Positions 1 through 64,000 of a DNA stretch of 64,000 bases are shown here, piece by piece. A program made the translations under genes and the position numbers. The notes under the pieces were generated by a model. The model worked only from the letters and a program-made list of their open reading frames with translations, had not been told where the DNA came from and made no database searches. The stretch lies in sequence record OL770107; one strand, given 5' to 3'. The stretch is from Escherichia phage CLB_P2. Positions within the stretch are counted from its first letter, which is position 1. Every line of letters starts with the position of its first letter.

Positions 1-38
1 CGATTTATCACTTATATGTTTTAGTGTATTTGTAGACA

Positions 39-704
39 TTAACTTACTCGCTTATAGTGATATAAAGTTGTAGTTCCATTTATAGTTCCACCGGTCATAG
101 ATTCTGTAGTAGAACCTAAATATTCCCAGTATCCATAACCTGCACGAGGCTCTTGGACTATAGTTTGGGAAATGGTACATCCAGCCTGTTTAAATGGCTC
201 AAAAATATGGTTTTGGTAGTCGTTATATTTAATGTTTAAAGTAGATTGGTCCAGAGGGTCGATAGAGGTTTCTGCTAAAATATAACTATTAGCAATAGCG
301 CTTATAAAAACATCGTTAACTTTAGAAGCAACCAGAACCGAAGAATCACCCACAATAACTTCAACAGGCAAACCAAATACCTTAATTATAACCGTATCGC
401 CTAATTCGCCACCAGAAGAAATGGAGCCAGAGAAAGTTAATTTATCAGATTGTTGGATAAAGCCAGGCGCTCTGTTTTCGGTAGTAGTTACCACCGCATT
501 AACAGGAAGTTCTGCGCGGAAAGCAATATCATCAATAGCACTTTGGACTGTAGGGTAATAAACGCCTTTTCGGGTTTGGTTTGCCGATGGACCACCAATA
601 GGGCGTTGACCTGCCACTGCGGCAGGTTGATTAGTTGTAAAAGAAAATTCTAAAAAGTCGGCAAGGCGGGATTTTAACCCGCTTTTCATTTCTGTTAAAG
701 TCAT
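39..704 (-). CDS. 11: baseplate wedge subunit / short tail fibre attachment protein gp11
   Basis: 221 aa ORF; recognisable similarity to T4 gp11 as recalled (RLADFL, GLPV, GYG.W motifs); terminal position in the 53-5-6-7-8-9-10-11 order. Confidence 0.8.
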   Translation of the reverse strand: MTLTEMKSGLKSRLADFLEFSFTTNQPAAVAGQRPIGGPSANQTRKGVYYPTVQSAIDDIAFRAELPVNAVVTTTENRAPGFIQQSDKLTFSGSISSGGELGDTVIIKVFGLPVEVIVGDSSVLVASKVNDVFISAIANSYILAETSIDPLDQSTLNIKYNDYQNHIFEPFKQAGCTISQTIVQEPRAGYGYWEYLGSTTESMTGGTINGTTTLYHYKRVS

Positions 705-2515
705 TACGCAATCCTCACCCAGCGATAAACGGTTGTATATGGAGGCAATGTATTAATTGGAATAGGCGTTGTAGATTGCTGCTTGTTTATTGTAGCTTTA
801 TCTTCACGATATTTGGTATAAGCAGGACCTTGTGCATCCGGGTCTACCAAACATCCACCGATAACAATAGGGCCATTATCATCAGCAACTAATACCTTGT
901 CATCTGTATTAAGTTCAGGAACATTTTCATATTTAATCGAAATATTATGAGAACCACCTGTTCCACCTGCGGTAGATTTAGGAATACCAGAAGAATCCAA
1001 ATCGTTATTGTTCGCATTGAACAATGAATCTGCATCCGGCGACCAACCTACAAGGAAACTATCAGATAAACGTTTCCAACTACCCATACCCATATAAGTT
1101 GCAGGGTTATTAGGGTTCACCGTGTTCTCGTAAATTGTCCCTATTGGATGGAACAAATCGAACATCACTGCAGCCGTATTAATAGAAACTTCGGATTCTG
1201 CAACAGGTTCAAAGTTAGGAGAAAATGGATTATCCACATCAGTAATACGAACCTGGCCGGTTAAAGACACCGAAGGACCTTGAGAAATGTAGATATCATT
1301 TGTAGTATCCAAAATCTCATCAATAGTCATGGTAGTACCAATATCATTATTATACCAAATTACGGTAAGGATATCACCATGTTCTAATTTACGTCCAAAT
1401 TCGAATGATTCGATTTTATCGTCATCTGCAATATTCAAAATATAATCAGATTTAGATTGTGTCCATACACCACCCGAATCAGCACAAAGAGCTGCATCAT
1501 CAGTATCAACACCTTCACAATAGAAAGCAGGGAACCCTGCAGTACCAGCTTGGTGCAATAAAGTACTGTTAAGCATTACCTGGCAAGCATTAGGGTTAAT
1601 AGGGCTTGTAGGAGAAACATTTAATTCCACCGCGGTAATAGTCTGTATGGTAGAAAGGTCTAATACTACTTTAGAACCGTTAACTGTGGTTTCATGGGTA
1701 AGGGTTTTATCTAAAATAGTAATATCACGACGATTATAAGAACTACGCCATTGGGCCAATCCATCGTTATAGGATTTAATGATTACTGTATCACCGGCTT
1801 CACATGGATATTTCAAACGGATATCTTTACCGTTCAATTCAACCAATTCGCCTGGGTTAGCGCCTGGGCTACCGAACTCTGAAGTGGCTTCATCAAATAT
1901 ATCATCTACACCATAAAACAAGGTGTTACCACGTTGAATTACGCTAAGACTAGAAATATTATAGGTTAATCCTGGGAAAATATCCAAGAAATCGGTTTGG
2001 CCTTCAGTAGCAATAAACTGTTTGGTTGCTACAGTAGCGAGGTCGTTATTTGGAATACGGTTAACTTGCTTGTTCTCAACATATTCCCAGCGACCCGGAG
2101 CACAATAGACAAGTTCAAGGTCAGCAAAGTTACGGGCTATTTCAACCTGTACAGCAGAGCCTTTAATCGTATCACCTGGAGCAGGTATAATTGTTACAGG
2201 GTTAGCTTGCCAAGAAGAATAAACGTCACGCAAACGAATTACAAAGTTATATTCTGAAGGGGTACCTTTAGGAAGTTGAACGTTAATCCTTCCACCCTGG
2301 GTATTCAACGTATAGCTATGACCCATAACAGCATTAAGTAAAGGACCATCTGCAGTAGAATATTGTTTCCAGGCACCAGCAGCGTGAGGATTATCTCCAT
2401 CACCTAATTGATAGTATAACTCGTTAAAGTTATTATTGATTTTTAGACCACCTGCGCGCAGGTAATCTCCGGAGCCATCATCAACGGCCTGGCCTATTTT
2501 TAATTCTTGTTTCAT
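704..2515 (-). CDS. 10: baseplate wedge subunit and tail pin gp10
   Basis: 603 aa (T4 gp10 about 602 aa); N-terminus GDYLR.GG.KIN.NF.ELYY and central LELVYCAPGRWEYV match T4 gp10 as recalled; synteny. Confidence 0.85.
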   Translation of the reverse strand: MKQELKIGQAVDDGSGDYLRAGGLKINNNFNELYYQLGDGDNPHAAGAWKQYSTADGPLLNAVMGHSYTLNTQGGRINVQLPKGTPSEYNFVIRLRDVYSSWQANPVTIIPAPGDTIKGSAVQVEIARNFADLELVYCAPGRWEYVENKQVNRIPNNDLATVATKQFIATEGQTDFLDIFPGLTYNISSLSVIQRGNTLFYGVDDIFDEATSEFGSPGANPGELVELNGKDIRLKYPCEAGDTVIIKSYNDGLAQWRSSYNRRDITILDKTLTHETTVNGSKVVLDLSTIQTITAVELNVSPTSPINPNACQVMLNSTLLHQAGTAGFPAFYCEGVDTDDAALCADSGGVWTQSKSDYILNIADDDKIESFEFGRKLEHGDILTVIWYNNDIGTTMTIDEILDTTNDIYISQGPSVSLTGQVRITDVDNPFSPNFEPVAESEVSINTAAVMFDLFHPIGTIYENTVNPNNPATYMGMGSWKRLSDSFLVGWSPDADSLFNANNNDLDSSGIPKSTAGGTGGSHNISIKYENVPELNTDDKVLVADDNGPIVIGGCLVDPDAQGPAYTKYREDKATINKQQSTTPIPINTLPPYTTVYRWVRIA

Positions 2516-3375
2516 TATAATGGAACTCCAATAGTTTGGGTATCTACGACTTTAATTGCTAATCTCATAGGGGTTTCAGATGATGCCGTAGCCACTATAT
2601 AGTTAGAGGTATCAAATTTAAAATCGAGTTTGTAAATTTCGTCTTCATCAGTGGTCTGTCCACGACGGATAACAGCATATTCGGTGGAATATATTTTTTT
2701 AGCTTGGTTATCCATAAACAAAAGATATTCAGAAGCTTTATAAATGGTTTCATTAGCATTTACTGCGGTAACTAAAAGCTTGACCAAAGAATATTGACCT
2801 GAAAAAACCACCGGTATATCTCTAGGTACGTTAGAAATGTTATATGTTCTATTTAACGGCACTCGTTTATCACCAAACATGCTCTCAATAGAATAATCCC
2901 ATACAGCTATACCGTTGATGTCACTTACACACCATAATAGAACTCTAGTATAAGGAGTTACTATTCTTAGGGTTGATGTAGGATGGTTTAAAAACGAATC
3001 CAATATACGGATTTCAAGATAGTTGGTAGCTGAAATACTTCCATTAGAGTTAATTATTTCAATACCTTCACCTACAGCCCCTTTTACTGTGGTTAACACT
3101 ATAGAACCTGTAGAAGCATCAATATCAACCAAGGAGCCAAGGTCAACAGAACTTGCTTGGTCGGTATCGCCAAATTTTTGATAGTATCCAGTGGCATGTA
3201 ATTTCTGACCGGTAGTTTCGCCTGTAAGAGCTGCTTTACGTTGGTCACCAAAGGTATTATAGATGTTGTTTAAGTCGGTGTTTAGTTTAACACCACCGTC
3301 ATATAAGATGTCGCCGGTGCTAGCATTACCAATTTCACCAACGTCAATTAGTAATTTACCAGTTTGCTTAATCAT
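2515..3375 (-). CDS. 9: baseplate wedge protein gp9 (long tail fibre connector)
   Basis: 286 aa (T4 gp9 about 288 aa); position between gp8 and gp10; start overlaps gp10 boundary. Confidence 0.75.
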   Translation of the reverse strand: MIKQTGKLLIDVGEIGNASTGDILYDGGVKLNTDLNNIYNTFGDQRKAALTGETTGQKLHATGYYQKFGDTDQASSVDLGSLVDIDASTGSIVLTTVKGAVGEGIEIINSNGSISATNYLEIRILDSFLNHPTSTLRIVTPYTRVLLWCVSDINGIAVWDYSIESMFGDKRVPLNRTYNISNVPRDIPVVFSGQYSLVKLLVTAVNANETIYKASEYLLFMDNQAKKIYSTEYAVIRRGQTTDEDEIYKLDFKFDTSNYIVATASSETPMRLAIKVVDTQTIGVPL

Positions 3376-3401
3376 AGGTATGCCTCATTATTGATATAAT
3401 G

Positions 3402-3409
3402 TATTTATA
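3402..3409 (-). promoter_or_regulatory. T4-type late promoter (TATAAATA) upstream of gene 9
   Basis: Plus strand reads tatttata (reverse complement TATAAATA) about 27 nt upstream of the gp9 start codon. Confidence 0.55.
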
Positions 3410-3410
3410 C

Positions 3411-3432
3411 CCCCGAAAGGGCCTTGCGGCCC
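3411..3432 (-). terminator. GC-rich hairpin after gene 8 (terminator or RNA-stability element)
   Basis: Perfect stem gggcc/ggccc with 4-nt loop in the gp8-gp9 intergenic region, followed on the minus strand by TTTCGGGGG and the late promoter. Confidence 0.35.
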
Positions 3433-3436
3433 TTTA

Positions 3437-4444
3437 TTAGAATTCGAAGATAATGTTAATTTCTTCGGTTTGGTCCATGGAACGAATAACCGGAGGACGG
3501 TTTTCCATATAAATCATTTCACCGGAGTGGCGGGAGAGATCTATAACGTCATAGTACTCTTTTTCGGCTTTAATGATCGGGTCTGATGGATGGGCTTTAG
3601 CTTCCAATGGGTTGGAAATTATTGAAAGTTGTCTAAATCCTTTATTCCCCGGCAAACTAAATTCAGGGAAATAAACTGAATCTAAGAATGCTTTAAAACG
3701 AATAGTATTGCCTTTAATACGATAAATCAAGCCATAATCGTCTTGTTGCCAAGTGAGGTTATTCTCATATCCCCAACGTTCAGGGTCTTCAGCAATTTCT
3801 TCCGGCCATGGAACTACAATATATTCATTGGTACAACGGTTGATACTTACATCAGGTGGAATCTCATAAAGATATTCCCAAAGATAGCCATCACCGGTGT
3901 CTACCATACCTTCTGTATCGCCTTGTCCTGCCGGAGCTTTAACTGAAGGGACGTTTGCGGTCCATTTACCACCAAGTTTAATACACTCGGTTTTATTATC
4001 AAGAGATAAAATAGAGCATGCTCCGGATTCAGGAACATCCACACAACGATAAACCATCCAACCTGCACCAACATCAGTACGGTTTTGCGGCTGGCTATTC
4101 GCCACTACAATTTCACCAATCTGGAATGTGAAAGGATTAGGATAAGAGGTATCGCCCCAGTCTTTGCGAGGAACAACACAATCCAACATACTCTTATAAA
4201 CCTTAACACAACCCATCATGTTTGTCCAGACGTCCTCTACGCCCTCAGAATCATCTACAGGATACGGTGGAGCAAAGCCTGGGTCGTTTTCGTTAGGAGC
4301 CCATGGTTGGGCTCTCCCGAAAGATACATACATCGTGTTCTGGTCTTCACCATCACCGATTGTTCTGTAAAAGTTGTACATCTTTTCCGTTCTAAATTTA
4401 GAAGTAACAATAGAACGATATATTACTGTTGAATTAATCATCAA
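3437..4444 (-). CDS. 8: baseplate wedge subunit gp8
   Basis: 335 aa (T4 gp8 334 aa); synteny between gp7 and gp9. Confidence 0.75.
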   Translation of the reverse strand: MMINSTVIYRSIVTSKFRTEKMYNFYRTIGDGEDQNTMYVSFGRAQPWAPNENDPGFAPPYPVDDSEGVEDVWTNMMGCVKVYKSMLDCVVPRKDWGDTSYPNPFTFQIGEIVVANSQPQNRTDVGAGWMVYRCVDVPESGACSILSLDNKTECIKLGGKWTANVPSVKAPAGQGDTEGMVDTGDGYLWEYLYEIPPDVSINRCTNEYIVVPWPEEIAEDPERWGYENNLTWQQDDYGLIYRIKGNTIRFKAFLDSVYFPEFSLPGNKGFRQLSIISNPLEAKAHPSDPIIKAEKEYYDVIDLSRHSGEMIYMENRPPVIRSMDQTEEINIIFEF

Positions 4445-7400
4445 TTTTTACCTGAGTTGGGTCTTGCGGGTCTCTAGGGTTTCCTATATCAGCTTTAAGT
4501 CTGTCATCAACTAAAGCACGCCATTTTGAAAATGTTACTGCACTTTGGTCAAATAAAGGACTATGCTTTTTAATACGTTCATGAGGTAATTGGCCTTGGA
4601 ATACAGAGAAATCATTTTCTGCGTCATAATCAGCAGGAATATCAAACGGTTCACCTGCTTTAGGTCCAACGTTATAAACCGGGAGCCCTGTTCTAGGGTC
4701 TCGTTCTATATTACCATCAAATCCGATTACAGCAACTCTATCATACCATTCGGATGGAAGACCTGAGTCCCACTTATAGTTCTTAAGTATATTAATAATG
4801 GTTTCCGTGTGCTTTAATGTCAAACCGACGTTAACAAACATAGAAAGCAACGTAATCCCTATAAAACCAAATCCTACAGGGTGGACAAATCTCAATACAT
4901 CATTACGATATCGAGAAGTAGGGAGGTTGGATTTAATAGTCATAACATAATAAGAACGGTTGCGGTTAATATAATCGATATTGTTACTTAACAATTCTTT
5001 ACCGCGTACACCCTGCACTATCATACCTTTAAATGATGTGCGTTCAGATTTAATCTCTTGACCCACTATAAAACGACCTAAAAGATTATGAATGGTTAAA
5101 CGCCATTGCAATTTACCATCTTTATAATTTCGTTCTATATAAGTAACATTACTTCTTCCTGTAGGGGTATAAATTGTTTGGCCGACAATATCTTCACTGA
5201 TGTTATCAGATTCTACAATGATATCATATTCAATAGAGTTCTTAGACTCTATATCAATTTCGACATCTTCGTTATAAAGCAATTTAAACAGGAATTTATA
5301 TGAAGCTTCGGTACCTTTTGTAGACCAGAAATCCGATTGACGAGCCTGGAAGAAACGAACCACTTCGTCGCGCTTTTCTTTAGACAGGTAGATATTACGT
5401 TTATAGATTTCGGACCACAAATATTCCCACGAGTCTTCTTCACGAGGATATTGGTTACGAATAAGATTTAATAGGTTATTATAATGAGTGCCAGAGCCAT
5501 CACTAATAAACTGAAGATAATATTCGCAGAATTTTTCAAAGTTAGAATCTTGAAGCAAATAACTATCAGGGACCATTTTAACCAATAAAGGACGCAAATC
5601 AGGGTCTTGTTCACCTGTTTCTTCTTTAGGGGTCCATGGAATTTCATGCTCTTGGTTTTGGAGCTCTGCGGTAAACATTATTTCTTTAGGCTTCCAAATT
5701 ATTCTAACTTCATCTCGAACTCGATAATCGAACTCGAAATATCCTATCAATTCACCTGATGATTTGTGAATCATTATACCTGAGGAATATTTTTTAAATC
5801 CACTGAATTCAATGTTAGGGCATGTTACAGTACAAAAGCCTTTATCCCAAATTTCGCGGATAATACGCTCTGGAGAAGAACCACTGTTTAAATCAATAAT
5901 TTTCTGATATAATGCATCGTTATAAACTACCATCGCATGATTACTTGTGGTAATCCAAGAGCGGGTTCCATCGCGTCTAGACCAACTAAAGAATGGTTCG
6001 GCATAATAAGCCATTCGGCCAGGTTTGAATTCTTTAAAATCTGATTTACTGTTAGCTCTAAAACTCATCATCAGATAATGTTTATCATGAATCCACTGCT
6101 CATCCTTAACGTATTTTACGGCAGAAGCCACGATAGGGTATTCTAAAGGCAATTCGTTGTCAACTTCCACCTCGTATTTGAAGTTACTTGAGCTAAAGAA
6201 TATTTCTTCACCGTCTGTAGACATGCTGGTATAACCATGCTCAATACGACGTCTCTCTTCTTCAGTATTACCAAATACTCTGGTCCATGTATCAGTTTCA
6301 GCATCCAACCAATAAACGCCTTTAGATTCAGAATCAACCACGTTTTCTTCTTTAGTAGGGTCCATTCTTTCTTCTTTAACTTCACCCGTAATTAAGGCAA
6401 AGGTGTTTCCTTGAATAGAGTCCAATTTATAACAAACTGCTTTAGGGTTGCCGGTTATGGTCGAATATCCACTTTCAAATATTTTTTCACCATAAGTAGG
6501 AGAACCTGGGTCGGTATCAATAGGCGCATCGGTGGTTTTTGCTTTATAAACTCTGTCTCTAGCAGCCACGTAAATAAAATCGTCCGAAGCACACATTGCC
6601 TCTGCTATAGTAGAAATAGCTAATGGTAAACGGGCATAAGAACCAAAAATTTCAATTTCAAAATCAAGGTCGATATCACTACCAATTTTAGCAAATGTCA
6701 CGTCTTGTGAGCTAAAACGTACATCATCAGCAGACCATCTGATATCACTAGATTTACGTCCGTAAAATATACGGTCATAACCTAAAACATAAGTTGTGGT
6801 GTCCGTTTGGTAATGGGCCGTACGTGAAACCGGATTACCTACTCGGTCATTAAACAAACGAATATAGTGCCAGTTTTGAGCTTTGTCATTAGATACCTTA
6901 GCAGTGTTCTGAAATCTTTCTAAAAGATAAAGTACACCACCAAGCTCCATTAAAATAGAACGATTAGGGTCCTTACATACGGCTTGAATACTTCCTTGAA
7001 TCTCATGAAAGCGGTCAGCCTTTAATACATAATTAGAAATTGAAGAAAGGTGAGAATACGATGGAGTCCAAGTAAAATCCTCTGTCATCATAGAAGCCAT
7101 AATGGCATCACTATTAAAATCCACGTAATTCTGGTTATTTTTGGTAAATTTTTCTTCAATGAATTTATCGGATAAAGTGAATTCTCGCATATGCTCGAAG
7201 GTATATGCGTTGGTAGAAAATGTCTCGAATTCTTCTGTATAAACCCATTCGGATTGTTCAAATCCTTGAGCAGCTACAGCGACACGCATTTTATAAAACG
7301 AATTAGGAGAAATAAATCTTTCTTCGAACCAGTTATTGTTCGGGGTGTAACCTAAATTTCTCCAAAATAACTTATCATCGGGTATAGATTCACCCGCATC

Positions 7401-7526
7401 CTTGGTTTGGGCCAGTTCTACGAAATAATAGAAATTGGCGCCTACGTCATCCCAAAGAATACTTACATGGTTAGCCGAGAGTTTATCAATTCTCAAACTA
7501 GTAACGGAAGGCGCTTGCACAGACAT
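4434..7526 (-). CDS. 7: baseplate wedge initiator gp7
   Basis: 1030 aa (T4 gp7 about 1032 aa); synteny between gp6 and gp8. Confidence 0.8.
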   Translation of the reverse strand: MSVQAPSVTSLRIDKLSANHVSILWDDVGANFYYFVELAQTKDAGESIPDDKLFWRNLGYTPNNNWFEERFISPNSFYKMRVAVAAQGFEQSEWVYTEEFETFSTNAYTFEHMREFTLSDKFIEEKFTKNNQNYVDFNSDAIMASMMTEDFTWTPSYSHLSSISNYVLKADRFHEIQGSIQAVCKDPNRSILMELGGVLYLLERFQNTAKVSNDKAQNWHYIRLFNDRVGNPVSRTAHYQTDTTTYVLGYDRIFYGRKSSDIRWSADDVRFSSQDVTFAKIGSDIDLDFEIEIFGSYARLPLAISTIAEAMCASDDFIYVAARDRVYKAKTTDAPIDTDPGSPTYGEKIFESGYSTITGNPKAVCYKLDSIQGNTFALITGEVKEERMDPTKEENVVDSESKGVYWLDAETDTWTRVFGNTEEERRRIEHGYTSMSTDGEEIFFSSSNFKYEVEVDNELPLEYPIVASAVKYVKDEQWIHDKHYLMMSFRANSKSDFKEFKPGRMAYYAEPFFSWSRRDGTRSWITTSNHAMVVYNDALYQKIIDLNSGSSPERIIREIWDKGFCTVTCPNIEFSGFKKYSSGIMIHKSSGELIGYFEFDYRVRDEVRIIWKPKEIMFTAELQNQEHEIPWTPKEETGEQDPDLRPLLVKMVPDSYLLQDSNFEKFCEYYLQFISDGSGTHYNNLLNLIRNQYPREEDSWEYLWSEIYKRNIYLSKEKRDEVVRFFQARQSDFWSTKGTEASYKFLFKLLYNEDVEIDIESKNSIEYDIIVESDNISEDIVGQTIYTPTGRSNVTYIERNYKDGKLQWRLTIHNLLGRFIVGQEIKSERTSFKGMIVQGVRGKELLSNNIDYINRNRSYYVMTIKSNLPTSRYRNDVLRFVHPVGFGFIGITLLSMFVNVGLTLKHTETIINILKNYKWDSGLPSEWYDRVAVIGFDGNIERDPRTGLPVYNVGPKAGEPFDIPADYDAENDFSVFQGQLPHERIKKHSPLFDQSAVTFSKWRALVDDRLKADIGNPRDPQDPTQVKIDD

Positions 7527-7554
7527 TAAATCTCCTCAAAGCCTCCTAAGAGGC

Positions 7555-9513
7555 TTATATTGTAATAGGTTCTAATTCAATGGTCGTGTATTGAGGGCGG
7601 AGGTCATCTTCAAATACGATTAATGAACCATCTTTTGTAAAGATGTTATCTTGGTCAGGTCCCGCATAAAGTTCTATAGATTGAACTTCAAAACGGTCGG
7701 ACGTTAAACCAATAGCCGCGATGTCCCAGAAAATGAAATCTGAATAATAATCGATTTCACCTATAACGTAATAAACGGATTGGTCTGCAGGAGCAGGCAT
7801 TTTATCAAAGTCATTTCCTGTATATGGTTTAATATATTGGTTTTCAATTACATCTCCTGGACGGAAAGGCCCAATAACCATTTTACCATCACCACGTTCG
7901 TCTTTATCTGTAGCGGCAATTCGTACATTATATGCCGGGTGGTCTTCAGAAACGTTAGTAGGGACAAACTCAAATTCACTAGAAACCACAGAACGGTTAG
8001 TGTATTGATTATAGTATTTAATACCTGACTCAGGAGTTTTGAAAAAGTTCAATACCTCACGAACCATTGTTATGGTAGCAGAGGAGCCTAAAATACTATG
8101 GTCTGCATTATCAATATAAGTCAGCATTTTTGACTTAGCGAATCCATGGTTAAAAATTTCTACTTCATTAATATAATAACGGTCTATCTGAGAAAGAATT
8201 TGAGCCGATAGCCACTGTTCAGATTCCTGTAATTTATTCAAGGCATATGATACCTTAATTTTATGCTTTAAGAACAAATAATCAGGAGAAATAACAGAAG
8301 CGGTAATAGGGGCCAAGTTAAATTCTTTTAGATAGTCTTGGATATCTTCACGTTGGACCGCGGTCAAATATAGCCCTGATTTAGGTTTAATGGTGACAAA
8401 AGCATAACCGGGTTTATTTGGGTCTGTAAAGGTTTGTACTGCTTGCACTATAGAACCAAAACGTTCAGATACGAATGTATCATAGTCGGTTCCTGTAACA
8501 GCACGCATCTGGGCTTCACGCTTAACTACCGCCAATTCACGGATTCGTTCAATATCTTCAGGGTCACCACCACCATCAGCACCAACATAATCCGGGTCGT
8601 CATTATAGTTTTCAGTGATTTTTTCTACGGTTATATAAGCTAGTGAGTCTGCATAACTGAAGTCAACCGCGCCGTTAGCAACTTCACCATCTGTACGAAG
8701 ATATTCGATGACGATAGTAGAATCTTTAACAGGTTTTAGACCGCCGATATAATTAGCTTCCAATACTCCACCTGCAACAGATTTTTCGGCTTCACCCTCA
8801 CCAAAGAAGAATTCTGTATTACCATCTACGGTTTCACGCATATAATAAATTGTTGAAGTACTACCAGCGTGGACCATTGATTTATTAGTCCAGTTAATCC
8901 ATTCTGCACCATCAACATAAAGTCTAACTTCTTGTCTATCGATATCAGGGTCACGAATAAGAATAGGAGTTTTAGGGTCATATTTAAGTTCAGTACGAAT
9001 AATACGTCCCTGGGCCAAAGAAACAATAGGCCAATACTGATTATTAACGTCTCGCACTGCGATAACGTTATCAGTTGTCACAAAAGAATATGGGTCTGCT
9101 GATGTATCACGTGCATAAGCCAAGAATTTGGTACCTCTAGGGATACGAATATTCTTTTCATTAAGGGCTTGCGTGCATGTGAGCATTACCGTAGTTTTAG
9201 CTGCAGACTTAGAACTAGGGAGATATCCATTGTCTTGTGCAGCTTGGACAACCGAAGAACGAAGGTTTGCTGTTCCTATAAAAGATTCGTATAAAGCTGT
9301 GTTAGCAAATTGCTGCATATAAAGGGTATTATAAGCAAGCATATCAATAAGGATATTCATTCGAGAACCAACGAAATCATAATCCTTAAATTCGTCCTGG
9401 CTGGAAAGCCAGTCTATAATATTCTTTTTAATTTCTTCAAACGTAGCTCCCACAAATACTTTTGGGATAGCGTTAACGGTTCTTGTTAATTGGTAATTCG
9501 TAGGAGTAGCCAT
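7555..9513 (-). CDS. 6: baseplate wedge subunit gp6
   Basis: 652 aa (T4 gp6 about 660 aa); synteny; SD GAGGAG upstream of gp7 in the short intergenic region. Confidence 0.8.
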   Translation of the reverse strand: MATPTNYQLTRTVNAIPKVFVGATFEEIKKNIIDWLSSQDEFKDYDFVGSRMNILIDMLAYNTLYMQQFANTALYESFIGTANLRSSVVQAAQDNGYLPSSKSAAKTTVMLTCTQALNEKNIRIPRGTKFLAYARDTSADPYSFVTTDNVIAVRDVNNQYWPIVSLAQGRIIRTELKYDPKTPILIRDPDIDRQEVRLYVDGAEWINWTNKSMVHAGSTSTIYYMRETVDGNTEFFFGEGEAEKSVAGGVLEANYIGGLKPVKDSTIVIEYLRTDGEVANGAVDFSYADSLAYITVEKITENYNDDPDYVGADGGGDPEDIERIRELAVVKREAQMRAVTGTDYDTFVSERFGSIVQAVQTFTDPNKPGYAFVTIKPKSGLYLTAVQREDIQDYLKEFNLAPITASVISPDYLFLKHKIKVSYALNKLQESEQWLSAQILSQIDRYYINEVEIFNHGFAKSKMLTYIDNADHSILGSSATITMVREVLNFFKTPESGIKYYNQYTNRSVVSSEFEFVPTNVSEDHPAYNVRIAATDKDERGDGKMVIGPFRPGDVIENQYIKPYTGNDFDKMPAPADQSVYYVIGEIDYYSDFIFWDIAAIGLTSDRFEVQSIELYAGPDQDNIFTKDGSLIVFEDDLRPQYTTIELEPITI

Positions 9514-10190
9514 TATTCTGAATCCTGTTTAAATTGTTTTATCATTTTATCATAAGCCGTATTTGGAAATCCGTTTTCAATGGCTAATCGGGTCATTTTT
9601 CTCCAACCTGGCTTATCATTTTCTTTCCATAATTTGAATAAAATATCGTATGATTGCCATATGGGGTGTTTTCTATTATTAAGTTTACATAGGTCAATAA
9701 CAGATTGCGGTCTGGGTCTTTTATATAAAGGATGTTCTTCTCCTCTAACAAAAACCCTCGGTTTAGGAGGTGACTTAGGTTTTCTCCTTTTGGCCATAGC
9801 TTTTTCAAAATTTTCAATATATTCTTTACTTCGTGGTGGCTTTGACCTACCCTTCATTTTGTCTGATATTTGCTTCTTTGAAGATTCCTTATGCTTTCTT
9901 CCTCGCATACTTCCTTTGCCACCCAAATCTATATTATAATATCTATCATCATAAATTATAGATTCGTCTACTAAAAATTCTTCGTAGTCGTAAGCCTCAT
10001 CTTCAGTATCAAAAAATTTTATTATTTTTGTCTCAAACAAATCCTTTCCATATTTTTTATAAGCTTTTTTGATAAGCTCCCCTGTACCGTAATATCCATC
10101 AAACATATCATCAGTAGAATGTTTGCCTATATACTTTTTACCATTTTCTAGGTTTGTAGTTACATATACAAAATTAAATTCTTTGTTCAT
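9513..10190 (-). CDS. GIY-YIG homing endonuclease (seg-like, free-standing)
   Basis: 225 aa; N-terminal [19 protein letters not shown] ... [10 protein letters not shown] fits the GIY-YIG catalytic module; basic C-terminal half typical of I-TevI/Seg DNA-binding regions; start and stop overlap gp5.4 stop (ATGA) and gp6 start (TAATG). Confidence 0.7.
9513..10190 (-). mobile_element. homing endonuclease gene insertion between genes 5.4 and 6
   Basis: Endonuclease ORF precisely fills the gap between two conserved baseplate genes with overlapping start/stop codons. Confidence 0.55.
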
Positions 10191-10480
10191 TTTATGAACA
10201 CCTTTCCTGAAGCTTGTGCGACTGTATCACCACATGAAATCGGGTCTGCCATCTGGACAGCCTTTTTGCCTGTAACATATACCTTTGATGTTCTAGGTTG
10301 GGTTACCCCACCGTGGGTTTCATATGGTTTTTTAATTTCTGTATGAGGAGTTATTGGGTCCCCATCGACTAATACAGGAATGCCACCTGTAAATACTTTA
10401 CCCTGGGTGGCATTTATTACTGTAGGAGGCCATGCTTCATGACCTGCGGTTACGCATTGGTTATAACTTAAGCCCGACAT
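10187..10480 (-). CDS. 5.4: PAAR-repeat spike tip protein gp5.4
   Basis: 97 aa; [19 protein letters not shown] ... near-identical to T4 gp5.4 as recalled. Confidence 0.85.
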
Positions 10481-11001
10481 TATGGCCTCGCATATACATA
10501 TTCTCTGAGTTGATTAGCCCATTTGCTCCAATTACCCACTATAACCTTGGTATAAACCTTAGTAAGGGTTTTTCTTACTGGTGCTGGAGGAGGGTCGGTT
10601 TCGCTACCGGCTCTAGAATTACTTCCTCCTGAGCTCCCTGTATCACCTCCTGATGACTCTTCCTGAAAGTCATAGATTAATGTGACAGTATAGGAAAAAG
10701 TCTTCTGAAGATTACCAGGGGCTTTCCAGAGGTATAATTGAGTGCTCTTGTCCTCTGGTAAATCTTTCCATGAACCTGCTGTTTTAAATTCATCACCTAA
10801 TCGATATTTTAACGCATCTTCAGAGAATCCAAATACCGATTCATAGGTTCCGTATAAACGAGCCCCATCGACAATAATGCCTTCTGTTGGCTCATATTCT
10901 GTTATATTTATTTCAACTAATGTTTCGTTTGTTTCTAATTGAGCGGTAAACGTAACATCGATTGAGGCTCCTTCCATGGAGTCTCCTAAATCAGTGCTCA
11001 T
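10480..11001 (-). CDS. 5.1: gp5.1-like hypothetical protein
   Basis: ORF following gp5; start chosen at first Met downstream of the gp5 stop (MSTDLG); Gly/Ser-rich linker; no SD seen, so the start is uncertain. Confidence 0.45.
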
Positions 11002-11011
11002 AGGTAAAATA

Positions 11012-12754
11012 TTAGCCAATGTCAATCCTCGAACCATCAATAGTATATTGACCGGATGCAATAGAACTCATAGTCGACATAGTTTCAGACCAATTACCAG
11101 CAACAGTCATATCAACGTTTCCATTTACCGACCATTTAACGTTTCCATTTACTGTATAATCATGGTTACCTTCAACTAAGGTTTTTGCATCACCTTTAAC
11201 AGTTATATCAGCATTGCCTTCAACAATAACCGTAACATTTCCTTTAACAATAAGGGTTCCGTCGCCTTCTACCGTTTTGGTTTCGTTACCACGAATATGG
11301 ATGCTTTCAGAACCGTCAGTTTGACGTCGAACATTTGCCATATTATAATAGGTTTCATCACCACCTATATTGACTTTATTATTACCGCCAACATAAGTAT
11401 TAGAATCGCCTTGGGTCATATAATATCCGTCGGCTACGGTCTTAGAAGTTTTACGTCCATCAGGAGCAACTTCTTCATAACTACCTGTAGGGTGAATTAA
11501 TCGGTAACGTTCTTGCCCTGGTGTGTTATCGAATTCTTGGATATGCCCGCCTTCAGTTTGCATGGTTTGGACATATGGATATTCGCCTTTATAACTGGAA
11601 TCCGGCTCTTTAAAAAGAATCCTTGTATCTTCTGGAGTCCATGGGTCGGCTGGGTCTGAATTTGTAGGGGCTGCAAAGGTTTGAATCATCCTATAAGAAC
11701 GGCCATTAAATTCTCTTTCTTTAGGGGCCATAATACCGTATGATTCCATATTACCGGTAAGGATAATCATTGATACCCTTGAGGCACGTCCCTTAGTTTG
11801 GTTAAACCATACTGAATTACGAGCTTCCTCAAATGCCTTTTTATAATCGCCTATTAACATAGCACTGAGCATACCACGGAATTTAGCAAGTCCACCTAAA
11901 CCCATTTGGAAAGCCATGTTTTCAAGGGCCATTTGTCTTGAACGGTTTTCTTTATTGTAAACAGGACCTACAACACTATGCCTACCTATATCGTTTTGAA
12001 CTTTTTTAAGGTCTTCCTGGAATAACTTAGAAGCCTCGTCCATTGATATTGCACCTGGATTACCTTTAACTTCTCGACCTATTTGATTAGATAATATTTT
12101 GTTTATCTGGGTCATATCTCTAATAGGTTGTGGTGTAATAAGGTGACCTATACCAATAGTAGGATATCCTTCGGTGTCCCAATATACCTTCAGTCTAAGC
12201 CCTTCATCACGATGAAGCATGTTTTCTATTGTGAAATTAGGATTATCATCAGGCTTAACTTGGCTTAAATCCAAACCGTCAGGATTAATACCTACATCAG
12301 TGTTTGCATCTTGTATTACGTTAGAAGTGGCATCATATCCAACTTCACCACCTCGGTTTAGTGCAGCGGCATCATTACCTAAATAAAGCGGATACTGCCC
12401 TGTAGGGTCACTAAAACCTTCGTTTGGATTTGCCTTTTGTTTTGATGCTGAACCGTATGTACCGAGGACGAGCCCGTTTAATTTCCACTTATCAAGAAAA
12501 TGGCCATAAACTTGTGTACCAGGGACCATACCAGTCATGGCGGTTTGGATACCGGAAACAGAGGCAGAAGATGTAGGCATTAATACCGACATCCATGGTA
12601 AATCTTCCGTACGAAGGCCTTTTACAGGGCCCTGTACTTTTTCATACGGGTGCATACCCCATACGCGTACGCGTACACGACCTTGTTGGAGTGGGTCCAT
12701 TCGGTCTTCAACTACACCGACGAACCAACTTACGTTATCAGACATGTTAATCAT
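11012..12754 (-). CDS. 5: baseplate hub subunit and tail lysozyme gp5
   Basis: 580 aa (T4 gp5 575 aa); lysozyme-domain motif YWDTEGYPTIGIGHLI; C-terminal beta-helix repeats (VxGxxxxxV pattern). Confidence 0.9.
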   Translation of the reverse strand: MINMSDNVSWFVGVVEDRMDPLQQGRVRVRVWGMHPYEKVQGPVKGLRTEDLPWMSVLMPTSSASVSGIQTAMTGMVPGTQVYGHFLDKWKLNGLVLGTYGSASKQKANPNEGFSDPTGQYPLYLGNDAAALNRGGEVGYDATSNVIQDANTDVGINPDGLDLSQVKPDDNPNFTIENMLHRDEGLRLKVYWDTEGYPTIGIGHLITPQPIRDMTQINKILSNQIGREVKGNPGAISMDEASKLFQEDLKKVQNDIGRHSVVGPVYNKENRSRQMALENMAFQMGLGGLAKFRGMLSAMLIGDYKKAFEEARNSVWFNQTKGRASRVSMIILTGNMESYGIMAPKEREFNGRSYRMIQTFAAPTNSDPADPWTPEDTRILFKEPDSSYKGEYPYVQTMQTEGGHIQEFDNTPGQERYRLIHPTGSYEEVAPDGRKTSKTVADGYYMTQGDSNTYVGGNNKVNIGGDETYYNMANVRRQTDGSESIHIRGNETKTVEGDGTLIVKGNVTVIVEGNADITVKGDAKTLVEGNHDYTVNGNVKWSVNGNVDMTVAGNWSETMSTMSSIASGQYTIDGSRIDIG

Positions 12755-13356
12755 TAGAGGGCTTTCTCCATTTCACGAATAAGGGCAGAAATAAAAGACT
12801 CAATATCATTAGGGTCAATAATCTTTATTTCGCGCTTATATTCATTTTTACGAATGGCATCCTCGTAAATATCTACTGCGGCCAAAGGGCCCTCATATTG
12901 AGGATAACGTTTTTCTGTATCGCCTTTATCATACCAAGTATACGGATTTTCTGGTGTGTTGACAAGATTCCAGAATTTCTCACCTTTTTCGTTTACATGG
13001 TAAAGGACCTGGTTTCCGCCGTCGGTAGAATATCTTTGGATTGCCGCTTGATATGCTGCTTCTTGCCCAGTAATCCATCCATAATAAGGGTCATATATAT
13101 TGTTGCACATAAGTAGAACCCAATATAATTGGACATTGCCATAAAGAAGATGGGCCAATTCTTCTGGACGAGGGGCTCCATTGATATAATAAGTCTTTAG
13201 TGTATAATTTTTAGCCACTTTATCAAAATATTCTTTATAATTTCTAAATATATCAGTCATCGGCACGCTCAATACATCGGCATTTGTTAATGAGCCCGAA
13301 TCCGGTTTGACTGTTTTTGATTCGTAATCGATAGGATCGAAAAATGAGAAGAGCAT
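12754..13356 (-). CDS. 53: baseplate wedge subunit gp53
   Basis: 200 aa (T4 gp53 about 196 aa); divergent from gp4; late promoter upstream. Confidence 0.75.
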   Translation of the reverse strand: MLFSFFDPIDYESKTVKPDSGSLTNADVLSVPMTDIFRNYKEYFDKVAKNYTLKTYYINGAPRPEELAHLLYGNVQLYWVLLMCNNIYDPYYGWITGQEAAYQAAIQRYSTDGGNQVLYHVNEKGEKFWNLVNTPENPYTWYDKGDTEKRYPQYEGPLAAVDIYEDAIRKNEYKREIKIIDPNDIESFISALIREMEKAL

Positions 13357-13368
13357 AGGGCCTCCGAG

Positions 13369-13376
13369 TATAAATA
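13369..13376 (+). promoter_or_regulatory. late promoter for gene 4 (TATAAATA)
   Basis: TATAAATA 27 nt upstream of the gp4 ATG; divergent from the gene 53 late promoter. Confidence 0.55.
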
Positions 13377-13383
13377 ATATTAA

Positions 13384-13391
13384 TATTTATA
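13384..13391 (-). promoter_or_regulatory. late promoter for gene 53 (TATAAATA)
   Basis: Reverse complement of tatttata lies 28 nt upstream of the gp53 ATG. Confidence 0.55.
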
Positions 13392-13402
13392 AGGAGGCAA
13401 CT

Positions 13403-13852
13403 ATGGCTTACTCAGGGAAATTTAAACCTACAAACTTACAAAAATATAAAGGTGACTGGAAGAAAATCCAATATCGTTCCTCTTGGGAAGCATGGCTAAT
13501 GAGATGGCTTGATAATCATCCTAATGTAGTCCAATGGAATTCAGAAGAGGTTGTGATTCCATATTTTTGTAATGCTGAAGGAAAGAAACGTCGATATTAT
13601 ATGGACTTCTGGGTTAAGTTTGATAATGGTCAACAATTCTTTTTTGAAGTCAAACCTTTTAAAGAGACCCATCCTCCAGCGATTCCAGTAAAAATGACCA
13701 CTGCCGCTAAAAAGAGATATATCAACGAACATTATACTTGGTCTGTGAATAGTGACAAGTGGAAAGCCGCTAAAGCTACCGCAGATAAAATGGGCATCAA
13801 CTTTAGATTGATTACCGAACATTCACTGAAAAAATTAGGATGGAAAGGATGA
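13403..13852 (+). CDS. 4: head completion protein gp4
   Basis: 149 aa; [26 protein letters not shown] matches T4 gp4 as recalled. Confidence 0.8.
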
Positions 13853-14676
13853 GTATATTTTCCTACATCAATGAGGCCACTGAAACCACAAAAGGTTCTA
13901 AGCCTACTCGTTCAGAGCAACAATGGATAGCTTTAGGTGTTGAATATGCCAAAGCTAAGGCCAAAGGTGTCTCGTCTAAGAAATTCGCTGAAGATAAAGG
14001 CATTAAGTATTCTAGCTTTACATCTGCGATGTCTCGATACTCGAGTCGAATTAAAACTGCCGTACAGGTCGAAAAACTTCAGAAGAAACCTGGCAATAAA
14101 TTGACCAAAGCCGAACGTCAATTAATTTTGGTGAATAGTTTTAGAAAGAGTATTCGTGATAAGATTGCTAACGAAGGCGCTGCTGTAAACAATAAATCAG
14201 CTAAATGGTTTACAGAAACATTAAAGAAAGGAATTCGTGGACACCAGGTATCTAAACCATCTCCTGGTAAGCTTTATGCTTATATCTATGATGCTAAACA
14301 CAAGGACACATTACCCTACTGGGACAAATATCCTTTAATCATTTATCTTGGGCTAGGTAAGCATAATCTGATGTATGGATTGAACCTACACTATATTCCG
14401 CCTAAAGCACGCCAACAATTTCTAGAAGAATTGCTGAAGCAATACGCGAGTACGCCTACCATTACGAACTCTACCAAATTAAAAATTGATTGGAGTAAGG
14501 TAAAAGGATTTGCTGGTGCTGACGCGATGATTAAGGCTTATATCCCTGGAAATATCAAGGGACCTTTAGTAGAGATAAAACCTTCTGATTGGGCTAATGT
14601 CGTAATGATGCCTCTCCAGCAGTTCATGTCTAAAGGTAAGCGTTACTCAGCTCAGAAAGTATGGAAGAACGCATAA
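13840..14676 (+). CDS. 2: DNA end protector protein gp2
   Basis: 278 aa (T4 gp2 about 274 aa); synteny 4-2-3-1. Confidence 0.7.
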
Positions 14677-14758
14677 TCTATTATCCCAGCCAGTTATTGA
14701 ATGGAATAGACCTAGGACCATTATACACTGTCTGGGACTTAAGCAATATAGGAATCCT

Positions 14759-15349
14759 ATGAACGGTTTATTTAACCAAACTAACACTACCAACTTTATC
14801 TTAGAGGTTAGTGACTCAGGAATGACGCAGTCATTCAAATTGAACGTACAAGATGTAACACTACCGGGTATCCATATTCCTATCTCAGACGTCCCCGGAT
14901 CGACCCAGGGCATACATCGTGCTAAGCTGCCAGGTTCTACAGTAGAATTCGACCCCTTGATTGTAAACTTTCTTGTAGACCGTGAGCTGAAATCATGGAT
15001 GGACGTTTATAAATGGATGCTATCATTAAACAACTATGTAACACATGAATCCGAAGCCTGGCATCCTAAAGGCTTGCCTGAAGCGATTACCCTCCATATC
15101 CTTGATAACAACAAACAGAAAATCGTAATGAGCATTCATTACTACGGCGGTTGGCCATCCGACTTATCGGAAATCCAATACTCGTATAAAGAAGATTCTG
15201 ACCCTGCTATAATCGCTACGGCAACATTCAACTTCAAGTCGTTTGCTGTAGAAATAGATGGTACAATAGTTACAGGTCGTCCACAAATTGATTCGTATGC
15301 CGAACAACGTGTGGCTCGTATGTCTATGCATCCATCTATGAGAAAATAA
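14759..15349 (+). CDS. 3: tail completion and sheath stabiliser gp3
   Basis: 196 aa; synteny between gp2 and gp1; SD AGGA before ATG. Confidence 0.6.
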   Translation: MNGLFNQTNTTNFILEVSDSGMTQSFKLNVQDVTLPGIHIPISDVPGSTQGIHRAKLPGSTVEFDPLIVNFLVDRELKSWMDVYKWMLSLNNYVTHESEAWHPKGLPEAITLHILDNNKQKIVMSIHYYGGWPSDLSEIQYSYKEDSDPAIIATATFNFKSFAVEIDGTIVTGRPQIDSYAEQRVARMSMHPSMRK

Positions 15350-16102
15350 TGAAACTAATATCAATTGTAGGAATCAAACGTAGCGGTAAGGATACCGTTG
15401 CTAACTATGTAATTGAGAATATGGATTCCATAAAATTCCAACTCGCTGGTCCTATTAAAAAGTATCTGGCTGAAGCTTATGAATACATATCTGATGACCC
15501 TGTATTCGACCGTAGCTATATGCCTAAATTAGATTTTAATTGTTTTGAAGGTATCGGTTATGACCGTGAAGAAATAATTCCTTTAAAACCGTATGATGTG
15601 GTTGATATTTTTGAACATGCTATTGTTAAGCTGAATAATATCCTTCCTATTCCAGGAATTGATGTTCGTATCGCATATCATTATGGTCTTACCCCGGTCC
15701 AGTATCTGTCTGAAGAAACAAAAGACCAGCTATTTGAAGTAATAAATAAAAATAACAATTGGTCAGTACGTCGTCTCATGCAGACCCTTGGGACTGATAT
15801 TATTGTTAACCAATTTGATAAGATGTATTGGGTTAAGTTGTTCGCTTTAGACTATTTTGATAAAATATACTCTGATGCGAAATACTATGTCGTACCTGAT
15901 GTTCGTCAAACACACGAAATTGATTCGCTCAGAGCGATGGGTGCTACGATTATTCATGTAGTTCGCGCTGAAACCGGTCAAGTACAAGACTCGCACATCA
16001 CTGAAGCGGGTCTACCAATTTTACCTGGTGACGTTGTTATTGAAAATAACGGCACTCTTTCTGAACTATACACTACTATTGATAAATTATTAGGAAATAA
16101 AA

Positions 16103-16110
<8 letters not shown>
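15349..16110 (+). CDS. 1: deoxynucleoside monophosphate kinase gp1
   Basis: 253 aa; P-loop GIKRSGKDT near the N-terminus; synteny before 57A. Confidence 0.75.
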
Positions 16111-16994
<884 letters not shown>

Positions 16995-17003
16995 TTTAAA
17001 AAT

Positions 17004-17045
17004 GTTTTACAAAGGGCCTTAGTGATGATACTATAGGCCTATCAA
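17004..17045 (+). promoter_or_regulatory. early promoter / stem-loop cassette (PeSL-like)
   Basis: GTTTTAC -35-like element, about 18-nt spacer, TACTAT -10; inverted repeat flanks the -10. Confidence 0.45.
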
Positions 17046-17072
17046 AAACAAACTAACCAAATGGAAATCAAA

Positions 17073-17351
17073 ATGAAAACTTATCAAGAATTTAGTAAAT
17101 CTCAAAAAGTGGCTCCTATCAATGAAGCCAGTGTTATGAGTGAAGTTATAGCCCTAAACAAAGGCCGTGAAGGTAAACCGGTTATCGGTCTTAATGGTGA
17201 TGAACTTAAAGGTACTGTTTATCTGGGCGACGGTTACCATGCTAAAAAAGACGGTGGGAGCATTGTTATTTCCCCGGCTCAAGAATCTTCTGTAATGAAA
17301 ACCGTTTACATCGCCACCAAGCACTTTGATATTTTGAAAAAAGCACTTTAA
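17073..17351 (+). CDS. ipI: internal head protein, ipI-locus type
   Basis: Starts MKTYQEF (T4 internal-protein capsid-targeting leader); 92 aa; located between 57B and the tRNA cluster as ipI is in T4. Confidence 0.6.
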   Translation: MKTYQEFSKSQKVAPINEASVMSEVIALNKGREGKPVIGLNGDELKGTVYLGDGYHAKKDGGSIVISPAQESSVMKTVYIATKHFDILKKAL

Positions 17352-17356
17352 AGTTA

Positions 17357-17396
17357 TTTACAACGGGCTCTAGTGATGATACTATAGCCCTATCAA
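17357..17396 (+). promoter_or_regulatory. early promoter / stem-loop cassette (PeSL-like)
   Basis: TTTACA -35, GATACTAT -10, inverted repeat gggct/agccc around the -10; conserved leader GAGTGATTGGAGAATAAAATG. Confidence 0.5.
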
Positions 17397-17421
17397 AACA
17401 AATGAGTGATTGGAGAATAAA

Positions 17422-17607
17422 ATGAAACGTTGTGAATTAATTAGAAATGTTACTGCACTGGCCGCCGTTACTGCTTTTGGCTTTAGTATGTTTGCAGGAT
17501 TCATGTTGGATTTGCTTACAACTTCCGAGAATACAATCTCTTTAGTAGTGGCATTCTTAATTGGTTCAATCTCTTTTGTTATGGATAAAATCTCTAAAGG
17601 TGAATAA
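17422..17607 (+). CDS. small membrane protein
   Basis: ATG after conserved leader GGAGAATAAA; two hydrophobic segments. Confidence 0.4.
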   Translation: MKRCELIRNVTALAAVTAFGFSMFAGFMLDLLTTSENTISLVVAFLIGSISFVMDKISKGE

Positions 17608-18008
17608 TGAACGTTGAATATTATGTATATGCGGATTACGAAAATAATCCGTCTAAAGATGAAGATAATCGTTTAGGTGTAGATGCTTTCGATTCCCCTG
17701 CTGCGGCATGGCAATGGGTTGAAAGTACTGATATTCCTTACCGTTATATTGAAGTGGTAGACCATGCAGGAAACAAGTATCCTAAGGAAGCATATGTTCC
17801 TTCCGGAAAGGTAAATTTCCTTTTGTTCGCAGGTGATAATTATTATCCACGTGGTGGGTATACCGATTTAATCGCTAAAGCATTCTCTGAAGATGAACTG
17901 CGCGATATCATTAAAGAAAATGAGAATAAACCTCTTTATGGTTTCGATCGTTTTGACTGGTGGCAGATTGTTAATGCCAATACCCACACTATTGTAGACG
18001 AGGGTTAA
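17607..18008 (+). CDS. hypothetical protein
   Basis: 133 aa ORF, ATGA overlap with upstream gene; no recognisable motif. Confidence 0.45.
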   Translation: MNVEYYVYADYENNPSKDEDNRLGVDAFDSPAAAWQWVESTDIPYRYIEVVDHAGNKYPKEAYVPSGKVNFLLFAGDNYYPRGGYTDLIAKAFSEDELRDIIKENENKPLYGFDRFDWWQIVNANTHTIVDEG

Positions 18009-18299
18009 ATGTTATACGTTAAGGTTACTAATCCAGAGAATGGCTATAAATCCGATCAGGTTGCTGCTGAGCTGTTGATTCGAAATTACGGCAAAGATGC
18101 TGTGCTTAATGTTCAACAGGTTAATATTGGCCGTAGTTCAAGCGATGTTAAACTCAAAGTTAACGGCCAACGCTATAATTCTGTTAACTTTACTTTTTAT
18201 ACTGCAACTGAAAACGGACTGGTCGAATACGACATCTTTAAAAATCCTTTGAAGATTGCTTCTATTAAACTTGATTATATTAATATGTGGCCGCAATGA
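18009..18299 (+). CDS. hypothetical protein
   Basis: 96 aa ORF starting 1 nt after the upstream stop. Confidence 0.45.
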   Translation: MLYVKVTNPENGYKSDQVAAELLIRNYGKDAVLNVQQVNIGRSSSDVKLKVNGQRYNSVNFTFYTATENGLVEYDIFKNPLKIASIKLDYINMWPQ

Positions 18300-18772
18300 A
18301 TATTAAATTTGGACAAGTTATTCCTAAAGGGTATGTTCTTGAAATCGAAACCTGGGAAAATGATGGCGATAACTATAAAACCCAGACTATATTTGGCGTA
18401 GAAGAACACGAAATCCAACAGTACAAATATATCTTAGAACTTTTCCATGGTTCGCATTGCAACAGCCCGGATAAATGTGGTAATTCGGAATGGGACGTAG
18501 TTAAGCACTTGGTTATTGCCCACATTGAATCAGGTGTAAAATCAGGTCAGTTGACTCCTGAATTTTTAGATAAAGTCCTTGGTATCCAAGACTTAGAAGC
18601 TTTGCTGAATGACGATGAAGAAGAATACTACTTGAATGAAGCCCTTACTGAACTCCTCGGTATGGCTTGTGAATATGATGGCGATTTTATCCGTGTAATT
18701 TCTTATGTCAAGCTGTATATCATTGAAGAAGAAATTAAAATTCCTGATGTGAAAGCACTTGATATGCTTTAA
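18296..18772 (+). CDS. hypothetical protein
   Basis: ATG at 18296 overlapping upstream TGA (ATGA); 158 aa; acidic C-terminal half. Confidence 0.45.
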   Translation: MNIKFGQVIPKGYVLEIETWENDGDNYKTQTIFGVEEHEIQQYKYILELFHGSHCNSPDKCGNSEWDVVKHLVIAHIESGVKSGQLTPEFLDKVLGIQDLEALLNDDEEEYYLNEALTELLGMACEYDGDFIRVISYVKLYIIEEEIKIPDVKALDML

Positions 18773-18857
18773 GAATTATGTGATATTATTACTCTATCAT
18801 TAATACCCTCTATTACCAAAGGTTCTTCCCTCAAAGAGCCTTTCATAATAGAATTAA

Positions 18858-18931
18858 GGCCCTGTAGCTGGACGGTCAAGCGAGCGACTCATAATCGCTG
18901 GATGGTGGTTCGATTCCACCCAGGGCCACCA
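18858..18931 (+). tRNA. tRNA with CAT anticodon (Met, or Ile if lysidine-modified)
   Basis: 74 nt cloverleaf: 7-bp acceptor stem ggccctg/cagggcc, anticodon loop cTCATAa, T-arm ggtgg-ttcgatt-ccacc, encoded CCA. Confidence 0.75.
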
Positions 18932-18935
18932 ATTT

Positions 18936-19010
18936 GGATGTGTAGCTCAGCGGTAGAGCAGTTGACTGTTAATCAATTGGTCCATGGTTCGAATCCATGC
19001 ATGTCCGCCA
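18936..19010 (+). tRNA. tRNA-Asn (GTT)
   Basis: 75 nt: acceptor stem with two G-U pairs, anticodon loop cTGTTaa, T-arm catgg-ttcgaat-ccatg, encoded CCA. Confidence 0.7.
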
Positions 19011-19014
19011 AATA

Positions 19015-19090
19015 CGAGGCATAGCTCAGAAGGAAGAGCAAGGACCTTCTAAGTCCTGGGTCGTAGGTTCGATCCCTACTGTCTCGACCA
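19015..19090 (+). tRNA. tRNA-Arg (TCT)
   Basis: 76 nt: acceptor cgaggca/tgtctcg (one G-U), anticodon stem aggac/gtcct with loop cTTCTaa, T-arm gtagg-ttcgatc-cctac, CCA. Confidence 0.75.
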
Positions 19091-19257
19091 AACAAGAAAC
19101 CGGGTCGCTACCGGTAAGTCGTCGGACTGAAGTTCCCTGAATAAGACCCGACTTTAAGGCGTACATGAGTTCCTCTTAAAGTCCCTTATCTCACAGCTGA
19201 AACGGCGCACCGAACACTTGCCTAGCAGGTGGAACCCCGACAAGGTTACCCTAGGTT
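19091..19257 (+). ncRNA. candidate small stable RNA downstream of the tRNA cluster
   Basis: About 170 nt non-coding stretch with several local hairpins between the last tRNA and a strong terminator; no canonical T-loop; T4 encodes stable RNAs of unknown function in its tRNA region. Confidence 0.3.
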
Positions 19258-19288
19258 AAAGGCCCTTCCGAAAGGTTGGGCCTTTTTT
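19258..19288 (+). terminator. rho-independent terminator
   Basis: Stem ggccc/gggcc followed by TTTTTT. Confidence 0.6.
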
Positions 19289-19289
19289 G

Positions 19290-19297
19290 TATAAATA
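19290..19297 (+). promoter_or_regulatory. late promoter (TATAAATA)
   Basis: TATAAATA 29 nt upstream of the 19326 ATG. Confidence 0.5.
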
Positions 19298-19325
19298 GAT
19301 AAGTTAATTAACACAGGAAACAATA

Positions 19326-19949
19326 ATGAAAACTTACAATGAATTTTTGAACGAAAGCGTTCTGACTGAAGCCAGCGTGCGCATGACTAAAGATATGTGG
19401 CAAGCTGCTTATGATAAAATTTCCGGGACTAAAACCACTACCGAGTTCTTTAAAAACGTTTATGATATGTATGGTTTTGATACTAGTAACCAGAAAGAAT
19501 ATTACAAAGCTTCCAAAGCTTTTAAAGATATCGTAGCCGGTGGCGCTACTAAGCCCGCTAAACCAGCTAAAGCTCCTGTTGCTAAACCTGCAGCCCCAAC
19601 CAAAGTTGCACCACCTAAACCTGCTGCAGCGCCTAAAGCAGCGCCTGTAAAAGAAGCTCCTAAACCTAAAATCAAGTTCGACACCAGCACTATTGTTAAA
19701 AAATATAACCAACTGGCCTCTTTGGTTTCTGAAATCGAATCCGAAACTAAACATCTTGTTCGTGAATTCAACACTCTTCGTAATGGTCAACACATTAACA
19801 ACCTAGATACCCCGGACCTTTATCGTCTCTATCTGACGGTTGAAGGCCTTAAGTACACCCAGCCTATGCGCGAAGAAATTGATAACAAACTTCGTCAAGC
19901 ACGCCGACTGGCTGGTGACGCAGCTCAGTTCGAAAAGACCCGTAAATAA
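19326..19949 (+). CDS. internal-protein-like protein with capsid-targeting leader and Ala/Pro/Lys-rich linker
   Basis: N-terminus MKTYNEFLNE resembles the internal-protein leader; central PAKPAKAPVAKPAAPTKVAPPKPAAAPKAAP low-complexity basic segment; own late promoter. Confidence 0.55.
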   Translation: MKTYNEFLNESVLTEASVRMTKDMWQAAYDKISGTKTTTEFFKNVYDMYGFDTSNQKEYYKASKAFKDIVAGGATKPAKPAKAPVAKPAAPTKVAPPKPAAAPKAAPVKEAPKPKIKFDTSTIVKKYNQLASLVSEIESETKHLVREFNTLRNGQHINNLDTPDLYRLYLTVEGLKYTQPMREEIDNKLRQARRLAGDAAQFEKTRK

Positions 19950-19952
19950 TGA

Positions 19953-19976
19953 AAGGAGACTTCGGTCTCCTTTTAG
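19953..19976 (+). terminator. rho-independent terminator
   Basis: Hairpin ggagac-ttcg-gtctcc followed by TTTT. Confidence 0.55.
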
Positions 19977-20007
19977 GGGGTTTAATCTAAAAATAATTTC
20001 ACAAAGT

Positions 20008-20050
20008 TGTTTACACCTCCTTTAAACGTGATACTATAGACCTATCAAAA
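20008..20050 (+). promoter_or_regulatory. early promoter / stem-loop cassette (PeSL-like)
   Basis: GTTTAC -35, GATACTATAGACC -10 region, conserved leader ending GGAGAGTAAAATG. Confidence 0.55.
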
Positions 20051-20072
20051 CAACAGAGTGAAGGAGAGTAAA

Positions 20073-20336
20073 ATGGATAATTATGGTGAATTGTTTAATT
20101 TCTTTATGAAATGCGTTCCTGAAGAATTTGGTGCTACTGTTAACGATATTAAGGTTATAGGTGATGACCATCCCATATTTGAAACCTACGCAGTAATGGG
20201 TAATGACGATGGGCAGTGGTATACTGTAAAGGTTGTGGTTAATATGTTTGCTGCCGAAGGTTACGTCAAATTGTCTACCAAAGTTTATCACGATAACGAT
20301 TTTGATGCGGAAGATTATTTCAATAATATGAAATAA
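20073..20336 (+). CDS. hypothetical protein
   Basis: ATG 7 nt after SD AGGAG (track ORF begins at an upstream GTG); 87 aa. Confidence 0.45.
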   Translation: MDNYGELFNFFMKCVPEEFGATVNDIKVIGDDHPIFETYAVMGNDDGQWYTVKVVVNMFAAEGYVKLSTKVYHDNDFDAEDYFNNMK

Positions 20337-20338
20337 TT

Positions 20339-20376
20339 GTTTACATGGGCTCATGATTGAGATATTATGAGCCCGT
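20339..20376 (+). promoter_or_regulatory. early promoter / stem-loop cassette
   Basis: GTTTAC -35; inverted repeat gggctcat/atgagccc enclosing TATTAT -10. Confidence 0.5.
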
Positions 20377-20393
20377 AATTTGAGGAGAGCATA

Positions 20394-20792
20394 ATGAATA
20401 TCGAAGATAAAGAAATGCAAGAGTTGTATAATTCATTAACACCTGAGCAACAAAAAGCTGCCAAAGAATTAGAGAAAGCTCTTACTTTCAGCTTGGCAAA
20501 AACTGATTGGGCCGCCATGTATGAAGAAAAAAGGAGATCGGAAATTGAAGCTGTCGAGAGAAATGAATGGATTGTAGAAACCAAGATTTCTGATGGTGGT
20601 TGCTCTGTTGAGGTGTCAGCTGTGGTTAAAGGTACTCATGGTGAAAAATCACTAGGTTGGCATAATGAGGCAAACAAATATATTGTTCTCTCAACGTCAA
20701 AAACTTACGGCCAAAGGGTTCCTGTATCCAAAGCTATTATTAAGCAAGCTCAATGGGAAGCCAATGAAATTTGCCTCGCAAAAATGAAATAA
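20394..20792 (+). CDS. hypothetical protein
   Basis: 132 aa ORF with SD GAGGAG upstream. Confidence 0.5.
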
Positions 20793-20795
20793 AAT

Positions 20796-20835
20796 GTTTA
20801 CAACCCTCAGAGGACAGGGTATAATGTCCTCATGG
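20796..20835 (+). promoter_or_regulatory. early promoter / stem-loop cassette
   Basis: GTTTAC -35, TATAAT -10 inside inverted repeat gaggaca/tgtcctc. Confidence 0.55.
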
Positions 20836-20868
20836 ATTACAAAATACCAACCTACTGAAGGAAATACT

Positions 20869-21462
20869 ATGAATACTTTAAAGAAAATTGTTGAATTCAT
20901 CCGTTCTAAACTGGGTACCGCGATGACTCAGAACCTGTCAATCGAAGACCAGTATACTAAAGCTGCTTCTACCCTGATTGATAAAATTACTGAACTCCAG
21001 ACTGCTCATGTTAAGTCGGTGAATGAAGAAAAACGTATTCGTGAACTTGCTAACGAAAAAGACCAGCTCGCTGCTTCTAAAGAACGTGAAATTCGTAAAC
21101 TGATTAAAGAAGGCGCCGATGTCCAGGTGCATGCTAAACTTGGCCTCCTTTATCGTCGTACCGCTAATCAACTTCGTAAGAAAGCAGACGATTATATCGA
21201 AATGCGTAATGAAATTAAACTGAAGGTCAAGGAACTTGATGACTCTCGTCAAGAACTGGCTGTTAAGCTCGAGTACATCCGTGAAACTCGTAATATGGCT
21301 GCCCTTGGTATTGCTACTGCCGATGATGTGGTTGAAATCGCTGCACTGACTAAGATTGATATTGAAGATACCCTGCTGCGTGTAGAAACGTTTAAAGGCC
21401 CACAAGTTGGAATGGATACGACTTCAGCCGATATCGAAGACTACATTAATTCACTTAAGTAA
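20869..21462 (+). CDS. coiled-coil protein, PspA/IM30-like (tentative)
   Basis: 197 aa, heptad-rich helical sequence with charge pattern reminiscent of PspA/Vipp1; start at ATG after SD AAGGA. Confidence 0.35.
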
Positions 21463-21467
21463 TATTA

Positions 21468-21492
21468 CCGGGAGACTTCGGTCTCCCTATTT
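21468..21492 (+). terminator. rho-independent terminator (weak U-tract)
   Basis: Hairpin gggagac-ttcg-gtctccc followed by TATTT. Confidence 0.45.
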
Positions 21493-21510
21493 GGAGGAGA
21501 GGAGAATATT

Positions 21511-22053
21511 ATGAGTTTATATGATAACCTTATATCAAATATTGATTGGTTTAAAAATAGTGGTCTTTCCCATGAAACCAATTCAGTTCTTTATAGAATT
21601 CGCCAAGACCTAGGCTATTCAAACGATTTCTTAAGCAGAACATCTAGCCGTGGCGATACTACCAAATTACCTTTTATTTTTGCTTTAGCTGAAGACCTTT
21701 CTTTTGAAGATGCTTTGGAAATTATTGACGTAAATCTGGCTATTCAACGAGTGGAATTCGCTGGACTACGTTATTCAGTATATTCTTTAAATGAGAGCAA
21801 TGATTGTGTGCTTCTTAATATGGCAGACGATGATTACCATTTAGTATGCTATGTGGCTTTAGAAAATGGTGATGTATTTGGAATGGTCGACCGTCGACCA
21901 TCTTACACTGATATTAAAAATTATGATAAAGCCGAGCTTGGTATCTTAACTGCTGAGTACACATTAGAAAGTCGTAAACAACAACGGAAGCTTAATCGCT
22001 TTATTGCTGAATGCCGTGAATACGCTAAAGAGGTCCAAAATGGAACGGCCTAG
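21511..22053 (+). CDS. hypothetical protein
   Basis: 180 aa ORF with SD GGAGGAGAGG upstream. Confidence 0.5.
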   Translation: MSLYDNLISNIDWFKNSGLSHETNSVLYRIRQDLGYSNDFLSRTSSRGDTTKLPFIFALAEDLSFEDALEIIDVNLAIQRVEFAGLRYSVYSLNESNDCVLLNMADDDYHLVCYVALENGDVFGMVDRRPSYTDIKNYDKAELGILTAEYTLESRKQQRKLNRFIAECREYAKEVQNGTA

Positions 22054-22393
22054 TCTTTCATCGCATGTTTATCAATTGGCTGAATATGATATTGCTATTT
22101 CCTTATTCACGGGAATTGTCACAGGTATGCTCGGCGGTCTGGTTGGTCTGGTAATGACCACAGTTATGGCTGCAATCGAAGGAGTCATGCCTATTGAGAT
22201 GGGTTTCTATATGATAATTGCTCCGGCTGTCGTGGCTTATTTTATCCCTCTCGTGTATGATATTTGCCATACAAATGCTTTGAATGCTCCCATCCGTAAG
22301 AGATATGCTTTAGAGATGGCTAATTATAATGAGTATGTAAAACAAACCAAACGTAATGACCTTGAAACCTTTATTAAGGAATGTAAATCATGA
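22040..22393 (+). CDS. membrane protein (paralogue of 26944-27531)
   Basis: Two or three hydrophobic helices; C-terminal TKRNDLETFIKECKS matches TKKNTLNSFIEECRK of the 26944 protein. Confidence 0.45.
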   Translation: MERPSLSSHVYQLAEYDIAISLFTGIVTGMLGGLVGLVMTTVMAAIEGVMPIEMGFYMIIAPAVVAYFIPLVYDICHTNALNAPIRKRYALEMANYNEYVKQTKRNDLETFIKECKS

Positions 22394-22680
22394 ATAAAAT
22401 TGAAATTGAAATCCCTGAATACAACGACGAGAAATCTGCAGAAAAAGCTATCTATGCCCTGCTCGGTAAAGTAGATATCATCGAATCCAAATGTGAAGCT
22501 ATTGCCGATAAGTACGGTATTCAATTCGGAACAGGTGATTATGGCTCAGGACGTACCTACTACCCTGTTGGTTATGAATGCTCCCAGTGGTTTAAAGATG
22601 AAATTGAAAACAATGGCGGTGAAGTTGAAAATGGCGTCGTTACAGTTGGTGCCTGGGTCTCCTCTTCGGCAATGTGCTAA
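22390..22680 (+). CDS. small protein, W-x-SS-x-C family member 1
   Basis: 96 aa; C-terminus GAWVSSSAMC; ATGA overlap with upstream gene. Confidence 0.5.
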   Translation: MNKIEIEIPEYNDEKSAEKAIYALLGKVDIIESKCEAIADKYGIQFGTGDYGSGRTYYPVGYECSQWFKDEIENNGGEVENGVVTVGAWVSSSAMC

Positions 22681-22689
22681 GGAAAAGCT

Positions 22690-22971
22690 ATGATGAATGA
22701 TAATCATAACCATCCAGAGCTTCTGGCCGCAGTAAAAGAAATTCATGAAGCTATTCGTCGTGCCGAGGAAATTGCAGACAAATATGAGACTCATTTTAAT
22801 ATATACCCTGCTCGCGGTATGGGCGGTGACTATTATTCTCCTGGCGCCTTGAAAGCTGACCTTGCCCATTGGGAAGAAGATGGTCATCCTGAATGGGCTA
22901 TTGTTAATACTCATGACTATACAACTGACCTCGCAACTGGCGGTTGGGTGTCCTCTTCTTCTGAATGTTAA
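22690..22971 (+). CDS. small protein, W-x-SS-x-C family member 2
   Basis: 93 aa; C-terminus GGWVSSSSEC; shares ADKYxxxF segment with member 1. Confidence 0.5.
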   Translation: MMNDNHNHPELLAAVKEIHEAIRRAEEIADKYETHFNIYPARGMGGDYYSPGALKADLAHWEEDGHPEWAIVNTHDYTTDLATGGWVSSSSEC

Positions 22972-22980
22972 GGAAATATT

Positions 22981-23178
22981 ATGTCTCGTGAATTAGATTG
23001 TGCAATCCGAACTGCCGCTGCGGCAATTGAAAACGTTATTCAAATTTGTAAAGAAGAACGCGAAGAAGCTGATATCTATATTGATGGTGCTCGTGACTTA
23101 GAACGACATATAACGCTTTATAACGGTTGTATTACTATTAGTGGTACCTCTTGGGTGTCCTCCTCTTACGAATGCTAA
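22981..23178 (+). CDS. small protein, W-x-SS-x-C family member 3
   Basis: 65 aa; C-terminus TSWVSSSYEC. Confidence 0.5.
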   Translation: MSRELDCAIRTAAAAIENVIQICKEEREEADIYIDGARDLERHITLYNGCITISGTSWVSSSYEC

Positions 23179-23187
23179 GGTAATAAA

Positions 23188-23400
23188 ATGACTATTGATG
23201 AAATTGAAAAACAAATCCGTGAATTAGTACGTAAAGGTCAGTCCGTGGCTGACGAAACAGGTGAAGAGTTCCATGTTTCCGGCCGTGGACAATACATTTC
23301 CCCAAAGAATCCGGAATATGATGATTACGAATGGGTCCGTGATGATTACGGTATCCCAGATGGTGAAGGTTTCTGGTTTACATCCTCTATGTCTTGCTAA
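23188..23400 (+). CDS. small protein, W-x-SS-x-C family member 4
   Basis: 70 aa; C-terminus GFWFTSSMSC. Confidence 0.5.
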   Translation: MTIDEIEKQIRELVRKGQSVADETGEEFHVSGRGQYISPKNPEYDDYEWVRDDYGIPDGEGFWFTSSMSC

Positions 23401-23409
23401 GGTGATAAA

Positions 23410-23634
23410 ATGTCTAATATTAATGAATTAGAAAAAGCAGCTCTTGAACTGGCTGCGCTGTATAAGAAAGTAAAAGATATGGCTTCTGCTCAGGATTTTG
23501 GTGTTGAGCTTGATGATTATGATGGTGAAGTTCGTCTTGAAGATTGGCTGAATAGCTCTTGTTATGGTGAAGAAGCTGGTCGTACCTTCGTTGCTCGCTC
23601 CGATGGTAAAATCTGGTACCCGAGCTCATGCTAA
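23410..23634 (+). CDS. small protein, W-x-SS-x-C family member 5
   Basis: 74 aa; C-terminus KIWYPSSC. Confidence 0.45.
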   Translation: MSNINELEKAALELAALYKKVKDMASAQDFGVELDDYDGEVRLEDWLNSSCYGEEAGRTFVARSDGKIWYPSSC

Positions 23635-23855
23635 AATTAAAGAAAAGATACATTCATAAAATAAACGGTCTTCGCGATTATGCCAAAGGTTGGCCGTTAA
23701 GTATTATTATGGCTGATAGACACCCACGTTATAATACTGAGATGGTCTATTATAAAAAGTATGATTCATATTGCCGGTCTAAAGCAGGTCGTTTAGATGG
23801 TTCTTATGAAGAATACTTTGGTAAAAAACCTACTCGTATTTCGTTAGGAAAATAA
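23628..23855 (+). CDS. hypothetical protein
   Basis: 75 aa ORF overlapping the end of member 5; start uncertain. Confidence 0.3.
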   Translation: MLKLKKRYIHKINGLRDYAKGWPLSIIMADRHPRYNTEMVYYKKYDSYCRSKAGRLDGSYEEYFGKKPTRISLGK

Positions 23856-23885
23856 TTTAGCCACATGGATGTGGTAGGAGGACTT

Positions 23886-24215
23886 ATGCACAAAGATTCA
23901 GTATTCAAATATCTTTTGAAAACAGATAAAGAATTCTATATGAATGGGCAAGCTTTCTTGTTCGTTCGTGGTAAACGTGAGATGTTTTATAAGTGCGACC
24001 TCTCAATGCACCATCATATGTATCATACCCACGGCGAGCCTATACTAGGGTTCTCCGGTGACGAGACTAGACACATAGCCATGTACTACGACCATTTTAA
24101 GCTCAATGATTGTGGTGACAACGCTCTGGTCTGGAATCCATCTTGGCGGCGTTGGGATACAGTAGACAGCGATAAATTATTTTTAGAATATTGCAGAAGT
24201 GATGTACAACTCTAA
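23886..24215 (+). CDS. hypothetical His-rich protein
   Basis: ATG preceded by SD AGGAGG; contains HHHMYHTH stretch. Confidence 0.45.
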   Translation: MHKDSVFKYLLKTDKEFYMNGQAFLFVRGKREMFYKCDLSMHHHMYHTHGEPILGFSGDETRHIAMYYDHFKLNDCGDNALVWNPSWRRWDTVDSDKLFLEYCRSDVQL

Positions 24216-24259
24216 AAACTTGTGTTACTATTACCTTACACAAACATGAGGAGAACATT

Positions 24260-24499
24260 ATGTGGTATTACTCTCCACTGTCTGATAAGTCTGATGAGCC
24301 GGTACGCATTAGTCGTGCCAAGTTTAAAAAGATTTATGGCTTTGCCTATAAGAAGTCTGATTATGGTGTTCGTTTTGAAGACGCTCACTGTATCAACGAC
24401 CCTTATGCCGAAGAAATCTCTAATGAGATAATTCCTATCATTAAGAATAATTCTGATGATATGTGGGAATTGCATAACGATTACGTTGCTGAAATTTAA
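24260..24499 (+). CDS. hypothetical protein
   Basis: 79 aa ORF with SD GAGGAG upstream. Confidence 0.45.
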   Translation: MWYYSPLSDKSDEPVRISRAKFKKIYGFAYKKSDYGVRFEDAHCINDPYAEEISNEIIPIIKNNSDDMWELHNDYVAEI

Positions 24500-24520
24500 G
24501 TTTACTCTGAGGAAAATATT

Positions 24521-24673
24521 ATGTATAATGTTCTTATTGTTTTTGTTACTCACCCACAAGGTGGCGTAAGGCAGAATACTTCCCAAGTGGTCCAATTTTC
24601 TTCACTAGAGGCTGCTAATCTAGCCGCAACGCGTATTGAAGCAAAAAATCTGAACTGGGTAAATATGAAGTAA
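24521..24673 (+). CDS. small hypothetical protein (50 aa)
   Basis: ATG after conserved GAGGAAAATATT leader; below the track length cutoff. Confidence 0.3.
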   Translation: MYNVLIVFVTHPQGGVRQNTSQVVQFSSLEAANLAATRIEAKNLNWVNMK

Positions 24674-24700
24674 CTCGTCTTTATTAATGAGGAAAATATT

Positions 24701-25660
24701 ATGATGCTAGTTATTGGTTCTCGTGCACTGCACCACGCTGGTCTGATTGAAAGTAAGTATATCGAAAATTCTGATTGGGATTTCATTGCCGACCAAGGCT
24801 CATGGAATCAATTTAAAGCCCGGATGTTCGGCGCCCATGTTCCTGTGGATAATCCAGATGTCCAGGCCTTTAAATGCATGCACAACGGTAAAGAAACCTA
24901 TTTTGAAGCTTATATCGTCCGGGCCCTGACTAACGTACGAGAAATCACCGGTGAGCTTCAGGACGAAGATTTCACCTCAAGTTATCGTCTTCTGAAATAT
25001 GCCGAAAATCATATTAAAAAGGACCGTCTTACGGGTTTCTATTGGGCCACACCTGATATCTGTCTGGCCATCAAAATGAGCCATCGTTATTTGAAGAACA
25101 ACCCTTTCTTTTTGAAGACGATGTCCCACATCAAATACCTTCGTAATAAAGGTGTAACCTTGAATGAAGAGCTCCAAGAAATCATGCTGCAACGTCAGAA
25201 AGAAACGTTGAGCTATTCTCATCCTAAATTAGATGTAAACAAATCATCGTTCTTTAATGATACCATCTATACATTAGACCACGACTCTATTCATGAAGCT
25301 GTGGCATTAGCCGGACGCCCAGCGTATACCTTTTATATGAAAGATGGTTCTGAAGTCATGACCTCTCGTGAGAAGTTTGAAGCTTTGCCTGAAGCTATTA
25401 AACTGGCAGGGGTTTATGAAGAAGCATGTGTACTTGCTCTAGAGCGTTCGCAGGTTCCTAATGACTTTAATATCCCAGCTGCTACAAGTTTCTATATGGC
25501 TCTTGAGAAAGTGTGCACCTCAATCACTTCAGGTTGGTTCCGTGAGTATGCCTGGGAAAACTACCAAGCTGTAGTGAATATGTATAGGACCCTAGGTGAA
25601 AGTGACTACATCAACCGGTTTAAGCGTAATCAACATTTAATTCGTCCTTTCGAAAAATAA
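24701..25660 (+). CDS. hypothetical protein, possible nucleotidyltransferase-fold N-terminus
   Basis: 319 aa; N-terminal IGSRA...SDWDFI loosely fits the G[GS]...D.D nucleotidyltransferase signature, but spacing is longer than typical. Confidence 0.4.
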   Translation: MMLVIGSRALHHAGLIESKYIENSDWDFIADQGSWNQFKARMFGAHVPVDNPDVQAFKCMHNGKETYFEAYIVRALTNVREITGELQDEDFTSSYRLLKYAENHIKKDRLTGFYWATPDICLAIKMSHRYLKNNPFFLKTMSHIKYLRNKGVTLNEELQEIMLQRQKETLSYSHPKLDVNKSSFFNDTIYTLDHDSIHEAVALAGRPAYTFYMKDGSEVMTSREKFEALPEAIKLAGVYEEACVLALERSQVPNDFNIPAATSFYMALEKVCTSITSGWFREYAWENYQAVVNMYRTLGESDYINRFKRNQHLIRPFEK

Positions 25661-25673
25661 TTGCATAAAACAG

Positions 25674-25712
25674 TGTACAAGGTCTATAGGTGTGATACTA
25701 TAGACCTATCAA
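25674..25712 (+). promoter_or_regulatory. early promoter / stem-loop cassette (PeSL-like)
   Basis: GTGTAC -35-like; inverted repeat ggtctatag/ctatagacc around GATACTAT; conserved leader. Confidence 0.5.
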
Positions 25713-25738
25713 AACAACAGAGTGAAATGGAGAATAAA

Positions 25739-25951
25739 ATGAAACTTTCTAACCAAGCAATCAACATGTTAAACGAAGTTCGTGCAGCTGGTGCTAAATG
25801 TCTGATGGTTAACACTCGTGACGGTGACCTTCGTCAAGCATTTGGTGAATTGAAATCTGCTGACCTGGTTAAATGTTCGGTTGGTATCGGTAATGCACTT
25901 CGTGTATCCTTATCCCCTAAAGGTAAAATGTACTTTTTCAACAAAAAGTAA
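25739..25951 (+). CDS. hypothetical small protein
   Basis: ATG after conserved leader GGAGAATAAA; 70 aa. Confidence 0.45.
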   Translation: MKLSNQAINMLNEVRAAGAKCLMVNTRDGDLRQAFGELKSADLVKCSVGIGNALRVSLSPKGKMYFFNKK

Positions 25952-26016
25952 TATACATTCTCGTAAGATATGTTATTATAGACCTATCAAAACAAATGAG
26001 TGAATTGGAGAATAAA

Positions 26017-26247
26017 ATGAAAGCCATCATGAGTGTTTTAGCCCTGAGCTTGGTTGCTTTAGCTGCAGTTCCTTTTATTGTTGATGTTGGAGACGAAACA
26101 CAAGTTGAATCCTCAATCGTTGTCAGTAAAGATGGTACATCGGTTAAGATCGGTAATAATCTCCATATGAATCCTAATGGTACTTTAGGTGTTCAGCTCG
26201 GTAACACATGTGTAAGCACAACTGGTAAAGTTAATACTTGCTTCTGA
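26017..26247 (+). CDS. small secreted or membrane-anchored protein
   Basis: N-terminal hydrophobic signal-like segment; preceded by a near-duplicate of the 25674 promoter-leader cassette. Confidence 0.45.
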   Translation: MKAIMSVLALSLVALAAVPFIVDVGDETQVESSIVVSKDGTSVKIGNNLHMNPNGTLGVQLGNTCVSTTGKVNTCF

Positions 26248-26257
26248 GGAAAATATT

Positions 26258-26944
26258 ATGAACAGCCCAAAAACTTTTAATTCTCAAGCTCGTGCAGTAG
26301 GCGGTTTCGCTGGTAAAATTTCTAACGATAAAATCAAAAACGAAACTATGTTCTTCAACAGCTCATTGGCTTTCGCTTTTGATAATGGTGGTCCTATTAC
26401 TCGCAGCTTCATCATGAACCTACCAGATGAGTGGAACACTGACCAGGTTGTATTTGATTCCCGAGTTCATATGCTTATGCCTGGTTGGTATCCTGCTATC
26501 CCAGGTTATCACCATGATGATGTACCACGTCCGGATATTCCGGTTGGTCAACACTTTATTACTGCAGGGCAACCTGATTATGATAACCCTCGATACCATT
26601 CTGAACATATTCTTGGTCTTGTTAACGCTGATGTGTGTCCTACTTATTTTGCAACCGGAACTGCACAATTTAGCCAGATTCCTGAAGGCGAACTTATCTA
26701 TCGCCAGTGGCATAAAGAAGTTCTGGAAAAAATTGAGTCCAATGAATTAACCAAGTGGGATGCTCCTGACCGTACATTGCTCCAGTTTGATTGGCAGACA
26801 TGGCATACAGGTTCCCGCGCAGTAAGTAACGGTTGGCGTTGGTTTGGCCGTGTGTCTCGTAATACCGACCGTGTTAAAAAGATTACAAATGAAATCCGCG
26901 TTAATGCTCAAGTATATCTGGAATTCCCTATGGAGGGCTGGTAA
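26258..26944 (+). CDS. hypothetical protein
   Basis: 228 aa ORF; Trp- and His-rich; no motif recognised. Confidence 0.5.
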   Translation: MNSPKTFNSQARAVGGFAGKISNDKIKNETMFFNSSLAFAFDNGGPITRSFIMNLPDEWNTDQVVFDSRVHMLMPGWYPAIPGYHHDDVPRPDIPVGQHFITAGQPDYDNPRYHSEHILGLVNADVCPTYFATGTAQFSQIPEGELIYRQWHKEVLEKIESNELTKWDAPDRTLLQFDWQTWHTGSRAVSNGWRWFGRVSRNTDRVKKITNEIRVNAQVYLEFPMEGW

Positions 26945-27531
26945 TGGCCCTTTATGAACCTGGTTGCATGGGTGTTGATGTAAACTTCATCCGTCGGTCT
27001 GAAAATGCCGGAATCATTATCCCAAGTGGTGAGAATATGATTATTAAAAAGTCCTGGCGAAATATTGATGATGGTGATGAAGGAATTTCAGCCAGTACAG
27101 TAGATTGGTCAGGTTGTACTGCTGAAATGAAACAACTTTTAATTGAGGAATATAAAATGGGCTATATCATAAATGGTTGGCAACCGGAACCCCATAAAGA
27201 ACAGACACCAGACCCATTGATTTGTTATAGCAAAAAATACGGCTTTCGTACATGGAGTGATGAATACGACAAATTAGTGAGTTCTAGGTTCTATGTTTGG
27301 ATGGGGATATTATTTTTCCCACTCCTAGGGTTTTTCCTGACAACGGATAATGACCTGCCTATTACGCTATTTGCTTCAGCGATGTCTGCGGCTATCTTAG
27401 GACTTATCGCATCATTTTTATGGACTGCAGTTGTTGAAGTACCTTTTCGTATTTCTAAAGTTAAAAAGGTATATGACGATATCACTAAGAAAAATACATT
27501 AAACTCTTTTATTGAGGAATGCCGTAAATGA
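26944..27531 (+). CDS. membrane protein (paralogue of 22040-22393)
   Basis: C-terminal hydrophobic helices and shared C-terminal TKKNTLNSFIEECRK motif. Confidence 0.5.
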   Translation: MALYEPGCMGVDVNFIRRSENAGIIIPSGENMIIKKSWRNIDDGDEGISASTVDWSGCTAEMKQLLIEEYKMGYIINGWQPEPHKEQTPDPLICYSKKYGFRTWSDEYDKLVSSRFYVWMGILFFPLLGFFLTTDNDLPITLFASAMSAAILGLIASFLWTAVVEVPFRISKVKKVYDDITKKNTLNSFIEECRK

Positions 27532-27764
27532 GTATTGCGATTTATATTAAATCCGAGTCATGCGATTCTTATCTGTATTCCTACGACACAGGAACATCAG
27601 AAGAGAAAATCAAAGAAGATTTAGAAAGCGACTTGGATATGTTCTGTCCTATTTCTGATTATATGGTTCAATTGTCAGATAGTGAAAGCCCATCAACAGA
27701 AACACGTCTTGAAATTATTATACGAGATATTTTTGAACAATCATGGAAACGAGACGATGAGTAA
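27528..27764 (+). CDS. acidic small protein
   Basis: 78 aa, Asp/Glu/Ser-rich. Confidence 0.4.
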   Translation: MSIAIYIKSESCDSYLYSYDTGTSEEKIKEDLESDLDMFCPISDYMVQLSDSESPSTETRLEIIIRDIFEQSWKRDDE

Positions 27765-28203
27765 AGTTAAAGAATTATCAGCCGGCATTTTGTTCATGAC
27801 TGTCGATAAAGAGCTAGTCATGGGACGTGTAACAGGCTCTCGTAATCCAGAAAATATGCGCCATAAGTGGGACATCCCTAAAGGCCATGTTGAACCAGGC
27901 GAAGAGCCTATTCAAGCAGCAATGCGTGAAACTGAAGAAGAGATTGGATTCACGGCATACGATCCTGCGTTCCTGAAAGACCTAGGTGAGTTCAAATATT
28001 CTAGCAATAAGAATCTACACCTGTTCTTATATACTGTGCCTGTCGAACACGAGCAGTTCAAGAATTGCAAATGTACGGCTTACCATACGTTCCCTGATGG
28101 TCGTACGATTCCGGAATTCGACGCTTTCGCTTTGATTAAACGTCCGCAATGGGAATATGTCATGGGCCCGTCGATGTTTAAGGTTTTAGATTCGCTCTTT
28201 TGA
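27757..28203 (+). CDS. nudE: Nudix hydrolase NudE
   Basis: Nudix box GHVEPGEEPIQAAMRETEEEIGF; position immediately upstream of e as in T4; start at ATG overlapping upstream stop. Confidence 0.75.
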   Translation: MSKVKELSAGILFMTVDKELVMGRVTGSRNPENMRHKWDIPKGHVEPGEEPIQAAMRETEEEIGFTAYDPAFLKDLGEFKYSSNKNLHLFLYTVPVEHEQFKNCKCTAYHTFPDGRTIPEFDAFALIKRPQWEYVMGPSMFKVLDSLF

Positions 28204-28211
28204 TATAAATA
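28204..28211 (+). promoter_or_regulatory. late promoter upstream of lysozyme gene e
   Basis: TATAAATA immediately upstream of a hairpin (cctcct/aggagg) that contains the SD. Confidence 0.55.
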
Positions 28212-28233
28212 CCTCCTATACTCAGGAGGTATT

Positions 28234-28722
28234 ATGGATATTTTTGATATGTTACGTCAAGACGAAGGTCTTGATTTAAATCTTTATAAAGACACCGAAG
28301 GTTATTGGACTATTGGTATAGGCCAGTTAGTTACCAAGAACCCATCTAAAGATGTTGCTCGCGCTGAACTTGATAAGCTTATGGGTCGAGTTTGTAATGG
28401 TCGTATTACTATGGCTGAAGCTGAACAACTCTTTAATCGTTCAGTGGAAAATGCTCGTAGAGCTATAATGCGCAATCCTAAATTAAAACCGGTTTATGAT
28501 GTGCTGGACGAAGTTCGTCGTTGTGCATTGATTAATATGGTCTTCCAAATGGGTGAAGCTGGTGTAGCGGGATTTACCAACTCTCTGCGTATGCTCCAAC
28601 AAAAACGTTGGGATGACGCCGCAGTTAACCTGGCGCAGTCTCGTTGGTACAAGCAAACCCCGAATCGTGCCAAGCGTGTTATCGCCACCTTTAAAACAGG
28701 TACTTGGGCCGCTTATAGATAA
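28234..28722 (+). CDS. e: endolysin (T4 lysozyme e)
   Basis: 162 aa; [17 protein letters not shown] and [30 protein letters not shown] match T4 lysozyme. Confidence 0.9.
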
Positions 28723-28727
28723 AAGCA

Positions 28728-28770
28728 GTTTACATCTCCGGTAGGCATGATACTATAGACCTATCAACTA
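28728..28770 (+). promoter_or_regulatory. early promoter / stem-loop cassette (PeSL-like)
   Basis: GTTTAC -35, 17-nt spacer, TACTAT -10; inverted repeat flanking; leader CAACTACAGGAGATTAAAATG. Confidence 0.55.
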
Positions 28771-28782
28771 CAGGAGATTAAA

Positions 28783-29199
28783 ATGACTCGTATCAACCTT
28801 ACCTTAGTATCTGAATTGGCCGACCAACACCTTATGGCTGAATACCGTGAATTACCACGTGTTTTCGGTGCAGTTCGTAAGCATGTTGCTAACGGTAAAC
28901 GTGTTTGTGATTTTAAAATCAGCCCTACTTTTATCCTTGGTACAGGCCATGTTACATTCTTTTATGATAAGCTTGAATTTTTATGTAAGCGTCAAATTGA
29001 GCTTATAGCTGAATGTTTAAAACGTGGCTTTAATATCAAGGATACTACAGTCCAGGACATTAGTGATATTCCTCAGGAATTCCGTGGTGATTATGTTCCT
29101 CACGAAGCTTCTATCGCTATTTCACAAGCCCGTTTGGATGAAAAAATTGCACAACGTCCTACCTGGTACAAACATTATGGTAAGGCGATTTACGCATAA
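28783..29199 (+). CDS. denV: endonuclease V (pyrimidine dimer DNA glycosylase)
   Basis: 138 aa; [40 protein letters not shown] ... essentially identical to T4 endonuclease V as recalled. Confidence 0.9.
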
Positions 29200-29337
29200 G
29201 GGAGCAACCTGGACCTCACAATTCTGTGAGGGACTCCCGCCAACCTGTAATAAGGTCGAGCCCAAGTGCGGTAATGGGTAAATGCAGAAAGGGACGAATT
29301 AATGTGCCAAGGAACGGCCCACAACTAAGAGACAACT

Positions 29338-29865
29338 ATGAAATTTTTAACCCCCATTTATCTAACCTTAATGCACGCCTTCGCTGAACGCGCCATTGAA
29401 CGTTTAGACTCAGACCAATATACCTGGTATGAACCTACTTCAAGAATGCAAGAGTTTGGTACTCTTCGACTTGACGGCGGGCGTCAAACAGGTAAAACAA
29501 GTGCCATCGCCCAGTTCGCGGCGGATTGGGTTTCCAAGGGTAATGATGTGATTGTTATGTCAAGTTCTTCGCATCGCTCACGAGAAATCTGTAATATAAT
29601 AAAAAGGGTTTCTAAGGCCCAACCACACCTTCAAGTAGAAGGTCCTGGGTTTGTTGTGTATGATACCGTGCGTTCATTTTTAGACGAAGATAACTTCCAT
29701 AAGTATCGTGGACTGTCTGTTACCCGATTATTGATTATTATTGAAGAGCCTATTCGCCTACCAGCGATGGATAAGTTCTATGAAGCTTACCAGGTAATGA
29801 TGAATAAATTTATGTGCCAGGGTTCTAAACCTCTGCCACTGTTCTTTGTGATAGGAATGCAATGA
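29338..29865 (+). CDS. hypothetical protein with P-loop-like motif
   Basis: GGRQTGKTS Walker-A-like segment; 175 aa. Confidence 0.45.
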   Translation: MKFLTPIYLTLMHAFAERAIERLDSDQYTWYEPTSRMQEFGTLRLDGGRQTGKTSAIAQFAADWVSKGNDVIVMSSSSHRSREICNIIKRVSKAQPHLQVEGPGFVVYDTVRSFLDEDNFHKYRGLSVTRLLIIIEEPIRLPAMDKFYEAYQVMMNKFMCQGSKPLPLFFVIGMQ

Positions 29866-30158
29866 TGACTGATGAAGAGCTTTTTGAGTTCTGTTATTTC
29901 TCACGTAAGGTTCGAAGAGAGGACCTTACTACAAATTTCGAATATGCTTATTTCTATCCATTAGAATATGTATTCATGTCAGGGCCCTTTAAGGGCTCTC
30001 GTTTTAGATGCCACGCCCCAAGCATCCGATTAATGAAACAGGTTCCTTACTTCACTCTCGAGTTCATCTCTGGGCCGTGTAAGGGTATTATTACTCGCAG
30101 TCTCTTGACGTATGACCAAGAGATTCATATGATTTCTGACTGGAAAAAATATGTCTAA
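29862..30158 (+). CDS. hypothetical protein
   Basis: 98 aa ORF, ATGA overlap. Confidence 0.4.
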   Translation: MMTDEELFEFCYFSRKVRREDLTTNFEYAYFYPLEYVFMSGPFKGSRFRCHAPSIRLMKQVPYFTLEFISGPCKGIITRSLLTYDQEIHMISDWKKYV

Positions 30159-30369
30159 ATTGACAATTGAAGGCTCTGATGAAGCTCTGAAGAGATTTGT
30201 TGAATGGTTTAATGGGCCGGGTGAACAAGACTTTCTGGAAGTCTGGGACGGTGGTCAGTGGAATGGTAAAGAAGTGGTTTACCCAACTACTTATATCTCC
30301 GTGCAAGGTTGGACTGAAGGCCTTCGTTTGGTGGAATATGATATCGCAACTGGCGAGGAAGTGAAATGA
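30151..30369 (+). CDS. hypothetical protein
   Basis: 72 aa ORF. Confidence 0.4.
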   Translation: MSKLTIEGSDEALKRFVEWFNGPGEQDFLEVWDGGQWNGKEVVYPTTYISVQGWTEGLRLVEYDIATGEEVK

Positions 30370-30644
30370 TTGAAGACATCAAAGGTTACAAGCCACATAC
30401 CGACGATAAAATCGGTAAAGTGAATGCCATTAAAGATGCTGAAGTTCGATTGGGCTTAATCTTTAAAGCATTAGAAGAAGAATATGTTGAAGCCTTTACA
30501 TGCTCCGGTGTTGATAAAATGAGTGATGAAGAATTCGACCTTACTCATGAACGCCTCGCCCAGATTCGTACGGCAATCGAACGCTTGAAAGAAGCATCCA
30601 TGTGGGCCTGTCGTTCCGTTTTCCAACCTGAGGAAAAATACTAA
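30366..30644 (+). CDS. hypothetical protein
   Basis: 92 aa ORF in the interval corresponding to T4 vs.3-vs.8. Confidence 0.4.
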   Translation: MIEDIKGYKPHTDDKIGKVNAIKDAEVRLGLIFKALEEEYVEAFTCSGVDKMSDEEFDLTHERLAQIRTAIERLKEASMWACRSVFQPEEKY

Positions 30645-30649
30645 AAGCA

Positions 30650-30692
30650 GTTTACATCTCCTGTAGACGTGGTACTATAGACCTATCAACTA
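30650..30692 (+). promoter_or_regulatory. early promoter / stem-loop cassette (PeSL-like)
   Basis: GTTTAC -35; inverted repeat cctgtag/ctacagg around GGTACTAT; near-duplicate of the 28728 cassette. Confidence 0.55.
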
Positions 30693-30706
30693 CAGGAGAT
30701 TACAAA

Positions 30707-31165
30707 ATGTCAGAAATTAATTCAGAAGTATTCATCCGCCGCAACAAATTACGTCGTCAGTTCGAAACCGAATTTCGTGAACTTAACGCGTCCATCAAAA
30801 AAGCCGCCATTAAGAGCGGTGTCCCAGCTTTCTTTATTAAGTACTCTAATCACTTGTTGGACCGTGCTATCCAACGTGAAATTGACGAAAAATATGTTTT
30901 CTCTTTGTTCAAGAAGCTCCACAATCATGTTAAAGAAATCCATGAATTTTTAATCCAGGAGCCTCTTCCTGACATAGAATCTGAAATTGTCCCAGGTAAA
31001 GTGTATCGTCCACTGCGTCTCGAGATTACCGATAAAACCTTATGGTTGGGTATGACCGTAGATCGTAAACATCCTGATAAAGGATATTCATTAAAATGTC
31101 GTATGGCATTTGTTAATTCTAAACGTTTAGAAGGTAAAACCAGCACGAAAGTAATCTATCTTTAA
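30707..31165 (+). CDS. regB: RegB site-specific endoribonuclease
   Basis: 152 aa; VFIRRNKLRR.FE.EFR and HLLDRAIQREIDE.YVF match T4 RegB as recalled. Confidence 0.8.
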   Translation: MSEINSEVFIRRNKLRRQFETEFRELNASIKKAAIKSGVPAFFIKYSNHLLDRAIQREIDEKYVFSLFKKLHNHVKEIHEFLIQEPLPDIESEIVPGKVYRPLRLEITDKTLWLGMTVDRKHPDKGYSLKCRMAFVNSKRLEGKTSTKVIYL

Positions 31166-31177
31166 TAATGAGGTCTC

Positions 31178-31717
31178 ATGAAAAAAGTATTAGCCACTTT
31201 ACTATTGACAGTTAGTATGTCTGCCTATAGCGTAGAGCCTACTTTCAGTAATGAACAACTCGATAATTTACATTATGCGTATGCTTTCGGTGAACAATAC
31301 CAAAAGTCGGGAAAGTTCAAAGAAAACCCTAATCAAAAAGGATTAGGATATATAATGGCCGGATTATTATGGCAGGAATCATCTGCTGGAATTAATCAAG
31401 GTTTAAATAAAGATAAGCACCATGCTTATGGCATGTTCCAAAATTACTTGCCTACGTTAAGAAGTCGTGTTCAACAGGTAGGTTGGAAGATGTCAGACAA
31501 AGAAATAATTCGCATGGTCCAAAAACGACAGAACAGTGCCTCTTGGGCCTACATTGAGCTGTCTTATTGGATTGATGTTCACAAAGGTGACCTGAGAAAA
31601 GCGATTGCTTCTTATAATGCGGGCTGGAATGTCAAAGCAGGCAGTAAATATGCTTCCGAAGTTCTAGAAAAGGCCAATTACCTAAAATCTAAAAAGATGT
31701 TTGAGGCGGTATATTAA
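31178..31717 (+). CDS. lytic transglycosylase-like protein with signal peptide
   Basis: N-terminal signal sequence; SLT-domain motifs LLWQESSAG and AIASYNAGWN. Confidence 0.5.
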   Translation: MKKVLATLLLTVSMSAYSVEPTFSNEQLDNLHYAYAFGEQYQKSGKFKENPNQKGLGYIMAGLLWQESSAGINQGLNKDKHHAYGMFQNYLPTLRSRVQQVGWKMSDKEIIRMVQKRQNSASWAYIELSYWIDVHKGDLRKAIASYNAGWNVKAGSKYASEVLEKANYLKSKKMFEAVY

Positions 31718-32074
31718 ATGATTAAACAGATGACTATAGCGCTTATGTTGATTGCTCCGGGAGTATTAGCATCACAGGTTGATGATACAAATAATTCAAT
31801 TGTCGAGTATGCCACCCGTACAGCAAAAGATTATTGTCATCCGAGTAATACTGAATGCGTTATTGAATTCAGTTCAAAAATAACAGCTGCTTTTAAAGAT
31901 GGACAGAACGACGTCGAGCATCGCCGAATGAAAGAGAAAACTCTTTCTAAAAGATACGAGCAACGTCTAAACGTTACTGAATGTGTTCCGTCTGATAAAA
32001 AGTACAAAGAAATGTGCGCGTCTATGGTAGACAGACTCGTTGACTCTTACAACCGAGGGCTAAACTCTAAATGA
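31718..32074 (+). CDS. small secreted protein
   Basis: 118 aa; N-terminal signal-like hydrophobic segment. Confidence 0.4.
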   Translation: MIKQMTIALMLIAPGVLASQVDDTNNSIVEYATRTAKDYCHPSNTECVIEFSSKITAAFKDGQNDVEHRRMKEKTLSKRYEQRLNVTECVPSDKKYKEMCASMVDRLVDSYNRGLNSK

Positions 32075-32544
32075 TTATTGATTATATTAAGGGCGATATC
32101 GTCGCCCTGTTTCTTCAAGGTAATATTATTGCACACGGGTGCAACTGTTTTCATACTATGGGTTCAGGGGTGGCTGGTCAATTAGCAAGGGCCTATCCTA
32201 AAATATTAGAAATTGATAAGACCACTACTGAATATGGTTCTCGTGATAAATTAGGTGACATGTCTATTGTTTTTAAACATAAGCCTACTGGGTTTGGTAT
32301 GTGTTATAATTTGTACACCCAATACGAACCAGGCCCTAATCTTGATTACGGTGCTTTAGTAAACTGTATGATAGAATTAAATCTACAAGCAAATGACCTT
32401 TTGTTTAAACCAAGAATTTATATTCCGCGCATAGGTTGTGGTATTGCTGGTGGTGATTGGGACAAGGTTTCTAAATTAATCGACATGTTTACTCCTGATA
32501 TTGATTTAATAGTGGTGGATTATGAGTCAAGTGCGAATTCTTAA
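32071..32544 (+). CDS. macro-domain protein (ADP-ribose binding/processing)
   Basis: 157 aa; HGCNCFHTMGSGVAG and IGCGIAGGDW correspond to the macro-domain Gly-rich phosphate-binding motifs. Confidence 0.55.
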   Translation: MIIDYIKGDIVALFLQGNIIAHGCNCFHTMGSGVAGQLARAYPKILEIDKTTTEYGSRDKLGDMSIVFKHKPTGFGMCYNLYTQYEPGPNLDYGALVNCMIELNLQANDLLFKPRIYIPRIGCGIAGGDWDKVSKLIDMFTPDIDLIVVDYESSANS

Positions 32545-32728
32545 AACGGCCAAATGTGAAAAATGTGAATGGCCTGTAATCGCAGCTTTATGCAACGATG
32601 AAATGAATTGCGAATATGATTACTGGTGGTATTGCTCTAATAAAGGCTGCTCTAATCATAAGGGTGAAGGTTTTCATTCTGGTTATTGCGAACATCCTAA
32701 ATTTGTGCGATATGGTGAACCTAAATGA
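32522..32728 (+). CDS. Cys-rich small protein (putative zinc-binding)
   Basis: 68 aa with several CxxC pairs. Confidence 0.4.
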   Translation: MSQVRILKTAKCEKCEWPVIAALCNDEMNCEYDYWWYCSNKGCSNHKGEGFHSGYCEHPKFVRYGEPK

Positions 32729-32910
32729 GTTTAAGTATTAGTCAGAAAAGTAGATTGTTTGAGCTTATCCATGAGCTTTTGGATGAGCATACAGAAGCAA
32801 ACGCTTTTTACGATGAATACGGCCCAATAGATGCCGAACATCAGGAAGAATTTGCTAATAGATTTGATGCGAAAGAAAACGAATTAATTGCTTATGTGAA
32901 TAGTCTTTAA
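32725..32910 (+). CDS. hypothetical small acidic protein
   Basis: 61 aa ORF. Confidence 0.35.
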   Translation: MSLSISQKSRLFELIHELLDEHTEANAFYDEYGPIDAEHQEEFANRFDAKENELIAYVNSL

Positions 32911-32919
32911 GAAGGTAAT

Positions 32920-33492
32920 ATGGCTCAACTTTATTTTCACTATGCGGCAATGAACTCAGGTAAGACCGCTTCATTGCTAACGGCGGCTCATAACTACAAA
33001 GAACGTGGTATGGGCGTGCTCCTTTTAAAGCCTGCGATAGACAATAGAGAATCAAGCCATACCATTTCGTCTCGTATAGGGATTAGTCAAGAGGCTAATG
33101 CAGTGACTCCGGATATGGACCTATACGAGTTCTATCGTTGGGCTGAATCTCAAAAAGATATCCACTGTGTGTTTGTGGATGAAGCACAGTTCTTAGAACC
33201 TGCACAGATAAAACAACTGGCAAAGATAGTAGACAATTATAATGTTCCAGTTATGTGCTATGGGCTAAGAACTGATTTTCAAGGTAAACTGTTTCCTGGT
33301 TCTGCTGAATTACTCGCTACAGCAGATAAACTCGTTGAGTACAAAGGTGTGTGCCATTGCGGCCGTAAAGCTACTATGACTGCTAGGGTCCAAGATGGTA
33401 TCGCAATTAAGGACGGAGCCCAAGTTTCTATAGGTGGCAACGATTCTTACGTGTCATTGTGCAGGAAGCACTGGATAGAAATAACGAGTTGA
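32920..33492 (+). CDS. tk: thymidine kinase
   Basis: 190 aa; P-loop MNSGKT, FVDEAQF, C-terminal zinc ribbon CHCGRKAT...LCRKH. Confidence 0.85.
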   Translation: MAQLYFHYAAMNSGKTASLLTAAHNYKERGMGVLLLKPAIDNRESSHTISSRIGISQEANAVTPDMDLYEFYRWAESQKDIHCVFVDEAQFLEPAQIKQLAKIVDNYNVPVMCYGLRTDFQGKLFPGSAELLATADKLVEYKGVCHCGRKATMTARVQDGIAIKDGAQVSIGGNDSYVSLCRKHWIEITS

Positions 33493-33501
33493 GGGTATAC
33501 T

Positions 33502-33780
33502 ATGGACCTAAATTCAAAGATTTTAATTCTAGCGTTCGCTGTGGCCATCTCTTATATTGTTCTTTCGCCCATCATGGATGATGCGGCTTACAAAAGAGAG
33601 ATAGAAGTTGTAGCAGCTACGTATAATGCTAATAATAAAGAATGTCCTAATAAAAATGGAATGGATTTAATTAAAGCACATTATATGCTTTCCATTACCT
33701 CGCCTATACAGAGGAATTGGGTTGAATATAATTTTAACGACGTGTTCTATTCGTATTGTCGTAAGCTTAAAAAGCTATAA
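33502..33780 (+). CDS. small membrane protein
   Basis: N-terminal transmembrane helix; 92 aa. Confidence 0.4.
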   Translation: MDLNSKILILAFAVAISYIVLSPIMDDAAYKREIEVVAATYNANNKECPNKNGMDLIKAHYMLSITSPIQRNWVEYNFNDVFYSYCRKLKKL

Positions 33781-33873
33781 ATAATAATACTAACCGTAGA
33801 GCTTTAGCTTTTGGTAATCGCTATCGGTTAAGGCCGAAAGGCAAATTCGTATAAAATAACAAAGGACTTTTGT

Positions 33874-34167
33874 ATGGGTATTTTCCGTACAGTGGCTTGT
33901 ATCCTTATGATTGGATGTTTAAGCCCGACATCTTCACTAGCAAACAAATCCGACCCTAAATTGATGGATGCCTTTGCTAGTAGTGCGATGCCAGTTTATG
34001 CGCAAATGAGTAAACCTAGTGTAAAGGCTTCCGAAGACTACTGGGCTTATGTAACTGCTTCTTGGAAAATTTCAAATTGCAATACAATAGAGTCTTGCTC
34101 GATTGAAGGTCGGGCTATCGGAGAACGATACGCTAAACTAATGAAGGTAGATGATGAAATTCAATGA
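33874..34167 (+). CDS. rI: lysis inhibition regulator RI-like (antiholin)
   Basis: 97 aa (same as T4 RI); N-terminal signal-anchor; C-terminal pattern C..ESC.IEGRA.G..YA..M resembles T4 RI. Confidence 0.5.
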   Translation: MGIFRTVACILMIGCLSPTSSLANKSDPKLMDAFASSAMPVYAQMSKPSVKASEDYWAYVTASWKISNCNTIESCSIEGRAIGERYAKLMKVDDEIQ

Positions 34168-34537
34168 TTTCGTACTTAGTCGAGGGACTGAAGTAGATTC
34201 TTATATTGGCTGGCTGTTGGTTTCTTTAGCCTATTTTAAGTCAGCCCATTTGGAAACCAAAAGCTATGCAAGACACAAAGCATATGACTTCTATTATACA
34301 GAAGTTCAAGGACCACTAGACCAGTTCAGTGAACAGTATTTAGGATTTAGTGGCAAAGAATATAAAGCATCACTACCATCTGCTTCAGAACTGCCTAAAG
34401 ACCCCATAGATTTTCTTGATGAACTTATTAAAGCGTCTGATAAAATCTACAAAAATCTTCCTAAGGCCATCCAATCGACTTTGGACGACATCACTGGTGT
34501 CTTTTACCAGACTAAGTATTTGTTAACGTTAGAATAA
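34151..34537 (+). CDS. hypothetical protein
   Basis: 128 aa ORF. Confidence 0.4.
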   Translation: MMKFNDFVLSRGTEVDSYIGWLLVSLAYFKSAHLETKSYARHKAYDFYYTEVQGPLDQFSEQYLGFSGKEYKASLPSASELPKDPIDFLDELIKASDKIYKNLPKAIQSTLDDITGVFYQTKYLLTLE

Positions 34538-34540
34538 TCA

Positions 34541-34570
34541 AAGGTCTCACTTCGGTGGGACCTTTTTTCG
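34541..34570 (+). terminator. rho-independent terminator
   Basis: Hairpin ggtctcac-ttcg-gtgggacc followed by TTTTTT. Confidence 0.6.
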
Positions 34571-34577
34571 TTTTAGT

Positions 34578-34620
34578 GTTTACATCCTCTAGGAACGTGA
34601 TACTATAGACCTATCAACTA
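34578..34620 (+). promoter_or_regulatory. early promoter / stem-loop cassette (PeSL-like)
   Basis: GTTTAC -35, GATACTATAGACC, conserved leader. Confidence 0.55.
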
Positions 34621-34634
34621 ATGAGGAGAATAAA

Positions 34635-34865
34635 ATGAAAACCACCACCAACCTGAAAGTTATCGATATCGCTAAAGCTTCTAAAGCACTTAAAGTTAAA
34701 GCTGAAGATTTTGAAAACGCTACCTTTGCTATTATCGAACAAAATGGTAAAGTAACCGGTTTAGAAGTTTATGAAGCTACTAAGTTCCAATCACAGCCTA
34801 AAATGGTTATTGGTACTAAATCTGTAACTATCGAAAAAGCTTTAGCATTATTCGAAAAAATTTAA
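34635..34865 (+). CDS. hypothetical protein
   Basis: 76 aa ORF after promoter cassette. Confidence 0.45.
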   Translation: MKTTTNLKVIDIAKASKALKVKAEDFENATFAIIEQNGKVTGLEVYEATKFQSQPKMVIGTKSVTIEKALALFEKI

Positions 34866-34878
34866 TGAGGAGAAAGTT

Positions 34879-35061
34879 ATGTTAACTACTGAACAGATTG
34901 AGAAAATTATCAAACTCGCCCAGCACATTGAAAACGCATCCAATGACCTGGCTGTTGAATATTGTGAAGGTTATTCGTATTCTGGAATAGAGCAGTGTAA
35001 ACGAGATTTGGCTAACTCTAAAGCAGCCTTGGTTGAGTATCTTAATGGGTTGAAAGCATAA
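34879..35061 (+). CDS. hypothetical protein
   Basis: 60 aa ORF with SD GAGGAG. Confidence 0.4.
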   Translation: MLTTEQIEKIIKLAQHIENASNDLAVEYCEGYSYSGIEQCKRDLANSKAALVEYLNGLKA

Positions 35062-35318
35062 TGGCCGTTGGATTTGCTAAGGACGGGGCCGAACAGCTCG
35101 AAATGGAAGCGGTCGTACAGGCCGCTATAGTACACGCCCGTAAGCAAGTAGCAGTTGAACGTGAATCGGCTAAATATTGTTTTGATTGTGATGAAGAGAT
35201 TCCTGAAGCACGACGTCAAGCTATTAAGGGTGTGATATACTGTGTAGGTTGTCAGTCAATGCATGATGAAATTTTTAAACGTGAGCCACGTAACTGTTGG
35301 CATAGGAGCATGAGATGA
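35061..35318 (+). CDS. DksA/TraR-family C4 zinc-finger protein
   Basis: CFDCDEEIPEARRQAIKGVIYCVGCQ, i.e. C-x2-C-x17-C-x2-C typical of TraR/DksA. Confidence 0.5.
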   Translation: MAVGFAKDGAEQLEMEAVVQAAIVHARKQVAVERESAKYCFDCDEEIPEARRQAIKGVIYCVGCQSMHDEIFKREPRNCWHRSMR

Positions 35319-35409
35319 TTTACTATCTTGAACCTTGGGCTTGGCTTACAATGCTTATTGGTCCAGTTTTAATAGGTTTATTCTTTTCACGGTTAGCGAG
35401 GAAACTGTA

Positions 35410-35619
35410 ATGTTATACGACCCGAGTGGTAATTCTGAAGATGGTGTTATTGTTTTGAAACCTGAAACATTAGCAGGTTCAGGTGATGATATGACTGTTG
35501 AAGTGGTAGAGTGGAATCTTATTAAAGGCGGAATTGTCCTAGAACAAGATGACGAAGTCATTTATCTGGATGCAAGCCAAGTCGAAGAGCTTTATAGTAT
35601 TTTAAAACATAACCGGTGA
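35410..35619 (+). CDS. hypothetical small acidic protein
   Basis: ATG after SD GAGG; 69 aa. Confidence 0.35.
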   Translation: MLYDPSGNSEDGVIVLKPETLAGSGDDMTVEVVEWNLIKGGIVLEQDDEVIYLDASQVEELYSILKHNR

Positions 35620-35622
35620 TTT

Positions 35623-35805
35623 ATGAAAACCAAAGAAAAGCACTTAAAGCTTGAAGAGCTTATCGAGGCCTATGCTGGTACAGTTGCCAGATTCGAAACA
35701 GCATTTTGTCACCATTACTCGGTTGATGATTGTACTAGGCTTTCTAAAGAAGAAGATAAAGCTCTTAAAGAGTTGTTAAATTTTATTAAACAAAATGTGA
35801 AATGA
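35623..35805 (+). CDS. hypothetical protein
   Basis: 60 aa ORF. Confidence 0.35.
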   Translation: MKTKEKHLKLEELIEAYAGTVARFETAFCHHYSVDDCTRLSKEEDKALKELLNFIKQNVK

Positions 35806-35815
35806 GGAACGGAAA

Positions 35816-36376
35816 ATGATTATTGAAACATCTGGGCTGTTTGGTGACCTGACTGCCGAAGTAGTTGATAATGCAATTGTGCTTTCACAAGAAGACGATA
35901 AAATCGTACTGACTATCCAAGATATTAAACCGCTTTATGATTTAAAGGTTTTGAACAAACACGAATATCTTAATGGTAGTTTTAGAGGTGTATTTGATAT
36001 TAATGACGATATGTGGGCCCAGATTTATAACCATGACAAAGGGTTTAATTTGGAAACAGATGAAAAATGTCTGAGCATTAGCGATTCTGATAAATTCTTT
36101 AAATGTATTTTTAAACTGTTCCAGGAAGAATGCAAGCCAGAAGTTGAATGGAAAGTTCCAGGTCAAGATGCGGTGATTAGTTCTAGTGAAACATTTGAAG
36201 GTGATGAAGAAGAACTGGATTATGATACCGAATTAACTGTATATCAACACCAGGGTCGCGATTTGCTATCCTTGGTCCAAAGACACGACGGTGAAAATGA
36301 AGTTGTATTTACGAAGGACGAGCTAAAAGTTTTAGTATCTTATCTGAACTCTGTTATCCCAACTATGAACCCTTAA
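35816..36376 (+). CDS. hypothetical acidic protein
   Basis: 186 aa ORF with SD GAGGAACGG. Confidence 0.45.
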   Translation: MIIETSGLFGDLTAEVVDNAIVLSQEDDKIVLTIQDIKPLYDLKVLNKHEYLNGSFRGVFDINDDMWAQIYNHDKGFNLETDEKCLSISDSDKFFKCIFKLFQEECKPEVEWKVPGQDAVISSSETFEGDEEELDYDTELTVYQHQGRDLLSLVQRHDGENEVVFTKDELKVLVSYLNSVIPTMNP

Positions 36377-36385
36377 GGAAATATT

Positions 36386-36838
36386 ATGATTATCAATGAA
36401 AACTCTTGGCACGTTAAATTACACGACCGTTTTTATGCCAGCTATTCACGTCCGCGCTCATTATGCGCATACTTCTGGAAAATGGTTTGGGTGTGCTTTA
36501 TGTGTTCTGTGCTTGCAGGTAGTACTATTTTCGGCTTAACTGTTGCAGGTGCCGGTATATTGGAGCAGTTCTTTGTATTGAGTACTCCTGTTGGTTTAAG
36601 TTTAGGTTTTATTTTAGGACTGATTATAATAGCCCTTATTCTAGCGGTAGCTTTTGGTTTGGTGTATGGTCTAATGAATTTATGGGCCCGGTACGATTTA
36701 CGTAAAGAAGAAAAAGAATGGGAACGCATTAAAGCTAAACGTGAAGGAAAGGAAATTAAAGAAAATGTTTTCATTCAATATATTAAAGCTCGTAAATCTA
36801 AGATGTGTCCGGTAATCCATTTTGAGGCTAAGAAATGA
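36386..36838 (+). CDS. membrane protein
   Basis: Two long hydrophobic helices followed by a basic tail. Confidence 0.45.
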   Translation: MIINENSWHVKLHDRFYASYSRPRSLCAYFWKMVWVCFMCSVLAGSTIFGLTVAGAGILEQFFVLSTPVGLSLGFILGLIIIALILAVAFGLVYGLMNLWARYDLRKEEKEWERIKAKREGKEIKENVFIQYIKARKSKMCPVIHFEAKK

Positions 36839-37845
36839 GAACAGTTATGAAAGGCTACTTCGGTAGCCACCTTTATGGAACAAGCACCCCAGAATCTGAT
36901 GTCGATTTTAAAGAAATCTTTGTTCCACATCCGCGCGATATTCTGCTCGGAACCGCGATGAACCATACCAACCTGAACACGAATAACACTGCTTCCAAAA
37001 ACACTAAAGATGATGTTGACCATGAGCTTTACAGCCTGAAATATTTCTTTAAACTGGCTGCTGAAGGCGAAACCGTTGCTCTGGATATGCTCCACACTCC
37101 ACCTGAAATGGTGGTTAAATCTGATTTACCTGATGTATGGAAATTTATCCAAGATAACCGTTCTCGGTTCTATACAACCAACATGAAAGCCTATTTAGGG
37201 TATGTCCGTAAGCAAGCTTCTAAATATGGTGTTAAGGGTTCTCGTCTGGCTGCTCTGCGTGGTGTACTGGCTATCGTTAACCAGATTCCTGAACAGTGGG
37301 TTGATTATCAAGAAGATGGTTCCGTTAAGCAACGTCGAACTAAGGTAGAAGATATTAAGCACCGACTCCCTGAAAACGAGTTCTGTGAATGGGTATTTCA
37401 TAACCATGAGAAAACAGGTCCTCAAACGTTCTATACTGTTCTCGGTCGTAAATACCAAACTACTTTGTCATTAATCGAGCTTAAGCAATCTCTTAATAAG
37501 CTTGATGCCGAATATGGTGAACGTGCTCGTAAGGCCGAAGCCAATGAAGGTATTGATTGGAAAGCTCTGAGCCATGCTTATCGTGCTGGATATCAGTTGA
37601 AGGAAATCTATATGACTGGCGACCTTCAATATCCTTTACGAACGGCACCATTTATCCTTGAAATCAAACAAGGGCTACATGCTTTTAAAGATGTACAGGC
37701 TGAGCTAGAAGCTATAGTTGATGAAGTCGAAACCAATGCCATCTGGGCAGCTAAGAACGGTATGCCTGATAAGGTGGATATGAAGTTCTGGGACAAGTTC
37801 GTCGAAGAGGTGTATCTTGACAACCACAACTCTTATTACCGCTAA
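36835..37845 (+). CDS. nucleotidyltransferase-fold protein (Pol-beta superfamily)
   Basis: 336 aa; GSHLYGTSTPESDVDF fits the G[GS]x9-13 D.[DE] signature, with a candidate third acidic residue in TVALDML. Confidence 0.5.
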   Translation: MRTVMKGYFGSHLYGTSTPESDVDFKEIFVPHPRDILLGTAMNHTNLNTNNTASKNTKDDVDHELYSLKYFFKLAAEGETVALDMLHTPPEMVVKSDLPDVWKFIQDNRSRFYTTNMKAYLGYVRKQASKYGVKGSRLAALRGVLAIVNQIPEQWVDYQEDGSVKQRRTKVEDIKHRLPENEFCEWVFHNHEKTGPQTFYTVLGRKYQTTLSLIELKQSLNKLDAEYGERARKAEANEGIDWKALSHAYRAGYQLKEIYMTGDLQYPLRTAPFILEIKQGLHAFKDVQAELEAIVDEVETNAIWAAKNGMPDKVDMKFWDKFVEEVYLDNHNSYYR

Positions 37846-38041
37846 AGAAGAAATCAAGGTTTTCCTGTCATATGGAAGACCTCATAAAACCTGTCGTTGG
37901 TATCTTGAAGTAGTTTGTAGAGAAACCGGTAGACGAATCAATTTCAAGTACGTATGCAAGCCTACGTCTAAGCAGATAAGACGGTGTATTAACTGGGCTA
38001 TCAATAATATCCGCTTCCATAATTATTGGAGCGCAATTTAG
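37817..38041 (+). CDS. hypothetical Cys-containing small protein
   Basis: 74 aa ORF overlapping the end of the previous gene; followed by a terminator; start uncertain. Confidence 0.3.
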   Translation: MTTTTLITAKEEIKVFLSYGRPHKTCRWYLEVVCRETGRRINFKYVCKPTSKQIRRCINWAINNIRFHNYWSAI

Positions 38042-38064
38042 GACCCTTCGGGGTCCTTTTTTGG
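38039..38064 (+). terminator. rho-independent terminator
   Basis: Hairpin ggaccc-ttcg-gggtcc followed by TTTTTT. Confidence 0.65.
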
Positions 38065-38081
38065 GTTTAGTGCAAAAAAGA

Positions 38082-38125
38082 GTTTACCCTCTCGTAGAGC
38101 ATGTTATTATGGACCTATCAAATCT
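38082..38125 (+). promoter_or_regulatory. early promoter / stem-loop cassette
   Basis: GTTTAC -35, TATTAT -10, conserved leader GAGTGAAACGGAGAATATAATG. Confidence 0.5.
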
Positions 38126-38147
38126 ACTGAGTGAAACGGAGAATATA

Positions 38148-39128
38148 ATGTTAACTATCAAAATCAACAAAGGTATCTATCGCGGTAATGAAATCTCTGG
38201 TACGTTCATGAGTTCAGGTAAAACCTGGTTCCCTAATAAAATTCATGAATCTGAAGCTCACCTCGGTGATGGCAAGGTATTCGTACAGATTGATGGTGTT
38301 GAACGTGGTGTGTGGGTGTTCAAATGTGACGTTGAAATGGAAGGTGCTGAAGCTCCTGTAATGGTTACCGAATCCTCTGAAGAAATGAAACATCGCATCA
38401 ACAAACGTTTTAAAGTAATGAACATGATGACTAACGGAATCATCGATGGTAAAATTCGTTCCCTTATCATCTCTGGTGCCGCAGGTATTGGTAAAACCTA
38501 CTCTTTGGATAAAGCATTACAAAATGCCCACGAAAATGAAACTATCGAATATAAATCAATCAACGGAAAGATTAGTGGAATCGGTCTTTACGAGCAGCTT
38601 TGGAATAACCGCGGCCCTAATAGTGTTCTTCTTATTGATGATGTTGATGTATTCTCTGACATGGATATCCTGAACCTTCTTAAAGCCGCATTGGATACCG
38701 GTGAGAAACGTAAGGTGTGCTGGAGCACTTCAAGTTCTTATCTCGATGATAAAAATATCGATAAAGAATTCGAATACGAAGGCACCATCGTGTTCATCAC
38801 CAACGTTGACATTGACCGTGAATTAGAGCGTGGAACTAAACTTGCTCCACACCTCCAGGCTTTAGTATCTCGTTCGGTTTACTTAGACCTCGGAGTTCAC
38901 TCGAATGAAGAGATTATGGTTCGTGTTGAAGACGTTATCCTGTCCACTGATATGATGCAAAACCGAGGTCTGACTGATGCTGAGACTTATCAAGCTCTAG
39001 CATGGATGAAGGCCAATGTATCTCGTCTTCGTAACGTATCATTACGCACGGCTCTTTACCTGGCGGACTTCATTGCCACCGATAAAAATGACTGGAGCGA
39101 AATCGCTGAAGTTACACTTCTGAAATAA
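38148..39128 (+). CDS. P-loop NTPase (AAA-like ATPase)
   Basis: Walker A GAAGIGKTYS and Walker B VLLIDDVD; start at ATG after conserved leader. Confidence 0.55.
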   Translation: MLTIKINKGIYRGNEISGTFMSSGKTWFPNKIHESEAHLGDGKVFVQIDGVERGVWVFKCDVEMEGAEAPVMVTESSEEMKHRINKRFKVMNMMTNGIIDGKIRSLIISGAAGIGKTYSLDKALQNAHENETIEYKSINGKISGIGLYEQLWNNRGPNSVLLIDDVDVFSDMDILNLLKAALDTGEKRKVCWSTSSSYLDDKNIDKEFEYEGTIVFITNVDIDRELERGTKLAPHLQALVSRSVYLDLGVHSNEEIMVRVEDVILSTDMMQNRGLTDAETYQALAWMKANVSRLRNVSLRTALYLADFIATDKNDWSEIAEVTLLK

Positions 39129-39138
39129 AGGTGAAATT

Positions 39139-39480
39139 ATGTTCGAACAATTTAGTTATGACCTTATAAAAGCAGAGTTGAAATACTCTAATGCCATGAA
39201 ACAGTCTATTGAAGACTATGATAATGAATTTAAACACCAATTCGCTGAGAAGGTTTACAAAACCGATTGTGAAGAAGGAGACTACAAGAGACTGCTCTTG
39301 GCAGCGAAGACCCAAGCCTTAATAAATCTAGACCGTAAGCAGGTTAAGTTGGCAGGCGACTTCAGAGATGAACTCTGTGCCATCAGGAATGAATACCTTA
39401 TTCGTATTAAACATCAACGGAAAGAGAACACCCAATCCGCATGGTTTAGTGGACAAGCCGGTGAAAAAAGTTTTTATTAG
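39139..39480 (+). CDS. hypothetical protein
   Basis: 113 aa ORF. Confidence 0.4.
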   Translation: MFEQFSYDLIKAELKYSNAMKQSIEDYDNEFKHQFAEKVYKTDCEEGDYKRLLLAAKTQALINLDRKQVKLAGDFRDELCAIRNEYLIRIKHQRKENTQSAWFSGQAGEKSFY

Positions 39481-39482
39481 TT

Positions 39483-39525
39483 GTTTACATCTCCAGTAGA
39501 AATGATACTATAGACCTATCAACTA
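39483..39525 (+). promoter_or_regulatory. early promoter / stem-loop cassette (PeSL-like)
   Basis: GTTTAC -35; inverted repeat ccagtag/ctactgg around GATACTAT. Confidence 0.55.
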
Positions 39526-39537
39526 CTGGAGGTTATC

Positions 39538-40062
39538 ATGAACGCTAAAGATATTTTTTCACTGATTAATTTTAACAATGGTAATTTCAAATCCGAAAAA
39601 CAAAGCAAGTTCTTTAATGACGTTGCTTGTGGTAATGAGATTACCGTATCTGGAGGAGAGATTTACAAAAGCCGTTGGAACTGGATTGCTGTCATCGATT
39701 CAGTTGGTATTGTAGAGCTCTACAAAAACACCAACAAAAAACGTACTCTTCACTGGAGTCGTGAAACCAACCAAGCTTATCAAGCTGAGCGTAATAAACG
39801 TTTAATGCCTACTGAATCTGACCTGGCAAACGTTAAATCAGATATCGCTTATTTTGATAACTTAATTGCCAAACAACAAGCGGTTATTGATAAGTTTGAC
39901 GAAATCAAAGCTTGTAAAGAGATTCCTGAATTTATGCGGGAATCAGTAAACGAACAGTACGCCCTCACTTCAGGTCGTATCGAGCAGTACAAATCACAAC
40001 GAGCTGAACGCCAAGCTCTGCTTCAGAAATTTGAAGAGCGTTTAAAGACGGTTCTCGCATAA
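39538..40062 (+). CDS. hypothetical protein
   Basis: 174 aa ORF; C-terminal helical region. Confidence 0.45.
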   Translation: MNAKDIFSLINFNNGNFKSEKQSKFFNDVACGNEITVSGGEIYKSRWNWIAVIDSVGIVELYKNTNKKRTLHWSRETNQAYQAERNKRLMPTESDLANVKSDIAYFDNLIAKQQAVIDKFDEIKACKEIPEFMRESVNEQYALTSGRIEQYKSQRAERQALLQKFEERLKTVLA

Positions 40063-40090
40063 ACGCTTTATACCAAGGATGGTATAATGG
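40062..40090 (+). promoter_or_regulatory. candidate MotA-dependent middle promoter
   Basis: CGCTTTA (MotA-box-like) then 12-nt spacer and TATAAT. Confidence 0.4.
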
Positions 40091-40125
40091 TTCTAGGTTC
40101 TTAATTACTTACTGAGGAAATTATT

Positions 40126-40971
40126 ATGTCACAAGCAATTAATCAAATTCGTTCTGAAGTTAAAAAAGTTGTTAAATTTGGTCGTATTCCTAGTTCTAAA
40201 GAAGTGGTTGAAAAGGTCCTATATATGATGTGGGACAAGTTCAATGTTTGTACTGTTAAAGATGACTTTATTAAAATCTTTGACAAGACTAAAGGTTCGT
40301 TTACGTTAGAAGACCGGGTCATGAAAACTCTTCGTAAAACAGGTATGTTGTCTCGTGCTAATGCCAAAATTATTCTTAAAAATTATAACAAAGGCTACGA
40401 CCTTTATGGTCGTTTAATCCCGGCGATGTCATTTGGTGAAGTTGTTCAAGACCTTCATGCCAACCAACGACGTCTACTGGCTCTTGGCGCTCGACTTGCA
40501 AAAGGTCTTGATAAACAAATGACATTTAAGACTAACGGTTCAGGTGATTGGATTATCTTTAATATTGTTAACCACCCTGGAAATGAAAATGAGTATACCA
40601 TTTCAACTTTTAGTGGTTGTCAATATGACAACTGGAAGTTCCATCTGCGCTTGGCCCTGTCTGAATTAGAACAACACGGTGTTCTTAGTTTTGGTGATGC
40701 TGAAACTGGAGTAGGCCAACGTATTAAACTTTATAAAATTAAAGACCTGGCTGAAGAGCATTCAGAACAAGCTCCTAAAATGGAACCTGTACCAGTGCGC
40801 AGCAATGAGAAACATCAAGCCCAGATTGAGTATTTTAGCAATTTGCTTACTTGCTTGAATGTTACAATCCAACAACAAGATGATGAGATTTTCCGACTCT
40901 CTGGTCTGAATGCCAAAGCTAAGGCTGAACGCCGGAAATATATCGATATCCTAAATCTTCTTAAGGATTAA
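40126..40971 (+). CDS. hypothetical protein
   Basis: 281 aa; shares leader and first codons MSQAI with the 47491 gene. Confidence 0.45.
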   Translation: MSQAINQIRSEVKKVVKFGRIPSSKEVVEKVLYMMWDKFNVCTVKDDFIKIFDKTKGSFTLEDRVMKTLRKTGMLSRANAKIILKNYNKGYDLYGRLIPAMSFGEVVQDLHANQRRLLALGARLAKGLDKQMTFKTNGSGDWIIFNIVNHPGNENEYTISTFSGCQYDNWKFHLRLALSELEQHGVLSFGDAETGVGQRIKLYKIKDLAEEHSEQAPKMEPVPVRSNEKHQAQIEYFSNLLTCLNVTIQQQDDEIFRLSGLNAKAKAERRKYIDILNLLKD

Positions 40972-41055
40972 TTATGGAATGGCTCGCTGTTCTTGGATAT
41001 GTAATCGTAGCCACGGGTGTTCTGTGGCTAATTTTCTCAAACATTATAGGTTAAT

Positions 41056-41271
41056 ATGGAAATCTTAGGTTTTATTCTCCTTTACTTTGTGCTAGGATTT
41101 ATGACGACCTTTATCATTCATAAATCAGGTGATTGGAATCCAATCGAAATTGAATCAAGCTATGATGCAGTATTCATTACACTAGTATGGCCCCTACTTT
41201 GGGTTGTTTTGGTCATTATGATGGTGTTTTGGCCTATCGCTAAATTCTATGAAAAATTATTTGGACTTTAA
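41056..41271 (+). CDS. small membrane protein
   Basis: 71 aa, two hydrophobic helices. Confidence 0.4.
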   Translation: MEILGFILLYFVLGFMTTFIIHKSGDWNPIEIESSYDAVFITLVWPLLWVVLVIMMVFWPIAKFYEKLFGL

Positions 41272-41272
41272 T

Positions 41273-42142
41273 ATGAATATTAAAACACGTAAAGAATACT
41301 CTATATACGACCATGACACGACTCGTCGTATCGCTATCGATCGGCTAGCTGACTTTGGTCATATTTGTAATGGTAATTATACTTATGGCGTAGGTCGTAA
41401 AGGAACTTATATTTCTTCTTTGAACGATTATTGCCGTCGCCCAGCCCACCTGTTTGGTGCAACATTACGAGCTAATATCAAAGACCTCTTGGCTACCGCA
41501 GGACGTATTTCTACGGTTCCTGTTAATATCAAGAATATTAATTTTACGGCTCGTAACCTGGTCATTAATATTCTGGCTGACGGTATCCAAGTTCGTTTCC
41601 GTCCTACCTCAAAAGGTAATAAGGCCCTTCGTGAAGCATTCGAAACCTTATTTAGGGAAGCAATGACCCGTATTAAGGCAGTAGAATCATATAAAGTTAC
41701 AACCGATGAATATGCCGATTGTTCAGGGCAAGCCGATGCAGTGTATATAAGAGTTAAACTAACTCGCGAATATCTTTTATCTTATGCCCCTTATCAATCC
41801 CAACAAAAGGACCCACAAATGGAACGTCGTATCTCTGCAGTATCATGTGACAGCGTAGGCCAGTATGCAGCCTATGACAAATTCAAAACCACCGCGGTGC
41901 CCAGTCCATTCAATTCCGAACCGTATCATTGGAAAATTAAACCCGATAATTCTTTGGTTGTTACTAACCCTACGATGAAACCTATTGAGACCTATTATGC
42001 AGATAGCATCCAGGAATCAATCCATCGTTTAAATGGCCAGATTGAAGATGAGAAAAAGAGTATTCAAGACGTTCTTAATCGCATCAAGAATATGGAAAAC
42101 CAGCGTGACAAGCTTCGCGCGGCACTATTAGCTCTAAAATAA
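41273..42142 (+). CDS. hypothetical protein
   Basis: ATG at 41273 overlapping upstream stop; 289 aa. Confidence 0.45.
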   Translation: MNIKTRKEYSIYDHDTTRRIAIDRLADFGHICNGNYTYGVGRKGTYISSLNDYCRRPAHLFGATLRANIKDLLATAGRISTVPVNIKNINFTARNLVINILADGIQVRFRPTSKGNKALREAFETLFREAMTRIKAVESYKVTTDEYADCSGQADAVYIRVKLTREYLLSYAPYQSQQKDPQMERRISAVSCDSVGQYAAYDKFKTTAVPSPFNSEPYHWKIKPDNSLVVTNPTMKPIETYYADSIQESIHRLNGQIEDEKKSIQDVLNRIKNMENQRDKLRAALLALK

Positions 42143-42143
42143 T

Positions 42144-42180
42144 GTTTACATCCAAGGACGGATGGAGTATAATCCTTTTA
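42144..42180 (+). promoter_or_regulatory. early promoter / stem-loop cassette
   Basis: GTTTAC -35, GGAGTATAAT -10 inside inverted repeat aagga/tcctt. Confidence 0.55.
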
Positions 42181-42201
42181 TCAACTACTGAGGAGAATAT
42201 C

Positions 42202-43212
42202 ATGACCCGTACTGAATACATCAATGCCTTTACTACGTATATCACTGACAATACCCCTCCATTAACCCCATATGAGGTGATAGTTTCTAATATCAATAAA
42301 TGGGTAGACCAAATTGACGAAGATTTGTCGCTGTATTTTAAATCTGAAATAGAAAAGATTGCAGGGCGTTTGTTTATCCCTGATATCATAGATACATTTA
42401 AAGGTTCTCGACTGCTTTCGCGGCTGGTTAATAAGGATATCCTTTCAGAGTTTGGCAAAGAGAAACACCCAGGTTCCAGCCACGTTGTTAGCTACCAATG
42501 GTTTGGTGATGTTTTAAAAAGCTATATCAAAATGAAAGGTATGGATCCTAGTGGTCTATTTCCACAGCGTTGGACTAGCGAATTTAAGGCTAACTCTGCA
42601 TTAATTCTCAAAGCGGCCTCTAAAACCATAGTTTCTGGTGATTCCCGTACTATTCACCCTATGGCTAATTGCATGATTAAAACAAATAGTTATAAAGGAA
42701 AAGCTATTATTTCTGTTATTTGGTCACCTAATAGGAAACCTAAAGATGACGCGGAAGTTGTAAAGTATCAAGATATTGCTTACGACACCTTGAATATTAT
42801 CGAACAAGCCTTAGCTTTTATGGATACAGTAGAGAAATATGAGACTCAAGAAGTAAAACATTTCTATGGCTGGAAAGGATACGAGGTCTTAGTAAAAGTC
42901 CGCGAAATCAAATGTCCTGTTCCAAAAACCGATGCTGAAATTTACCAAGAAAAATGTGAGGAAATTGTGAACACCGATAAAGAGCCTGCTACATTAGAAG
43001 ACTTGATTAATGACTTGAATAGCCCTATCATGGCTCCTACACCAATTACTAAATCCAAGTTACCGGAAATCGTTGCCTTAGAAAAAGCGTATAAAGATGC
43101 CCTTGCTATTAACAAAAAACTGACTGGCCAATATACCGCTGCCAAGAAACTTTGGGAAGAGTCTACCAATCGTTTAGACCGTCTTGAACAAGCTCTGGAG
43201 CTGTTGAAATGA
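42202..43212 (+). CDS. hypothetical protein
   Basis: ATG after SD GAGGAG; 336 aa. Confidence 0.45.
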   Translation: MTRTEYINAFTTYITDNTPPLTPYEVIVSNINKWVDQIDEDLSLYFKSEIEKIAGRLFIPDIIDTFKGSRLLSRLVNKDILSEFGKEKHPGSSHVVSYQWFGDVLKSYIKMKGMDPSGLFPQRWTSEFKANSALILKAASKTIVSGDSRTIHPMANCMIKTNSYKGKAIISVIWSPNRKPKDDAEVVKYQDIAYDTLNIIEQALAFMDTVEKYETQEVKHFYGWKGYEVLVKVREIKCPVPKTDAEIYQEKCEEIVNTDKEPATLEDLINDLNSPIMAPTPITKSKLPEIVALEKAYKDALAINKKLTGQYTAAKKLWEESTNRLDRLEQALELLK

Positions 43213-43430
43213 AATATCAATTAGCCGATGATATCGACCAAACTATTCCTGATTGGAATCAAATTATTAAAATTGTCGAACGTCGCGAACGAGCTTCTAA
43301 GAATGTTCCAAATTGTCCTGAATGTGGAACTGAACAGGTCCAGTTGATTCAATGGCGTCATAATCCGCTTCAGTATAAATGCCGTCATTGTAAGCACAAA
43401 TTTGAGCGAGACGAAAATGGCAAAGCGTAA
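43209..43430 (+). CDS. zinc-ribbon small protein
   Basis: CPECG...CRHCKH (C-x2-C ... C-x2-C). Confidence 0.4.
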
Positions 43431-43653
43431 AGAATATGTAGAGGCCGCCGATAAGGCGGTTCGCGAACTTACTTTGGCTTATTATAAAGAGCATGGTAAA
43501 TTCCCGGACAGTTATTCAGTATTGAAATCTGCTTTAACTCGTTCGTATAATAATATACTATCTGATGTTTATGATTTAAAATACGAACACCTCGAAAAAT
43601 ATGGAACAGAACTTGACCGTTCTGAAGCATTCAAACAAGTATTAGGAATTTAA
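43417..43653 (+). CDS. hypothetical protein
   Basis: 78 aa ORF; start at ATG after GAGACGAAA. Confidence 0.4.
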
Positions 43654-43654
43654 A

Positions 43655-43918
43655 ATGTTTAAAGTTTATGGTTACGATTCAAATATTCACCGTTGTGTTT
43701 TCTGTGATAATGCCAAACGTCTACTTGATGTTAAGAAACAACCTTACGAATTCATTAACGTGATGCCGGAAAAAGGTGTATTTGATGATGAGAAGATTGC
43801 TGAACTCTTGACTGCTCTTGGTCGTGAATCTCAAGTAGGTTTGACTATGCCTCAGGTATTTGCTCCTGATGGAACTTCTATTGGTGGCTTTGACCAACTG
43901 CGGGCGTATTTCAAATGA
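43655..43918 (+). CDS. nrdC: thioredoxin/glutaredoxin NrdC
   Basis: 87 aa; MFKVYGYDSNIH.CV.CDNAKRLL ... MPQVFAPDG near-identical to T4 NrdC as recalled. Confidence 0.85.
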   Translation: MFKVYGYDSNIHRCVFCDNAKRLLDVKKQPYEFINVMPEKGVFDDEKIAELLTALGRESQVGLTMPQVFAPDGTSIGGFDQLRAYFK

Positions 43919-44087
43919 CCAAATTTGATATGGCCTATAAAACCTGTGCAGGAGAGTTTGATACTCCTGCCCCTAGTAAAGAAACCGTATTAGCAAATCT
44001 CCCGGATTGGTTAAAAGAAGAAGCCAACGAATGGGGTTGGACTGATACTTGTGTACGCGACCAGTTATTTGAATTTATGGTGGAATT

Positions 44088-44396
44088 ATGATTGGGTTAA
44101 ACGAACAAACCATTTTTCTAGGTGATGGCACCGAAGACGACCTAGAATATAAACTCTATGAATACATGGTTTGGTTGGCTAAAGCAGAAGGTATTGACTT
44201 TGCTGTGGCTAATCCGTATGGTGAGAATACTGTTGTAATTGGTGGCACTGCTTATGAAGTTCAATGGCAATACGTCGGGCTCGAATCCGAAGAATTTGAA
44301 GAAGATGAGCATGGTGATTGGCATCCGGTTGGCCCTTGGTATTGGGAAAACGGCGAGCCTGATTTTGAAGTAAGTAGTTGGTGGTGTGACCGTTAA
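44088..44396 (+). CDS. hypothetical acidic protein
   Basis: 102 aa ORF. Confidence 0.4.
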   Translation: MIGLNEQTIFLGDGTEDDLEYKLYEYMVWLAKAEGIDFAVANPYGENTVVIGGTAYEVQWQYVGLESEEFEEDEHGDWHPVGPWYWENGEPDFEVSSWWCDR

Positions 44397-44442
44397 GCCG
44401 TGGTATGTCGCTCGGTGGGAAACTACCGAGCCAGAGGAACCG

Positions 44443-44475
44443 GTTTACAACGATTCCGAAATAGAGTATAATGAA
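44443..44475 (+). promoter_or_regulatory. early promoter (sigma70-type)
   Basis: GTTTAC, 17-nt spacer, GAGTATAAT. Confidence 0.55.
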
Positions 44476-44897
44476 CCTTCAAACAATGATTTAATCGATA
44501 TGGAGTTTGGATATGAGTACCAAAATTGAAATTGGCCGTCATAAAGGCCGTCTGATTGAACATTCGCTTTACGAGTTATCGGATTCGGGTTCTTTACCTG
44601 ACCTAGAGTCTGATTTGATTAAAGCTGCAGCCGATTATATCCATTGGCTTGAAGCGCAACTCCGCTTTTCTGACGAGGTCTTCTGATGAAAACTAAATTA
44701 GTCTATACCGAAAAGTTAAATGGTGACAAGGTCTGGAAACTTCTTATCAAAGGAAGTCCTACTGACCAGTTTATGGCCACTTGTGTAGGATTATATACCC
44801 GTCCTACCAAAAAGATGATTCGTCAATTTAAAAGGTTGCATCGCTCATTTTATAACGTTTAATAAATACCCTTATCTAATAATGGTAAGGGTTTATT

Positions 44898-45371
44898 ATG
44901 TTGTTGACTGGCAAACTATACAAAGAAGAAAAACAAAAACTTTATGATGCACAACATGGTAAGTGTTTGATTTGTAAACGTGAATTAAACCCTGATGTTC
45001 AAAGTAACCACCTTGACCACGACCATGAATTGAACGGGCCAAAAGCCGGTAAGGTTCGTGGTTTACTATGTAACCTGTGCAATGCTGCAGAAGGACAAAT
45101 GAAGCATAAGTTCAACCGTTCTGGTCTTAAAGGTCAAAACGTTGACTACCTCGAATGGTTAGAGAATTTGCTGGTCTATCTAAAAGCTGATTATACCGAA
45201 AACAATATCCATCCTAATTTCGTTCCTGATAAAACCAAAGAGTTCAGTAGATTAGGTAAGGAAGAAATGATTGCTGAAATGCTTTCACACGGAATGACTT
45301 ATAATGAATCTGATACCAAAAAACAAATGGTTGATTCATTTAAAAAACAACTGAGGAAATCGCTTAAATGA
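44898..45371 (+). CDS. 49: endonuclease VII (Holliday junction resolvase gp49)
   Basis: 157 aa; MLLTGKLYKEEKQK.YDAQ.GKCLIC.RELNPDVQ.NHLDHDHELNGPKAGKVRGLLCNLCNAAEG matches T4 endo VII. Confidence 0.9.
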   Translation: MLLTGKLYKEEKQKLYDAQHGKCLICKRELNPDVQSNHLDHDHELNGPKAGKVRGLLCNLCNAAEGQMKHKFNRSGLKGQNVDYLEWLENLLVYLKADYTENNIHPNFVPDKTKEFSRLGKEEMIAEMLSHGMTYNESDTKKQMVDSFKKQLRKSLK

Positions 45372-45480
45372 TTAATTTTTATGGCTACACATTCTATGCT
45401 CTAGTTGAATCTCTGAACGATGCAGTGCGTATTATGGGTGTTGAGTATCCTGCTCAATGGTTATTTGTTGTAACTAATAT

Positions 45481-45708
45481 GTGGGTTCTTTAATGAATAA
45501 ATTTCGTAACGCTGTTTCTGATATCCTGGCCAATATTACATTTGTCCTGTTTATTGTGTGTCTTTTAATCCTGGCCATCCCATTCGGATTGCTGTTTGTG
45601 ATGATTGGTGCGCTGAGTACTGAAAAGGGTCTTGAAGAGTCTGAGTTCGAAAAACGAATCCAGTCTGTCCATAGTGTTATTTCTAAAATGATGAAGGTTA
45701 AAGAATGA
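45481..45708 (+). CDS. small membrane protein
   Basis: 75 aa; central transmembrane helix. Confidence 0.4.
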   Translation: MGSLMNKFRNAVSDILANITFVLFIVCLLILAIPFGLLFVMIGALSTEKGLEESEFEKRIQSVHSVISKMMKVKE

Positions 45709-46001
45709 AACGTTTTGAAGAATATGTAGCTACTGATTGGGGTGCTTGGGACAAGTTTGGCCAAGAATGGTACTTCCATGACTGTGACCTGAACCCAGAA
45801 TTCTTTAAAGATAAGGAAGATGACCTCAAGGACATCTATGCTCTGTCAGAGATTCACGGTATTAAACCTACGGTCTACTTCTCTTTTGATGATACCGGGT
45901 TCCTTATCCAGATTTACATCCCATATGGAACTAATGAAGACGAAGTTATCAAAACTTGGGACTACCAAGGAGTTATTTCCTGTGGACCAAAAGTTAACTA
46001 A
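45705..46001 (+). CDS. hypothetical protein
   Basis: 98 aa ORF, ATGA overlap. Confidence 0.4.
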   Translation: MKRFEEYVATDWGAWDKFGQEWYFHDCDLNPEFFKDKEDDLKDIYALSEIHGIKPTVYFSFDDTGFLIQIYIPYGTNEDEVIKTWDYQGVISCGPKVN

Positions 46002-46299
46002 AATTGAGATTTACGGTATACCTGAGACAGTCATGCGCTGTCCAGGGTGCATTGCAGTTCTATCGCTCCTAAATTCCCTTTCTATCCCACATACTTTCTA
46101 TCCTGTGATTAATCAGACGCCGTCAGGCGCAGTATATGACAAGCCTCTTATAGTATCATTGGCCAAACGTGCAGGCTTCAAGAGCTTAGCTATACGCTAT
46201 CCTGTAATCTTTGTTGATAATAAGAAAATAGAAAATATTCCTGCCTTCAAATCCCTTTTGATTGAGCTTGGCTATGACCGAGATTTAATTGAAGATTAG
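45982..46299 (+). CDS. glutaredoxin-like protein (NrdH-like), GTG start
   Basis: CPGC active-site motif after an N-terminal beta-strand KIEIYG; C-terminal YPVIFVDNKKI; SD AGGAG 8 nt before GTG. Confidence 0.4.
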   Translation: MDQKLTKIEIYGIPETVMRCPGCIAVLSLLNSLSIPHTFYPVINQTPSGAVYDKPLIVSLAKRAGFKSLAIRYPVIFVDNKKIENIPAFKSLLIELGYDRDLIED

Positions 46300-46300
46300 T

Positions 46301-46345
46301 GTTTACTTCCTCTCCTCACGTGTTATAGTCTATCCTATCAACACA
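46301..46345 (+). promoter_or_regulatory. early promoter / stem-loop cassette
   Basis: GTTTAC -35; inverted repeat ctcctcacgtg/cacatgaggag. Confidence 0.5.
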
Positions 46346-46531
46346 TGAGGAGAACATTATGACTATCCAAGATAAAGAAATTAAAGTCAACCAGTATTAT
46401 TCAATCAACGGCAAAGCTGTTCTAGTAACTGAAATATCTAGCCTGGACGTGTGGTATACCATAATTGACCTTAATATTAAAATGATTTGTGACCGTGGTG
46501 TATTTTGTTCGATAGCTAAGGAAATTAAATT

Positions 46532-46786
46532 ATGAGCCTGAAATTGCATTCAATGAAAAATGTCATCACCCTTAATCTTGATGATGAACGTTTGATTTTT
46601 CTCACCGTCACTGATAAGAATATTGAAATTGCAAATGGTCCTAAGACTTATTGCTGCCCAGTGAAGAATTGGAAGCATGTAACCTTTTTGACCCTGGCCG
46701 ACCGTCTGAAAGACCTTAAGTTGGATTTGGATATCAAAGATATCCAGTATATTAAAAATCTTATTGGATACAAACTGTTGAGGTAA
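46532..46786 (+). CDS. hypothetical protein
   Basis: 84 aa ORF. Confidence 0.4.
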   Translation: MSLKLHSMKNVITLNLDDERLIFLTVTDKNIEIANGPKTYCCPVKNWKHVTFLTLADRLKDLKLDLDIKDIQYIKNLIGYKLLR

Positions 46787-46788
46787 CT

Positions 46789-47082
46789 ATGGGTAAAACT
46801 ATCCGTCGTAAAGAATTGTCTGTAAAAGATTTTTATTATTCCGGACGCCGTAAAGCACCAGATGGCGTAAGTCAGGAACGAGTTGAAGAAAATATCTTCC
46901 GATCTGACAAGTGGAAACGTATGCGTGGCGTTGATTCTGAAGTTAAGAATGAAATGAACCGCCAACTTCGTAAAGAAGTAAGAAAACTGAAAAAAGATGT
47001 TTACAGCGACGATGAACCTGATTACAATACTTCTCATCGAGTTGCAAAACGTAAATCAAACGAATGCTATCGTTACAGCTGA
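46789..47082 (+). CDS. hypothetical basic protein
   Basis: 97 aa, Lys/Arg-rich. Confidence 0.4.
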   Translation: MGKTIRRKELSVKDFYYSGRRKAPDGVSQERVEENIFRSDKWKRMRGVDSEVKNEMNRQLRKEVRKLKKDVYSDDEPDYNTSHRVAKRKSNECYRYS

Positions 47083-47221
47083 GGAAAATATGAATATCAA
47101 ACGTATGCTTTTTAAACAAGGATTATACACTTTAAATGTTGCTCCAAAAGGCGATACGACTAAGTGGTCAGTAAATGACTGGATTGAATTTATTGATGAA
47201 AACGGTAACTGGAAAATTTAA

Positions 47222-47422
47222 ATGAATCCTGAATCTAAATTATCACAACGAATTGCTGAAGCTCGTCGTCAGTTCTTTGAAAATATGATAGCTCAAGGTA
47301 TTGATGACGAAGTTTTTCTAAACTGGTTTTGGAATAACAAATATTCAAAATGCTCAGGAGCAATATTAATATCGGCCGCGATGATGTATGAAGGTTGGAA
47401 AGGTGCATTAGCACAAAAATAG
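47222..47422 (+). CDS. hypothetical protein
   Basis: 66 aa ORF. Confidence 0.4.
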   Translation: MNPESKLSQRIAEARRQFFENMIAQGIDDEVFLNWFWNNKYSKCSGAILISAAMMYEGWKGALAQK

Positions 47423-47460
47423 TTTACAAACTCTTGGGACCAGAGTATAATGGTCCCACG
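47422..47460 (+). promoter_or_regulatory. early promoter / stem-loop cassette
   Basis: GTTTAC, 18-nt spacer, TATAAT inside inverted repeat gggacc/ggtccc. Confidence 0.55.
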
Positions 47461-47490
47461 GATTATAAATTTTAAACTGAGGAAATTATT

Positions 47491-47820
47491 ATGTCACAAG
47501 CTATTAAAAACGTACTGAACTCTTTCGCTTTCGATAAAGTTAACGAACTGATGAAAACCGGCTTTGTAACTCCTCAGGTTCTTGACCAATGGGTTGCTGA
47601 ACTGTTACCAATCATGCACTCTAAAGACCAAAAAATTGGTAAGAACGGTATTCGTGAAATCCTGGTTCAATATATTCTCGACGAATTTGATGTGGCCGCC
47701 TTTGGTGTCGAATCTAAAGCTTGGTGCCCGGGTGAAATCACGGACAAAACCATCCGTCGTATGAAGAATCAACGTAAGAAAAAATTCGTTGACCTGAAAA
47801 TTGTTAAGGCTGCTAAATGA
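47491..47820 (+). CDS. hypothetical protein
   Basis: 109 aa; same leader and MSQAI start as the 40126 gene. Confidence 0.45.
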   Translation: MSQAIKNVLNSFAFDKVNELMKTGFVTPQVLDQWVAELLPIMHSKDQKIGKNGIREILVQYILDEFDVAAFGVESKAWCPGEITDKTIRRMKNQRKKKFVDLKIVKAAK

Positions 47821-48065
47821 GTAATTTGCCTGAAGATGTATCGGTTATAATAGTCCTTAAAGCTTTAGCCGGTTTCCAACGTACCCCTATGATGAATAAT
47901 AGTGAAACTATTATAAAAGCGGCTAATATGTTAAGTGGAAGTCATCGCGATTTCAGAATATTTCCTATAAGCTCTAAGACCACTTATATGAAAATGCCCG
48001 ATCCTAAAATAGCTTGGGACGAAGGCATGACATTAAATGAATTTGAGGATTATTTAAATGATTAA
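47817..48065 (+). CDS. hypothetical protein
   Basis: 82 aa ORF, ATGA overlap. Confidence 0.4.
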   Translation: MSNLPEDVSVIIVLKALAGFQRTPMMNNSETIIKAANMLSGSHRDFRIFPISSKTTYMKMPDPKIAWDEGMTLNEFEDYLND

Positions 48066-48324
48066 AATAAAACTCTCTAATTACGATAAAAACTTGGAAA
48101 TGATTGCTATGAAAGAAGAACTCCTGAATGATGTCCGCTTTACTGGTTATGCAGTTCAATTTAATAGTGATGGGGTTCTCCAGATTGAGGGCGACCACTT
48201 TATTATTGAATATGAATTTAAACAGTACTGGCTATACGCTAAAGATGAGGTCGGCGGTATTGATTACGTTGATGAGTTTGATAATCTTGATGATGCACTA
48301 GAAGGAGCCCGATTCCTACAATGA
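48058..48324 (+). CDS. hypothetical protein
   Basis: 88 aa ORF. Confidence 0.4.
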   Translation: MIKIKLSNYDKNLEMIAMKEELLNDVRFTGYAVQFNSDGVLQIEGDHFIIEYEFKQYWLYAKDEVGGIDYVDEFDNLDDALEGARFLQ

Positions 48325-48584
48325 CGCCTGTATCCATAACATTAGCTTATGAAGGCTTAGGATTTTTCTTAATAGATAACTATATGAATGTTGAGTTTAT
48401 TTGCGGAGAGACTTCTGAAGTGTGGAAGTCTCATATTTCCAAATACAACCAATCCGAATATTTAGTCCTTTACCAACAATTCTGCCTTTATATTCAAAGC
48501 CAAGGATTTGAAGGAGCCCCTTCCTTCGAAGAGTTCAAAAAAATTCTTGAAACAGTATTTCAGGCTTATTGCTTACTCCGTTGA
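48321..48584 (+). CDS. hypothetical protein
   Basis: 87 aa ORF. Confidence 0.4.
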   Translation: MTPVSITLAYEGLGFFLIDNYMNVEFICGETSEVWKSHISKYNQSEYLVLYQQFCLYIQSQGFEGAPSFEEFKKILETVFQAYCLLR

Positions 48585-48620
48585 TGCTTTAAACAGGTCT
48601 TCAAATACTATGATATAATA
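48585..48620 (+). promoter_or_regulatory. promoter upstream of gene 55 (MotA-box-like TGCTTTA plus -10 region)
   Basis: TGCTTTA followed by TACTAT/TATAAT elements and an inverted repeat ggtct/agacc. Confidence 0.4.
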
Positions 48621-48650
48621 GACCTATGATTTGAGTTATCTGAGGTAACA

Positions 48651-49208
48651 ATGACCGAAATTAAACTGACTAAAAATAACTATGTAAATAATAAGGAGCT
48701 TCTGAAAGCCATTACCCAGTGGAAAACAGAGCTCCGAGAAAATACCGATCCTAATAAAATAGTTCGTCAGAACGATGTTATCGGCTTGGCTATTATGCTC
48801 ATTGCTGAGGGCCTTTCTAAGCGTTTCAACTTCTCCGGGTATACCCAATCCTGGAAGCAAGAAATGATTGCTGATGGAATCGAAGCTTCTATTAAAGGTC
48901 TTCACAACTTCGACGAAACAAAATACGACAACCCACATGCATATATCACTATGGCTTGTTTTAATGCCTTTGTTCAGCGTATCAAGAAAGAACGTAAAGA
49001 AATGGCAAAGAAATACAGCTACTTCGTCCATAACGTTTATGACGCTAATGACGACGACATGGTAGGTATCGCAGATGAAACTTTTATCCAGGATATTTAC
49101 GACAAAATGACTCAGTATGAAACCTCTTTAGTTAAAGCGCCAGGGTCTGATAAGAGCGCCGAATCTAAAGTTGGTGAGCTGGATTTTTTATATGGAACTC
49201 AAGATTAA
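48651..49208 (+). CDS. 55: late-transcription sigma factor gp55
   Basis: 185 aa, same length as T4 gp55; position upstream of 47/46. Confidence 0.8.
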
Positions 49209-49419
49209 CCTGGTAGGCCTTTTAGAAGAAGTAGATGGAGAGTATTCGGCAATTCCTTATGTTCTTAAAATGTATCTTAAGGATATTGCCAAGCTTCCTA
49301 TTGTAATAGACCCAAAACACCCTGATTCGGTAGAAATTAAAGCTGAAAAAGGAACATTAACTTATAACTATCACGTTACCGACGAAGATTTTTATATAAA
49401 ACTGAATTACAAGGATTAA
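49192..49419 (+). CDS. hypothetical protein
   Basis: 75 aa ORF overlapping the end of gene 55. Confidence 0.35.
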
Positions 49420-49420
49420 T

Positions 49421-49732
49421 ATGCAAAGCACCGACATTTCTCAATTGACCGAAGAGCAAATTGAAGAAGCCCAGAAGCGTTTAGAAGAGAATAATGCTAA
49501 AGAAGCCGCTTCTCAAGCTGCCAAAATTCTTAAAAAGAATGCCCGTGAAATTAAGCGTCTTAATACACATGCTCAGGGCGCTGTTCTCGAAAACAATTTC
49601 GAAGCTTACAAATATGCTATAATTAAATTACGTGGTATTTACCGTCAACCGACTACTGACGAAATCGTTAGAGTTATGTGGGAAACTACGCGTAAACAGA
49701 TTTGGGAAATTATCAATGGCGCTAGTAAATAA
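49421..49732 (+). CDS. hypothetical protein
   Basis: 103 aa helical ORF. Confidence 0.4.
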   Translation: MQSTDISQLTEEQIEEAQKRLEENNAKEAASQAAKILKKNAREIKRLNTHAQGAVLENNFEAYKYAIIKLRGIYRQPTTDEIVRVMWETTRKQIWEIINGASK

Positions 49733-49916
49733 ACCCTTTAAACGGCTTCTTATTGGAGCCGCCTTCAGACTTCGCTCATACGGTAATATTTGTATTAAGC
49801 AGTCCGAAACCGAATATAAAATGAGTGGGCAATATTCCGATGAAATTTTTCGGATTGAGCCTGTAGCCAAGGTTTGGGTGGATTCACACCAACTTAAGAA
49901 ATGGTGGCAACGATGA
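49716..49916 (+). CDS. hypothetical basic protein
   Basis: 66 aa ORF. Confidence 0.3.
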   Translation: MALVNKPFKRLLIGAAFRLRSYGNICIKQSETEYKMSGQYSDEIFRIEPVAKVWVDSHQLKKWWQR

Positions 49917-49935
49917 TAACATGGACAGGTGGCTA

Positions 49936-50027
49936 ATGAAAGACGAACATCCGGATTTTTAAGCTATGAATGACGAATACGAAAAAGTTTAAGAGGTTTT
50001 ATGAATGACGAATTCGACGGATTTTGA
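49936..50027 (+). repeat. three tandem roughly 30-bp units, each an 8-codon mini-ORF
   Basis: ATGAAAGACGAACAT..TAA, ATGAATGACGAATAC..TAA, ATGAATGACGAATTC..TGA at 49936, 49966, 50001. Confidence 0.5.
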
Positions 50028-50178
50028 TAAGATTAAATCTGACAAAAATGAGATGATACTTAAATTTGAAGCCGCTCGTATTAAAGCGGAAAAAGAAGGT
50101 ACTATTACTCATAAGAAAATCAAGTTCACGTCTAATCGCGAACCTCTGTATGGTGTATTAGTTGGTAAAGGAGCTTAG
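50005..50178 (+). CDS. small hypothetical protein (57 aa)
   Basis: ORF below track cutoff, ends in terminator hairpin. Confidence 0.3.
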   Translation: MTNSTDFDKIKSDKNEMILKFEAARIKAEKEGTITHKKIKFTSNREPLYGVLVGKGA

Positions 50179-50191
50179 GCTCCTTTTTTTG
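50168..50191 (+). terminator. rho-independent terminator
   Basis: Hairpin ggagc-ttag-gctcc followed by TTTTTTT. Confidence 0.65.
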
Positions 50192-50215
50192 CTTTATTCA
50201 TGGCGGAGTATAATA
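50190..50215 (+). promoter_or_regulatory. MotA-dependent middle promoter
   Basis: TGCTTTA, exactly 12-nt spacer, TATAAT. Confidence 0.55.
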
Positions 50216-50235
50216 GTCTAAACTGAGGAGAACAT

Positions 50236-50379
50236 ATGGAATTATTTTTAGGATATGTCGTGTTATTCATGGCATTCTACACATTCACAAGAGCTTGTTG
50301 GATAGGATTCTTTTCCACTCCTGACGGGTTCATTTCAATAATTTTATTTTGCACTGCGATAACGGCGCTTGGCTTATGA
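50236..50379 (+). CDS. small membrane protein (47 aa)
   Basis: Hydrophobic ORF with SD GAGGAG; stop overlaps gene 47 ATG (ATGA). Confidence 0.35.
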   Translation: MELFLGYVVLFMAFYTFTRACWIGFFSTPDGFISIILFCTAITALGL

Positions 50380-51398
50380 AAATATTAAACACAGGTGACT
50401 GGCACCTTGGAGTTAAGGCCGATGATGTATGGGTACAGAATATCCAACGTCAAGGTATCCAAGACGCTATCAATTATTCTAAAGCAAATGGCATTACTGT
50501 ATGGATTCAATACGGTGATATCTTTGACGTTCGTAAAGCAATTACCCATAAGTGTATGGAATTCGCTCGCGAAATCTCTGATTTGCTTAAAGCTAACGGC
50601 ATTACCATGTATACCGTTGTTGGTAATCATGATATGCACTACAAAAATACCTTGACTCCTAACGCTGCTTCTGAAGTTCTCGGCAAATACGACCATATCA
50701 AGGTTATTGAAAAACCTACTACGGTTAACTTTGATGGCACCGAAATTGATTTGATTCCATGGATGTGTGAAGAAAACACAACTGATATCATGGACCATAT
50801 CAAAAATACAACGGCAGATTTCTGTATTGGCCATTGGGAATTAAATGGTTTCTATTTCTATAAAGGAATGAAATCTCATGGTTTAGAACCTGATTTCCTT
50901 AAAAAGTATAAGCAAGTTTGGTCAGGCCACTTCCACACTATTTCTGATGCAGCAAACGTTAAGTACATTGGTACTCCATGGACCCTTACTGCAGGTGATG
51001 AGAACGACCCTCGTGGTTTCTGGATTTTCGATACCGAAACTCATAAAATGGATTTCATCATTAATGAAACCTGTTGGCATCGTAAGATTCATTATCCTAA
51101 CGCGACTATCGATTACAAAGATTTTACAAATATCGCAGTTCGTGTTATAGTCGATAAAATTGATGACGGCCTTACTAAGTTCGAATCAGAGCTTGAAAAG
51201 GTTGTTCACTCTTTACGTATTGTGTCTAAGGTAGATAATAGTGTTGATACCGATGATTCTGAAGAGGAAGACGAAGTTAAATCCCTCTTGGATATGATGT
51301 ATGATTATATCGATGCCCTGCCTGATGGCCACACTGAAGCCGATGTTAAGGCCCTCAAAACTATGGCTGCACAACTTTATAATGAGGTTACACGATGA
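50376..51398 (+). CDS. 47: recombination endonuclease subunit gp47 (Mre11-like)
   Basis: 340 aa; N-terminal MKILNTGDWHLG phosphoesterase motif; GNHD motif. Confidence 0.85.
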   Translation: MKILNTGDWHLGVKADDVWVQNIQRQGIQDAINYSKANGITVWIQYGDIFDVRKAITHKCMEFAREISDLLKANGITMYTVVGNHDMHYKNTLTPNAASEVLGKYDHIKVIEKPTTVNFDGTEIDLIPWMCEENTTDIMDHIKNTTADFCIGHWELNGFYFYKGMKSHGLEPDFLKKYKQVWSGHFHTISDAANVKYIGTPWTLTAGDENDPRGFWIFDTETHKMDFIINETCWHRKIHYPNATIDYKDFTNIAVRVIVDKIDDGLTKFESELEKVVHSLRIVSKVDNSVDTDDSEEEDEVKSLLDMMYDYIDALPDGHTEADVKALKTMAAQLYNEVTR

Positions 51399-51658
51399 CT
51401 TTAGATGAATTCAAAAAATCAGGACTTGAACTGGAACACGACTGTATAGTTATTGATGATGATGGTCAACCTAGTACAATTAAGTTCTGGTTTGAAGCTG
51501 TGAGCAATCGTGATACCGACGAGCTTATTAAAGTTTATGTTGCTACCGATTGGGCTGTGGAATTTAGCTTTAATGTAATGGTAGACGATACTCCAGAAAC
51601 ATTAATTCATATGGCTGAATCATGCATCAAGGATGCTTATAATGATGAAAATGTATAA
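51395..51658 (+). CDS. hypothetical protein (46.1-like position)
   Basis: 87 aa ORF between 47 and 46. Confidence 0.4.
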   Translation: MTLDEFKKSGLELEHDCIVIDDDGQPSTIKFWFEAVSNRDTDELIKVYVATDWAVEFSFNVMVDDTPETLIHMAESCIKDAYNDENV

Positions 51659-51857
51659 ACATGATTTTCATATTGGCGATGGCTGGTTCGGTAATGTAGA
51701 ATGGGACGTGGATGGTTCTTGGTATACCGGAACTATGTATGTCACTTCTGAATATTCTGAAGGTGTTTCATGGGCCATGGAACTTGACGACGTGTTTGCT
51801 TCTTCCGAAGAAATGCTAGAATATGCTGAACAAACAATTCGTGAGAACAATACATGA
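51633..51857 (+). CDS. hypothetical protein (46.2-like position)
   Basis: 74 aa ORF between 47 and 46. Confidence 0.35.
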   Translation: MLIMMKMYKHDFHIGDGWFGNVEWDVDGSWYTGTMYVTSEYSEGVSWAMELDDVFASSEEMLEYAEQTIRENNT

Positions 51858-53536
51858 AAACGTTTAAGTTAAAGAAAGTAACGTATAAAAATATTATGTC
51901 GGTAGGCCAGCAGCCTATTACAATCCAACTTGATAAGGTCCAAAAGACCTTAGTCACTGGTAAAAATGGTGCAGGGAAATCAACATTCCTTGAAGCTGTA
52001 ACATTTGCTCTGTTTGGTAAGCCTTTTCGTGATGTTAAGAAAGGGCAGTTGATTAACTCAAGTAACAAGAAAGACCTTTTGGTCGAACTGTGGATGGAAT
52101 ATGATGGCAAAGAATACTATATCAAACGCGGGCAAAAACCCAACATTTTTGAAATCTCTTGTGACGGTGAACGTCTTGATGAATCTGCCAGCAGTAAAGA
52201 CTTCCAAGCGGAATTTGAACAGCTTATCGGAATGTCCTATGCAAGCTTCAAACAAATTGTCGTACTCGGCACAGCTGGATATACCCCTTTTATGGGCCTA
52301 TCCACTCCTGCAAGAAGAAAACTCGTCGAAGACCTCTTAGAGGTTTCTGTATTAGCGGATATGGATAAGTTGAACAAATCTTTGATTCGTGAGACTAATA
52401 GCCAAATCCAAGTAATAGATGTTAAGCAAGATTCTATTACCCAACAAATTAAAATTTATAACGACAACGAAGAACGTCAACGTAAATTATCCGGCGAGAA
52501 CGCTGCCCGTCTACAATTAATGTATGATGAGCTCGTTAAAGAAGCCAGGACTGCGAAGGCGAGCATAGAATCCCTGACTGATGAATTACTCAATGTTATC
52601 GTAGATGATGACCCTAGCGACTCCATGAGTGACCTGAGTAATAAAGGATTTGCAATCAAAAATGATATGGCAACCTTTACAAAGGTAGTTAAGTTATACG
52701 AAACCGGCGGCCATTGTCCTACGTGTATGCAAGGGTTGGAAGAGCATGGTAATATCCTTACTAAAATTAAGGATAAAAACTTTGAGCTTCAAAAATCTTT
52801 GGATAAGATTAATGAGCAATACCAAGAGCTCAAGCTTATTAAAGACCAAGTAGCAGAACAACGCAATAAAGCGTTGGCTATTAAATCTCAGATAGCTACT
52901 CATAAACAGCAAGCCATTACTGCTGTAGAGAAAGCTAAAAAGGTTAAGGTATTAATTGAGCAGGCAGCAGCTGAGTTCGTAAGTAATGCCGAAGAGATTG
53001 CTGCGCTTCAAGCAGAGCTTGATAAAATCGTCTCTACCAAATCGTCCTTGGTAATGGAAAAATATCATCGTGGAATTCTGACAGAAATGTTGAAGGATAC
53101 TGGTATTAAAGGTTCCATTATTAAGAAATACATTCCTATCTTTAATAAGCAGATTAATTCTTATTTGAAGATTATGGAAGCGGACTACGTCTTTACTCTA
53201 GACGAAGAATTCAATGAGACGATTAAATCACGTGGACGTGAAGACTTTAGTTATGCTTCATTTTCACAGGGTGAGAAAGCACGTATTGATATCGCACTTC
53301 TTTTTACATGGCGTGATATTGCTTCTAGGGTATCAGGTGTTAATATATCCACACTGATTCTTGATGAGGTATTTGACAGTGCAACTGACGCTGAAGGCGT
53401 TAAGAGCATTGCAACCATCTTGAATAGCCTTGAGGATACGAACGTGTTCATTATCTCTCACCGAGACCATGACCCACAAGCTTATGGCCAACATCTCCAA
53501 ATGAAGAAAGTTGGACGATTCACGGTGATGGAATGA
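51854..53536 (+). CDS. 46: recombination endonuclease subunit gp46 (Rad50/SbcC-like)
   Basis: 560 aa; Walker A GKNGAGKST, central coiled coil with CPTC zinc hook, C-terminal signature/Walker B LILDEVFD. Confidence 0.85.
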   Translation: MKTFKLKKVTYKNIMSVGQQPITIQLDKVQKTLVTGKNGAGKSTFLEAVTFALFGKPFRDVKKGQLINSSNKKDLLVELWMEYDGKEYYIKRGQKPNIFEISCDGERLDESASSKDFQAEFEQLIGMSYASFKQIVVLGTAGYTPFMGLSTPARRKLVEDLLEVSVLADMDKLNKSLIRETNSQIQVIDVKQDSITQQIKIYNDNEERQRKLSGENAARLQLMYDELVKEARTAKASIESLTDELLNVIVDDDPSDSMSDLSNKGFAIKNDMATFTKVVKLYETGGHCPTCMQGLEEHGNILTKIKDKNFELQKSLDKINEQYQELKLIKDQVAEQRNKALAIKSQIATHKQQAITAVEKAKKVKVLIEQAAAEFVSNAEEIAALQAELDKIVSTKSSLVMEKYHRGILTEMLKDTGIKGSIIKKYIPIFNKQINSYLKIMEADYVFTLDEEFNETIKSRGREDFSYASFSQGEKARIDIALLFTWRDIASRVSGVNISTLILDEVFDSATDAEGVKSIATILNSLEDTNVFIISHRDHDPQAYGQHLQMKKVGRFTVME

Positions 53537-53724
53537 GTGATTTTATAACAGGCCAGCATTTGTTGGCCGTTCCGGAAATAAAGAGATATGTTTTAGTTAA
53601 CAACTTCTCTGGAGACGAACATCTTGTTACTGAAGATTATCTCCAAAATGCTTTTAAGTCAGAATATGATAAAATCATGTCAAATAGAAATCCAGCATGG
53701 TTTGTCTACGAGTACTTTGATTAA
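53533..53724 (+). CDS. hypothetical protein
   Basis: 63 aa ORF. Confidence 0.4.
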   Translation: MSDFITGQHLLAVPEIKRYVLVNNFSGDEHLVTEDYLQNAFKSEYDKIMSNRNPAWFVYEYFD

Positions 53725-53726
53725 AT

Positions 53727-53751
53727 TGCTTTAAAATATTGATTTATAATA
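53727..53751 (+). promoter_or_regulatory. MotA-dependent middle promoter
   Basis: TGCTTTA, 11-nt spacer, TATAAT. Confidence 0.5.
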
Positions 53752-53765
53752 CATTTACCAACCAA

Positions 53766-54200
53766 ATGAGAGAAAATATTATGTTTGCTACTTCTAATGG
53801 CGTTACAGTTAAAGATATCCAAGTTAAAACCATCCGTACTGATTCCAACCCGCATAATCAGAACCGTATCCGTAAATCATGGGTGCTGAATATTGATACC
53901 AACTCTGCCCGTCGACTGCAGTCTCTTCCACAAGAAACTAAGTTCATGCTCTACGGTATTATTGATAACGACGTATCTGATAAGTGGGTAGAAATCATGC
54001 GTCGCCATTATAATGATTCACTGGCCGCAGGTGCTAAACTTGTTATCGACCGCGACGGTTCTGAACGTTTAGAAGATGATTATTGCGTCGACCCTGATGA
54101 GCAGTTGCTTGAAGCCGGTGCTATGGTTGCTTCCCAGATTCCAGAGTATATTGAATCTCTGCCTGAATCAATCCGTAAACAAATGATCGTAATTGCTTAA
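53766..54200 (+). CDS. RpbA-like protein (by position between 46 and 45)
   Basis: Start placed downstream of the promoter; assignment by synteny only. Confidence 0.35.
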   Translation: MRENIMFATSNGVTVKDIQVKTIRTDSNPHNQNRIRKSWVLNIDTNSARRLQSLPQETKFMLYGIIDNDVSDKWVEIMRRHYNDSLAAGAKLVIDRDGSERLEDDYCVDPDEQLLEAGAMVASQIPEYIESLPESIRKQMIVIA

Positions 54201-54222
54201 TTTGACTTGATAAGGAAACATT

Positions 54223-54921
54223 ATGAAATTCTCTAAAGAAACCCTGAACATTCTTAAAAACTTCTCTGGTATTAACCCAGGCATTATGCTTAAACCAGGT
54301 AACACCATTCTGACCCGATCTGTTACCGGTGCAAGTTATGGTGAAGCTACTGTAAGTGATACCTTCGATATCGAAGCAGCAATCTATGATTTGAATGGCT
54401 TCTTAAGTATTCTGTCTTTGGTATCAGAAAGTGCTGAAGTTTCGGTAAGTGAAGACCAAACCACATTAATTATTAAAGACCAACGTTCAACAATTAAGTG
54501 GCCTATTGCTGACCCAAGCACAATCGCATTCCCAAGTAAAGCTATCCCGTTCCCTGTGGCTGAAGTTATTTTCGACCTGAAAGCCGAAGATTATCAACAG
54601 TTGATGCGTGTGTCCTCTGGTCTGAGTATTGATACATTTGCAATCACTGTAGACGATGGTAAAATTGTTATCAACGGTTATAAACAAGTCGACGATAAAG
54701 AATTAACTCGTCCACTGTATTCTTTGGTAGTAGCCGATCATGACGGTCCTGACTTTAAGTTCATCATTAACAAAACCAATATGAAAATGATGCCAGCCGA
54801 TTATCATGTATTGCTATGGGCTCGTGGTGAAGGTCAGGATGCTCGATTTGCAGCTAAGTTTGAAGGTACACAAGCTTCTTATGTATTAGCTATGGAAGCA
54901 GGCTCAAGCCACTCGTTCTAA
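54223..54921 (+). CDS. 45: sliding clamp gp45
   Basis: 232 aa; LKNF..IN.GIMLK, AIYDLNGFL, IAITV..GKIVINGF match T4 gp45. Confidence 0.9.
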   Translation: MKFSKETLNILKNFSGINPGIMLKPGNTILTRSVTGASYGEATVSDTFDIEAAIYDLNGFLSILSLVSESAEVSVSEDQTTLIIKDQRSTIKWPIADPSTIAFPSKAIPFPVAEVIFDLKAEDYQQLMRVSSGLSIDTFAITVDDGKIVINGYKQVDDKELTRPLYSLVVADHDGPDFKFIINKTNMKMMPADYHVLLWARGEGQDARFAAKFEGTQASYVLAMEAGSSHSF

Positions 54922-54982
54922 AGCATAGGGAGGAATTTCCTCCCTTGGAGTATAATGTAAAAACAAACCTGAGGAAATTAAT

Positions 54983-55942
54983 ATGCTTACAGTAAATAAT
55001 AATGAATTCATGTGGGAACAGAAATATCGTCCAGGTACTTTATCTGAATGTATTCTGCCTGCTCATGATAAAGAAACTCTCCAAGCCATTGTTAATAAGG
55101 GCCTAATCCCTAACATTATCCTAGTCTCTGCTTCACCAGGCACAGGTAAAACTACCGTGGCTAAAGCATTGTGTGCTGATACAAATTCAGACATGTTGTT
55201 TGTTAACGGTTCCGACTGTCGTATTGATTTCGTTCGTAACGAACTTACTCGTTTTGCATCTTCTAAATCTATCGAAGGTAAACGTAAGGTAATTGTTATT
55301 GACGAATTCGACCGTGCTGGTGTTGCTGAAGCTCAACGCCACCTTCGTTCATTCTTAGAGGCCTATTCCTCAAACTGTTCTGTAATTATTACAGCAAACA
55401 ATATTGACGGTATTATCGGTCCACTTCAATCTCGTTGTCGCGTAATTAAATTTGGTGAAGCCACTCCAGCTGACCAAACAACCATGATGAAAGAAATGAT
55501 TCATCGTGCAGTAGCAATTTGTAAAAACGAAAATATCGAAGTCGAAGACCTTAAAGTTATTGCTGCTTTAGTTAAACAAAACTTCCCTGACTTCCGTAAA
55601 ACAGTTAACCAACTAGACCGTTATTCCTCAAGTGGTAAAATCGATACAGGCATTTTGAGTATTGTAATGAATACCAATTCGCCTATTGATGAAGTAGTGG
55701 CTGCACTGAAAGATAAAAACTTTAAAGAACTCCGTGCATTAGCTCCACGTCATGTCAATGATTATACCAACTTTATTATGACATTGGCTAACGAACTCTA
55801 TGGTAAATTGCCTGGGCCAAGCATTGTTAGAATGTATGAAATCGTCGGTGAAAATAACCAATACCATGGTATTGCTGCTAACCCAGAAATTCACCTGACA
55901 TATCTGTTTATCCAACTTGCTCTGGAGCTCCAATGGCTATAA
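54983..55942 (+). CDS. 44: clamp loader large subunit gp44
   Basis: 319 aa; EQKYRP, SPGTGKTT Walker A, VIVIDEFDR, ITANNIDGII, C-terminal EIVGENNQYHGIAAN match T4 gp44. Confidence 0.9.
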   Translation: MLTVNNNEFMWEQKYRPGTLSECILPAHDKETLQAIVNKGLIPNIILVSASPGTGKTTVAKALCADTNSDMLFVNGSDCRIDFVRNELTRFASSKSIEGKRKVIVIDEFDRAGVAEAQRHLRSFLEAYSSNCSVIITANNIDGIIGPLQSRCRVIKFGEATPADQTTMMKEMIHRAVAICKNENIEVEDLKVIAALVKQNFPDFRKTVNQLDRYSSSGKIDTGILSIVMNTNSPIDEVVAALKDKNFKELRALAPRHVNDYTNFIMTLANELYGKLPGPSIVRMYEIVGENNQYHGIAANPEIHLTYLFIQLALELQWL

Positions 55943-56505
55943 GTCTTTTTGATGATGACGTTGAACTGAATGAACATGAAGTTGCTTGGAAACAACGTAA
56001 CGACGCTGCTATTCAAGCCTTGGCCGATTCATTTAAAGAAAAGGCTGAAAACGAATTGTTTGCCATTATGAACGATATCACATACGGTAAAAAACAACGT
56101 AACCTGGCTCAATCAGAAAACTATAATCAATTTTGGATAGATAATAGTTTGAGCCAACACGTAGATTGCATTATGCAAGCCGCGATGGTTAACTGTCTTA
56201 AACTTGACGACCAAAGTCACTTCAACTATCTTTTACATGCTGTTCCTAAGGGTAAGAGATTTGGTAAATGGGCTAAGGCCCATGATGATGAAGTTAGTGT
56301 AGTTTTTATTACTCGTTTATTGATGAAATACCATTCAATTAATAATGATGACGCTTATCGTTATCTCGAGACTTATAAAATTAAAGGCCATCTTCCGGCA
56401 ATGCTTAAGAAGATGAAAGGGTTGGTTACGGACGAGTTCCTGAAATCCGTAACTAAAAATGTGAAAGAACAAAAAGACTTGAAAAAGAAAGCATTGGAAT
56501 GGTAA
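55933..56505 (+). CDS. 62: clamp loader small subunit gp62
   Basis: 190 aa; position between 44 and regA; ATGA-type coupling. Confidence 0.8.
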   Translation: MAISLFDDDVELNEHEVAWKQRNDAAIQALADSFKEKAENELFAIMNDITYGKKQRNLAQSENYNQFWIDNSLSQHVDCIMQAAMVNCLKLDDQSHFNYLLHAVPKGKRFGKWAKAHDDEVSVVFITRLLMKYHSINNDDAYRYLETYKIKGHLPAMLKKMKGLVTDEFLKSVTKNVKEQKDLKKKALEW

Positions 56506-56511
56506 ATTAAA

Positions 56512-56874
56512 ATGATTGAAATTACTCTGAAACAACCTGAAGACTTCCTAAAAGTGAAAGAGACCCTGACTCGTATGGGTATCGCTAATAATAAAGAAAA
56601 GAAACTATATCAATCCTGCCACATTTTGCAAAAGCAAGGACGGTATTATATTGTCCACTTTAAAGAGATGTTGCGTATGGACGGCCGCCAGGTAGATATC
56701 GATGGTGAAGACTATCAACGCCGCGATTCTATAGCCCAGCTTCTTAAGGATTGGGGACTTATTGATATTGTAGACGATTCTGAATTGTTCGAAATTACTA
56801 ATAATTTCCGTGTCATTTCCTTTAAACAGAAAAATGACTGGGAACTATTGTCTAAGTATACCATTGGTAATTAA
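56512..56874 (+). CDS. regA: translational repressor RegA
   Basis: 120 aa; MIEITLK.PEDFLKVKETLTRMGIANNK ... NNFRVISFKQK match T4 RegA. Confidence 0.9.
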   Translation: MIEITLKQPEDFLKVKETLTRMGIANNKEKKLYQSCHILQKQGRYYIVHFKEMLRMDGRQVDIDGEDYQRRDSIAQLLKDWGLIDIVDDSELFEITNNFRVISFKQKNDWELLSKYTIGN

Positions 56875-56875
56875 T

Positions 56876-57091
56876 ATGATTCTTGAAATTGAAATGTGTG
56901 AACGTCTTAAAGAGGTGTACGGGCTTTCACCAACTCAAACTGTTTTTGACCTTTCCGAAGAGCTCCAAATAGAATTTCAAAAGGACCTCCATAAGTTACT
57001 ACATCCAGGTCAGCAAGTCTTCCAGGCTATGGTTAGAACTAAAGGCGAAGATGGCAATCCGATTATTAAACGTTTGACAATAGAAATTTAA
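56876..57091 (+). CDS. hypothetical protein between regA and 43
   Basis: 71 aa ORF starting 1 nt after regA stop. Confidence 0.35.
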   Translation: MILEIEMCERLKEVYGLSPTQTVFDLSEELQIEFQKDLHKLLHPGQQVFQAMVRTKGEDGNPIIKRLTIEI

Positions 57092-57094
57092 GCA

Positions 57095-57117
57095 AAGGGA
57101 CTTCGGTCCCTTTTTTG
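57095..57117 (+). terminator. rho-independent terminator
   Basis: Hairpin gggac-ttcg-gtccc followed by TTTTTT. Confidence 0.65.
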
Positions 57118-57174
57118 GAGTATAATTATTCATCAACAAACAAAAGACAATCACTCGTCTATAAAGGAAATGAA

Positions 57175-59886
57175 ATGCAAGAATTCTATTTGACAGTCGA
57201 ACAAATCGGTGATAATATTCTCGAACGTTACATCGATAAAAATGGTAACGAACGTAGTCGTGAAGTTCCTTACAAGCCTACAATGTTTATGCATGCTAAC
57301 CCAGAGCAAGCCGTAAAATATATTGACATCTACGGTAAGGGCTGTGTTAAGAAAGAATTCAATTCAATGCGCGATGCTTCTCAGTGGATGAAGCGCATGG
57401 ACGATATGGGTCTCGAAGCCCTTGGTATGGATGACTATAAATTAGCCTATTTGTCTGATACCTATCGTAAAGAAATCAAGTATGATTCTTCTAAGATTCG
57501 TATTGCTAACTTCGACATCGAGGTAACATCTCCTGATGGATTCCCTGAACCTGCCCAGGCTAAACATCCTATCGATGCCATTACTCACTACGACTCGATT
57601 GATGATAAATTCTATGTATTCGACCTTTTAGTTTCACCTTATGGTACGGTCGAAGAGTGGTCGATTAAAATCGCTGAGAAACTCCAAGACGAAGGTGGTG
57701 ACGAAGTTCCACAGGAAATCATTGACAAAATCGTTTATCTTCCGTTTAATTCTGAAGAAGAAATGATGCTTGAGTATCTTAATTTCTGGCAACAGAAAAC
57801 TCCTGTGATTTTGACTGGATGGAACGTTGAATCATTTGACGTGCCATACGTTTATAACCGTCTGAAAAATCTGTTTGGTGAGAACACTGCTAAGCGATTA
57901 AGCCCGCATCGTAAGACTCGTGTTAAAGTTATCGAGAACATGTACGGCGCTCGCGAAATTATTACACTGTTCGGTATCTCTGTTCTGGATTATATCGACC
58001 TTTATAAAAAATTCAGCTTTACCAACCAGCCTTCTTATTCTCTGGATTATGTTTCTGAATATGAATTGAAAGTAGGTAAGTTGAAATATGATGGCCCTAT
58101 CTCCAAGTTACGTGAGACGAACCACCAACGATATATTTCCTATAACATTATCGACGTATATCGTGTTGTGCAGATTGATATGAAACGCCAGTTCATTCTT
58201 CTTAGTCTGGACATGGGTTACTATGCCAAGATGCAGATTCAGTCGGTGTTCAGTCCAATTAAGACTTGGGACGCCATTATTTTTAATAGCCTTAAAGAAC
58301 AGGGTAAAGTTATTCCTCAGGCCAAATCGCATGCGGTTCAACCTTATCCGGGTGCTTTCGTTAAGGAACCTATTCCTAACGCGTACAAATATGTAATGAG
58401 TTTCGACCTTACATCTCTGTACCCGAGTATCATTCGACAAGTGAATATAAGCCCAGAGACCATCGCAGGCACATTCGCCAACGCACCGATACATGAATAT
58501 ATTGCCGGAACTGCTCCGCGTCCTAGCGACACCTACAGTTGCTCTCCTAACGGCATGATGTACTATAAAGACCGTGATGGTGTGATTCCTACAGAAATCA
58601 CGAAGGTGTTCTTACAACGTAAAGAACATAAAGGTTATATGCTTGCAGCTCAACGTAATGGTGAGTTAATTAAAGAAGCATTAGAAAATCCTAATCTGTC
58701 TGTTGATAGTCCATTGGATGTTGATTATCGTTTCGACTTCTCTGACGAAGTCAAAGCCCAGATTAAAAAATTGTCAGCATCTTCTTTAAAAGAAATGTTG
58801 TTCAAAGCCGAACGTACTGAAGTCGCAGGTATGACTGCTCAGATTAACCGTAAATTGCTTATCAACTCCCTTTATGGTGCACTTGGTAACGTATGGTTCC
58901 GTTACTATGACCTCAGGAACGCAACTGCAATAACATTGTTTGGTCAAATGGCCCTCCAATGGATTGAACGTAAGGTTAACGAATATCTGAATGGCGTATG
59001 TAAGACCGAAAACCAGAAGTTCGTGCTTTATGGTGATACTGACTCCATTTATGTTAAGGCTGATGCAATTATCAATAAAGTAGGCGAAGACAAATTCCGT
59101 GATACCAACCACTGGGTTGACTTCTTAGATAAATTTGCACGTGAACGTATGGAACCAGCTATTGATGCAGGCTTCCGTGAGATGTGTGAATACATGAACA
59201 ATAAACAGCACTTGATGTTCATGGACCGAGAAGCTATCGCTGGTCCTCCACTTGGTTCTAAAGGTCTTGGTGGATTCTGGACAGGCAAGAAACGTTATGC
59301 ACTGAACGTTTGGGACATGGAAGGTACTCGTTATGCCGAACCACACTTGAAAATCATGGGTCTCGAAACCCAGAAATCAAGTACACCTAAAGCGGTTCAG
59401 AAAGCTCTGAAAGAATGTATCCGTCGTATGCTTCAAGAAGGCGAGGCCTCTTTGCAAGAATATTTCAAACAGTTTAATAAGGAATTTAACGAACTAGACT
59501 ATGTAAGCATTGCTGCAGTATCCAGTGCTAACAACATCGAGAAATATAATGAAGGCGGTTTCCCTGGTTCTAAATGTCCGTACCACATCAAAGGTTGCTT
59601 AGCTTACATGCGTGCTTCTGCTGGTGATTTGACTATGCCTCGTATCGTTGATGGTGAAAAGGTATATGTACTACCACTTAAAGAAGGCAACCCGTTCGGT
59701 GAAGCTTGTATGGCATGGCCGTCAGGTATTGAACTTCCGATTCAGATTCGTGACCAAGTCCTCCGTTGGATGGACTACAACGTATTGTTCCAAAAGACCT
59801 TTATCAAACCTCTGACCGGTTTTACTGAGTCTGCTAAAATTGACTACGAGAAAAAAGCAACATTATTTGACATGTTCGACTTTTAA
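57175..59886 (+). CDS. 43: DNA polymerase gp43 (family B)
   Basis: 903 aa from MQEFY; exonuclease motifs (FDIE, YNIIDV), polymerase motifs SLYPSII, KILINSLYGALG, YGDTDS match T4 gp43. Confidence 0.9.
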   Translation: MQEFYLTVEQIGDNILERYIDKNGNERSREVPYKPTMFMHANPEQAVKYIDIYGKGCVKKEFNSMRDASQWMKRMDDMGLEALGMDDYKLAYLSDTYRKEIKYDSSKIRIANFDIEVTSPDGFPEPAQAKHPIDAITHYDSIDDKFYVFDLLVSPYGTVEEWSIKIAEKLQDEGGDEVPQEIIDKIVYLPFNSEEEMMLEYLNFWQQKTPVILTGWNVESFDVPYVYNRLKNLFGENTAKRLSPHRKTRVKVIENMYGAREIITLFGISVLDYIDLYKKFSFTNQPSYSLDYVSEYELKVGKLKYDGPISKLRETNHQRYISYNIIDVYRVVQIDMKRQFILLSLDMGYYAKMQIQSVFSPIKTWDAIIFNSLKEQGKVIPQAKSHAVQPYPGAFVKEPIPNAYKYVMSFDLTSLYPSIIRQVNISPETIAGTFANAPIHEYIAGTAPRPSDTYSCSPNGMMYYKDRDGVIPTEITKVFLQRKEHKGYMLAAQRNGELIKEALENPNLSVDSPLDVDYRFDFSDEVKAQIKKLSASSLKEMLFKAERTEVAGMTAQINRKLLINSLYGALGNVWFRYYDLRNATAITLFGQMALQWIERKVNEYLNGVCKTENQKFVLYGDTDSIYVKADAIINKVGEDKFRDTNHWVDFLDKFARERMEPAIDAGFREMCEYMNNKQHLMFMDREAIAGPPLGSKGLGGFWTGKKRYALNVWDMEGTRYAEPHLKIMGLETQKSSTPKAVQKALKECIRRMLQEGEASLQEYFKQFNKEFNELDYVSIAAVSSANNIEKYNEGGFPGSKCPYHIKGCLAYMRASAGDLTMPRIVDGEKVYVLPLKEGNPFGEACMAWPSGIELPIQIRDQVLRWMDYNVLFQKTFIKPLTGFTESAKIDYEKKATLFDMFDF

Positions 59887-59888
59887 GT

Positions 59889-59935
59889 GTTTACATACCA
59901 CATGGAATGTGGTAGTATCCTTCCTATCAACTACA
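59889..59935 (+). promoter_or_regulatory. early promoter / stem-loop cassette
   Basis: GTTTAC -35; inverted repeat ccacatgg/ccatgtgg; TAGTAT -10. Confidence 0.5.
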
Positions 59936-59948
59936 TGAGGAAATTATA

Positions 59949-60185
59949 ATGGAAGCTTTAATCGTTAGTGCTGGTGTTTTAGGATTCGGTTCTCTGGTTA
60001 TTATGTTCATTGGTTACTTTTTACCATGGATTCTGGCTCTTCTGCGAGGCACTCGTAGCAATGTCGGAATCTTCTTCCTTAATCTTCTGTTAGGATGGAC
60101 GATGATTGGTTGGGTAGTGGCTTTAATCTGGGCTATCGTCGCCGAACGTAAATCAAACGCACAAATCATTATCGTTAAACAATGA
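59949..60185 (+). CDS. membrane protein, Imm-like by position
   Basis: 78 aa with two transmembrane helices immediately downstream of gene 43 where T4 has imm.1/imm. Confidence 0.4.
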   Translation: MEALIVSAGVLGFGSLVIMFIGYFLPWILALLRGTRSNVGIFFLNLLLGWTMIGWVVALIWAIVAERKSNAQIIIVKQ

Positions 60186-60319
60186 AAATAATTATTTTAT
60201 TTCTTATAATGGCCGCCTTTACCATTTATTGGGCAGTGGCAATTCCACCAATGATTCCAACATTAATCATGGGATGGATTATTCTTATAGCACAAATTAA
60301 GTATAACTGTTTTAATTGA
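60182..60319 (+). CDS. small hydrophobic protein (45 aa)
   Basis: ATGA overlap with the upstream gene; almost entirely hydrophobic. Confidence 0.3.
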   Translation: MKIIILFLIMAAFTIYWAVAIPPMIPTLIMGWIILIAQIKYNCFN

Positions 60320-60326
60320 GGATATT

Positions 60327-60827
60327 ATGAAAAAGTTAATTATCGCAATGAGTATGCTCCTATCAGGTTGCGCGGTCCAATACGGTGATGCGGTTTCGGC
60401 TGATGAAGTTGGTAAAGCTCGTATTGCAGCTGAACAGAAACAATTCGACGGCGAGATGAAATTCCATGCCGGTTCTGGACTTGTGTATACCCGAGCTAAT
60501 AATCAATGTGGTAATAACTGTGCAAAATATGCTCAAAGGGAAATCGAATTCCAACGTGAACAAGAGTCTAAGCGTGAAGCGGTACTAGCCAAACACCAGG
60601 CAGAAATGAAGCGCCAAGATGATTTGTACAAAAAGCAGAAACTGTATGCTATGTGTGTAAACCATATCAATTTACAGATTTCCGTCCACGAGGCTCGTTA
60701 TTACGAAATGCTCGAAACCGAGAGCTTCGATAAGGCTCGTGATTATAAGAAACAAATCAACAAGCTTAAGACCAAAGTGCCTGCTGCAGTAGAACAGTGC
60801 ATGGAATACGGTAAAGATAAGATTTAA
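60327..60827 (+). CDS. lipoprotein
   Basis: Signal peptide with lipobox LLSGC; 166 aa. Confidence 0.5.
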   Translation: MKKLIIAMSMLLSGCAVQYGDAVSADEVGKARIAAEQKQFDGEMKFHAGSGLVYTRANNQCGNNCAKYAQREIEFQREQESKREAVLAKHQAEMKRQDDLYKKQKLYAMCVNHINLQISVHEARYYEMLETESFDKARDYKKQINKLKTKVPAAVEQCMEYGKDKI

Positions 60828-60887
60828 GCAATAGAAATTTATTAAAAATAGTGTATAATGTACCTACATTCACTTGAGGAACAGATA

Positions 60888-62561
60888 ATGAAAAAGGTTG
60901 TTATTTTAGGCGCAGGTCTTGGCTCACGGTTGTATCCAATTACTAACGAAATCCCGAAGGTATTGGTTAACTACAAACAACATACGGTATTAAAGCATTT
61001 GTATGATTTGTATAGTAACCAATCAGATGAAATTATTCTGGTTATCCACAGCAAATTTAACGACCTCGTTAAAGGCTATATTAAATCCATTAACATGATT
61101 ACTGGCGATAAGCCTAAATTCACTATTCGTAACGTTGATGTTGCTAATGGTTCGGCCCATGCTATCGATTGCATTGCCGAAGATATCATTGGCCATAATG
61201 TCTTGTTTAACTGGTGTGACATCATTCCTATCGGTCATAAAGTTGAATGGGGTAACGACTACTGTTATACCTATGGAACCGACTGTCGTTTTACATTTGA
61301 AGAACCATACTTACGTGAAATTGGTACCGGTGGTGGCGTAGTTGGTTTGTATCAGGTAGCCAATTGGACAGGTTTCGACCGTTCTAATTATGGTGAAGAC
61401 CTTGCTGATAACCTGGATTCAATGGTCTATTTGACTGAACGTAAACTGGACTTTGTAGTTGATGTCGGTGACAAATTGAAACTGGCTAAGGCCCATGAAG
61501 AATCTGAAATTAACCGTGAATTTAATAAATTAGAGTTCACCGAGAATCTGGCTATTAAAGTACCAACTAACGAATTAGGTAAAGAAATTCAATCTAAAGA
61601 AATCAATTGGTATAATTCTATTGATTCTGAATTTGTTCCTAGCATTGTGGACTTTTCTCCAGGCGAATTCATTAAAATGGAACGTATCTTTGGTCGTACC
61701 ATGGCAGATGCCTACCGGTTTATGTCCAAAGAAACTAAAGTCCTCATGGTTTATAAGGTCATTAGTGCATTACGTTCATTTGGTGGAACTATTGATAATC
61801 CGTCCGATGAACAATGGTATTCTGATGTTAAGAAAGAAGTATTGGACAAGGTCCTTATTCGTAATGCTTCTATTGCTGGATTGATTGAAGGCTTTGCTCC
61901 ACAAGGCATTACCCACGTTAACGATTTCAAAGTAGGCGACCCTGAAAAACTTCTCCGCCATGCACTAGAAATTCTGTCTGAACATAAAGAACCATACCAA
62001 CTTATTCATGGCGACCCGCACTACAGTAATATTATGCTGTCGGACGAAGGTGATATTAAAATCATCGACCCACGCGGTTATTTCGGTAATAGTTCTAAAG
62101 GCCCTGCGATTTATGATGAAGCTAAGGTGCTTTATTCTATCGATGGCTATGATAAATTTAACTCAGACCCTCTATGGGGTGGATTAACTCGTAACGGAAC
62201 TCGTGTATTCGTCGATATCGAAAAGGTTATGCCTTTAGACGATATCCCTATGTGCACATTTAAGCACAAGCTCTGGATTGCTGTTATTTGGATGGCGCTG
62301 GCAGGTTACTTTAAGAATAACCCTCTGAAAGCTCTGGGTGCTTATTATAATGGTTTGTACCAACTGAGTGTGCTGCTGAAGCGGCATCCTCGTAAGCGTA
62401 AGCTTATTACGGGTGAATTTGTCGATGAAGTTCGTGACCCTATTACGGCTCAAATTATTACTCGTTGTCCTGATAAGTGGGTTTTGCTTGACCAGGAAAC
62501 TGGTGTAAAATATAAACCTACAGGTTCTACTGAACTCCACAAACAATGGAAGAAAATTTAA
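60888..62561 (+). CDS. bifunctional sugar-phosphate nucleotidyltransferase / kinase-like protein
   Basis: N-terminal ILGAGLGSRLYPIT..PKVLV (LicC/RmlA/MurU-type nucleotidyltransferase signature); C-terminal HGDPHYSNIM ... IIDPRGY (APH/choline-kinase-like catalytic motifs). Confidence 0.6.
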   Translation: MKKVVILGAGLGSRLYPITNEIPKVLVNYKQHTVLKHLYDLYSNQSDEIILVIHSKFNDLVKGYIKSINMITGDKPKFTIRNVDVANGSAHAIDCIAEDIIGHNVLFNWCDIIPIGHKVEWGNDYCYTYGTDCRFTFEEPYLREIGTGGGVVGLYQVANWTGFDRSNYGEDLADNLDSMVYLTERKLDFVVDVGDKLKLAKAHEESEINREFNKLEFTENLAIKVPTNELGKEIQSKEINWYNSIDSEFVPSIVDFSPGEFIKMERIFGRTMADAYRFMSKETKVLMVYKVISALRSFGGTIDNPSDEQWYSDVKKEVLDKVLIRNASIAGLIEGFAPQGITHVNDFKVGDPEKLLRHALEILSEHKEPYQLIHGDPHYSNIMLSDEGDIKIIDPRGYFGNSSKGPAIYDEAKVLYSIDGYDKFNSDPLWGGLTRNGTRVFVDIEKVMPLDDIPMCTFKHKLWIAVIWMALAGYFKNNPLKALGAYYNGLYQLSVLLKRHPRKRKLITGEFVDEVRDPITAQIITRCPDKWVLLDQETGVKYKPTGSTELHKQWKKI

Positions 62562-62944
62562 TGTCGCATCGAGTAGAAAATAAGCCACATTTATGTTTTG
62601 ATATCGATAACACAATCACGATTTGGAACCATGACCGTGATTATGAGAACTTTAAACCGGACACCGAAATGGTGTCCATGATTAATAAGCTTTATGATGA
62701 AGGGTACGAGATTACATTGTTCACTGCCCGTGGCATGACTTCATGTGGCCCAGGTCGAATCTTGGTTGAAGTAGTTCCTGCATTGGTTAAGAATCTTGAA
62801 AAAATTGGATTGAAATATCACAATTTGCTTACACACAAGCCGAGTTATACTTTTATCATCGATGACCGAGCAATCCGTCCTGACCACTTTAAAGAATTGG
62901 TTCGTGAAGGAACTCTTGATAGTTATAAGGCCTATCATCCATGA
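62561..62944 (+). CDS. HAD-superfamily phosphatase-like protein
   Basis: FDIDNTIT (HAD motif I DxDxT); TAARG-like motif II; start overlaps upstream stop (TAATG). Confidence 0.5.
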   Translation: MSHRVENKPHLCFDIDNTITIWNHDRDYENFKPDTEMVSMINKLYDEGYEITLFTARGMTSCGPGRILVEVVPALVKNLEKIGLKYHNLLTHKPSYTFIIDDRAIRPDHFKELVREGTLDSYKAYHP

Positions 62945-63477
62945 ATCCAAAAATCATTGTTATAGACGGCCCGGATAATTCCGGGAAGTCCACTTTAATT
63001 AAAAATCTGTTATCCAATAAGAAATACCGCCTTATTGATTTTCCTAAAAAGATTAATGGCAAGTGTATTTCATTAGGAACTGATAACGATAAGGCTTTAG
63101 TTGAAACTCTGTATAAGTTTTTAGACCCTAATTTCGTTTATATCCTTGACCGTGGTTATCCAAGTAATATTGTTTACTCAGGATTCCTTCGTGGTGAAAT
63201 GGACCCTTATGTAGAACTGGAAGATTGGAAAGGGTTTAAATCTGAATTTAACGTTATCGAGGTTATTTTAACTCGTAATCCATTAGACGAAGACTTCGAA
63301 GATGACCTTATTAAATTAACCAAAGATGAGTTCAACCTAACTATCCAGCAATACGAAACATGTTTTGAAAACGTGTTTAAAATCTTAAACCATGACGGCC
63401 ATAATAATTTGCTTAATGTTGATATGGTAGAATTAAAACGTCTGAACGAATATATTGAAAATAAGGTGAATAAATGA
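62941..63477 (+). CDS. P-loop nucleotide kinase (thymidylate-kinase-like)
   Basis: IVIDGPDNSGKSTL Walker A and LDRGYPSNIVYSG (DRY-like motif). Confidence 0.5.
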   Translation: MNPKIIVIDGPDNSGKSTLIKNLLSNKKYRLIDFPKKINGKCISLGTDNDKALVETLYKFLDPNFVYILDRGYPSNIVYSGFLRGEMDPYVELEDWKGFKSEFNVIEVILTRNPLDEDFEDDLIKLTKDEFNLTIQQYETCFENVFKILNHDGHNNLLNVDMVELKRLNEYIENKVNK

Positions 63478-64000
63478 AACACATTACCGCTGTTAGTTTT
63501 GAAAACGCATTTAAACAAATGAACGAAGAAATCCTGGAAGCTCCACAGTTTGCAGTTGATTCTCGTATCGGACGTTGTTATGAAATTGGTTCTGCTTCAG
63601 TAGAAGTACTGGATGCCAGCACCTATAAATTCACCGACCCACGTATCAATCGTATCAGTTATGAATATGCCGAATCCTTTTGGAAATTTATGATTTCTGG
63701 TGGTACTGACGCTGCCGAAGCATTTAAGGAATACCCTAATGTTGCTAAGTTCATTGATAAGCCGAAAAGTGACGTATTGCCTGCAAACTTCAACACTTTC
63801 TATGGACCTCGAATTGTGGCCCAACTCCCAGCCCTACTTAAAGAACTTAAAGAAAAGGCTAACTCGCGAAGAGTTGTGTTCCAGATTCTCCAAGAACAAG
63901 ACCAAGCCCTCCTTGATTCTGACGAATCCTTAGAATATCCGTGCACCGATTCGGTAACATATTATATTCGTGACGGACGTTTGTATGCACATACCCATAT
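63474..64000 (+). CDS. 42: dCMP hydroxymethylase-like (thymidylate synthase fold), 3' truncated by window end
   Basis: Open frame from ATG 63474 to the window end, not in the ORF track; NSRRVV and EYPCTDSVTYYIRDG align with T4 gp42 DSRRGI and FMCTNTVQYLIRD as recalled. Confidence 0.55.
   Translation, partial: MKHITAVSFENAFKQMNEEILEAPQFAVDSRIGRCYEIGSASVEVLDASTYKFTDPRINRISYEYAESFWKFMISGGTDAAEAFKEYPNVAKFIDKPKSDVLPANFNTFYGPRIVAQLPALLKELKEKANSRRVVFQILQEQDQALLDSDESLEYPCTDSVTYYIRDGRLYAHTH

Follow-up and report, generated by a model that had tools for sequence, protein, structure and literature searches.

The closest named relative of the gene reported here is T4 segA, whose product is a proven site-specific endonuclease that leaves 2-nt 3' overhangs (PMC2988022). 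T4 segC and the 'mobE/segC' gene of phage JS10 also encode free-standing GIY-YIG proteins. They lie in the same late baseplate operon as the locus studied here, one gene further upstream; like it, they lack a promoter of their own, and each overlaps the ORF that precedes it. I-TevI, the endonuclease of the T4 td intron, joins its catalytic domain through a linker to a DNA-binding domain.

We analyzed a 64-kb stretch of Escherichia phage CLB_P2 (CLBP2, Dhakavirus; record OL770107), here called the window, in which a seg-like gene lies between genes 5.4 and 6. Its seg-like GIY-YIG nature, proposed when the initial annotation was made, was borne out. The protein shares 33% identity with T4 SegA over the full length (E = 3e-31) and has the same three-part architecture, whereas T4 segA differs in its insertion site (uvsX/beta-gt instead of 5.4/6) and presumably in its target. 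Since identity reaches only 33%, we consider CLBP2 seg a paralogue rather than a SegA orthologue; it has neither the uvsX/beta-gt site nor orthologue-level similarity. T4 segC and the JS10 gene differ in occupying the 5.1/5.3-5.4 junction, which is empty in CLBP2, and their C-terminal regions carry NUMOD3 repeats (5e-17) and no SegA-type terminal domain. T4 SegC has only 140 aa, and the JS10 protein is 34% identical to the CLBP2 protein in the catalytic domain. Contigs L015 and L016 carry SegC-type and 5.4/6-type elements side by side. With I-TevI, the CLBP2 protein shares the catalytic fold, the Tyr/Tyr/Glu/Asn constellation, and presumably the modular design. I-TevI differs in being intron encoded and in having Arg27, with which His24 of the CLBP2 protein aligns, and the CLBP2 protein scores below the TIGR01453 cutoff. 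We describe a new, uncharacterized example of a well-known element type, for which homing and cleavage are predicted from sequence and which leaves the current understanding of homing endonucleases unchanged.

A predicted endonuclease gene between genes 5.4 and 6

The initial annotation had placed a 225-aa GIY-YIG ORF between gp5.4 and gp6, with overlapping start and stop codons. Its coordinates were exact, and both neighbors could be identified by Pfam, gene 5.4 also by PHROG.

9513..10190, minus strand: seg-like free-standing homing endonuclease ORF, 225 aa (ATG at 10190-10188, TAA at 9515-9513)
10187..10480, minus strand: gene 5.4, PAAR spike-tip protein, 97 aa, upstream neighbor (PF05488, 1.7e-9; PHROG 281, 7e-38)
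7555..9513, minus strand: gene 6, baseplate wedge, 652 aa, downstream neighbor (all five gp6 Pfam domains)

That the seg ORF runs on the minus strand, from its start at 10190 to its stop at 9513-9515, had gone unmentioned in that annotation. Both claimed overlaps could be read in the sequence. The reverse complement of 10187-10190 is ATGA, so that the seg ATG overlaps the TGA stop of gp5.4, and the reverse complement of 9511-9515 is TAATG, so that the seg TAA overlaps the gp6 ATG. The insertion turned the stop codon of gene 5.4 from TAG into TGA. Both flanking genes are intact, and the 652-aa downstream ORF matched the five gp6 Pfam domains with E values from 1e-37 to 6e-48. Rfam models detected neither a group I intron nor any other family near seg, and no group I intron anywhere in the window. 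The gene is free-standing between conserved genes and is not intron borne.

At 31.5%, the GC content of the insert is the lowest of all 673-nt stretches in the 64-kb window, which marks its composition as foreign. A search of the window with the family profile returned no second seg-like ORF. The window seemed to differ in length from its own record by 741 nt; this was traced to a short extra BLAST piece (~75 bits) and is not an indel.

Domain organization and catalytic residues

The protein matched PHROG 314 'homing endonuclease' (4.8e-43) and the PADLOC HEase model (1.8e-29), two models that come without curated cutoffs. It scored above the cutoff of Pfam PF19835 SegE_GIY-YIG (26.1 bits, cutoff 25, E = 1.1e-5), just below that of PF01541 GIY-YIG (22.0 bits, cutoff 22.6, E = 2e-4), and below that of TIGR01453 (45.5 bits, cutoff 56.05, E = 8.8e-12). 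Given these PHROG 314, PADLOC, TIGR01453, and Pfam matches, the ORF is no chance reading frame, and its product is predicted to be a SegA-like GIY-YIG endonuclease. With phmmer, the protein sequence by itself recovered no relative from the PDB sequences, the only match being meaningless (E = 2.3); I-TevI was reached only with the family profile. Three regions could be delimited.

9912..10190, minus strand: GIY-YIG catalytic domain, aa 1-93 (Tyr9, Asn13, Tyr20, Gly22, His24, Tyr33, Gly35, Glu70, and Asn86 conserved)
9708..9911, minus strand: basic Lys/Arg/Pro-rich linker, aa 94-161 (sub-threshold NUMOD3-like motif at ~aa 97-118)
9519..9707, minus strand: C-terminal four-helix domain, aa 162-224 (common to T4 SegA)

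The N-terminal domain has the I-TevI-type GIY-YIG alpha/beta catalytic fold. The motifs FVY9V and KY20IG22 are invariant among 23 aligned homologues and correspond to Tyr6, Tyr17, and Gly19 of I-TevI; the 'GIY' box itself reads VYV, a tolerated variant. Glu70 is kept in 90% or more of the homologues and Asn86 in all, and these correspond to the metal-binding Glu75 and Asn90 of I-TevI. In the profile alignment, His24 of a conserved GKHST motif stands opposite I-TevI Arg27, and the Arg27-bearing helix is shortened. Of the residues expected of a GIY-YIG enzyme, both Tyr and the Glu are present, with Asn86 in addition, and a His aligns with the Arg position. The linker matched Pfam NUMOD3 below the cutoff (E = 0.042), whereas the equivalent place in T4 SegA gave an E value of 1.2e-6. 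No zinc finger was detected in the protein, and the C-terminal domain is presumed to be a DNA-binding (HTH-like) module.

The lack of an aligned arginine would fit an inactive relic, or a passenger spread by ordinary homologous recombination through the conserved flanks and never by an endonuclease-made break. However, the other catalytic residues are invariant, and the His-containing GKHST motif is shared with T4 SegA, which cuts DNA. Further evidence on this reading is given below.

Sporadic occurrence and the empty site

Among the records matching the flanks (104 and 413), only CLBP2 and the Gaprivervirus VR26 carry seg. A scan of IMG/VR with the seg protein returned VR26 again and nothing else. 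In VR26 the identical gene is annotated 'segA', and the CLBP2 record is unannotated. We found no literature on the VR26 or CLBP2 gene or on any endonuclease at the 5.4/6 junction, and the 2010 review places T4 segC at 5.1/5.3 only (PMC2988022).

Comparison of the junction with insert-free relatives showed that dhabil, dhaeg, JS98, VR5, TH15, VR7, and T4 all carry a spacer of 8 nt where CLBP2 has seg. Genes 5.4 and 6 thus adjoin in T4, as had been stated. Most T4-like phages have only such a spacer at this site. The native spacer, TAGGAATTAAAATG, is well conserved from T4 to Dhakavirus, and the insertion put 673 nt in place of these 8 nt, which lengthened the junction by 665 nt. Two of the phages with the empty site, dhabil and dhaeg, are near-identical to CLBP2. 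Occurrence among close relatives is therefore sporadic, the others having a clean empty site, and the ORF is not a conserved feature of this position in all T4-like phages: the great majority of close relatives do without it. CLBP2 and dhabil share 98.8% identity across the window's first 25 kb, and their endonuclease insertions, at 5.4/6 and at gp2/gp3, are reciprocal, so that the two phages would be well suited to crosses.

Transfer between genera and short co-conversion tracts

A stretch of 795 nt (window 9422-10216) is 100% identical between CLBP2 and VR26, and the flanking genes are 76-85% identical. The identical 677-nt seg gene was also found in two further Gaprivervirus-like metagenomic backgrounds (L032 and L034), and a third Dhakavirus sublineage has a copy that is 96% identical. 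The copy in L019 is frameshifted. Because the copy in a phage of another genus is identical, the comparison points to a recent jump between genera, an event that would be ordinary for T4-like phages. Junction sequences revealed that part of gene 5.4 travels with seg.

10199..10211, minus strand: recoded 3' end of gene 5.4, GCTTCAGGAAAGGTG, with six substitutions compared to dhabil
10232..10241, minus strand: outer co-conversion tract of CLBP2, with three markers (10241, 10235, and 10232) at which the allele differs from that of dhabil/JS10

The recoding changes the C terminus of gp5.4 from ...ASSKVFIK to ...ASGKVFIK. The recoded allele occurs in VR26, L032, and L034, and with one change in L019, and in none of the 12 insert-free Dhakavirus and Gaprivervirus junctions read. 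The recombination breakpoints of L019, L032, and L034 all differ, each falling within the last ~70 nt of gene 5.4. In CLBP2, nine flanking markers are converted; these end at most 52 nt upstream, and recipient-type markers are back 93 nt downstream. The cut site would accordingly fall between approximately -52 and +92 nt relative to the junction, in contrast to those of SegF and SegG. Characterized T4 seg enzymes cut hundreds of base pairs from their own gene (PMC2988022), and the tracts seen here are much shorter than those reported for them, which counts against the homing reading. Such short tracts suggest a cut near the insertion point, as with intron-encoded enzymes; either the enzyme cuts close to it or the transfers took another route.

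Taken together, these comparisons provide strong evidence that seg is mobile. With one cassette in several diverged backgrounds, each bounded by very short, differing tracts, they would document natural homing between genera with unusual clarity. If the enzyme cuts as close as the tracts suggest, it would be a compact GIY-YIG nuclease, free-standing and directed at a defined site within a conserved structural gene, and as such could serve phage engineering.

The same junctions bear on the relic/passenger reading. The 92 nt of gene 6 identical across both genera would support plain recombination, and the frameshift in the L019 copy also favors inactivity. In contrast, homology upstream is poor (~80%) and the breakpoints fall within 30-70 nt, which makes repeated chance acquisition of the exact cassette unlikely.

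Orthologues and purifying selection

Orthologues with 57-66% identity were found in Winklervirus and other lineages, always between the PAAR gene and gp6. They include genes of Serratia phages X20 and LC53 and of contigs L014-L018. The X20 and LC53 genes ('putative endonuclease segE') resemble CLBP2 seg in junction, length (224 aa), sequence (64-66% identity), and an embedded gp6 ribosome-binding site; they too are uncharacterized and sporadic within their own genus, since relatives such as CHI14, CBH8, and Kc304, among others, lack the gene. They differ at the 5' junction, where the ATG precedes the 5.4 stop by 8 nt and the gp5.4 C terminus is changed to ..KVFLNG. An insert at 5.4/6 is thus known from four or more lineages, namely Dhakavirus, Gaprivervirus, Winklervirus, and metagenomic ones. 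The name segA given in VR26 is misleading, and these genes are better described as a distinct seg family that is specific for the 5.4/6 junction and spans at least four lineages of T4-like phages.

This wide occupation could also mean that seg is ancestral at 5.4/6 in T4-like phages and was repeatedly lost rather than gained. Such a history is at odds with the complete nucleotide identity of seg between genera whose flanking genes have diverged and with a GC content that is the lowest in the window. Moreover, the native 8-nt spacer is conserved from T4 to Dhakavirus, and precise repeated deletion would not regenerate it. We regard an ancestral origin as extremely improbable.

seg is under purifying selection. 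Orthologues gave dN/dS values of 0.07-0.19, with synonymous sites saturated across lineages, and the unsaturated pair X20/L018 gave a ratio of 0.12 (dN 0.126, dS 1.02). Among the three regions of the protein, the linker had the highest dN/dS. Ratios so far below 1 across lineages with saturated synonymous sites argue against an inactive relic or passenger, and we consider that reading very unlikely. Selection also fits a domesticated or dual-function nuclease that is kept for the benefit of the phage and is not a purely selfish homing element, a possibility to which we return after describing the expression signals.

Expression signals

The cassette appears to bring its own translation signal and to restore that of gene 6. 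The recoded end of gene 5.4 supplies a Shine-Dalgarno-like GGAAAGGTG located 8 nt upstream of the seg ATG.

9523..9526, minus strand: AGGA Shine-Dalgarno for gp6 in the last seg codons (..CAATTTAAACAGGATTCAGAATA followed by ATG), 9 nt before the gp6 ATG
13384..13391, minus strand: late-promoter consensus TATAAATA upstream of gene 53, nearest candidate promoter of a 53-5-5.1-5.4-seg-6-7 transcript

The embedded AGGA takes the place of the AGGA in the native 8-nt spacer, and each of the six insert-carrying lineages that we examined has CAATTTAAA(C/G)AGGA 9-11 nt ahead of the gp6 ATG. No exact late-promoter consensus occurs on the minus strand between 13384..13391 and gene 6, and the seg cassette is predicted to be promoterless. 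A scan for sigma-70 promoters and terminators was uninformative, because it returned fewer sites than shuffled sequence. Two hairpins might sequester the starts, one formed by a 7-bp palindrome, TGTTCATAAAATGAACA, that surrounds the seg AUG and one by a 9-bp pairing that involves the gp6 AUG; both were rejected as not significant, with z-scores of +0.10 and -0.32.

Because it carries the gp6 ribosome-binding site, seg is tightly tied to how an essential operon is translated, which together with the selection seen across orthologues would suit a dual function. The benefits envisaged are exclusion of competitor markers, regulation of the late baseplate operon by DNA binding (compare I-TevI, which represses its own promoter), and help in amplification or antidefense (compare a recent report on SegB). 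Regulatory and host-beneficial roles of T4 endonucleases are described in a review and in a 2026 paper (PMC13096335). Nevertheless, the great majority of close relatives do well without seg, a frameshifted copy exists, and selfish spread would be expected to leave identical copies in diverged backgrounds, as seen here. Dual function, which is compatible with homing, appears improbable to us.

A probable homing gene specialized for the 5.4/6 junction

The interpretation that seg is a seg-like mobile gene homing between conserved genes is supported by its family, the empty sites, and the identical copies. We consider it probable that this SegA-like, free-standing gene encodes a GIY-YIG homing endonuclease and is specialized for the 5.4/6 junction of T4-like phages. 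The model that follows includes the cleavage activity, cut position, and timing and level of expression that we infer. seg would be transcribed late, within the 53-5-5.1-5.4-6-7 message and without a promoter of its own. Its translation would be low, coupled to the gp5.4 stop (ATGA), and aided by the cassette-borne Shine-Dalgarno. Upon coinfection with an insert-free relative, the C-terminal helical domain and the linker would bind the uninterrupted 5.4/6 junction, and the GIY-YIG domain would make a double-strand break nearby. T4-type recombination would then repair the break with the insert-carrying genome as the template, copying the ~700-nt cassette plus a few tens of nucleotides of flank. 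The insert-carrying allele would escape cutting because the insertion splits the target site, and the host phage would tolerate the insert because the cassette restores the essential gp6 ribosome-binding site in its last codons.

A candidate recognition region was found at the start of gene 6.

9422..9513, minus strand: first 92 nt of gene 6, candidate homing-site recognition region, identical in CLBP2, VR26, and dhabil

Among 12 insert-free phages of Dhakavirus and Gaprivervirus, no site varies from position -1 to +80, compared to 4-14 variable sites per 30 nt elsewhere. The 93-nt exact match at the gene 6 start is the longest between dhabil and VR26 in the approximately 21 kb compared. We tentatively propose that the enzyme might cut within about 100 bp of the insertion and that repeated homing between Dhakavirus and Gaprivervirus might keep these ~90 nt identical. 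seg would then act as a standing gene-conversion bridge between the genera at the baseplate operon, self-locked through the gp6 ribosome-binding site.

RNA structure was also considered for the invariant start of gene 6 and was rejected: folding z-scores were -1.95 and -0.45, and an alignment fold of six lineages reached -2.7 kcal/mol with essentially no covariation. A pairing of Pro and Gly codons seen in this region when T4 was compared with CLBP2 is probably a by-product of coding.

A homing endonuclease gene inserted between genes 5.4 and 6

The window is 100% identical to an unannotated record of the Dhakavirus CLB_P2 (OZ035781.1). The seg-like ORF and its neighbors are arranged as follows.

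12754-13356, minus strand: gp53
11012-12754, minus strand: gp5
10480-10977, minus strand: gp5.1
10187-10480, minus strand: gp5.4, PAAR domain
9513-10190, minus strand: seg-like ORF, 225 aa
7555-9513, minus strand: gp6
4434-7526, minus strand: gp7

The initial annotation had proposed a homing endonuclease gene embedded in the baseplate operon, and this overall interpretation was upheld. Both overlaps that it described were recovered, since the reverse complement of 10187-10190 reads ATGA (seg start and gp5.4 stop) and that of 9511-9515 reads TAATG (seg stop and gp6 start). Genes 5.4 and 6 are indeed adjacent in T4, where an 8-nt gap separates them; T4 segC lies one junction upstream, at 5.1/5.3. 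The ORF is not universal at this position: only CLB_P2 and VR26 carried it among 104 phage records matching the CLB_P2 flanks, and the same was true among 413 records matching the VR26 flanks. VR26 belongs to another genus, Gaprivervirus. Moreover, the Dhakavirus phages dhabil and dhaeg have flanks 98.8-98.9% identical to those of CLB_P2, and their site holds just ...ATAAAATAGGAATTAAAATGG...; at the insertion, 673 nt take the place of 8 nt. The ORF is a recent insertion. Beyond the initial annotation, the analysis provided direct evidence for recent transfer between genera, recognized a lineage of seg genes dedicated to the 5.4/6 junction, revealed embedded ribosome-binding sites and placed the predicted cleavage site unusually near the insertion point.

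The protein belongs to the Seg branch of GIY-YIG enzymes

The protein matched the following families.

PHROG 314 'homing endonuclease': 4.8e-43
PADLOC HEase: 1.8e-29
TIGR01453 'group I intron endonuclease': 8.8e-12, under cutoff
Pfam SegE_GIY-YIG: 1.1e-5, over cutoff
Pfam GIY-YIG: 2e-4, slightly under cutoff

In an alignment of 23 homologues, Tyr9, Asn13, Tyr20, Gly22, Tyr33, Gly35, Gly48, Phe52 and Asn86 were invariant and Glu70 nearly so. A profile made from this alignment and compared with the PDB matched the I-TevI catalytic domain 1LN0 (E = 1.2e-4), placing Tyr9/Tyr20/Gly22/Glu70/Asn86 opposite I-TevI Tyr6/Tyr17/Gly19/Glu75/Asn90. These matches, together with 33% full-length identity to T4 SegA, support the assignment as a GIY-YIG homing endonuclease. 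Among the catalytic residues, Tyr/Tyr/Glu/Asn were conserved, but the essential Arg27 of I-TevI fell opposite His24, part of a conserved GKHST motif also present in T4 SegA. Since T4 SegA, a demonstrated DNA-cutting enzyme (PMC2988022), has the same motif, we treat the histidine as a presumed trait of the subfamily rather than a mark of decay. By all testable features other than this position, the element falls in the GIY-YIG/Seg branch.

The likeness to T4 SegA spans the whole length, C-terminal domain included; the protein is nevertheless not SegA itself, given its differing site and target and an identity of only 33%. A seg-like gene at the 5.1/5.4 junction of JS10 has the catalytic domain alone in common with it. 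By its sequence features the element would work as T4 seg genes do. GenBank already lists the gene, under an automatic 'segA'-like name in VR26 and as 'putative endonuclease segE' in X20. The type of element is well known; our literature searches found no publication on this gene.

The cassette has moved between genera with a short stretch of gene 5.4

In a three-way alignment, 795 nt (9422-10216) were 100% identical between CLB_P2 and VR26; in the neighboring genes, identity was 0.63-0.90 per 100-nt window and 76-85% averaged per gene. Within the final 55 nt of g5.4 (10241-10199), CLB_P2 differed from dhabil by nine substitutions, each of them the VR26 allele; outside this tract, the flanking genes of CLB_P2 and dhabil differed at two aligned positions only (9000 to 10700). 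The inner six substitutions yield GCTTCAGGAAAGGTG, which was present in all copies of this cassette and in none of the 12 insert-free Dhakavirus and Gaprivervirus junctions read, indicating that it belongs to the mobile unit and not to either genus. The GC content of the insert (31.5%) was the minimum among 673-nt stretches of the window.

Eleven public contigs encode the exact protein, and on each it is flanked by the PAAR gene and gp6. L032 and L034, two of the 11, have Gaprivervirus-like backgrounds distinct from VR26 and an identical 677-nt gene, and their breakpoints differ within the final ~70 nt of g5.4. The contig L019 (Logan SRR32022501, 1122 nt), with a vB_EcoM_005-like Dhakavirus background, has a 96%-identical copy. 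A 1-nt deletion in it, corresponding to window 9767, shifts the frame past residue ~140 and leaves the C-terminal domain readable in another frame; the copy is either decaying or misassembled.

Midway through gene 6 (8480-8980), identity between CLB_P2 and dhabil fell from ~100% to 88-96% over ~500 nt. CLB_P2 was not closer to VR26 there, and the stretch seems to be a recombination patch of its own, unconnected with the seg insertion.

Short conversion tracts and an invariant 5' block of gene 6

Converted markers extended at most 52 nt upstream, and 9421 (93 nt into gene 6), the first downstream position at which the two genera differ, carried the resident allele in every background. From these tracts we infer that the break and resulting gap lie at about -52 to +92 of the gp6 ATG and that the enzyme probably cuts there, near its insertion point, as intron-encoded enzymes do. 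In contrast, characterized T4 seg enzymes make their cut at a distance of hundreds of bp from the encoding gene and leave long co-conversion tracts (PMC2988022).

The opening 92 nt of gene 6 (9422-9513) were identical in CLB_P2, VR26 and dhabil, and all Dhakavirus and Gaprivervirus phages examined shared the block, synonymous sites included. Among 12 phages of the two genera that lack the insert, positions -1 to +80 did not vary, and all other 30-nt bins had 4-14 variable sites each. This block was also the longest exact match between dhabil and VR26 (93 nt, followed by 68 and 53 nt) in ~21 kb compared. The recognition sequence may well lie in this block, its natural candidate, and the identity could also be the outcome of repeated gene conversion. 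A conserved RNA structure, considered as the cause, was not found.

Orthologues occupy the same junction

Orthologues with 57-66% identity were observed at the 5.4/6 junction of the Serratia phages X20 and LC53 (Winklervirus), on a 167-kb ENA contig (L014) and on four Logan contigs (L015-L018). CHI14, CBH8, Kc304, Vettismorki and others were without the gene. Pairwise dN/dS among orthologues was 0.07-0.19, with 0.12 for X20/L018, the sole pair with unsaturated synonymous sites, indicating purifying selection on the protein. Relatives with ~30-36% identity occupy other junctions (uvsX/beta-gt in T4, near uvsY in IME08), as is usual for more distant seg paralogues. This distribution points to a family devoted to a single site, the 5.4/6 junction.

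In X20, TAATGGCTAA stands at both insert ends, at the seg start and the gp6 start (L005, X20, 2990-3010 and 3665-3685; compare L020, CHI14, 1195-1215). It looks as if the X20 ORF took over the original 5.4-stop/gp6-start and this sequence was then duplicated; the repeat may be what is left of the first insertion.

Expression signals are probably shared with the operon

The sole upstream match on this strand to the exact late-promoter consensus TATAAATA was at 13391-13384, ahead of gene 53. Since none lay within or immediately ahead of the ORF, seg looks like a promoterless cassette, as T4 segC, segF and segG are (PMC2988022). The cassette-linked substitutions make GGAAAGGTG, ending 8 nt upstream of the seg ATG, and turn the gp5.4 C terminus ..ASSKVFIK into ..ASGKVFIK and the gp5.4 stop codon TAG into TGA. 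At the other end, the final seg codons CAATTTAAACAGGATTCAGAATA, followed directly by ATG, set AGGA 9 nt upstream of the gp6 ATG, substituting for the AGGA of the native spacer; CAATTTAAA(C/G)AGGA was kept at the same distance in six of six insert-carrying lineages. Imprecise deletion of the insert would thus leave an essential gene without its ribosome-binding site. Such an arrangement may retain the insert by the same logic as was described for segG and segA, which have promoters embedded in them (PMC2988022).

A 17-nt palindrome on the minus strand, TGTTCATAAAATGAACA (10183-10199), would form a 7-bp A/U-rich hairpin whose 3' arm contains the start codon of seg. This candidate was rejected, as the fold was no better than that of shuffled sequence and the palindrome was missing from X20-type orthologues.

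Other insertions in the region

At the gp2/gp3 junction, dhabil has a 651-nt homing endonuclease gene (L007 5256-5906) and CLB_P2 an 82-nt spacer (14677-14758). The two phages thus carry reciprocal endonuclease insertions, at 5.4/6 in CLB_P2 and gp2/gp3 in dhabil, and share 98.8% identity across the window's first 25 kb, which suits them naturally to homing crosses with each other. A second hot spot for insertions is the 5.1/5.4 junction, occupied by a different, 204-aa GIY-YIG/NUMOD3 gene in JS10 (L003 2416-3030) and in the metagenomic contigs L015 (2098-2712) and L016 (1756-2370), in both of which 5.4/6 is filled as well. CUA3 probably has this gene too, as its unannotated locus is identical in length. 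The CLB_P2 5.1/5.4 junction is empty, the gp5.1 stop abutting the gp5.4 start at 10480. Elsewhere in the window, three adjacent tRNA genes detected with Rfam (18858-19087, plus strand) correspond to the annotated tRNA cluster of dhabil (Arg, Asn, Met).

Follow-up and report, generated by a model that had tools for sequence, protein, structure and literature searches.

Sigma-70 early promoters with built-in hairpins in a T4-like coliphage, and predicted Shine-Dalgarno masking in a subset of them

What is the element that recurs between genes along this DNA: a promoter, a terminator, or a mobile module that shuffles the genes beside it? The window (the whole stretch of 64,000 nucleotides analysed here) is 100% identical to Dhakavirus CLBP2, a T4-like coliphage, and its repeat family consists of the ordinary early promoters of this phage, each with a built-in hairpin. 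An embedded-hairpin early promoter is an element of an already known kind; what is new is that some of these hairpins are predicted to cover the Shine-Dalgarno sequence (SD) of the next gene in transcripts arriving from upstream.

A plus-strand family of early promoters

The initial annotation had counted at least 16 plus-strand copies, which holds far above chance. GTTTAC-N17/18-TAnnnT has 16 matches in the window (1.75 expected; 0/100 shuffles), 15 of them on the + strand, and with up to two mismatches TAYTATAGNCCTATCAA is found 10 times (0.11 expected) and GAGGAGAATAAAATG 9 times (0.39 expected). A profile search (nhmmer) raises the number to 18 confident copies at E<=4.5e-4, including two from outside the seed (25951 and 24202). 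They measure 58-76 bp, span 17005-59951, lie on the + strand in 18/18 cases, and each occupies the gap between one stop codon and the following ATG. Genome-wide, about 45 copies occur, on one strand only, along the early-gene arc. All copies share the orientation of the early genes. The copies (E1-E18) and two doubtful sites are:

17005..17075, +: E1, early promoter preceding the gene for an internal head protein (92 aa); nhmmer E=4.6e-12; -35 TTTTAC, -10 TACTAT at 17029, ATG at 17073; hairpin GGCCT/AGGCC flanking the -10 (fold -12.9 kcal/mol, z=-2.5); orthologous by position to the ipI promoter of T4
17356..17424, +: E2, early promoter before a trna.4-like gene (61 aa); nhmmer E=2.5e-15; -35 ATTTAC; -10 TACTAT within hairpin GGGCT/AGCCC (fold z=-1.9); T4 orthologue at 73572
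20009..20075, +: E3, early promoter before e.8 (87 aa); nhmmer E=1.1e-15; SD AAGGAG paired with spacer CTCCTT (fold z=-1.8)
20339..20396, +: E4, early promoter preceding a 132-aa ORF located where T4 has e.7; -10 TATTAT inside a 13-bp hairpin ATGGGCTCATGAT/ATTATGAGCCCGT (fold -19.7 kcal/mol, z=-4.9); T4 orthologue at 70359 with its own hairpin ATAGGCT/AGCCTAT
20796..20871, +: E5, early promoter before e.6 (197 aa); nhmmer E=5e-10; -10 TATAAT enclosed by hairpin GAGGACA/TGTCCTC
24202..24262, +: E6, weaker copy before a 79-aa ORF; nhmmer E=4.5e-4; -35 ATGTAC overlapping the 3' end of the preceding ORF, -10 TACTAT; kept in dhabil, dhaeg and IME08
25673..25741, +: E7, early promoter before a 70-aa ORF; nhmmer E=6.5e-15; -35 GTGTAC; 10-bp hairpin AGGTCTATAG/CTATAGACCT taking in part of the -10 (fold -15.4 kcal/mol, z=-2.8)
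25951..26019, +: E8, promoter; nhmmer E=9e-11; -35 ATATAC, -10 TATTAT; leader half closely matching E2
28728..28785, +: E9, denV early promoter; nested hairpin, outer ATCTCC/GGAGAT over the SD and inner GGTAGG/CCTATC around the -10 (fold -14.7 kcal/mol, z=-2.8); nearly identical to T4 PdenV
30650..30709, +: E10, regB early promoter; spacer paired with SD through a perfect 11-bp repeat ATCTCCTGTAG/CTACAGGAGAT (fold -18.3 kcal/mol, z=-3.8)
34578..34637, +: E11, early promoter followed by a 76-aa ORF; best nhmmer match, E=2e-16; weak pairing, CCTC/GAGG
38082..38150, +: E12, early promoter before nrdC.10 (326 aa); nhmmer E=4e-15; -10 TATTAT; weak pairing; T4 orthologue at 55384
39483..39540, +: E13, early promoter before nrdC.8 (174 aa); SD covered by an 11-bp stem ATCTCCAGTAG/CTACTGGAGGT with one G.U (fold -18.3 kcal/mol, z=-3.6); T4 nrdC.8 counterpart with arms GTTCCTCTGT/ACGGAGGAAC
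42144..42204, +: E14, early promoter before nrdC.4 (336 aa); nhmmer E=3.8e-12; -10 of the GAGTATAAT type, surrounded by a weak repeat AAGGA/TCCTT; T4 orthologue at 50973
44443..44515, +: E15, early promoter before a pin-like ORF (57 aa); nhmmer E=3.8e-8; almost invariant in IME08 and TH22; T4 orthologue at 47452
46301..46361, +: E16, early promoter before 55.6 (58 aa); SD covered by a 13-position stem TCTCCTCACGTGT/ACACATGAGGAGA (fold -21.1 kcal/mol, z=-6.1)
47422..47493, +: E17, early promoter before 55.2 (109 aa); -10 TATAAT inside hairpin TGGGACCA/TGGTCCCA (fold -16.7 kcal/mol, z=-2.4)
59889..59951, +: E18, early promoter between gene 43 and an imm-like gene (78 aa); nhmmer E=7.2e-13; -10 TAGTAT; local hairpin CCACAT/ATGTGG within the spacer; T4 orthologue at 27080, before imm.1
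40066..40128, +: degenerate relative before nrdC.6; nhmmer E=0.039, 3' half only
46999..47028, +: doubtful site, GTTTAC-N18-TACAAT in a coding region, lacking the leader consensus; nhmmer E=0.011

In the window the elements run in the order A-tract, GTTTAC, 17-18 bp, TGn-TAyTAT, agaCCTATCAAc, SD, ATG. Aligning 42 copies, as the initial annotation had suggested, gave the consensus aaaaAa..GTTTACatc..c...caTGaTActATagaCCTAtcaA, with the A-tract 3-8 nt 5' of the -35 hexamer and TGn in 35/42 copies. This matches the UP/-35/TGn/-10 layout described for T4 early promoters (PMC2988021) and agrees with the consensus TTTACW-N17-TAYWAT given for the early-promoter/stem-loop cassettes (PeSLs) of T4/PST (PMC4122927). 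The family is thus one of T4-type sigma-70 early promoters, equivalent to the PeSLs of Arbiol 2010 and Comeau 2014; the initial annotation had identified it correctly, and architecture, orientation, T4 consensus and publications agree (PMC2839356, PMC4122927, PMC2988021). From sequence and homology to T4, host RNA polymerase would recognise the A-rich UP element, the GTTTAC -35, the extended TGn -10 (TAyTAT) and the start region CCTATCAAc, with early expression from a start site about 7 nt 3' of the -10; the early mRNA leader would then be 18-37 nt long, with the SD a few nucleotides 5' of the ATG.

Other details of that annotation fared less evenly. The single conserved leader end GAGGAGAATAAAATG occurs in its exact form only once (34623); there are instead several start-region families (GGAGAATAAAATG four times, CTGAGGAAATTATTATG twice, TGAGGAAAATATTATG three times and GAGGAGAACATTATG twice). 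As for its two near-identical pairs, E9 and E10 are 86% identical over 71 nt, but E7 and E8 only 75%, mostly in the -10 and leader half. The five first codons common to the genes at 40126 and 47491 do exist, within a shared 31-nt stretch ACTGAGGAAATTATTATGTCACAAGCnATT; the proteins they encode, 281 and 109 aa long, have only these residues (MSQAI) in common and blastp finds no match between them. The 40126 copy has no GTTTAC -35 and carries CGCTTTA-N12-TATAAT, a sequence similar in appearance to a middle promoter of the MotA type. At 46999..47028, conservation in relatives is probably due to the coding sequence.

Copy-specific hairpins in two registers

The inverted repeat is real and specific to each copy. 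The spacer and leader of the same copy form a duplex of -10.8 kcal/mol, against -7.6 kcal/mol when permuted (0/20000 permutations reach the native value); the native helix score is 6.66 vs 4.74 in CLBP2 copies and 7.29 vs 4.83 in T4 (0/1000), and fold z-scores run from -1.8 to -6.1. Orthologues carry compensating arm changes: the IME08 orthologue of E1 has GGTCTATAG/CTATAGACC, the TH22 (Gaprivervirus) orthologue of E5 keeps the register with different arms (GGGAACAT/ATGTTCCC), the closing pair of E4 is T.G in CLBP2, C-G in dhabil and dhaeg and T-A in IME08, and a paralogue of E17 at another place in the genome pairs through the compensating arms GGGAGC/GCTCC. From unselected MAFFT alignments, RNAalifold recovers little or no consensus structure, because the arms shift between copies.

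The 5' arm always lies 5' of +1, between the -35 and +1, while the 3' arm falls either directly after the -10 or over the SD; these two registers, an upper and a lower stem, are often nested. The repeat around the -10 described initially stands for about 40% of copies, whereas some 25-30% pair the promoter spacer with the SD instead, and about a quarter (42144, 44443, 38082, 59889) have no convincing hairpin. Given the position of the 5' arm, the hairpin cannot form in RNA from the element's own promoter and would form solely in RNA reading through from upstream. Internal mismatches comprise 15 G.T and 3 A.C pairs (p about 0.01), a bias in favour of a hairpin acting in the sense-strand RNA.

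SD masking in a subset

In the lower stem, an anti-SD right after the -35 pairs with the SD of the downstream gene, a register found in the window at denV, regB, nrdC.8, 55.6 and e.8. Such a gene would be translatable from its own early transcript and masked in read-through transcripts. Predicted accessibility follows this pattern: the SD unpaired probability in read-through vs own RNA is 0.00 vs 0.34 at E9, 0.25 vs 0.89 at E3 and 0.01 vs 0.89 at E16. Counting as switch-like any gene whose SD is predicted to be unpaired with a probability <0.2 on read-through and >0.5 in own RNA gives 16% of promoter genes vs 2% of 108 control genes, and the accessibility difference separates the two groups (p=0.003). 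Taken together, the 43 promoter genes do not show read-through SD masking significantly above control genes (p=0.10); masking thus characterises a subset and not the family as a whole.

Within this subset the pairing is conserved while the sequences change. The denV SD is masked in 31/32 distinct T4-like sequences with many different arm sequences (22 different 3' arms, in two geometries; median SD unpaired probability 0.001 in read-through vs 0.52 in own RNA), and the regB SD in 15/18 related loci with at least 5 arm designs. E13 differs from E10 by a compensated change (T-A to A-T), with a G.U at the same pair in IME08. In an alignment of 16 sequences, 94.2% of cells are paired vs 80.6% in shuffles, a percentage inflated by the choice of sequences for one common register; 5/11 pairs are altered on both sides, and the covariation score is 0.326 vs 0.095 (0/500; slid controls <=0.065). 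These data show complementarity, covariation and predicted accessibility; by likeness to T4 genes e, soc, 49 and I-TevI, the pairing would be expected to affect translation. Conservation of the denV register suggests that translation is confined to RNA started at the gene's own promoter.

Could the stem-loops instead be terminators or attenuators that insulate early units from upstream transcription, with SD masking incidental? Such insulation has already been proposed for PeSLs, and in the RB49/phi1 assay the PeSL211/210 stem-loop lowered lacZ expression to a degree similar to the rrnB T1 terminator, a terminator-like drop and not translational masking (PMC2839356). Hairpins confined to read-through RNA, G.U wobbles suited to an RNA role, and upper-stem copies that leave the SD untouched also fit. 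However, none of the promoter-embedded repeats qualifies as a terminator: loops are 9-27 nt, there is no T-run, and the arms are followed by ATCAAC or an AT-rich stretch to the ATG. Canonical terminators are separate, as at 34540-34565, just 5' of E11, and denV and regB conserve the SD pairing itself across phages, via two geometries. As a general account we find termination possible but doubtful. The upper stem, enclosing the -10/+1 region, would probably serve as an attenuator or 3'-end stabiliser for upstream transcripts, which is the weakest step of our argument.

Recombination and correspondence with T4

It had also been proposed, in line with the PeSL hypothesis, that the cassettes drive gene shuffling and mark the limits of recently acquired genes. 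Primarily mobile modules would recombine with one another (mini-circles, swaps), and mini-circles have been demonstrated in RB49/phi1 (PMC2839356). Single cases fit. The internal-protein gene between E1 (17005) and E2 (17356) is replaced in IME08, where homology stops 36 nt into the ORF and restarts exactly at E2, the right-hand limit of the replacement. E8 and its 76-aa ORF (25952-26244) form one indel cassette, bounded by a TAA stop and the next gene's TGAGGAAAATATTATG, that is wholly missing from IME08. The denV promoter is entirely different in CLBP2 and IME08, which, with the likeness of the regB promoter to it, suggests exchange between copies. Yet where gene content differs from dhabil, dhaeg and IME08, only 4/22 indel or replacement events touch an element, against 5.8 under random gene junctions (P=0.87) and 1.7 under uniform placement (P=0.08). 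The other ORF indels are bordered by the repeated SD/start region (TGAGGAAAATATTATG) or by nothing recognisable, and the ORF at 30644 in dhaeg and IME08 adjoins E10 without a promoter of its own, with only TAA microhomology at its junction. With 13-14/18 copies orthologous by position to T4 promoters before conserved genes, the boundary claim is unsupported as a general rule, and mobility as the primary role is unlikely. Copies do occasionally act as recombination substrates because they share 40-60 bp of similarity, as at the internal-protein gene, the E8 cassette and the denV-like regB promoter, but recombination is a side effect and not their defining property.

A role of the repeats in DNA, as operators for a phage or host regulator shutting off early promoters or as cruciforms modulating opening, is highly improbable: the repeat does enclose the -10 and +1, the expected site of action of a repressor, and T4 early-promoter shut-off is described as incompletely understood (PMC3014915), but arms vary from copy to copy in sequence (complementarity being kept, with no common recognition sequence) and in position, and the G.T excess is that of one RNA strand, not of a duplex palindrome or two-sided cruciform.

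The explanation we regard as very probably the best therefore combines sigma-70 early promoters, an embedded hairpin formed only on read-through, SD masking in a subset and occasional recombination. T4 itself carries the same extended promoter consensus. On the homologous 50 kb of T4, the CLBP2 profile finds 17 sites directly 5' of genes: ipI, trna.4, e.8, e.7, e.6, ipIII, ipII, denV, regB, mobD.5, mobD.2, nrdC.10, nrdC.8, nrdC.4, pin, 55.6 and imm.1. The orthologous sites are those of ipI, trna.4, e.8, e.7, e.6, denV, regB, nrdC.10, nrdC.8, nrdC.4, pin, 55.6 and imm.1, and most copies thus precede genes that have such a site in T4 too, which makes them old and conserved. Gene e (28204-28236) carries the classical late-promoter version of the SD-masking design (PMC3014915).

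Early-promoter copies and their T4 counterparts

The initial annotation had described at least 16 GTTTAC/-10/inverted-repeat cassettes, and these repeats are present where it placed them: we count 18 confident copies (E1 to E18) from 17005 to 59951, all on the plus strand, each of which fills the gap from a stop codon to the next ATG.

Confident early-promoter copies (all plus strand; start coordinate, with the downstream gene for some)
E1: 17005
E2: 17356
E3: 20009
E4: 20339
E5: 20796
E6: 24202
E7: 25673
E8: 25951
E9: 28728, denV
E10: 30650, regB
E11: 34578
E12: 38082
E13: 39483, nrdC.8
E14: 42144
E15: 44443
E16: 46301, 55.6
E17: 47422, 55.2
E18: 59889

A search profile made from the 16 obvious copies regained these seeds and added two more (25951 and 24202). 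The pattern GTTTAC-N17/18-TAnnnT has 16 exact matches against 1.75 expected (15 on the plus strand); there are 10 copies of the -10/leader core TAYTATAGNCCTATCAA where 0.11 are expected, and 9 of the motif joining the ribosome-binding site (SD) to the ATG where 0.39 are expected. Shuffle statistics rule out a chance origin, and a MITE- or REP-like mobile repeat is ruled out by the fixed orientation and the fixed position relative to start codons. A generic sigma-70 scan gave no discrimination (67 promoter-like sites vs 57 expected). When 42 copies are aligned, the consensus reads aaaaAa..GTTTACatc..c...caTGaTActATagaCCTAtcaA, with an extended -10 (TGn) in 35 of the 42 and an A-tract upstream of the -35 (A fraction 0.57-0.81, 3-8 nt upstream of the hexamer).

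Over 17000-37000 the window matches Dhakavirus CLBP2 (OZ035781.1, unannotated) at 100% identity and Escherichia phage dhabil at 98.6%, with further T4-like phages of the JS98/IME08 type at ~91%. Per annotated relatives, the plus strand carries the T4 early/middle gene arc (57B, internal proteins, tRNAs, e.x, nudE, e, denV, vs, regB, tk, rI, mobD, nrdC.x, 49, nrdH, 55.x, 55, 47, 46, 45, 44, 62, regA, 43, imm), and late genes occupy the opposite strand in the first 13 kb. In the whole CLBP2 genome, pieced together here, ~45 copies are found on one strand only, confined to the early arc.

Resemblance between copies held in part. The leader had been said to end in a conserved string, but exact GAGGAGAATAAAATG is found once, and there are several repeated start-region families instead; of two pairs called near-identical, 28728 and 30650 share 86% identity, whereas 25673 and 25951 share just 75%. 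The genes at 40126 and 47491 do have their first five codons in common, as had been noted, and likewise a 31-nt start region; their proteins are identical only in those five residues (MSQAI), with no blastp match. The copy at 40126, a degenerate relative before nrdC.6, has no -35 and, by its sequence, looks like a MotA-type middle promoter.

T4 early promoters are of the sigma-70 'uber' UP/-35/TGn/-10 type with extra conserved positions (Hinton 2010, PMC2988021), and the element architecture fits the T4/PST consensus for promoter-early stem-loops (PeSLs; Arbiol et al. 2010, PMC2839356; Comeau et al. 2014, PMC4122927), TTTACW-N17-TAYWAT (PMC4122927). Run on T4's homologous 50 kb, the profile found 17 sites, one directly upstream of each of 17 genes: ipI, trna.4, e.8, e.7, e.6, denV, regB, nrdC.10, nrdC.8, nrdC.4, pin, 55.6 and imm.1, at all of which the window is alike in position (the last at imm or imm.1), and ipIII, ipII, mobD.5 and mobD.2. 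The T4 sites have a common leader, (C)TATCAACTAC...GGAGAATAAAATG, and they count as predictions because the fetched T4 GenBank record shows no promoter features. By their position upstream of the corresponding genes, 13-14 of the 18 copies have orthologues among the T4 promoters. The earlier assignment to T4-type early promoters or PeSLs was correct, given boxes 17-18 bp apart, the TGn, the UP region and T4 positional homology. Judged by sequence, the elements are T4 early promoters, equivalent to PeSLs, in Dhakavirus, where they were previously uncatalogued, and the family is old and not peculiar to CLBP2. Most promoters in the window are ancient, are found in T4 as well and do not flag new genes, and the unannotated Dhakavirus gains a predicted early transcription map.

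Other regulatory and RNA features were seen in the same arc. Sites resembling MotA-box middle promoters number 13 against 3.2 expected, including the following.

MotA-box-like sites (plus strand, pattern TGCTTnA-N11-13-TAnnnT)
18765, directly 5' of the tRNA cluster
22306
32352
50190, before gene 47, just past a terminator
53727
62128
63410

Rfam identified three tRNAs in the window and nothing else (18858-19087; Met, Asn and Arg per annotation in relatives). The ~200 nt after this trio (tRNAs and these nucleotides together, 18858-19300), with a terminator at the end, contain patches 83-92% identical to the T4 small stable RNA region rnaD/rnaC and correspond to no Rfam family.

Gene exchange at the elements

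The cassettes had also been said to mark recently acquired genes, which is overstated. Over window 16-64 kb, comparison with three relatives (dhabil, dhaeg and IME08) revealed 22 indel or replacement events, 4 of which touch an element; a random gene-junction null expects 5.83 (P=0.87), and the observed number is weakly above a uniform-placement null (1.66 expected, P=0.08). The first event is the replacement of an internal-protein gene between E1 (with the first ~12 codons) and E2; in the second, E8 and an ORF form a cassette here that is missing from IME08; in the third, IME08 has ipII and a different denV promoter in place of E9; and in the fourth, an ORF of dhaeg and IME08 adjoins E10. This last ORF was rejected as a PeSL-bounded cassette, having no promoter of its own and a junction of TAA microhomology only. 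The remaining events fall at plain ORF junctions, one with a repeated 16-bp start region (TGAGGAAAATATTATG) on its flanks. Elements can act as recombination substrates, and in this three-relative sample recent acquisitions are not marked by them. Pfam gave no match for four indel ORFs.

Several start regions, from SD to ATG, are repeated verbatim in the window.

Repeated start regions (coordinates of the copies)
TGAGGAAAATATTATG, three copies: 24508, 24688, 26245
CTGAGGAAATTATTATG, two copies: 40112, 47477
GAGGAGAACATTATG, two copies: 24248, 46347

A 50-aa ORF (24521-24673), absent from IME08, is flanked by the TGAGGAAAATATTATG copies at 24508 and 24688, and it appears from this arrangement that the 16-bp SD repeat, not a promoter, mediated the indel. 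Three other variable segments were observed. Between trna.2 and the tRNA cluster lies a 471-bp segment (18288-18758) that dhabil, dhaeg and IME08 all lack, its junction showing an 8-bp overlap; the 161-aa ORF in this segment (18287-18772) has no Pfam match. Window 50204-50375, between a terminator at ~50170 and gene 47, holds a 47-aa ORF (50236-50379) and a different promoter/leader, at a place where the sequence is another one in dhabil, dhaeg and IME08 (620 bp in IME08). Finally, ~240 bp after nrdC.11 (37846-38081) have no convincing ORF and close with a terminator-like hairpin (AGGACCCTTCGGGGTCCTTTTTT) immediately 5' of E12; ~200 bp of this stretch are missing from IME08 and present in dhaeg and TH22 (78% identity).

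Pairing inside the elements and predicted SD masking

We folded each copy over the span from the -35 to the ATG. The repeat had been described as enclosing the -10, which is true for one set of copies, where a 5-13 bp stem surrounds this box (e.g. 17005, 17356, 20339, 20796, 25673 and 47422), but in the other set it is the spacer beside the -35 (ATCTCCnGTAG) and the SD region (CTACnGGAGAT) that pair with each other (e.g. 28728, 30650, 39483, 46301 and 20009). The two registers are often nested, as in E9 and several regB promoters. Fold z-scores computed by the tool range from -1.8 to -6.1, and among 61 copies from CLBP2 and Gaprivervirus TH22 the helix score is at least 5 in 49. About a quarter of copies have no stem. 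Complementarity is copy-specific: native spacer-leader duplexes average -10.8 kcal/mol vs -7.6 when partners are permuted (0 of 20000), and native pairing exceeds permuted pairing both in the 61 copies (6.66 vs 4.74) and in the T4 copies (7.29 vs 4.83). Compensating changes are found at 20339, where the stem is closed by U.G here, by C-G in dhabil and dhaeg and by U-A in IME08, in the e.6 promoter (GAGGACA/TGTCCTC here vs GGGAAC/GTTCCC in TH22) and in E1 (GGCCT/AGGCC here vs GGTCTATAG/CTATAGACC in IME08).

A palindromic operator was rejected, as the arms are not conserved in sequence. Stem mismatches comprise 15 G.T and 3 A.C (null 54% G.T, p ~0.01), an excess which indicates that the hairpin has been selected as sense-strand RNA rather than duplex DNA. 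Intrinsic (Rho-independent) terminators have a G+C-rich stem, a short loop and then a U-tract; the embedded repeats have long loops and no T-run after them, and none was flagged by a terminator scan, which found canonical terminators elsewhere (e.g. 34540-34565, just upstream of E11). Terminator/attenuator activity has been demonstrated for one RB49/phi1 PeSL (PMC2839356), and the -10-enclosing stems may have such a role.

In every copy the 5' arm is located upstream of +1, so that the hairpin can form only in read-through transcripts. We predicted, gene by gene, SD accessibility in RNA started at the gene's own early promoter and in read-through RNA arriving from upstream. A switch-like pattern was obtained for 16% of 43 promoter genes vs 2% of 108 control genes, and the difference in accessibility between the two RNAs distinguished promoter from control genes (p=0.003). 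As a whole, the 43 promoter genes are no more masked than the 108 controls in read-through RNA (p=0.10), and SD masking is thus the property of a subset. In the window, denV, regB, nrdC.8 and 55.6 make up this subset, e.8 being a weaker member, with SD unpaired probabilities of 0.00-0.25 in read-through RNA at 28728, 30650, 39483, 46301 and 20009. Predicted folds of the subset sequester the ribosome-binding site, with the SD paired in the longer RNA and the 5' arm upstream of the internal start.

Conservation was assessed on denV loci taken from IMG/VR. For 31 of 32 distinct T4-like upstream regions, read-through RNA folds with the denV SD paired (median unpaired probability 0.001, vs 0.52 in own-promoter RNA); among the regions there are 22 different 3'-arm sequences and two geometries of the 5' arm, either directly after the -35 or made of the -10 end and the discriminator. 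Because the arms move from copy to copy, RNAalifold on MAFFT alignments yielded at best a weak consensus, both for the denV upstream regions and for mixed SD-masking elements; it was replaced by a comparison of native and permuted arms and by counting pairs in elements that share a register. For denV, native pairing is 8.95 vs 5.70 permuted (maximum 6.80 in 1000 permutations). In 16 in-register elements, picked for their common register and hence biased toward structure, 94.2% of cells are paired vs 80.6% in shuffles, 5 of 11 pairs are altered on both sides, and the covariation score is 0.326 vs 0.095 (slid controls at most 0.065). The regB SD is masked in 15 of 18 loci.

From these predictions we tentatively propose, while thinking it somewhat less probable than the contrary, that T-even-type early promoters (T4, Dhakavirus, Gaprivervirus and relatives) commonly contain an anti-SD between the -35 and +1 that masks the ribosome-binding site except in their own transcript. 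With such masking, translation of denV, regB and nrdC.8 would be gated to their own early transcripts, and part of the PeSL 'stem-loop' would switch translation instead of terminating transcripts. Some novelty attaches only to the SD-masking register, which is conserved across genera. No description of SD masking embedded in early promoters was found in T4 reviews or PeSL papers, and JS98/Dhakavirus early promoters have just a passing JS98 mention (PMC2839356); both searches were incomplete, and earlier descriptions are possible.

A different layout was seen in distant jumbo-phage contigs (L039, L040, L042 and L046 from IMG/VR, 345-378 kb), of which the 95 nt upstream of denV were inspected. 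There, unlike in the T-even group, a canonical terminator hairpin containing a TTGAC -35-like hexamer stands before denV, a TATAAT-like -10 (TATAAT or TATTAT) comes next, and the SD is left free.

Relation to T4 early promoters, PeSLs and gene e-type hairpins

The elements share with T4 early promoters the GTTTAC -35, the 17-18 bp spacing, the TGn-extended TAyTAT -10, the upstream A-tract, a start region of (C)TATCAAC followed by a GGAG SD, and the direction of the early genes, and T4 PdenV matches E9 and E10 nearly base for base. They differ in their carrier, here a Dhakavirus with promoters predicted from sequence, and in four to five copies (24202, 25673, 25951, 47422 and perhaps 34578) with no T4 counterpart in the region examined.

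Like PeSLs, they are composites of an AT-rich region, an early promoter plus a stem-loop, then SD and ATG, repeated many times in early and hyperplastic regions, with G-T pairs in their stems and with some copies flanking swapped or inserted ORFs. In contrast to PeSLs, statistics for the window (three relatives) give no sign of the proposed association with indel boundaries. Published stems occupy five positions, in the -35/-10 gap, over either box, 5' of the -35 or right after the -10 (PMC2839356), and the T4/PST stem is placed immediately 5' of the promoter (PMC2839356; PMC4122927); none involves SD pairing, whereas here and in re-analysed T4 the 5' arm is in the spacer/discriminator and the 3' arm either follows the -10 or covers the SD.

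The SD-masking subset has its logic in common with T4 genes e, soc, 49 and I-TevI, in which a late promoter lies inside an RBS-sequestering hairpin (Uzan & Miller 2010, PMC3014915). The classical gene e hairpin is itself present in the window (TATAAATAcctcc...ggaggtattATG at 28204-28236): the late promoter TATAAATA overlaps its 5' arm (AATACCTCC), and its 3' arm (GGAGGTATT) lies over the SD, just 5' of the lysozyme ATG at 28234. The early-promoter analogue at denV follows ~500 bp downstream. In the subset, as in the T4 cases, the SD would be paired in long transcripts, the promoter is inside the hairpin, and its own transcript has no 5' arm and would hence be translatable. The early-promoter version is absent from the examples of PMC3014915 and from the five PeSL stem positions (PMC2839356); a late (gp55, TATAAATA) internal promoter is found only at gene e (28204) and in none of the early elements, all GTTTAC/TAyTAT. 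The difference is that the internal promoter here is early sigma-70, not late TATAAATA, and that the predicted confinement is to early own-promoter transcripts, not late ones. If confirmed, the classic T4 trick of a late promoter in an RBS hairpin, as at gene e, would be extended to early genes, which would help explain the temporal confinement of single early genes despite pervasive read-through and would qualify the view of PeSL stem-loops as mere terminators.

Follow-up and report, generated by a model that had tools for sequence, protein, structure and literature searches.

DNA of 64,000 nucleotides from Escherichia phage CLB_P2 (sequence record OL770107; the whole stretch is called the window here) very probably carries the compact tRNA operon typical of Dhakavirus, the JS98-type group of T4-like phages, composed of three tRNA genes, an orthologue of the T4 stable RNA gene rnaD, a conserved 3' trailer and a terminator. 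What is new here is the rnaD of Dhakavirus, which had gone unannotated; rnaD itself and the three-tRNA set were already known. The 581 nt around the region are 100% identical to those of Dhakavirus CLBP2, and identity is 99.5-99.8% with dhaeg, dhabil and IME08 and 97% with JS98. The following elements were assigned:

18762..18789, plus strand: putative middle promoter of MotA type for the tRNA operon, with ATATGCTTTA as MotA box (18762-18771) and TATTAT as -10 element (18784-18789), 12 nt apart
18858..18931, plus strand: tRNA with anticodon CAT (ARAGORN; Rfam, 62.6 bits)
18936..19010, plus strand: tRNA-Asn (GTT) (ARAGORN; Rfam, 71 bits)
19015..19090, plus strand: tRNA-Arg (TCT) with an encoded CCA end (ARAGORN; Rfam, 63.8 bits)
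19092..19211, plus strand: rnaD orthologue (the species 2 stable RNA of T4), ~120 nt, assigned by homology, with ends placed to within 2 nt from the T4 annotation
19212..19257, plus strand: conserved 3' trailer, assigned by homology to the T4 sequence after rnaC
19260..19288, plus strand: intrinsic terminator of the tRNA/rnaD operon, AGGCCC UUCC GAAA GGUU GGGCCU followed by U6

ARAGORN called three tRNAs and no more in the 64-kb window; all are plus-strand genes. Each is supported by Rfam family RF00005 (62.6-71 bits), and no other family reaches its gathering score in the window. The two programs agree with the CAT, Asn-GTT and Arg-TCT genes named in the original prediction. Its comparison with T4 was also accurate, as the T4 annotation lists eight tRNAs (Gln, Leu, Gly, Pro, Ser, Thr, Ile and Arg) and no Asn. 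Spacers of 4 nt lie between the three genes, all of which include an encoded CCA end. The reduced set, correctly recognized in that prediction, is already in print: a 2010 review lists JS98 and JS10 with three tRNA genes versus eight for T4 (PMC2993671), and the small set is therefore a published property of the JS98-type group.

Judged by alignment, each of the three tRNAs has its orthologue among the last members of the clusters of 10-11 tRNAs in T2/T6-like phages. Two such relatives (L013 and L094) have the order Gln-Leu-Gly-Pro-Ser-Thr-CAT-Tyr-Asn-(His)-Arg. The CAT tRNA shows 92% identity with the CAT tRNA that occupies the tRNA-Ile slot of these clusters. The tRNA-Asn is 81-83% identical to that of L013 and L094 and 91% identical to that of SP18; the tRNA-Arg shows 96-99% identity with its counterparts in all three and 67% with T4 tRNA-Arg. 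The T2/T6-like clusters of Tequatrovirus and Mosigvirus hold the three shared tRNAs in the same order and have a homologous promoter and leader, whereas CLB_P2 is without the Gln-to-Thr block, Tyr and His and has neither segB nor another endonuclease gene inside the cluster. According to published work, tRNA-Asn is absent from T4 and normal in T2/T6-like relatives; the tRNA-Asn of T2L, RB1 and RB3 contains the site that SegB, a homing endonuclease of T4, preferentially cleaves, and segB sits in the corresponding part of the T4 tRNA cluster (PMC2330249).

Before the first tRNA, leader and promoter have their homologue in the T4 sequence that precedes tRNA-Gln, and the block GCTTTAAGAATTATGTGWTATTATTA is conserved in that T4 region, in SP18 and in AlbertHofmann. 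Taken together with the tRNA matches, this means that the window has kept the promoter, leader and 3'-terminal tRNAs of a larger ancestral cluster. MotA-dependent middle promoters combine the consensus box (a/t)(a/t)(a/t)TGCTT(t/c)A with a sigma-70 -10 hexamer that lies about 12 bp downstream; ATATGCTTTA and TATTAT, as read from the sequence, fit this description, and the putative promoter would be active in CLB_P2. The T4 tRNA cluster has a middle promoter just upstream, from which the tRNAs and the species I and II RNAs are transcribed as one precursor of ~1.75 kb (PMC2330249).

The CAT tRNA is most likely a tRNA-Ile2, in which the CAU anticodon would be modified to lysidine for reading AUA, rather than a tRNA-Met. 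This assignment is made because of its E. coli matches, the stems shared with them, its genomic slot and the annotation of a relative. Its closest E. coli matches (80.5% identity) are annotated as tRNA-Ile by PGAP, and the anticodon stem-loop GCGACTCATAATCGC and the acceptor stem GGCCC/GGGCC are common to the E. coli tRNA-Ile match and the phage tRNA. In the same comparison of anticodon stem-loop and acceptor, made with ileX, metT and fMet sequences, tRNA-Met and fMet differ from the CAT tRNA. The gene stands where T4 has its tRNA-Ile. In a curated Mosigvirus record, a CAT tRNA at the corresponding position is given as tRNA-Ile with codon ATA, though in sequence it belongs to the type of T4 tRNA-Ile, unlike the one of CLB_P2. 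The determinants for TilS reportedly include the acceptor pairs C4-G69 and C5-G68. Both pairs are present in the CAT tRNA, along with the CAU anticodon and an Ile2-type anticodon stem. It shares with E. coli tRNA-Ile2 (ileX/ileY type) the anticodon, the GCGAC/UCGC anticodon stem and the acceptor pairs G1-C72 to C5-G68, and it differs in the D-arm and T-arm. The tRNA is labelled Met in the records inspected.

AUA and AGA are rare codons in E. coli. The long ORFs of the window use them at 10.6 (AUA) and 6.3 (AGA) per 1000 codons, which fits the classical codon-supply role, and supply for decoding AUA and AGA is most likely what the tRNAs provide. An anti-defence role of phage tRNAs is documented in general (PMC11555353, PMC13096335).

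Directly downstream of these genes, the segment 19092-19211 is a homologue of T4 rnaD, as judged by its sequence, position, length and fold. In BLAST alignment it is 94% (94.2%) identical to T4 rnaD over T4 nt 4-55 and 89% (88.9%) over nt 93-119, the central ~40 nt being unrelated between the two. The T4 annotation places rnaD (species 2 RNA, 119 nt; NC_000866 71053-71171) directly after tRNA-Arg, followed by rnaC (species 1, 139 nt). The CLB_P2 segment has the same location, with tRNA-Arg ending at 19090 and rnaD homology starting at 19092 on the same strand, upstream of the operon terminator. The two RNAs, of which the T4 one is also known as band D, thus share the site 3' of tRNA-Arg(UCU), strand, length (119 versus ~120 nt), the helices P1-P4 described below and nearly identical 5' 50 nt and 3' 27 nt. 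They differ in the apical ~40 nt, which in CLB_P2 form a non-homologous hairpin (cassette A versus B of T4), in the 3' end (...ACCG in CLB_P2, ...ACCA in T4) and in the 3' neighbour, which is the trailer and terminator and not rnaC.

The original prediction had described about 170 nt of hairpin-rich, non-coding sequence after the last tRNA and compared it to the T4 stable RNAs of obscure function. The non-coding character is borne out, since no plus-strand ORF of at least 25 aa lies inside 19091-19290. The equivalence proved right for rnaD (19092-19211) and wrong for rnaC, which is missing, while 19212-19257 turned out to be a separate trailer. Hairpins are indeed present, although in thermodynamic terms they are unremarkable: the folding z-score is -1.36 for 19091-19211, and it reaches -2.4 for 19091-19290, where the terminator is included. 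The evidence for a structured RNA beyond chance is comparative and consists of conservation and covariation.

A search of a phage database with 19091-19211 matched 734 records, most of them named after Escherichia or Shigella and some after Yersinia, Salmonella or Citrobacter. T4 and RB55 carry "rnaD" under the match; in the other matching records listed, and likewise in the Dhakavirus records inspected, rnaD either has no annotation or lies under a "hypothetical protein". When 18760-19340 was scanned with Rfam at a permissive E<=10, there was no credible family match in 19091-19290; the sub-threshold noise overlaps the tRNAs, except for a match to the terminator hairpin (12.2 bits versus a gathering score of 80.4). 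When T4 rnaC and rnaD themselves were scanned, no Rfam 15 family was found for either. Comparison of 19091-19290 with 5,426 complete E. coli genomes returned no match and hence no sign of host origin or mimicry.

We aligned 28 distinct rnaD homologues, the records inspected for taxonomy belonging to Tequatrovirus, Mosigvirus, Gaprivervirus and Dhakavirus. The RNAalifold consensus consists of a 5' hairpin, P1, followed by a long arm, P2-P3-P4, in which the 3' end is paired. The minimum free energy (MFE) and centroid structures of the CLB_P2 sequence alone are the same as this comparative consensus:

19099..19115, plus strand: rnaD helix P1, a hairpin of 5 bp (ACCGG/CCGGU) that closes an invariant loop of 7 nt, GUCGCUA
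19118..19210, plus strand: rnaD long arm P2-P4, on which MFE, centroid and consensus agree
19118-19124 with 19203-19207 and 19209-19210, plus strand: P2, which buries the rnaD 3' end
19131-19134 with 19195-19198, plus strand: P3
19138-19144 with 19186-19189 and 19191-19193, plus strand: P4
19145..19185, plus strand: rnaD apical hairpin, cassette A, a variable domain non-homologous to those of T4 (B), VR7 (C) and IME341 (D)

Across the 23 pairs and 28 sequences, 97.4% of the alignment cells are paired, versus 28-49% when the partners are slid. Changes on both sides of a pair were counted in 34 cells, compared with a mean of 10.3 after shuffling, and none of 500 shuffles reached 34. Five pairs carry such changes, one in P1, one in P3 and three in P4. 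The closing pair of P1 is AU in 20, GC in 6 and GU in 2 of the 28 sequences, the other P1 pairs being invariant; the covarying P3 pair is UA in 17 sequences and AU in 8. P2 is invariant except in p000v, which breaks the pair 29:123. Since P2 and most of P1 do not vary, covariation neither supports nor contradicts these parts of the model. The fold of rnaD is shared among the homologues and is kept by compensatory change. A covariance model built from the 28-sequence alignment gave a single match in the window (130.4 bits, E=2e-34).

The compensatory changes also bear on whether the conservation is a property of the DNA, with the invariant blocks serving as recombination or homing-endonuclease targets through which co-infecting phages exchange the tRNA region. 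The area is a hotspot of endonuclease genes and mosaicism, with segB and other endonuclease ORFs adjoining it, and cassettes do swap between invariant flanks. The replacement of AU by GC in P1 and of UA by AU in P3, together with the three changing P4 pairs, is however what is expected for RNA pairing, and the published SegB site is a tRNA T-arm motif, GGTTCRANTCC...CCAR, that is missing from rnaD (PMC2330249). We consider conservation at the DNA level highly unlikely as the explanation.

The same fold makes it still less probable that the stretch is a degenerate tRNA or tRNA-like pseudogene left over from a larger T-even cluster. Such a remnant would suit the location in a tRNA cluster; the T4 neighbour rnaC is partly tRNA-like, part of it being called "tRNA-Stop" by ARAGORN in the locus L076 and a weak tRNA-Sec match being given by Rfam. 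A 5' hairpin followed by one long irregular arm, with no cloverleaf and no T-loop motif, is nevertheless a poor likeness of a tRNA. ARAGORN made no call of a fourth tRNA or tRNA pseudogene in 19091-19290, where the Rfam tRNA clan gave no match even at E<=10, and the 19091-19257 stretch in particular holds no additional tRNA by either program.

A small protein encoded on the minus strand is hardly credible at all. The ORF in question (19166..19026, 46 aa) has a strong Shine-Dalgarno-like sequence, GAGGAACTC, at good spacing before its ATG. Its start codon and Shine-Dalgarno-like sequence are confined to cassette A, the other three cassettes (B, C and D) having unrelated sequence at this place, and we rejected it because of this restriction. 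The ORF moreover runs antisense through tRNA-Arg, and the substitutions in the region follow base-pair compensation and not codons.

A hammerhead ribozyme was tried as a candidate on account of the CUGAUG ... GAAA motif in T4-type rnaD and was rejected. A hammerhead has CUGANGA and GAAA cores in a three-way junction and a cleavable NUH site. In rnaD the strands with the motif instead border an internal loop that separates P2 from P3 and is only two-way, CLB_P2 has CUGAAGU so that A9 is missing, UPEC01 is without the motif, and no Rfam hammerhead match was obtained at E<=10.

The apical hairpin of rnaD was found in several versions. Cassette A is carried by CLB_P2, JS98, IME08, SP18, VR25 and AlbertHofmann; cassettes B and C, which are two variants of one hairpin, occur in T4, VR7, phiC120 and others; and cassette D occurs in IME341, HY01, TH44 and UPEC01. 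In the phage database, 31 records have cassette A and ~152 have cassette D, and the cassette C query matched 307. The cassettes are mixed across the four genera, each being found in more than one of them, which implies recombinational exchange between the invariant flanks. The scaffold is altered in UPEC01, where a plain helix replaces the P2/P3 internal loop.

Homologues outside the four genera were sought in IMG/VR and in metagenomes. A degenerate P1/P2 pattern hit 67 loci in IMG/VR, of which the covariance model left two as new true matches (L076 and L078), the remaining new pattern loci having arisen by chance in GC-rich contigs. From metagenomes we recovered 12 loci, and all of them carry cassettes already found. 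Neither the pattern with the covariance model nor the metagenome scan yielded a homologue outside the four genera, and as far as these searches extend, the rnaD family therefore appears confined to Tequatrovirus, Mosigvirus, Gaprivervirus and Dhakavirus.

The finding matters mostly for annotation, rnaD being unlabelled and the CAT tRNA being called Met, and the covariation-supported rnaD model could annotate ~730 matching phage records. The structure model, the Ile2 reassignment and the observation of cassettes are what is added to the earlier knowledge of this RNA.

T4 RNAC and RNAD have been described as late RNAs and are reported as Northern-validated, the sole phage riboprobe described being that for RNAC (PMC9697503); the biological role of the T4 stable RNAs is stated to be unknown (PMC3014915, PMC12685909). 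In CLB_P2, rnaD would be transcribed within the tRNA precursor. Its 5' end would be generated when host cleavage releases tRNA-Arg at the 3' side, and its 3' end by a cut or trimming in the GAA linker of the trailer; alternatively, rnaD may remain joined to the trailer and terminator as an RNA of ~197 nt. The RNA would accumulate because its structure holds both ends.

The stretch could instead be no more than a by-product of processing. It would then be a structured 3' trailer with the task of protecting tRNA-Arg or placing the terminator, and its conservation would reflect processing signals and no function of its own. We regard this as rather unlikely. In its favour, rnaD is always co-transcribed with tRNAs or located upstream of the operon terminator, one locus (L099) has lost it, and its role is still unknown after 50 years (PMC3014915). 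A by-product of tRNA-Arg maturation is harder to reconcile with Mosigvirus, Gaprivervirus, SP18 and HY01-type phages, in which an ORF lies between tRNA-Arg and rnaD and rnaD is intact. The invariant 50-nt 5' block and the covarying helices far exceed the needs of a processing site, and T4 rnaD is reported as a discrete late RNA (PMC9697503). A convergent adaptive change argues in the same direction: in three lines of the T4-like phage BW-1 evolved on E. coli ECOR34, the only common mutation lies in rnaD (PMC12685909). By arithmetic from the printed coordinates, this mutation falls at about nt 73 of rnaD, inside the apical hairpin.

For rnaD as an RNA in its own right, we propose with low confidence a trans-acting accessory function. 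It would be a non-essential RNA that binds a protein or nuclease, its invariant scaffold providing the binding platform and its swappable apical hairpin tuning host-specific fitness. This guess is made because of the cassette pattern and the BW-1 mutation, which point to it weakly. Against a strongly required function stand the replacement of rnaD by an ORF in L099, the altered internal loop of UPEC01 and the fact that reviews assign it no biological role (PMC3014915). Neither rnaC nor rnaD is mentioned in a CRISPRi-ART fitness screen of T4. When antisense targets were searched for in the window with the cassette-A loop and the invariant trailer 14-mer, we obtained only self-matches and one match at chance level (3 mismatches).

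The window contains only one of the two T4 stable RNAs because rnaC is missing. T4 rnaC (139 nt) gave no BLAST match in the window or in L006, while it matched seven other loci (L001-L005, L007 and L008) at 98.6-100%. Although this RNA is 98.6-100% conserved across genera wherever it is present, it is absent from the window, JS98, IME341 and VR5-length contigs, and its presence or absence is independent of the rnaD cassette. The junction is clean, reading ...GCGCACC-AAATTA-[rnaC]-CAAACACTTGCC... in T4 and ...GCGCACC-GAACACTTGCC... in CLB_P2. In T4, rnaC belongs to the same operon, and the sequence after it, the trailer and terminator, is present in CLB_P2, aligning to 19212-19288 with 83% identity over 78 nt. 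The trailer contains three elements:

19215-19221 with 19225-19231, plus strand: hairpin T1, which follows the linker GAA
19232-19245, plus strand: invariant single-stranded GAACCCCGACAAGG
19248-19256, plus strand: small hairpin ACC-CUA-GGU

We found the trailer at 39 loci in 22 distinct versions, with one compensatory change in T1, from GC to AU. Its position goes with the terminator: in L010, an ORF is inserted after rnaD and the trailer stays beside the terminator and not beside rnaD. In L099, where rnaD has been lost to an ORF, the last 10 nt of rnaD and the trailer remain. A search of IMG/VR for the exact trailer motif returned L099 and one chance match in a coding region (L100).

A bolder proposal in two parts can be made, which we consider rather unlikely. 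rnaD may be modular, an invariant scaffold (P1 and the P2-P4 arm) bearing an apical cassette that phages of four genera exchange (three or four unrelated versions, that of CLB_P2 being the rarest). The cassette might then determine fitness on particular hosts, for instance by acting as decoy for, or inhibitor of, a host nuclease or defence system that varies between strains. Separately, the trailer module (T1, GAACCCCGACAAGG and the terminator) might be a so far undescribed 3'-end-derived sRNA of T-even phages; it travels with the terminator whether or not rnaD and rnaC do. Should the idea of cassettes hold, the function of rnaD, a question in T4 biology since the 1970s, would become testable, with natural contrasts in the cassette swaps, the rnaC-minus state of CLB_P2 and the adaptive SNP reported in a relative.

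The strong terminator named in the original prediction is found at 19260-19288 as a GC-rich hairpin with U6. Its stem pairs 19260-19265 with 19278-19283, the inner stem is capped by GAAA, and U6 occupies 19283-19288. A simple terminator scanner missed it because of a loop limit of 8 nt. The terminator is conserved with the compensatory variants GGCCC/GGGCC and GCCCC/GGGGC, and a terminator is annotated at the equivalent place in Yersinia phage fPS-90. After the terminator, at 19290-19297, lies TATAAATA, which resembles a T4 late promoter.

The apical hairpin of rnaD, the T4 species 2 stable RNA, is the variable part of the molecule. Mutually unrelated cassettes (A, B/C and D) occupy this position in the window and in the related phage loci compared with it, while the sequence on both sides is invariant and every cassette spans more than one genus. 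The window carries cassette A, the rarest, found in 31 phage records against about 152 for cassette D and 307 for the cassette C query. The features considered include the following.

Window 19145-19185: rnaD apical hairpin, cassette A, compared with loci L003, L006, L023 and others.
Window 19026-19166, minus strand: 46-aa antisense ORF.
Window 19212-19257; locus L010 3540-3600, minus strand; locus L099 1600-1670, minus strand: trailer, consisting of hairpin T1 and the invariant single-stranded GAACCCCGACAAGG.
Window 19290-19297: putative late promoter, a sequence match to the T4 consensus TATAAATA.
Locus L028 497-610: rnaD of Gaprivervirus UPEC01.
Locus L003 2409-2547, minus strand; locus L076 980-1073, minus strand: T4 rnaC, the species 1 stable RNA.

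The antisense ORF opens within cassette A at the strong SD-like sequence GAGGAACTCATG and crosses tRNA-Arg in antisense. It is not conserved in cassettes other than A, and as a gene it is probably spurious.

Variation is also seen below the apical hairpin. In UPEC01 rnaD a continuous helix, GCCUG/CAGGC, replaces the P2/P3 internal loop (GGACUGA/GAAA), so the loop is not a requirement in every rnaD. In four loci (L006, L016, L018 and L019) the stretch directly 5' of rnaD terminates in ACCGGCGCAACA, which is similar to the rnaD 3' end, AACGGCGCACC, and may be the footprint of an insertion or duplication. An annotated endonuclease gene adjoins this stretch in L006 and L019 (IME341).

On the 3' side, the trailer remains joined to the terminator in L010, where an ORF is inserted after rnaD; L099 has lost rnaD, yet its trailer is still attached to the terminator. 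The trailer might be an independent small RNA derived from the 3' end; alternatively, it may serve in processing or stability. T4 rnaC was not found in the window, and this absence is precise. Across Tequatrovirus, Mosigvirus and Gaprivervirus, rnaC is 98.6-100% identical, a conservation far above that of rnaD, and its tRNA-like 3' half is called 'tRNA-Stop(tta)' by ARAGORN in L076 and gives a weak tRNA-Sec match in Rfam.

The CAT tRNA (18858-18931) is similar to E. coli tRNA-Ile(CAU) and lies in the tRNA-Ile slot of T-even clusters, despite being labelled tRNA-Met in the annotated records inspected. The published SegB recognition elements, GGTTCRANTCC ... CCAR (PMC2330249), are present in this tRNA (18905-18931) and in tRNA-Asn (18980-19010), and no segB lies within the window's tRNA cluster. 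Since two tRNAs carry the elements in a cluster devoid of segB, SegB homing into CLB_P2 would be possible during mixed infection, judging from these motifs.

The putative late promoter begins two bases past the terminator U-run, upstream of a 207-aa ORF (19326-19949); Yersinia phage fPS-90 has an annotated late promoter at the corresponding position.
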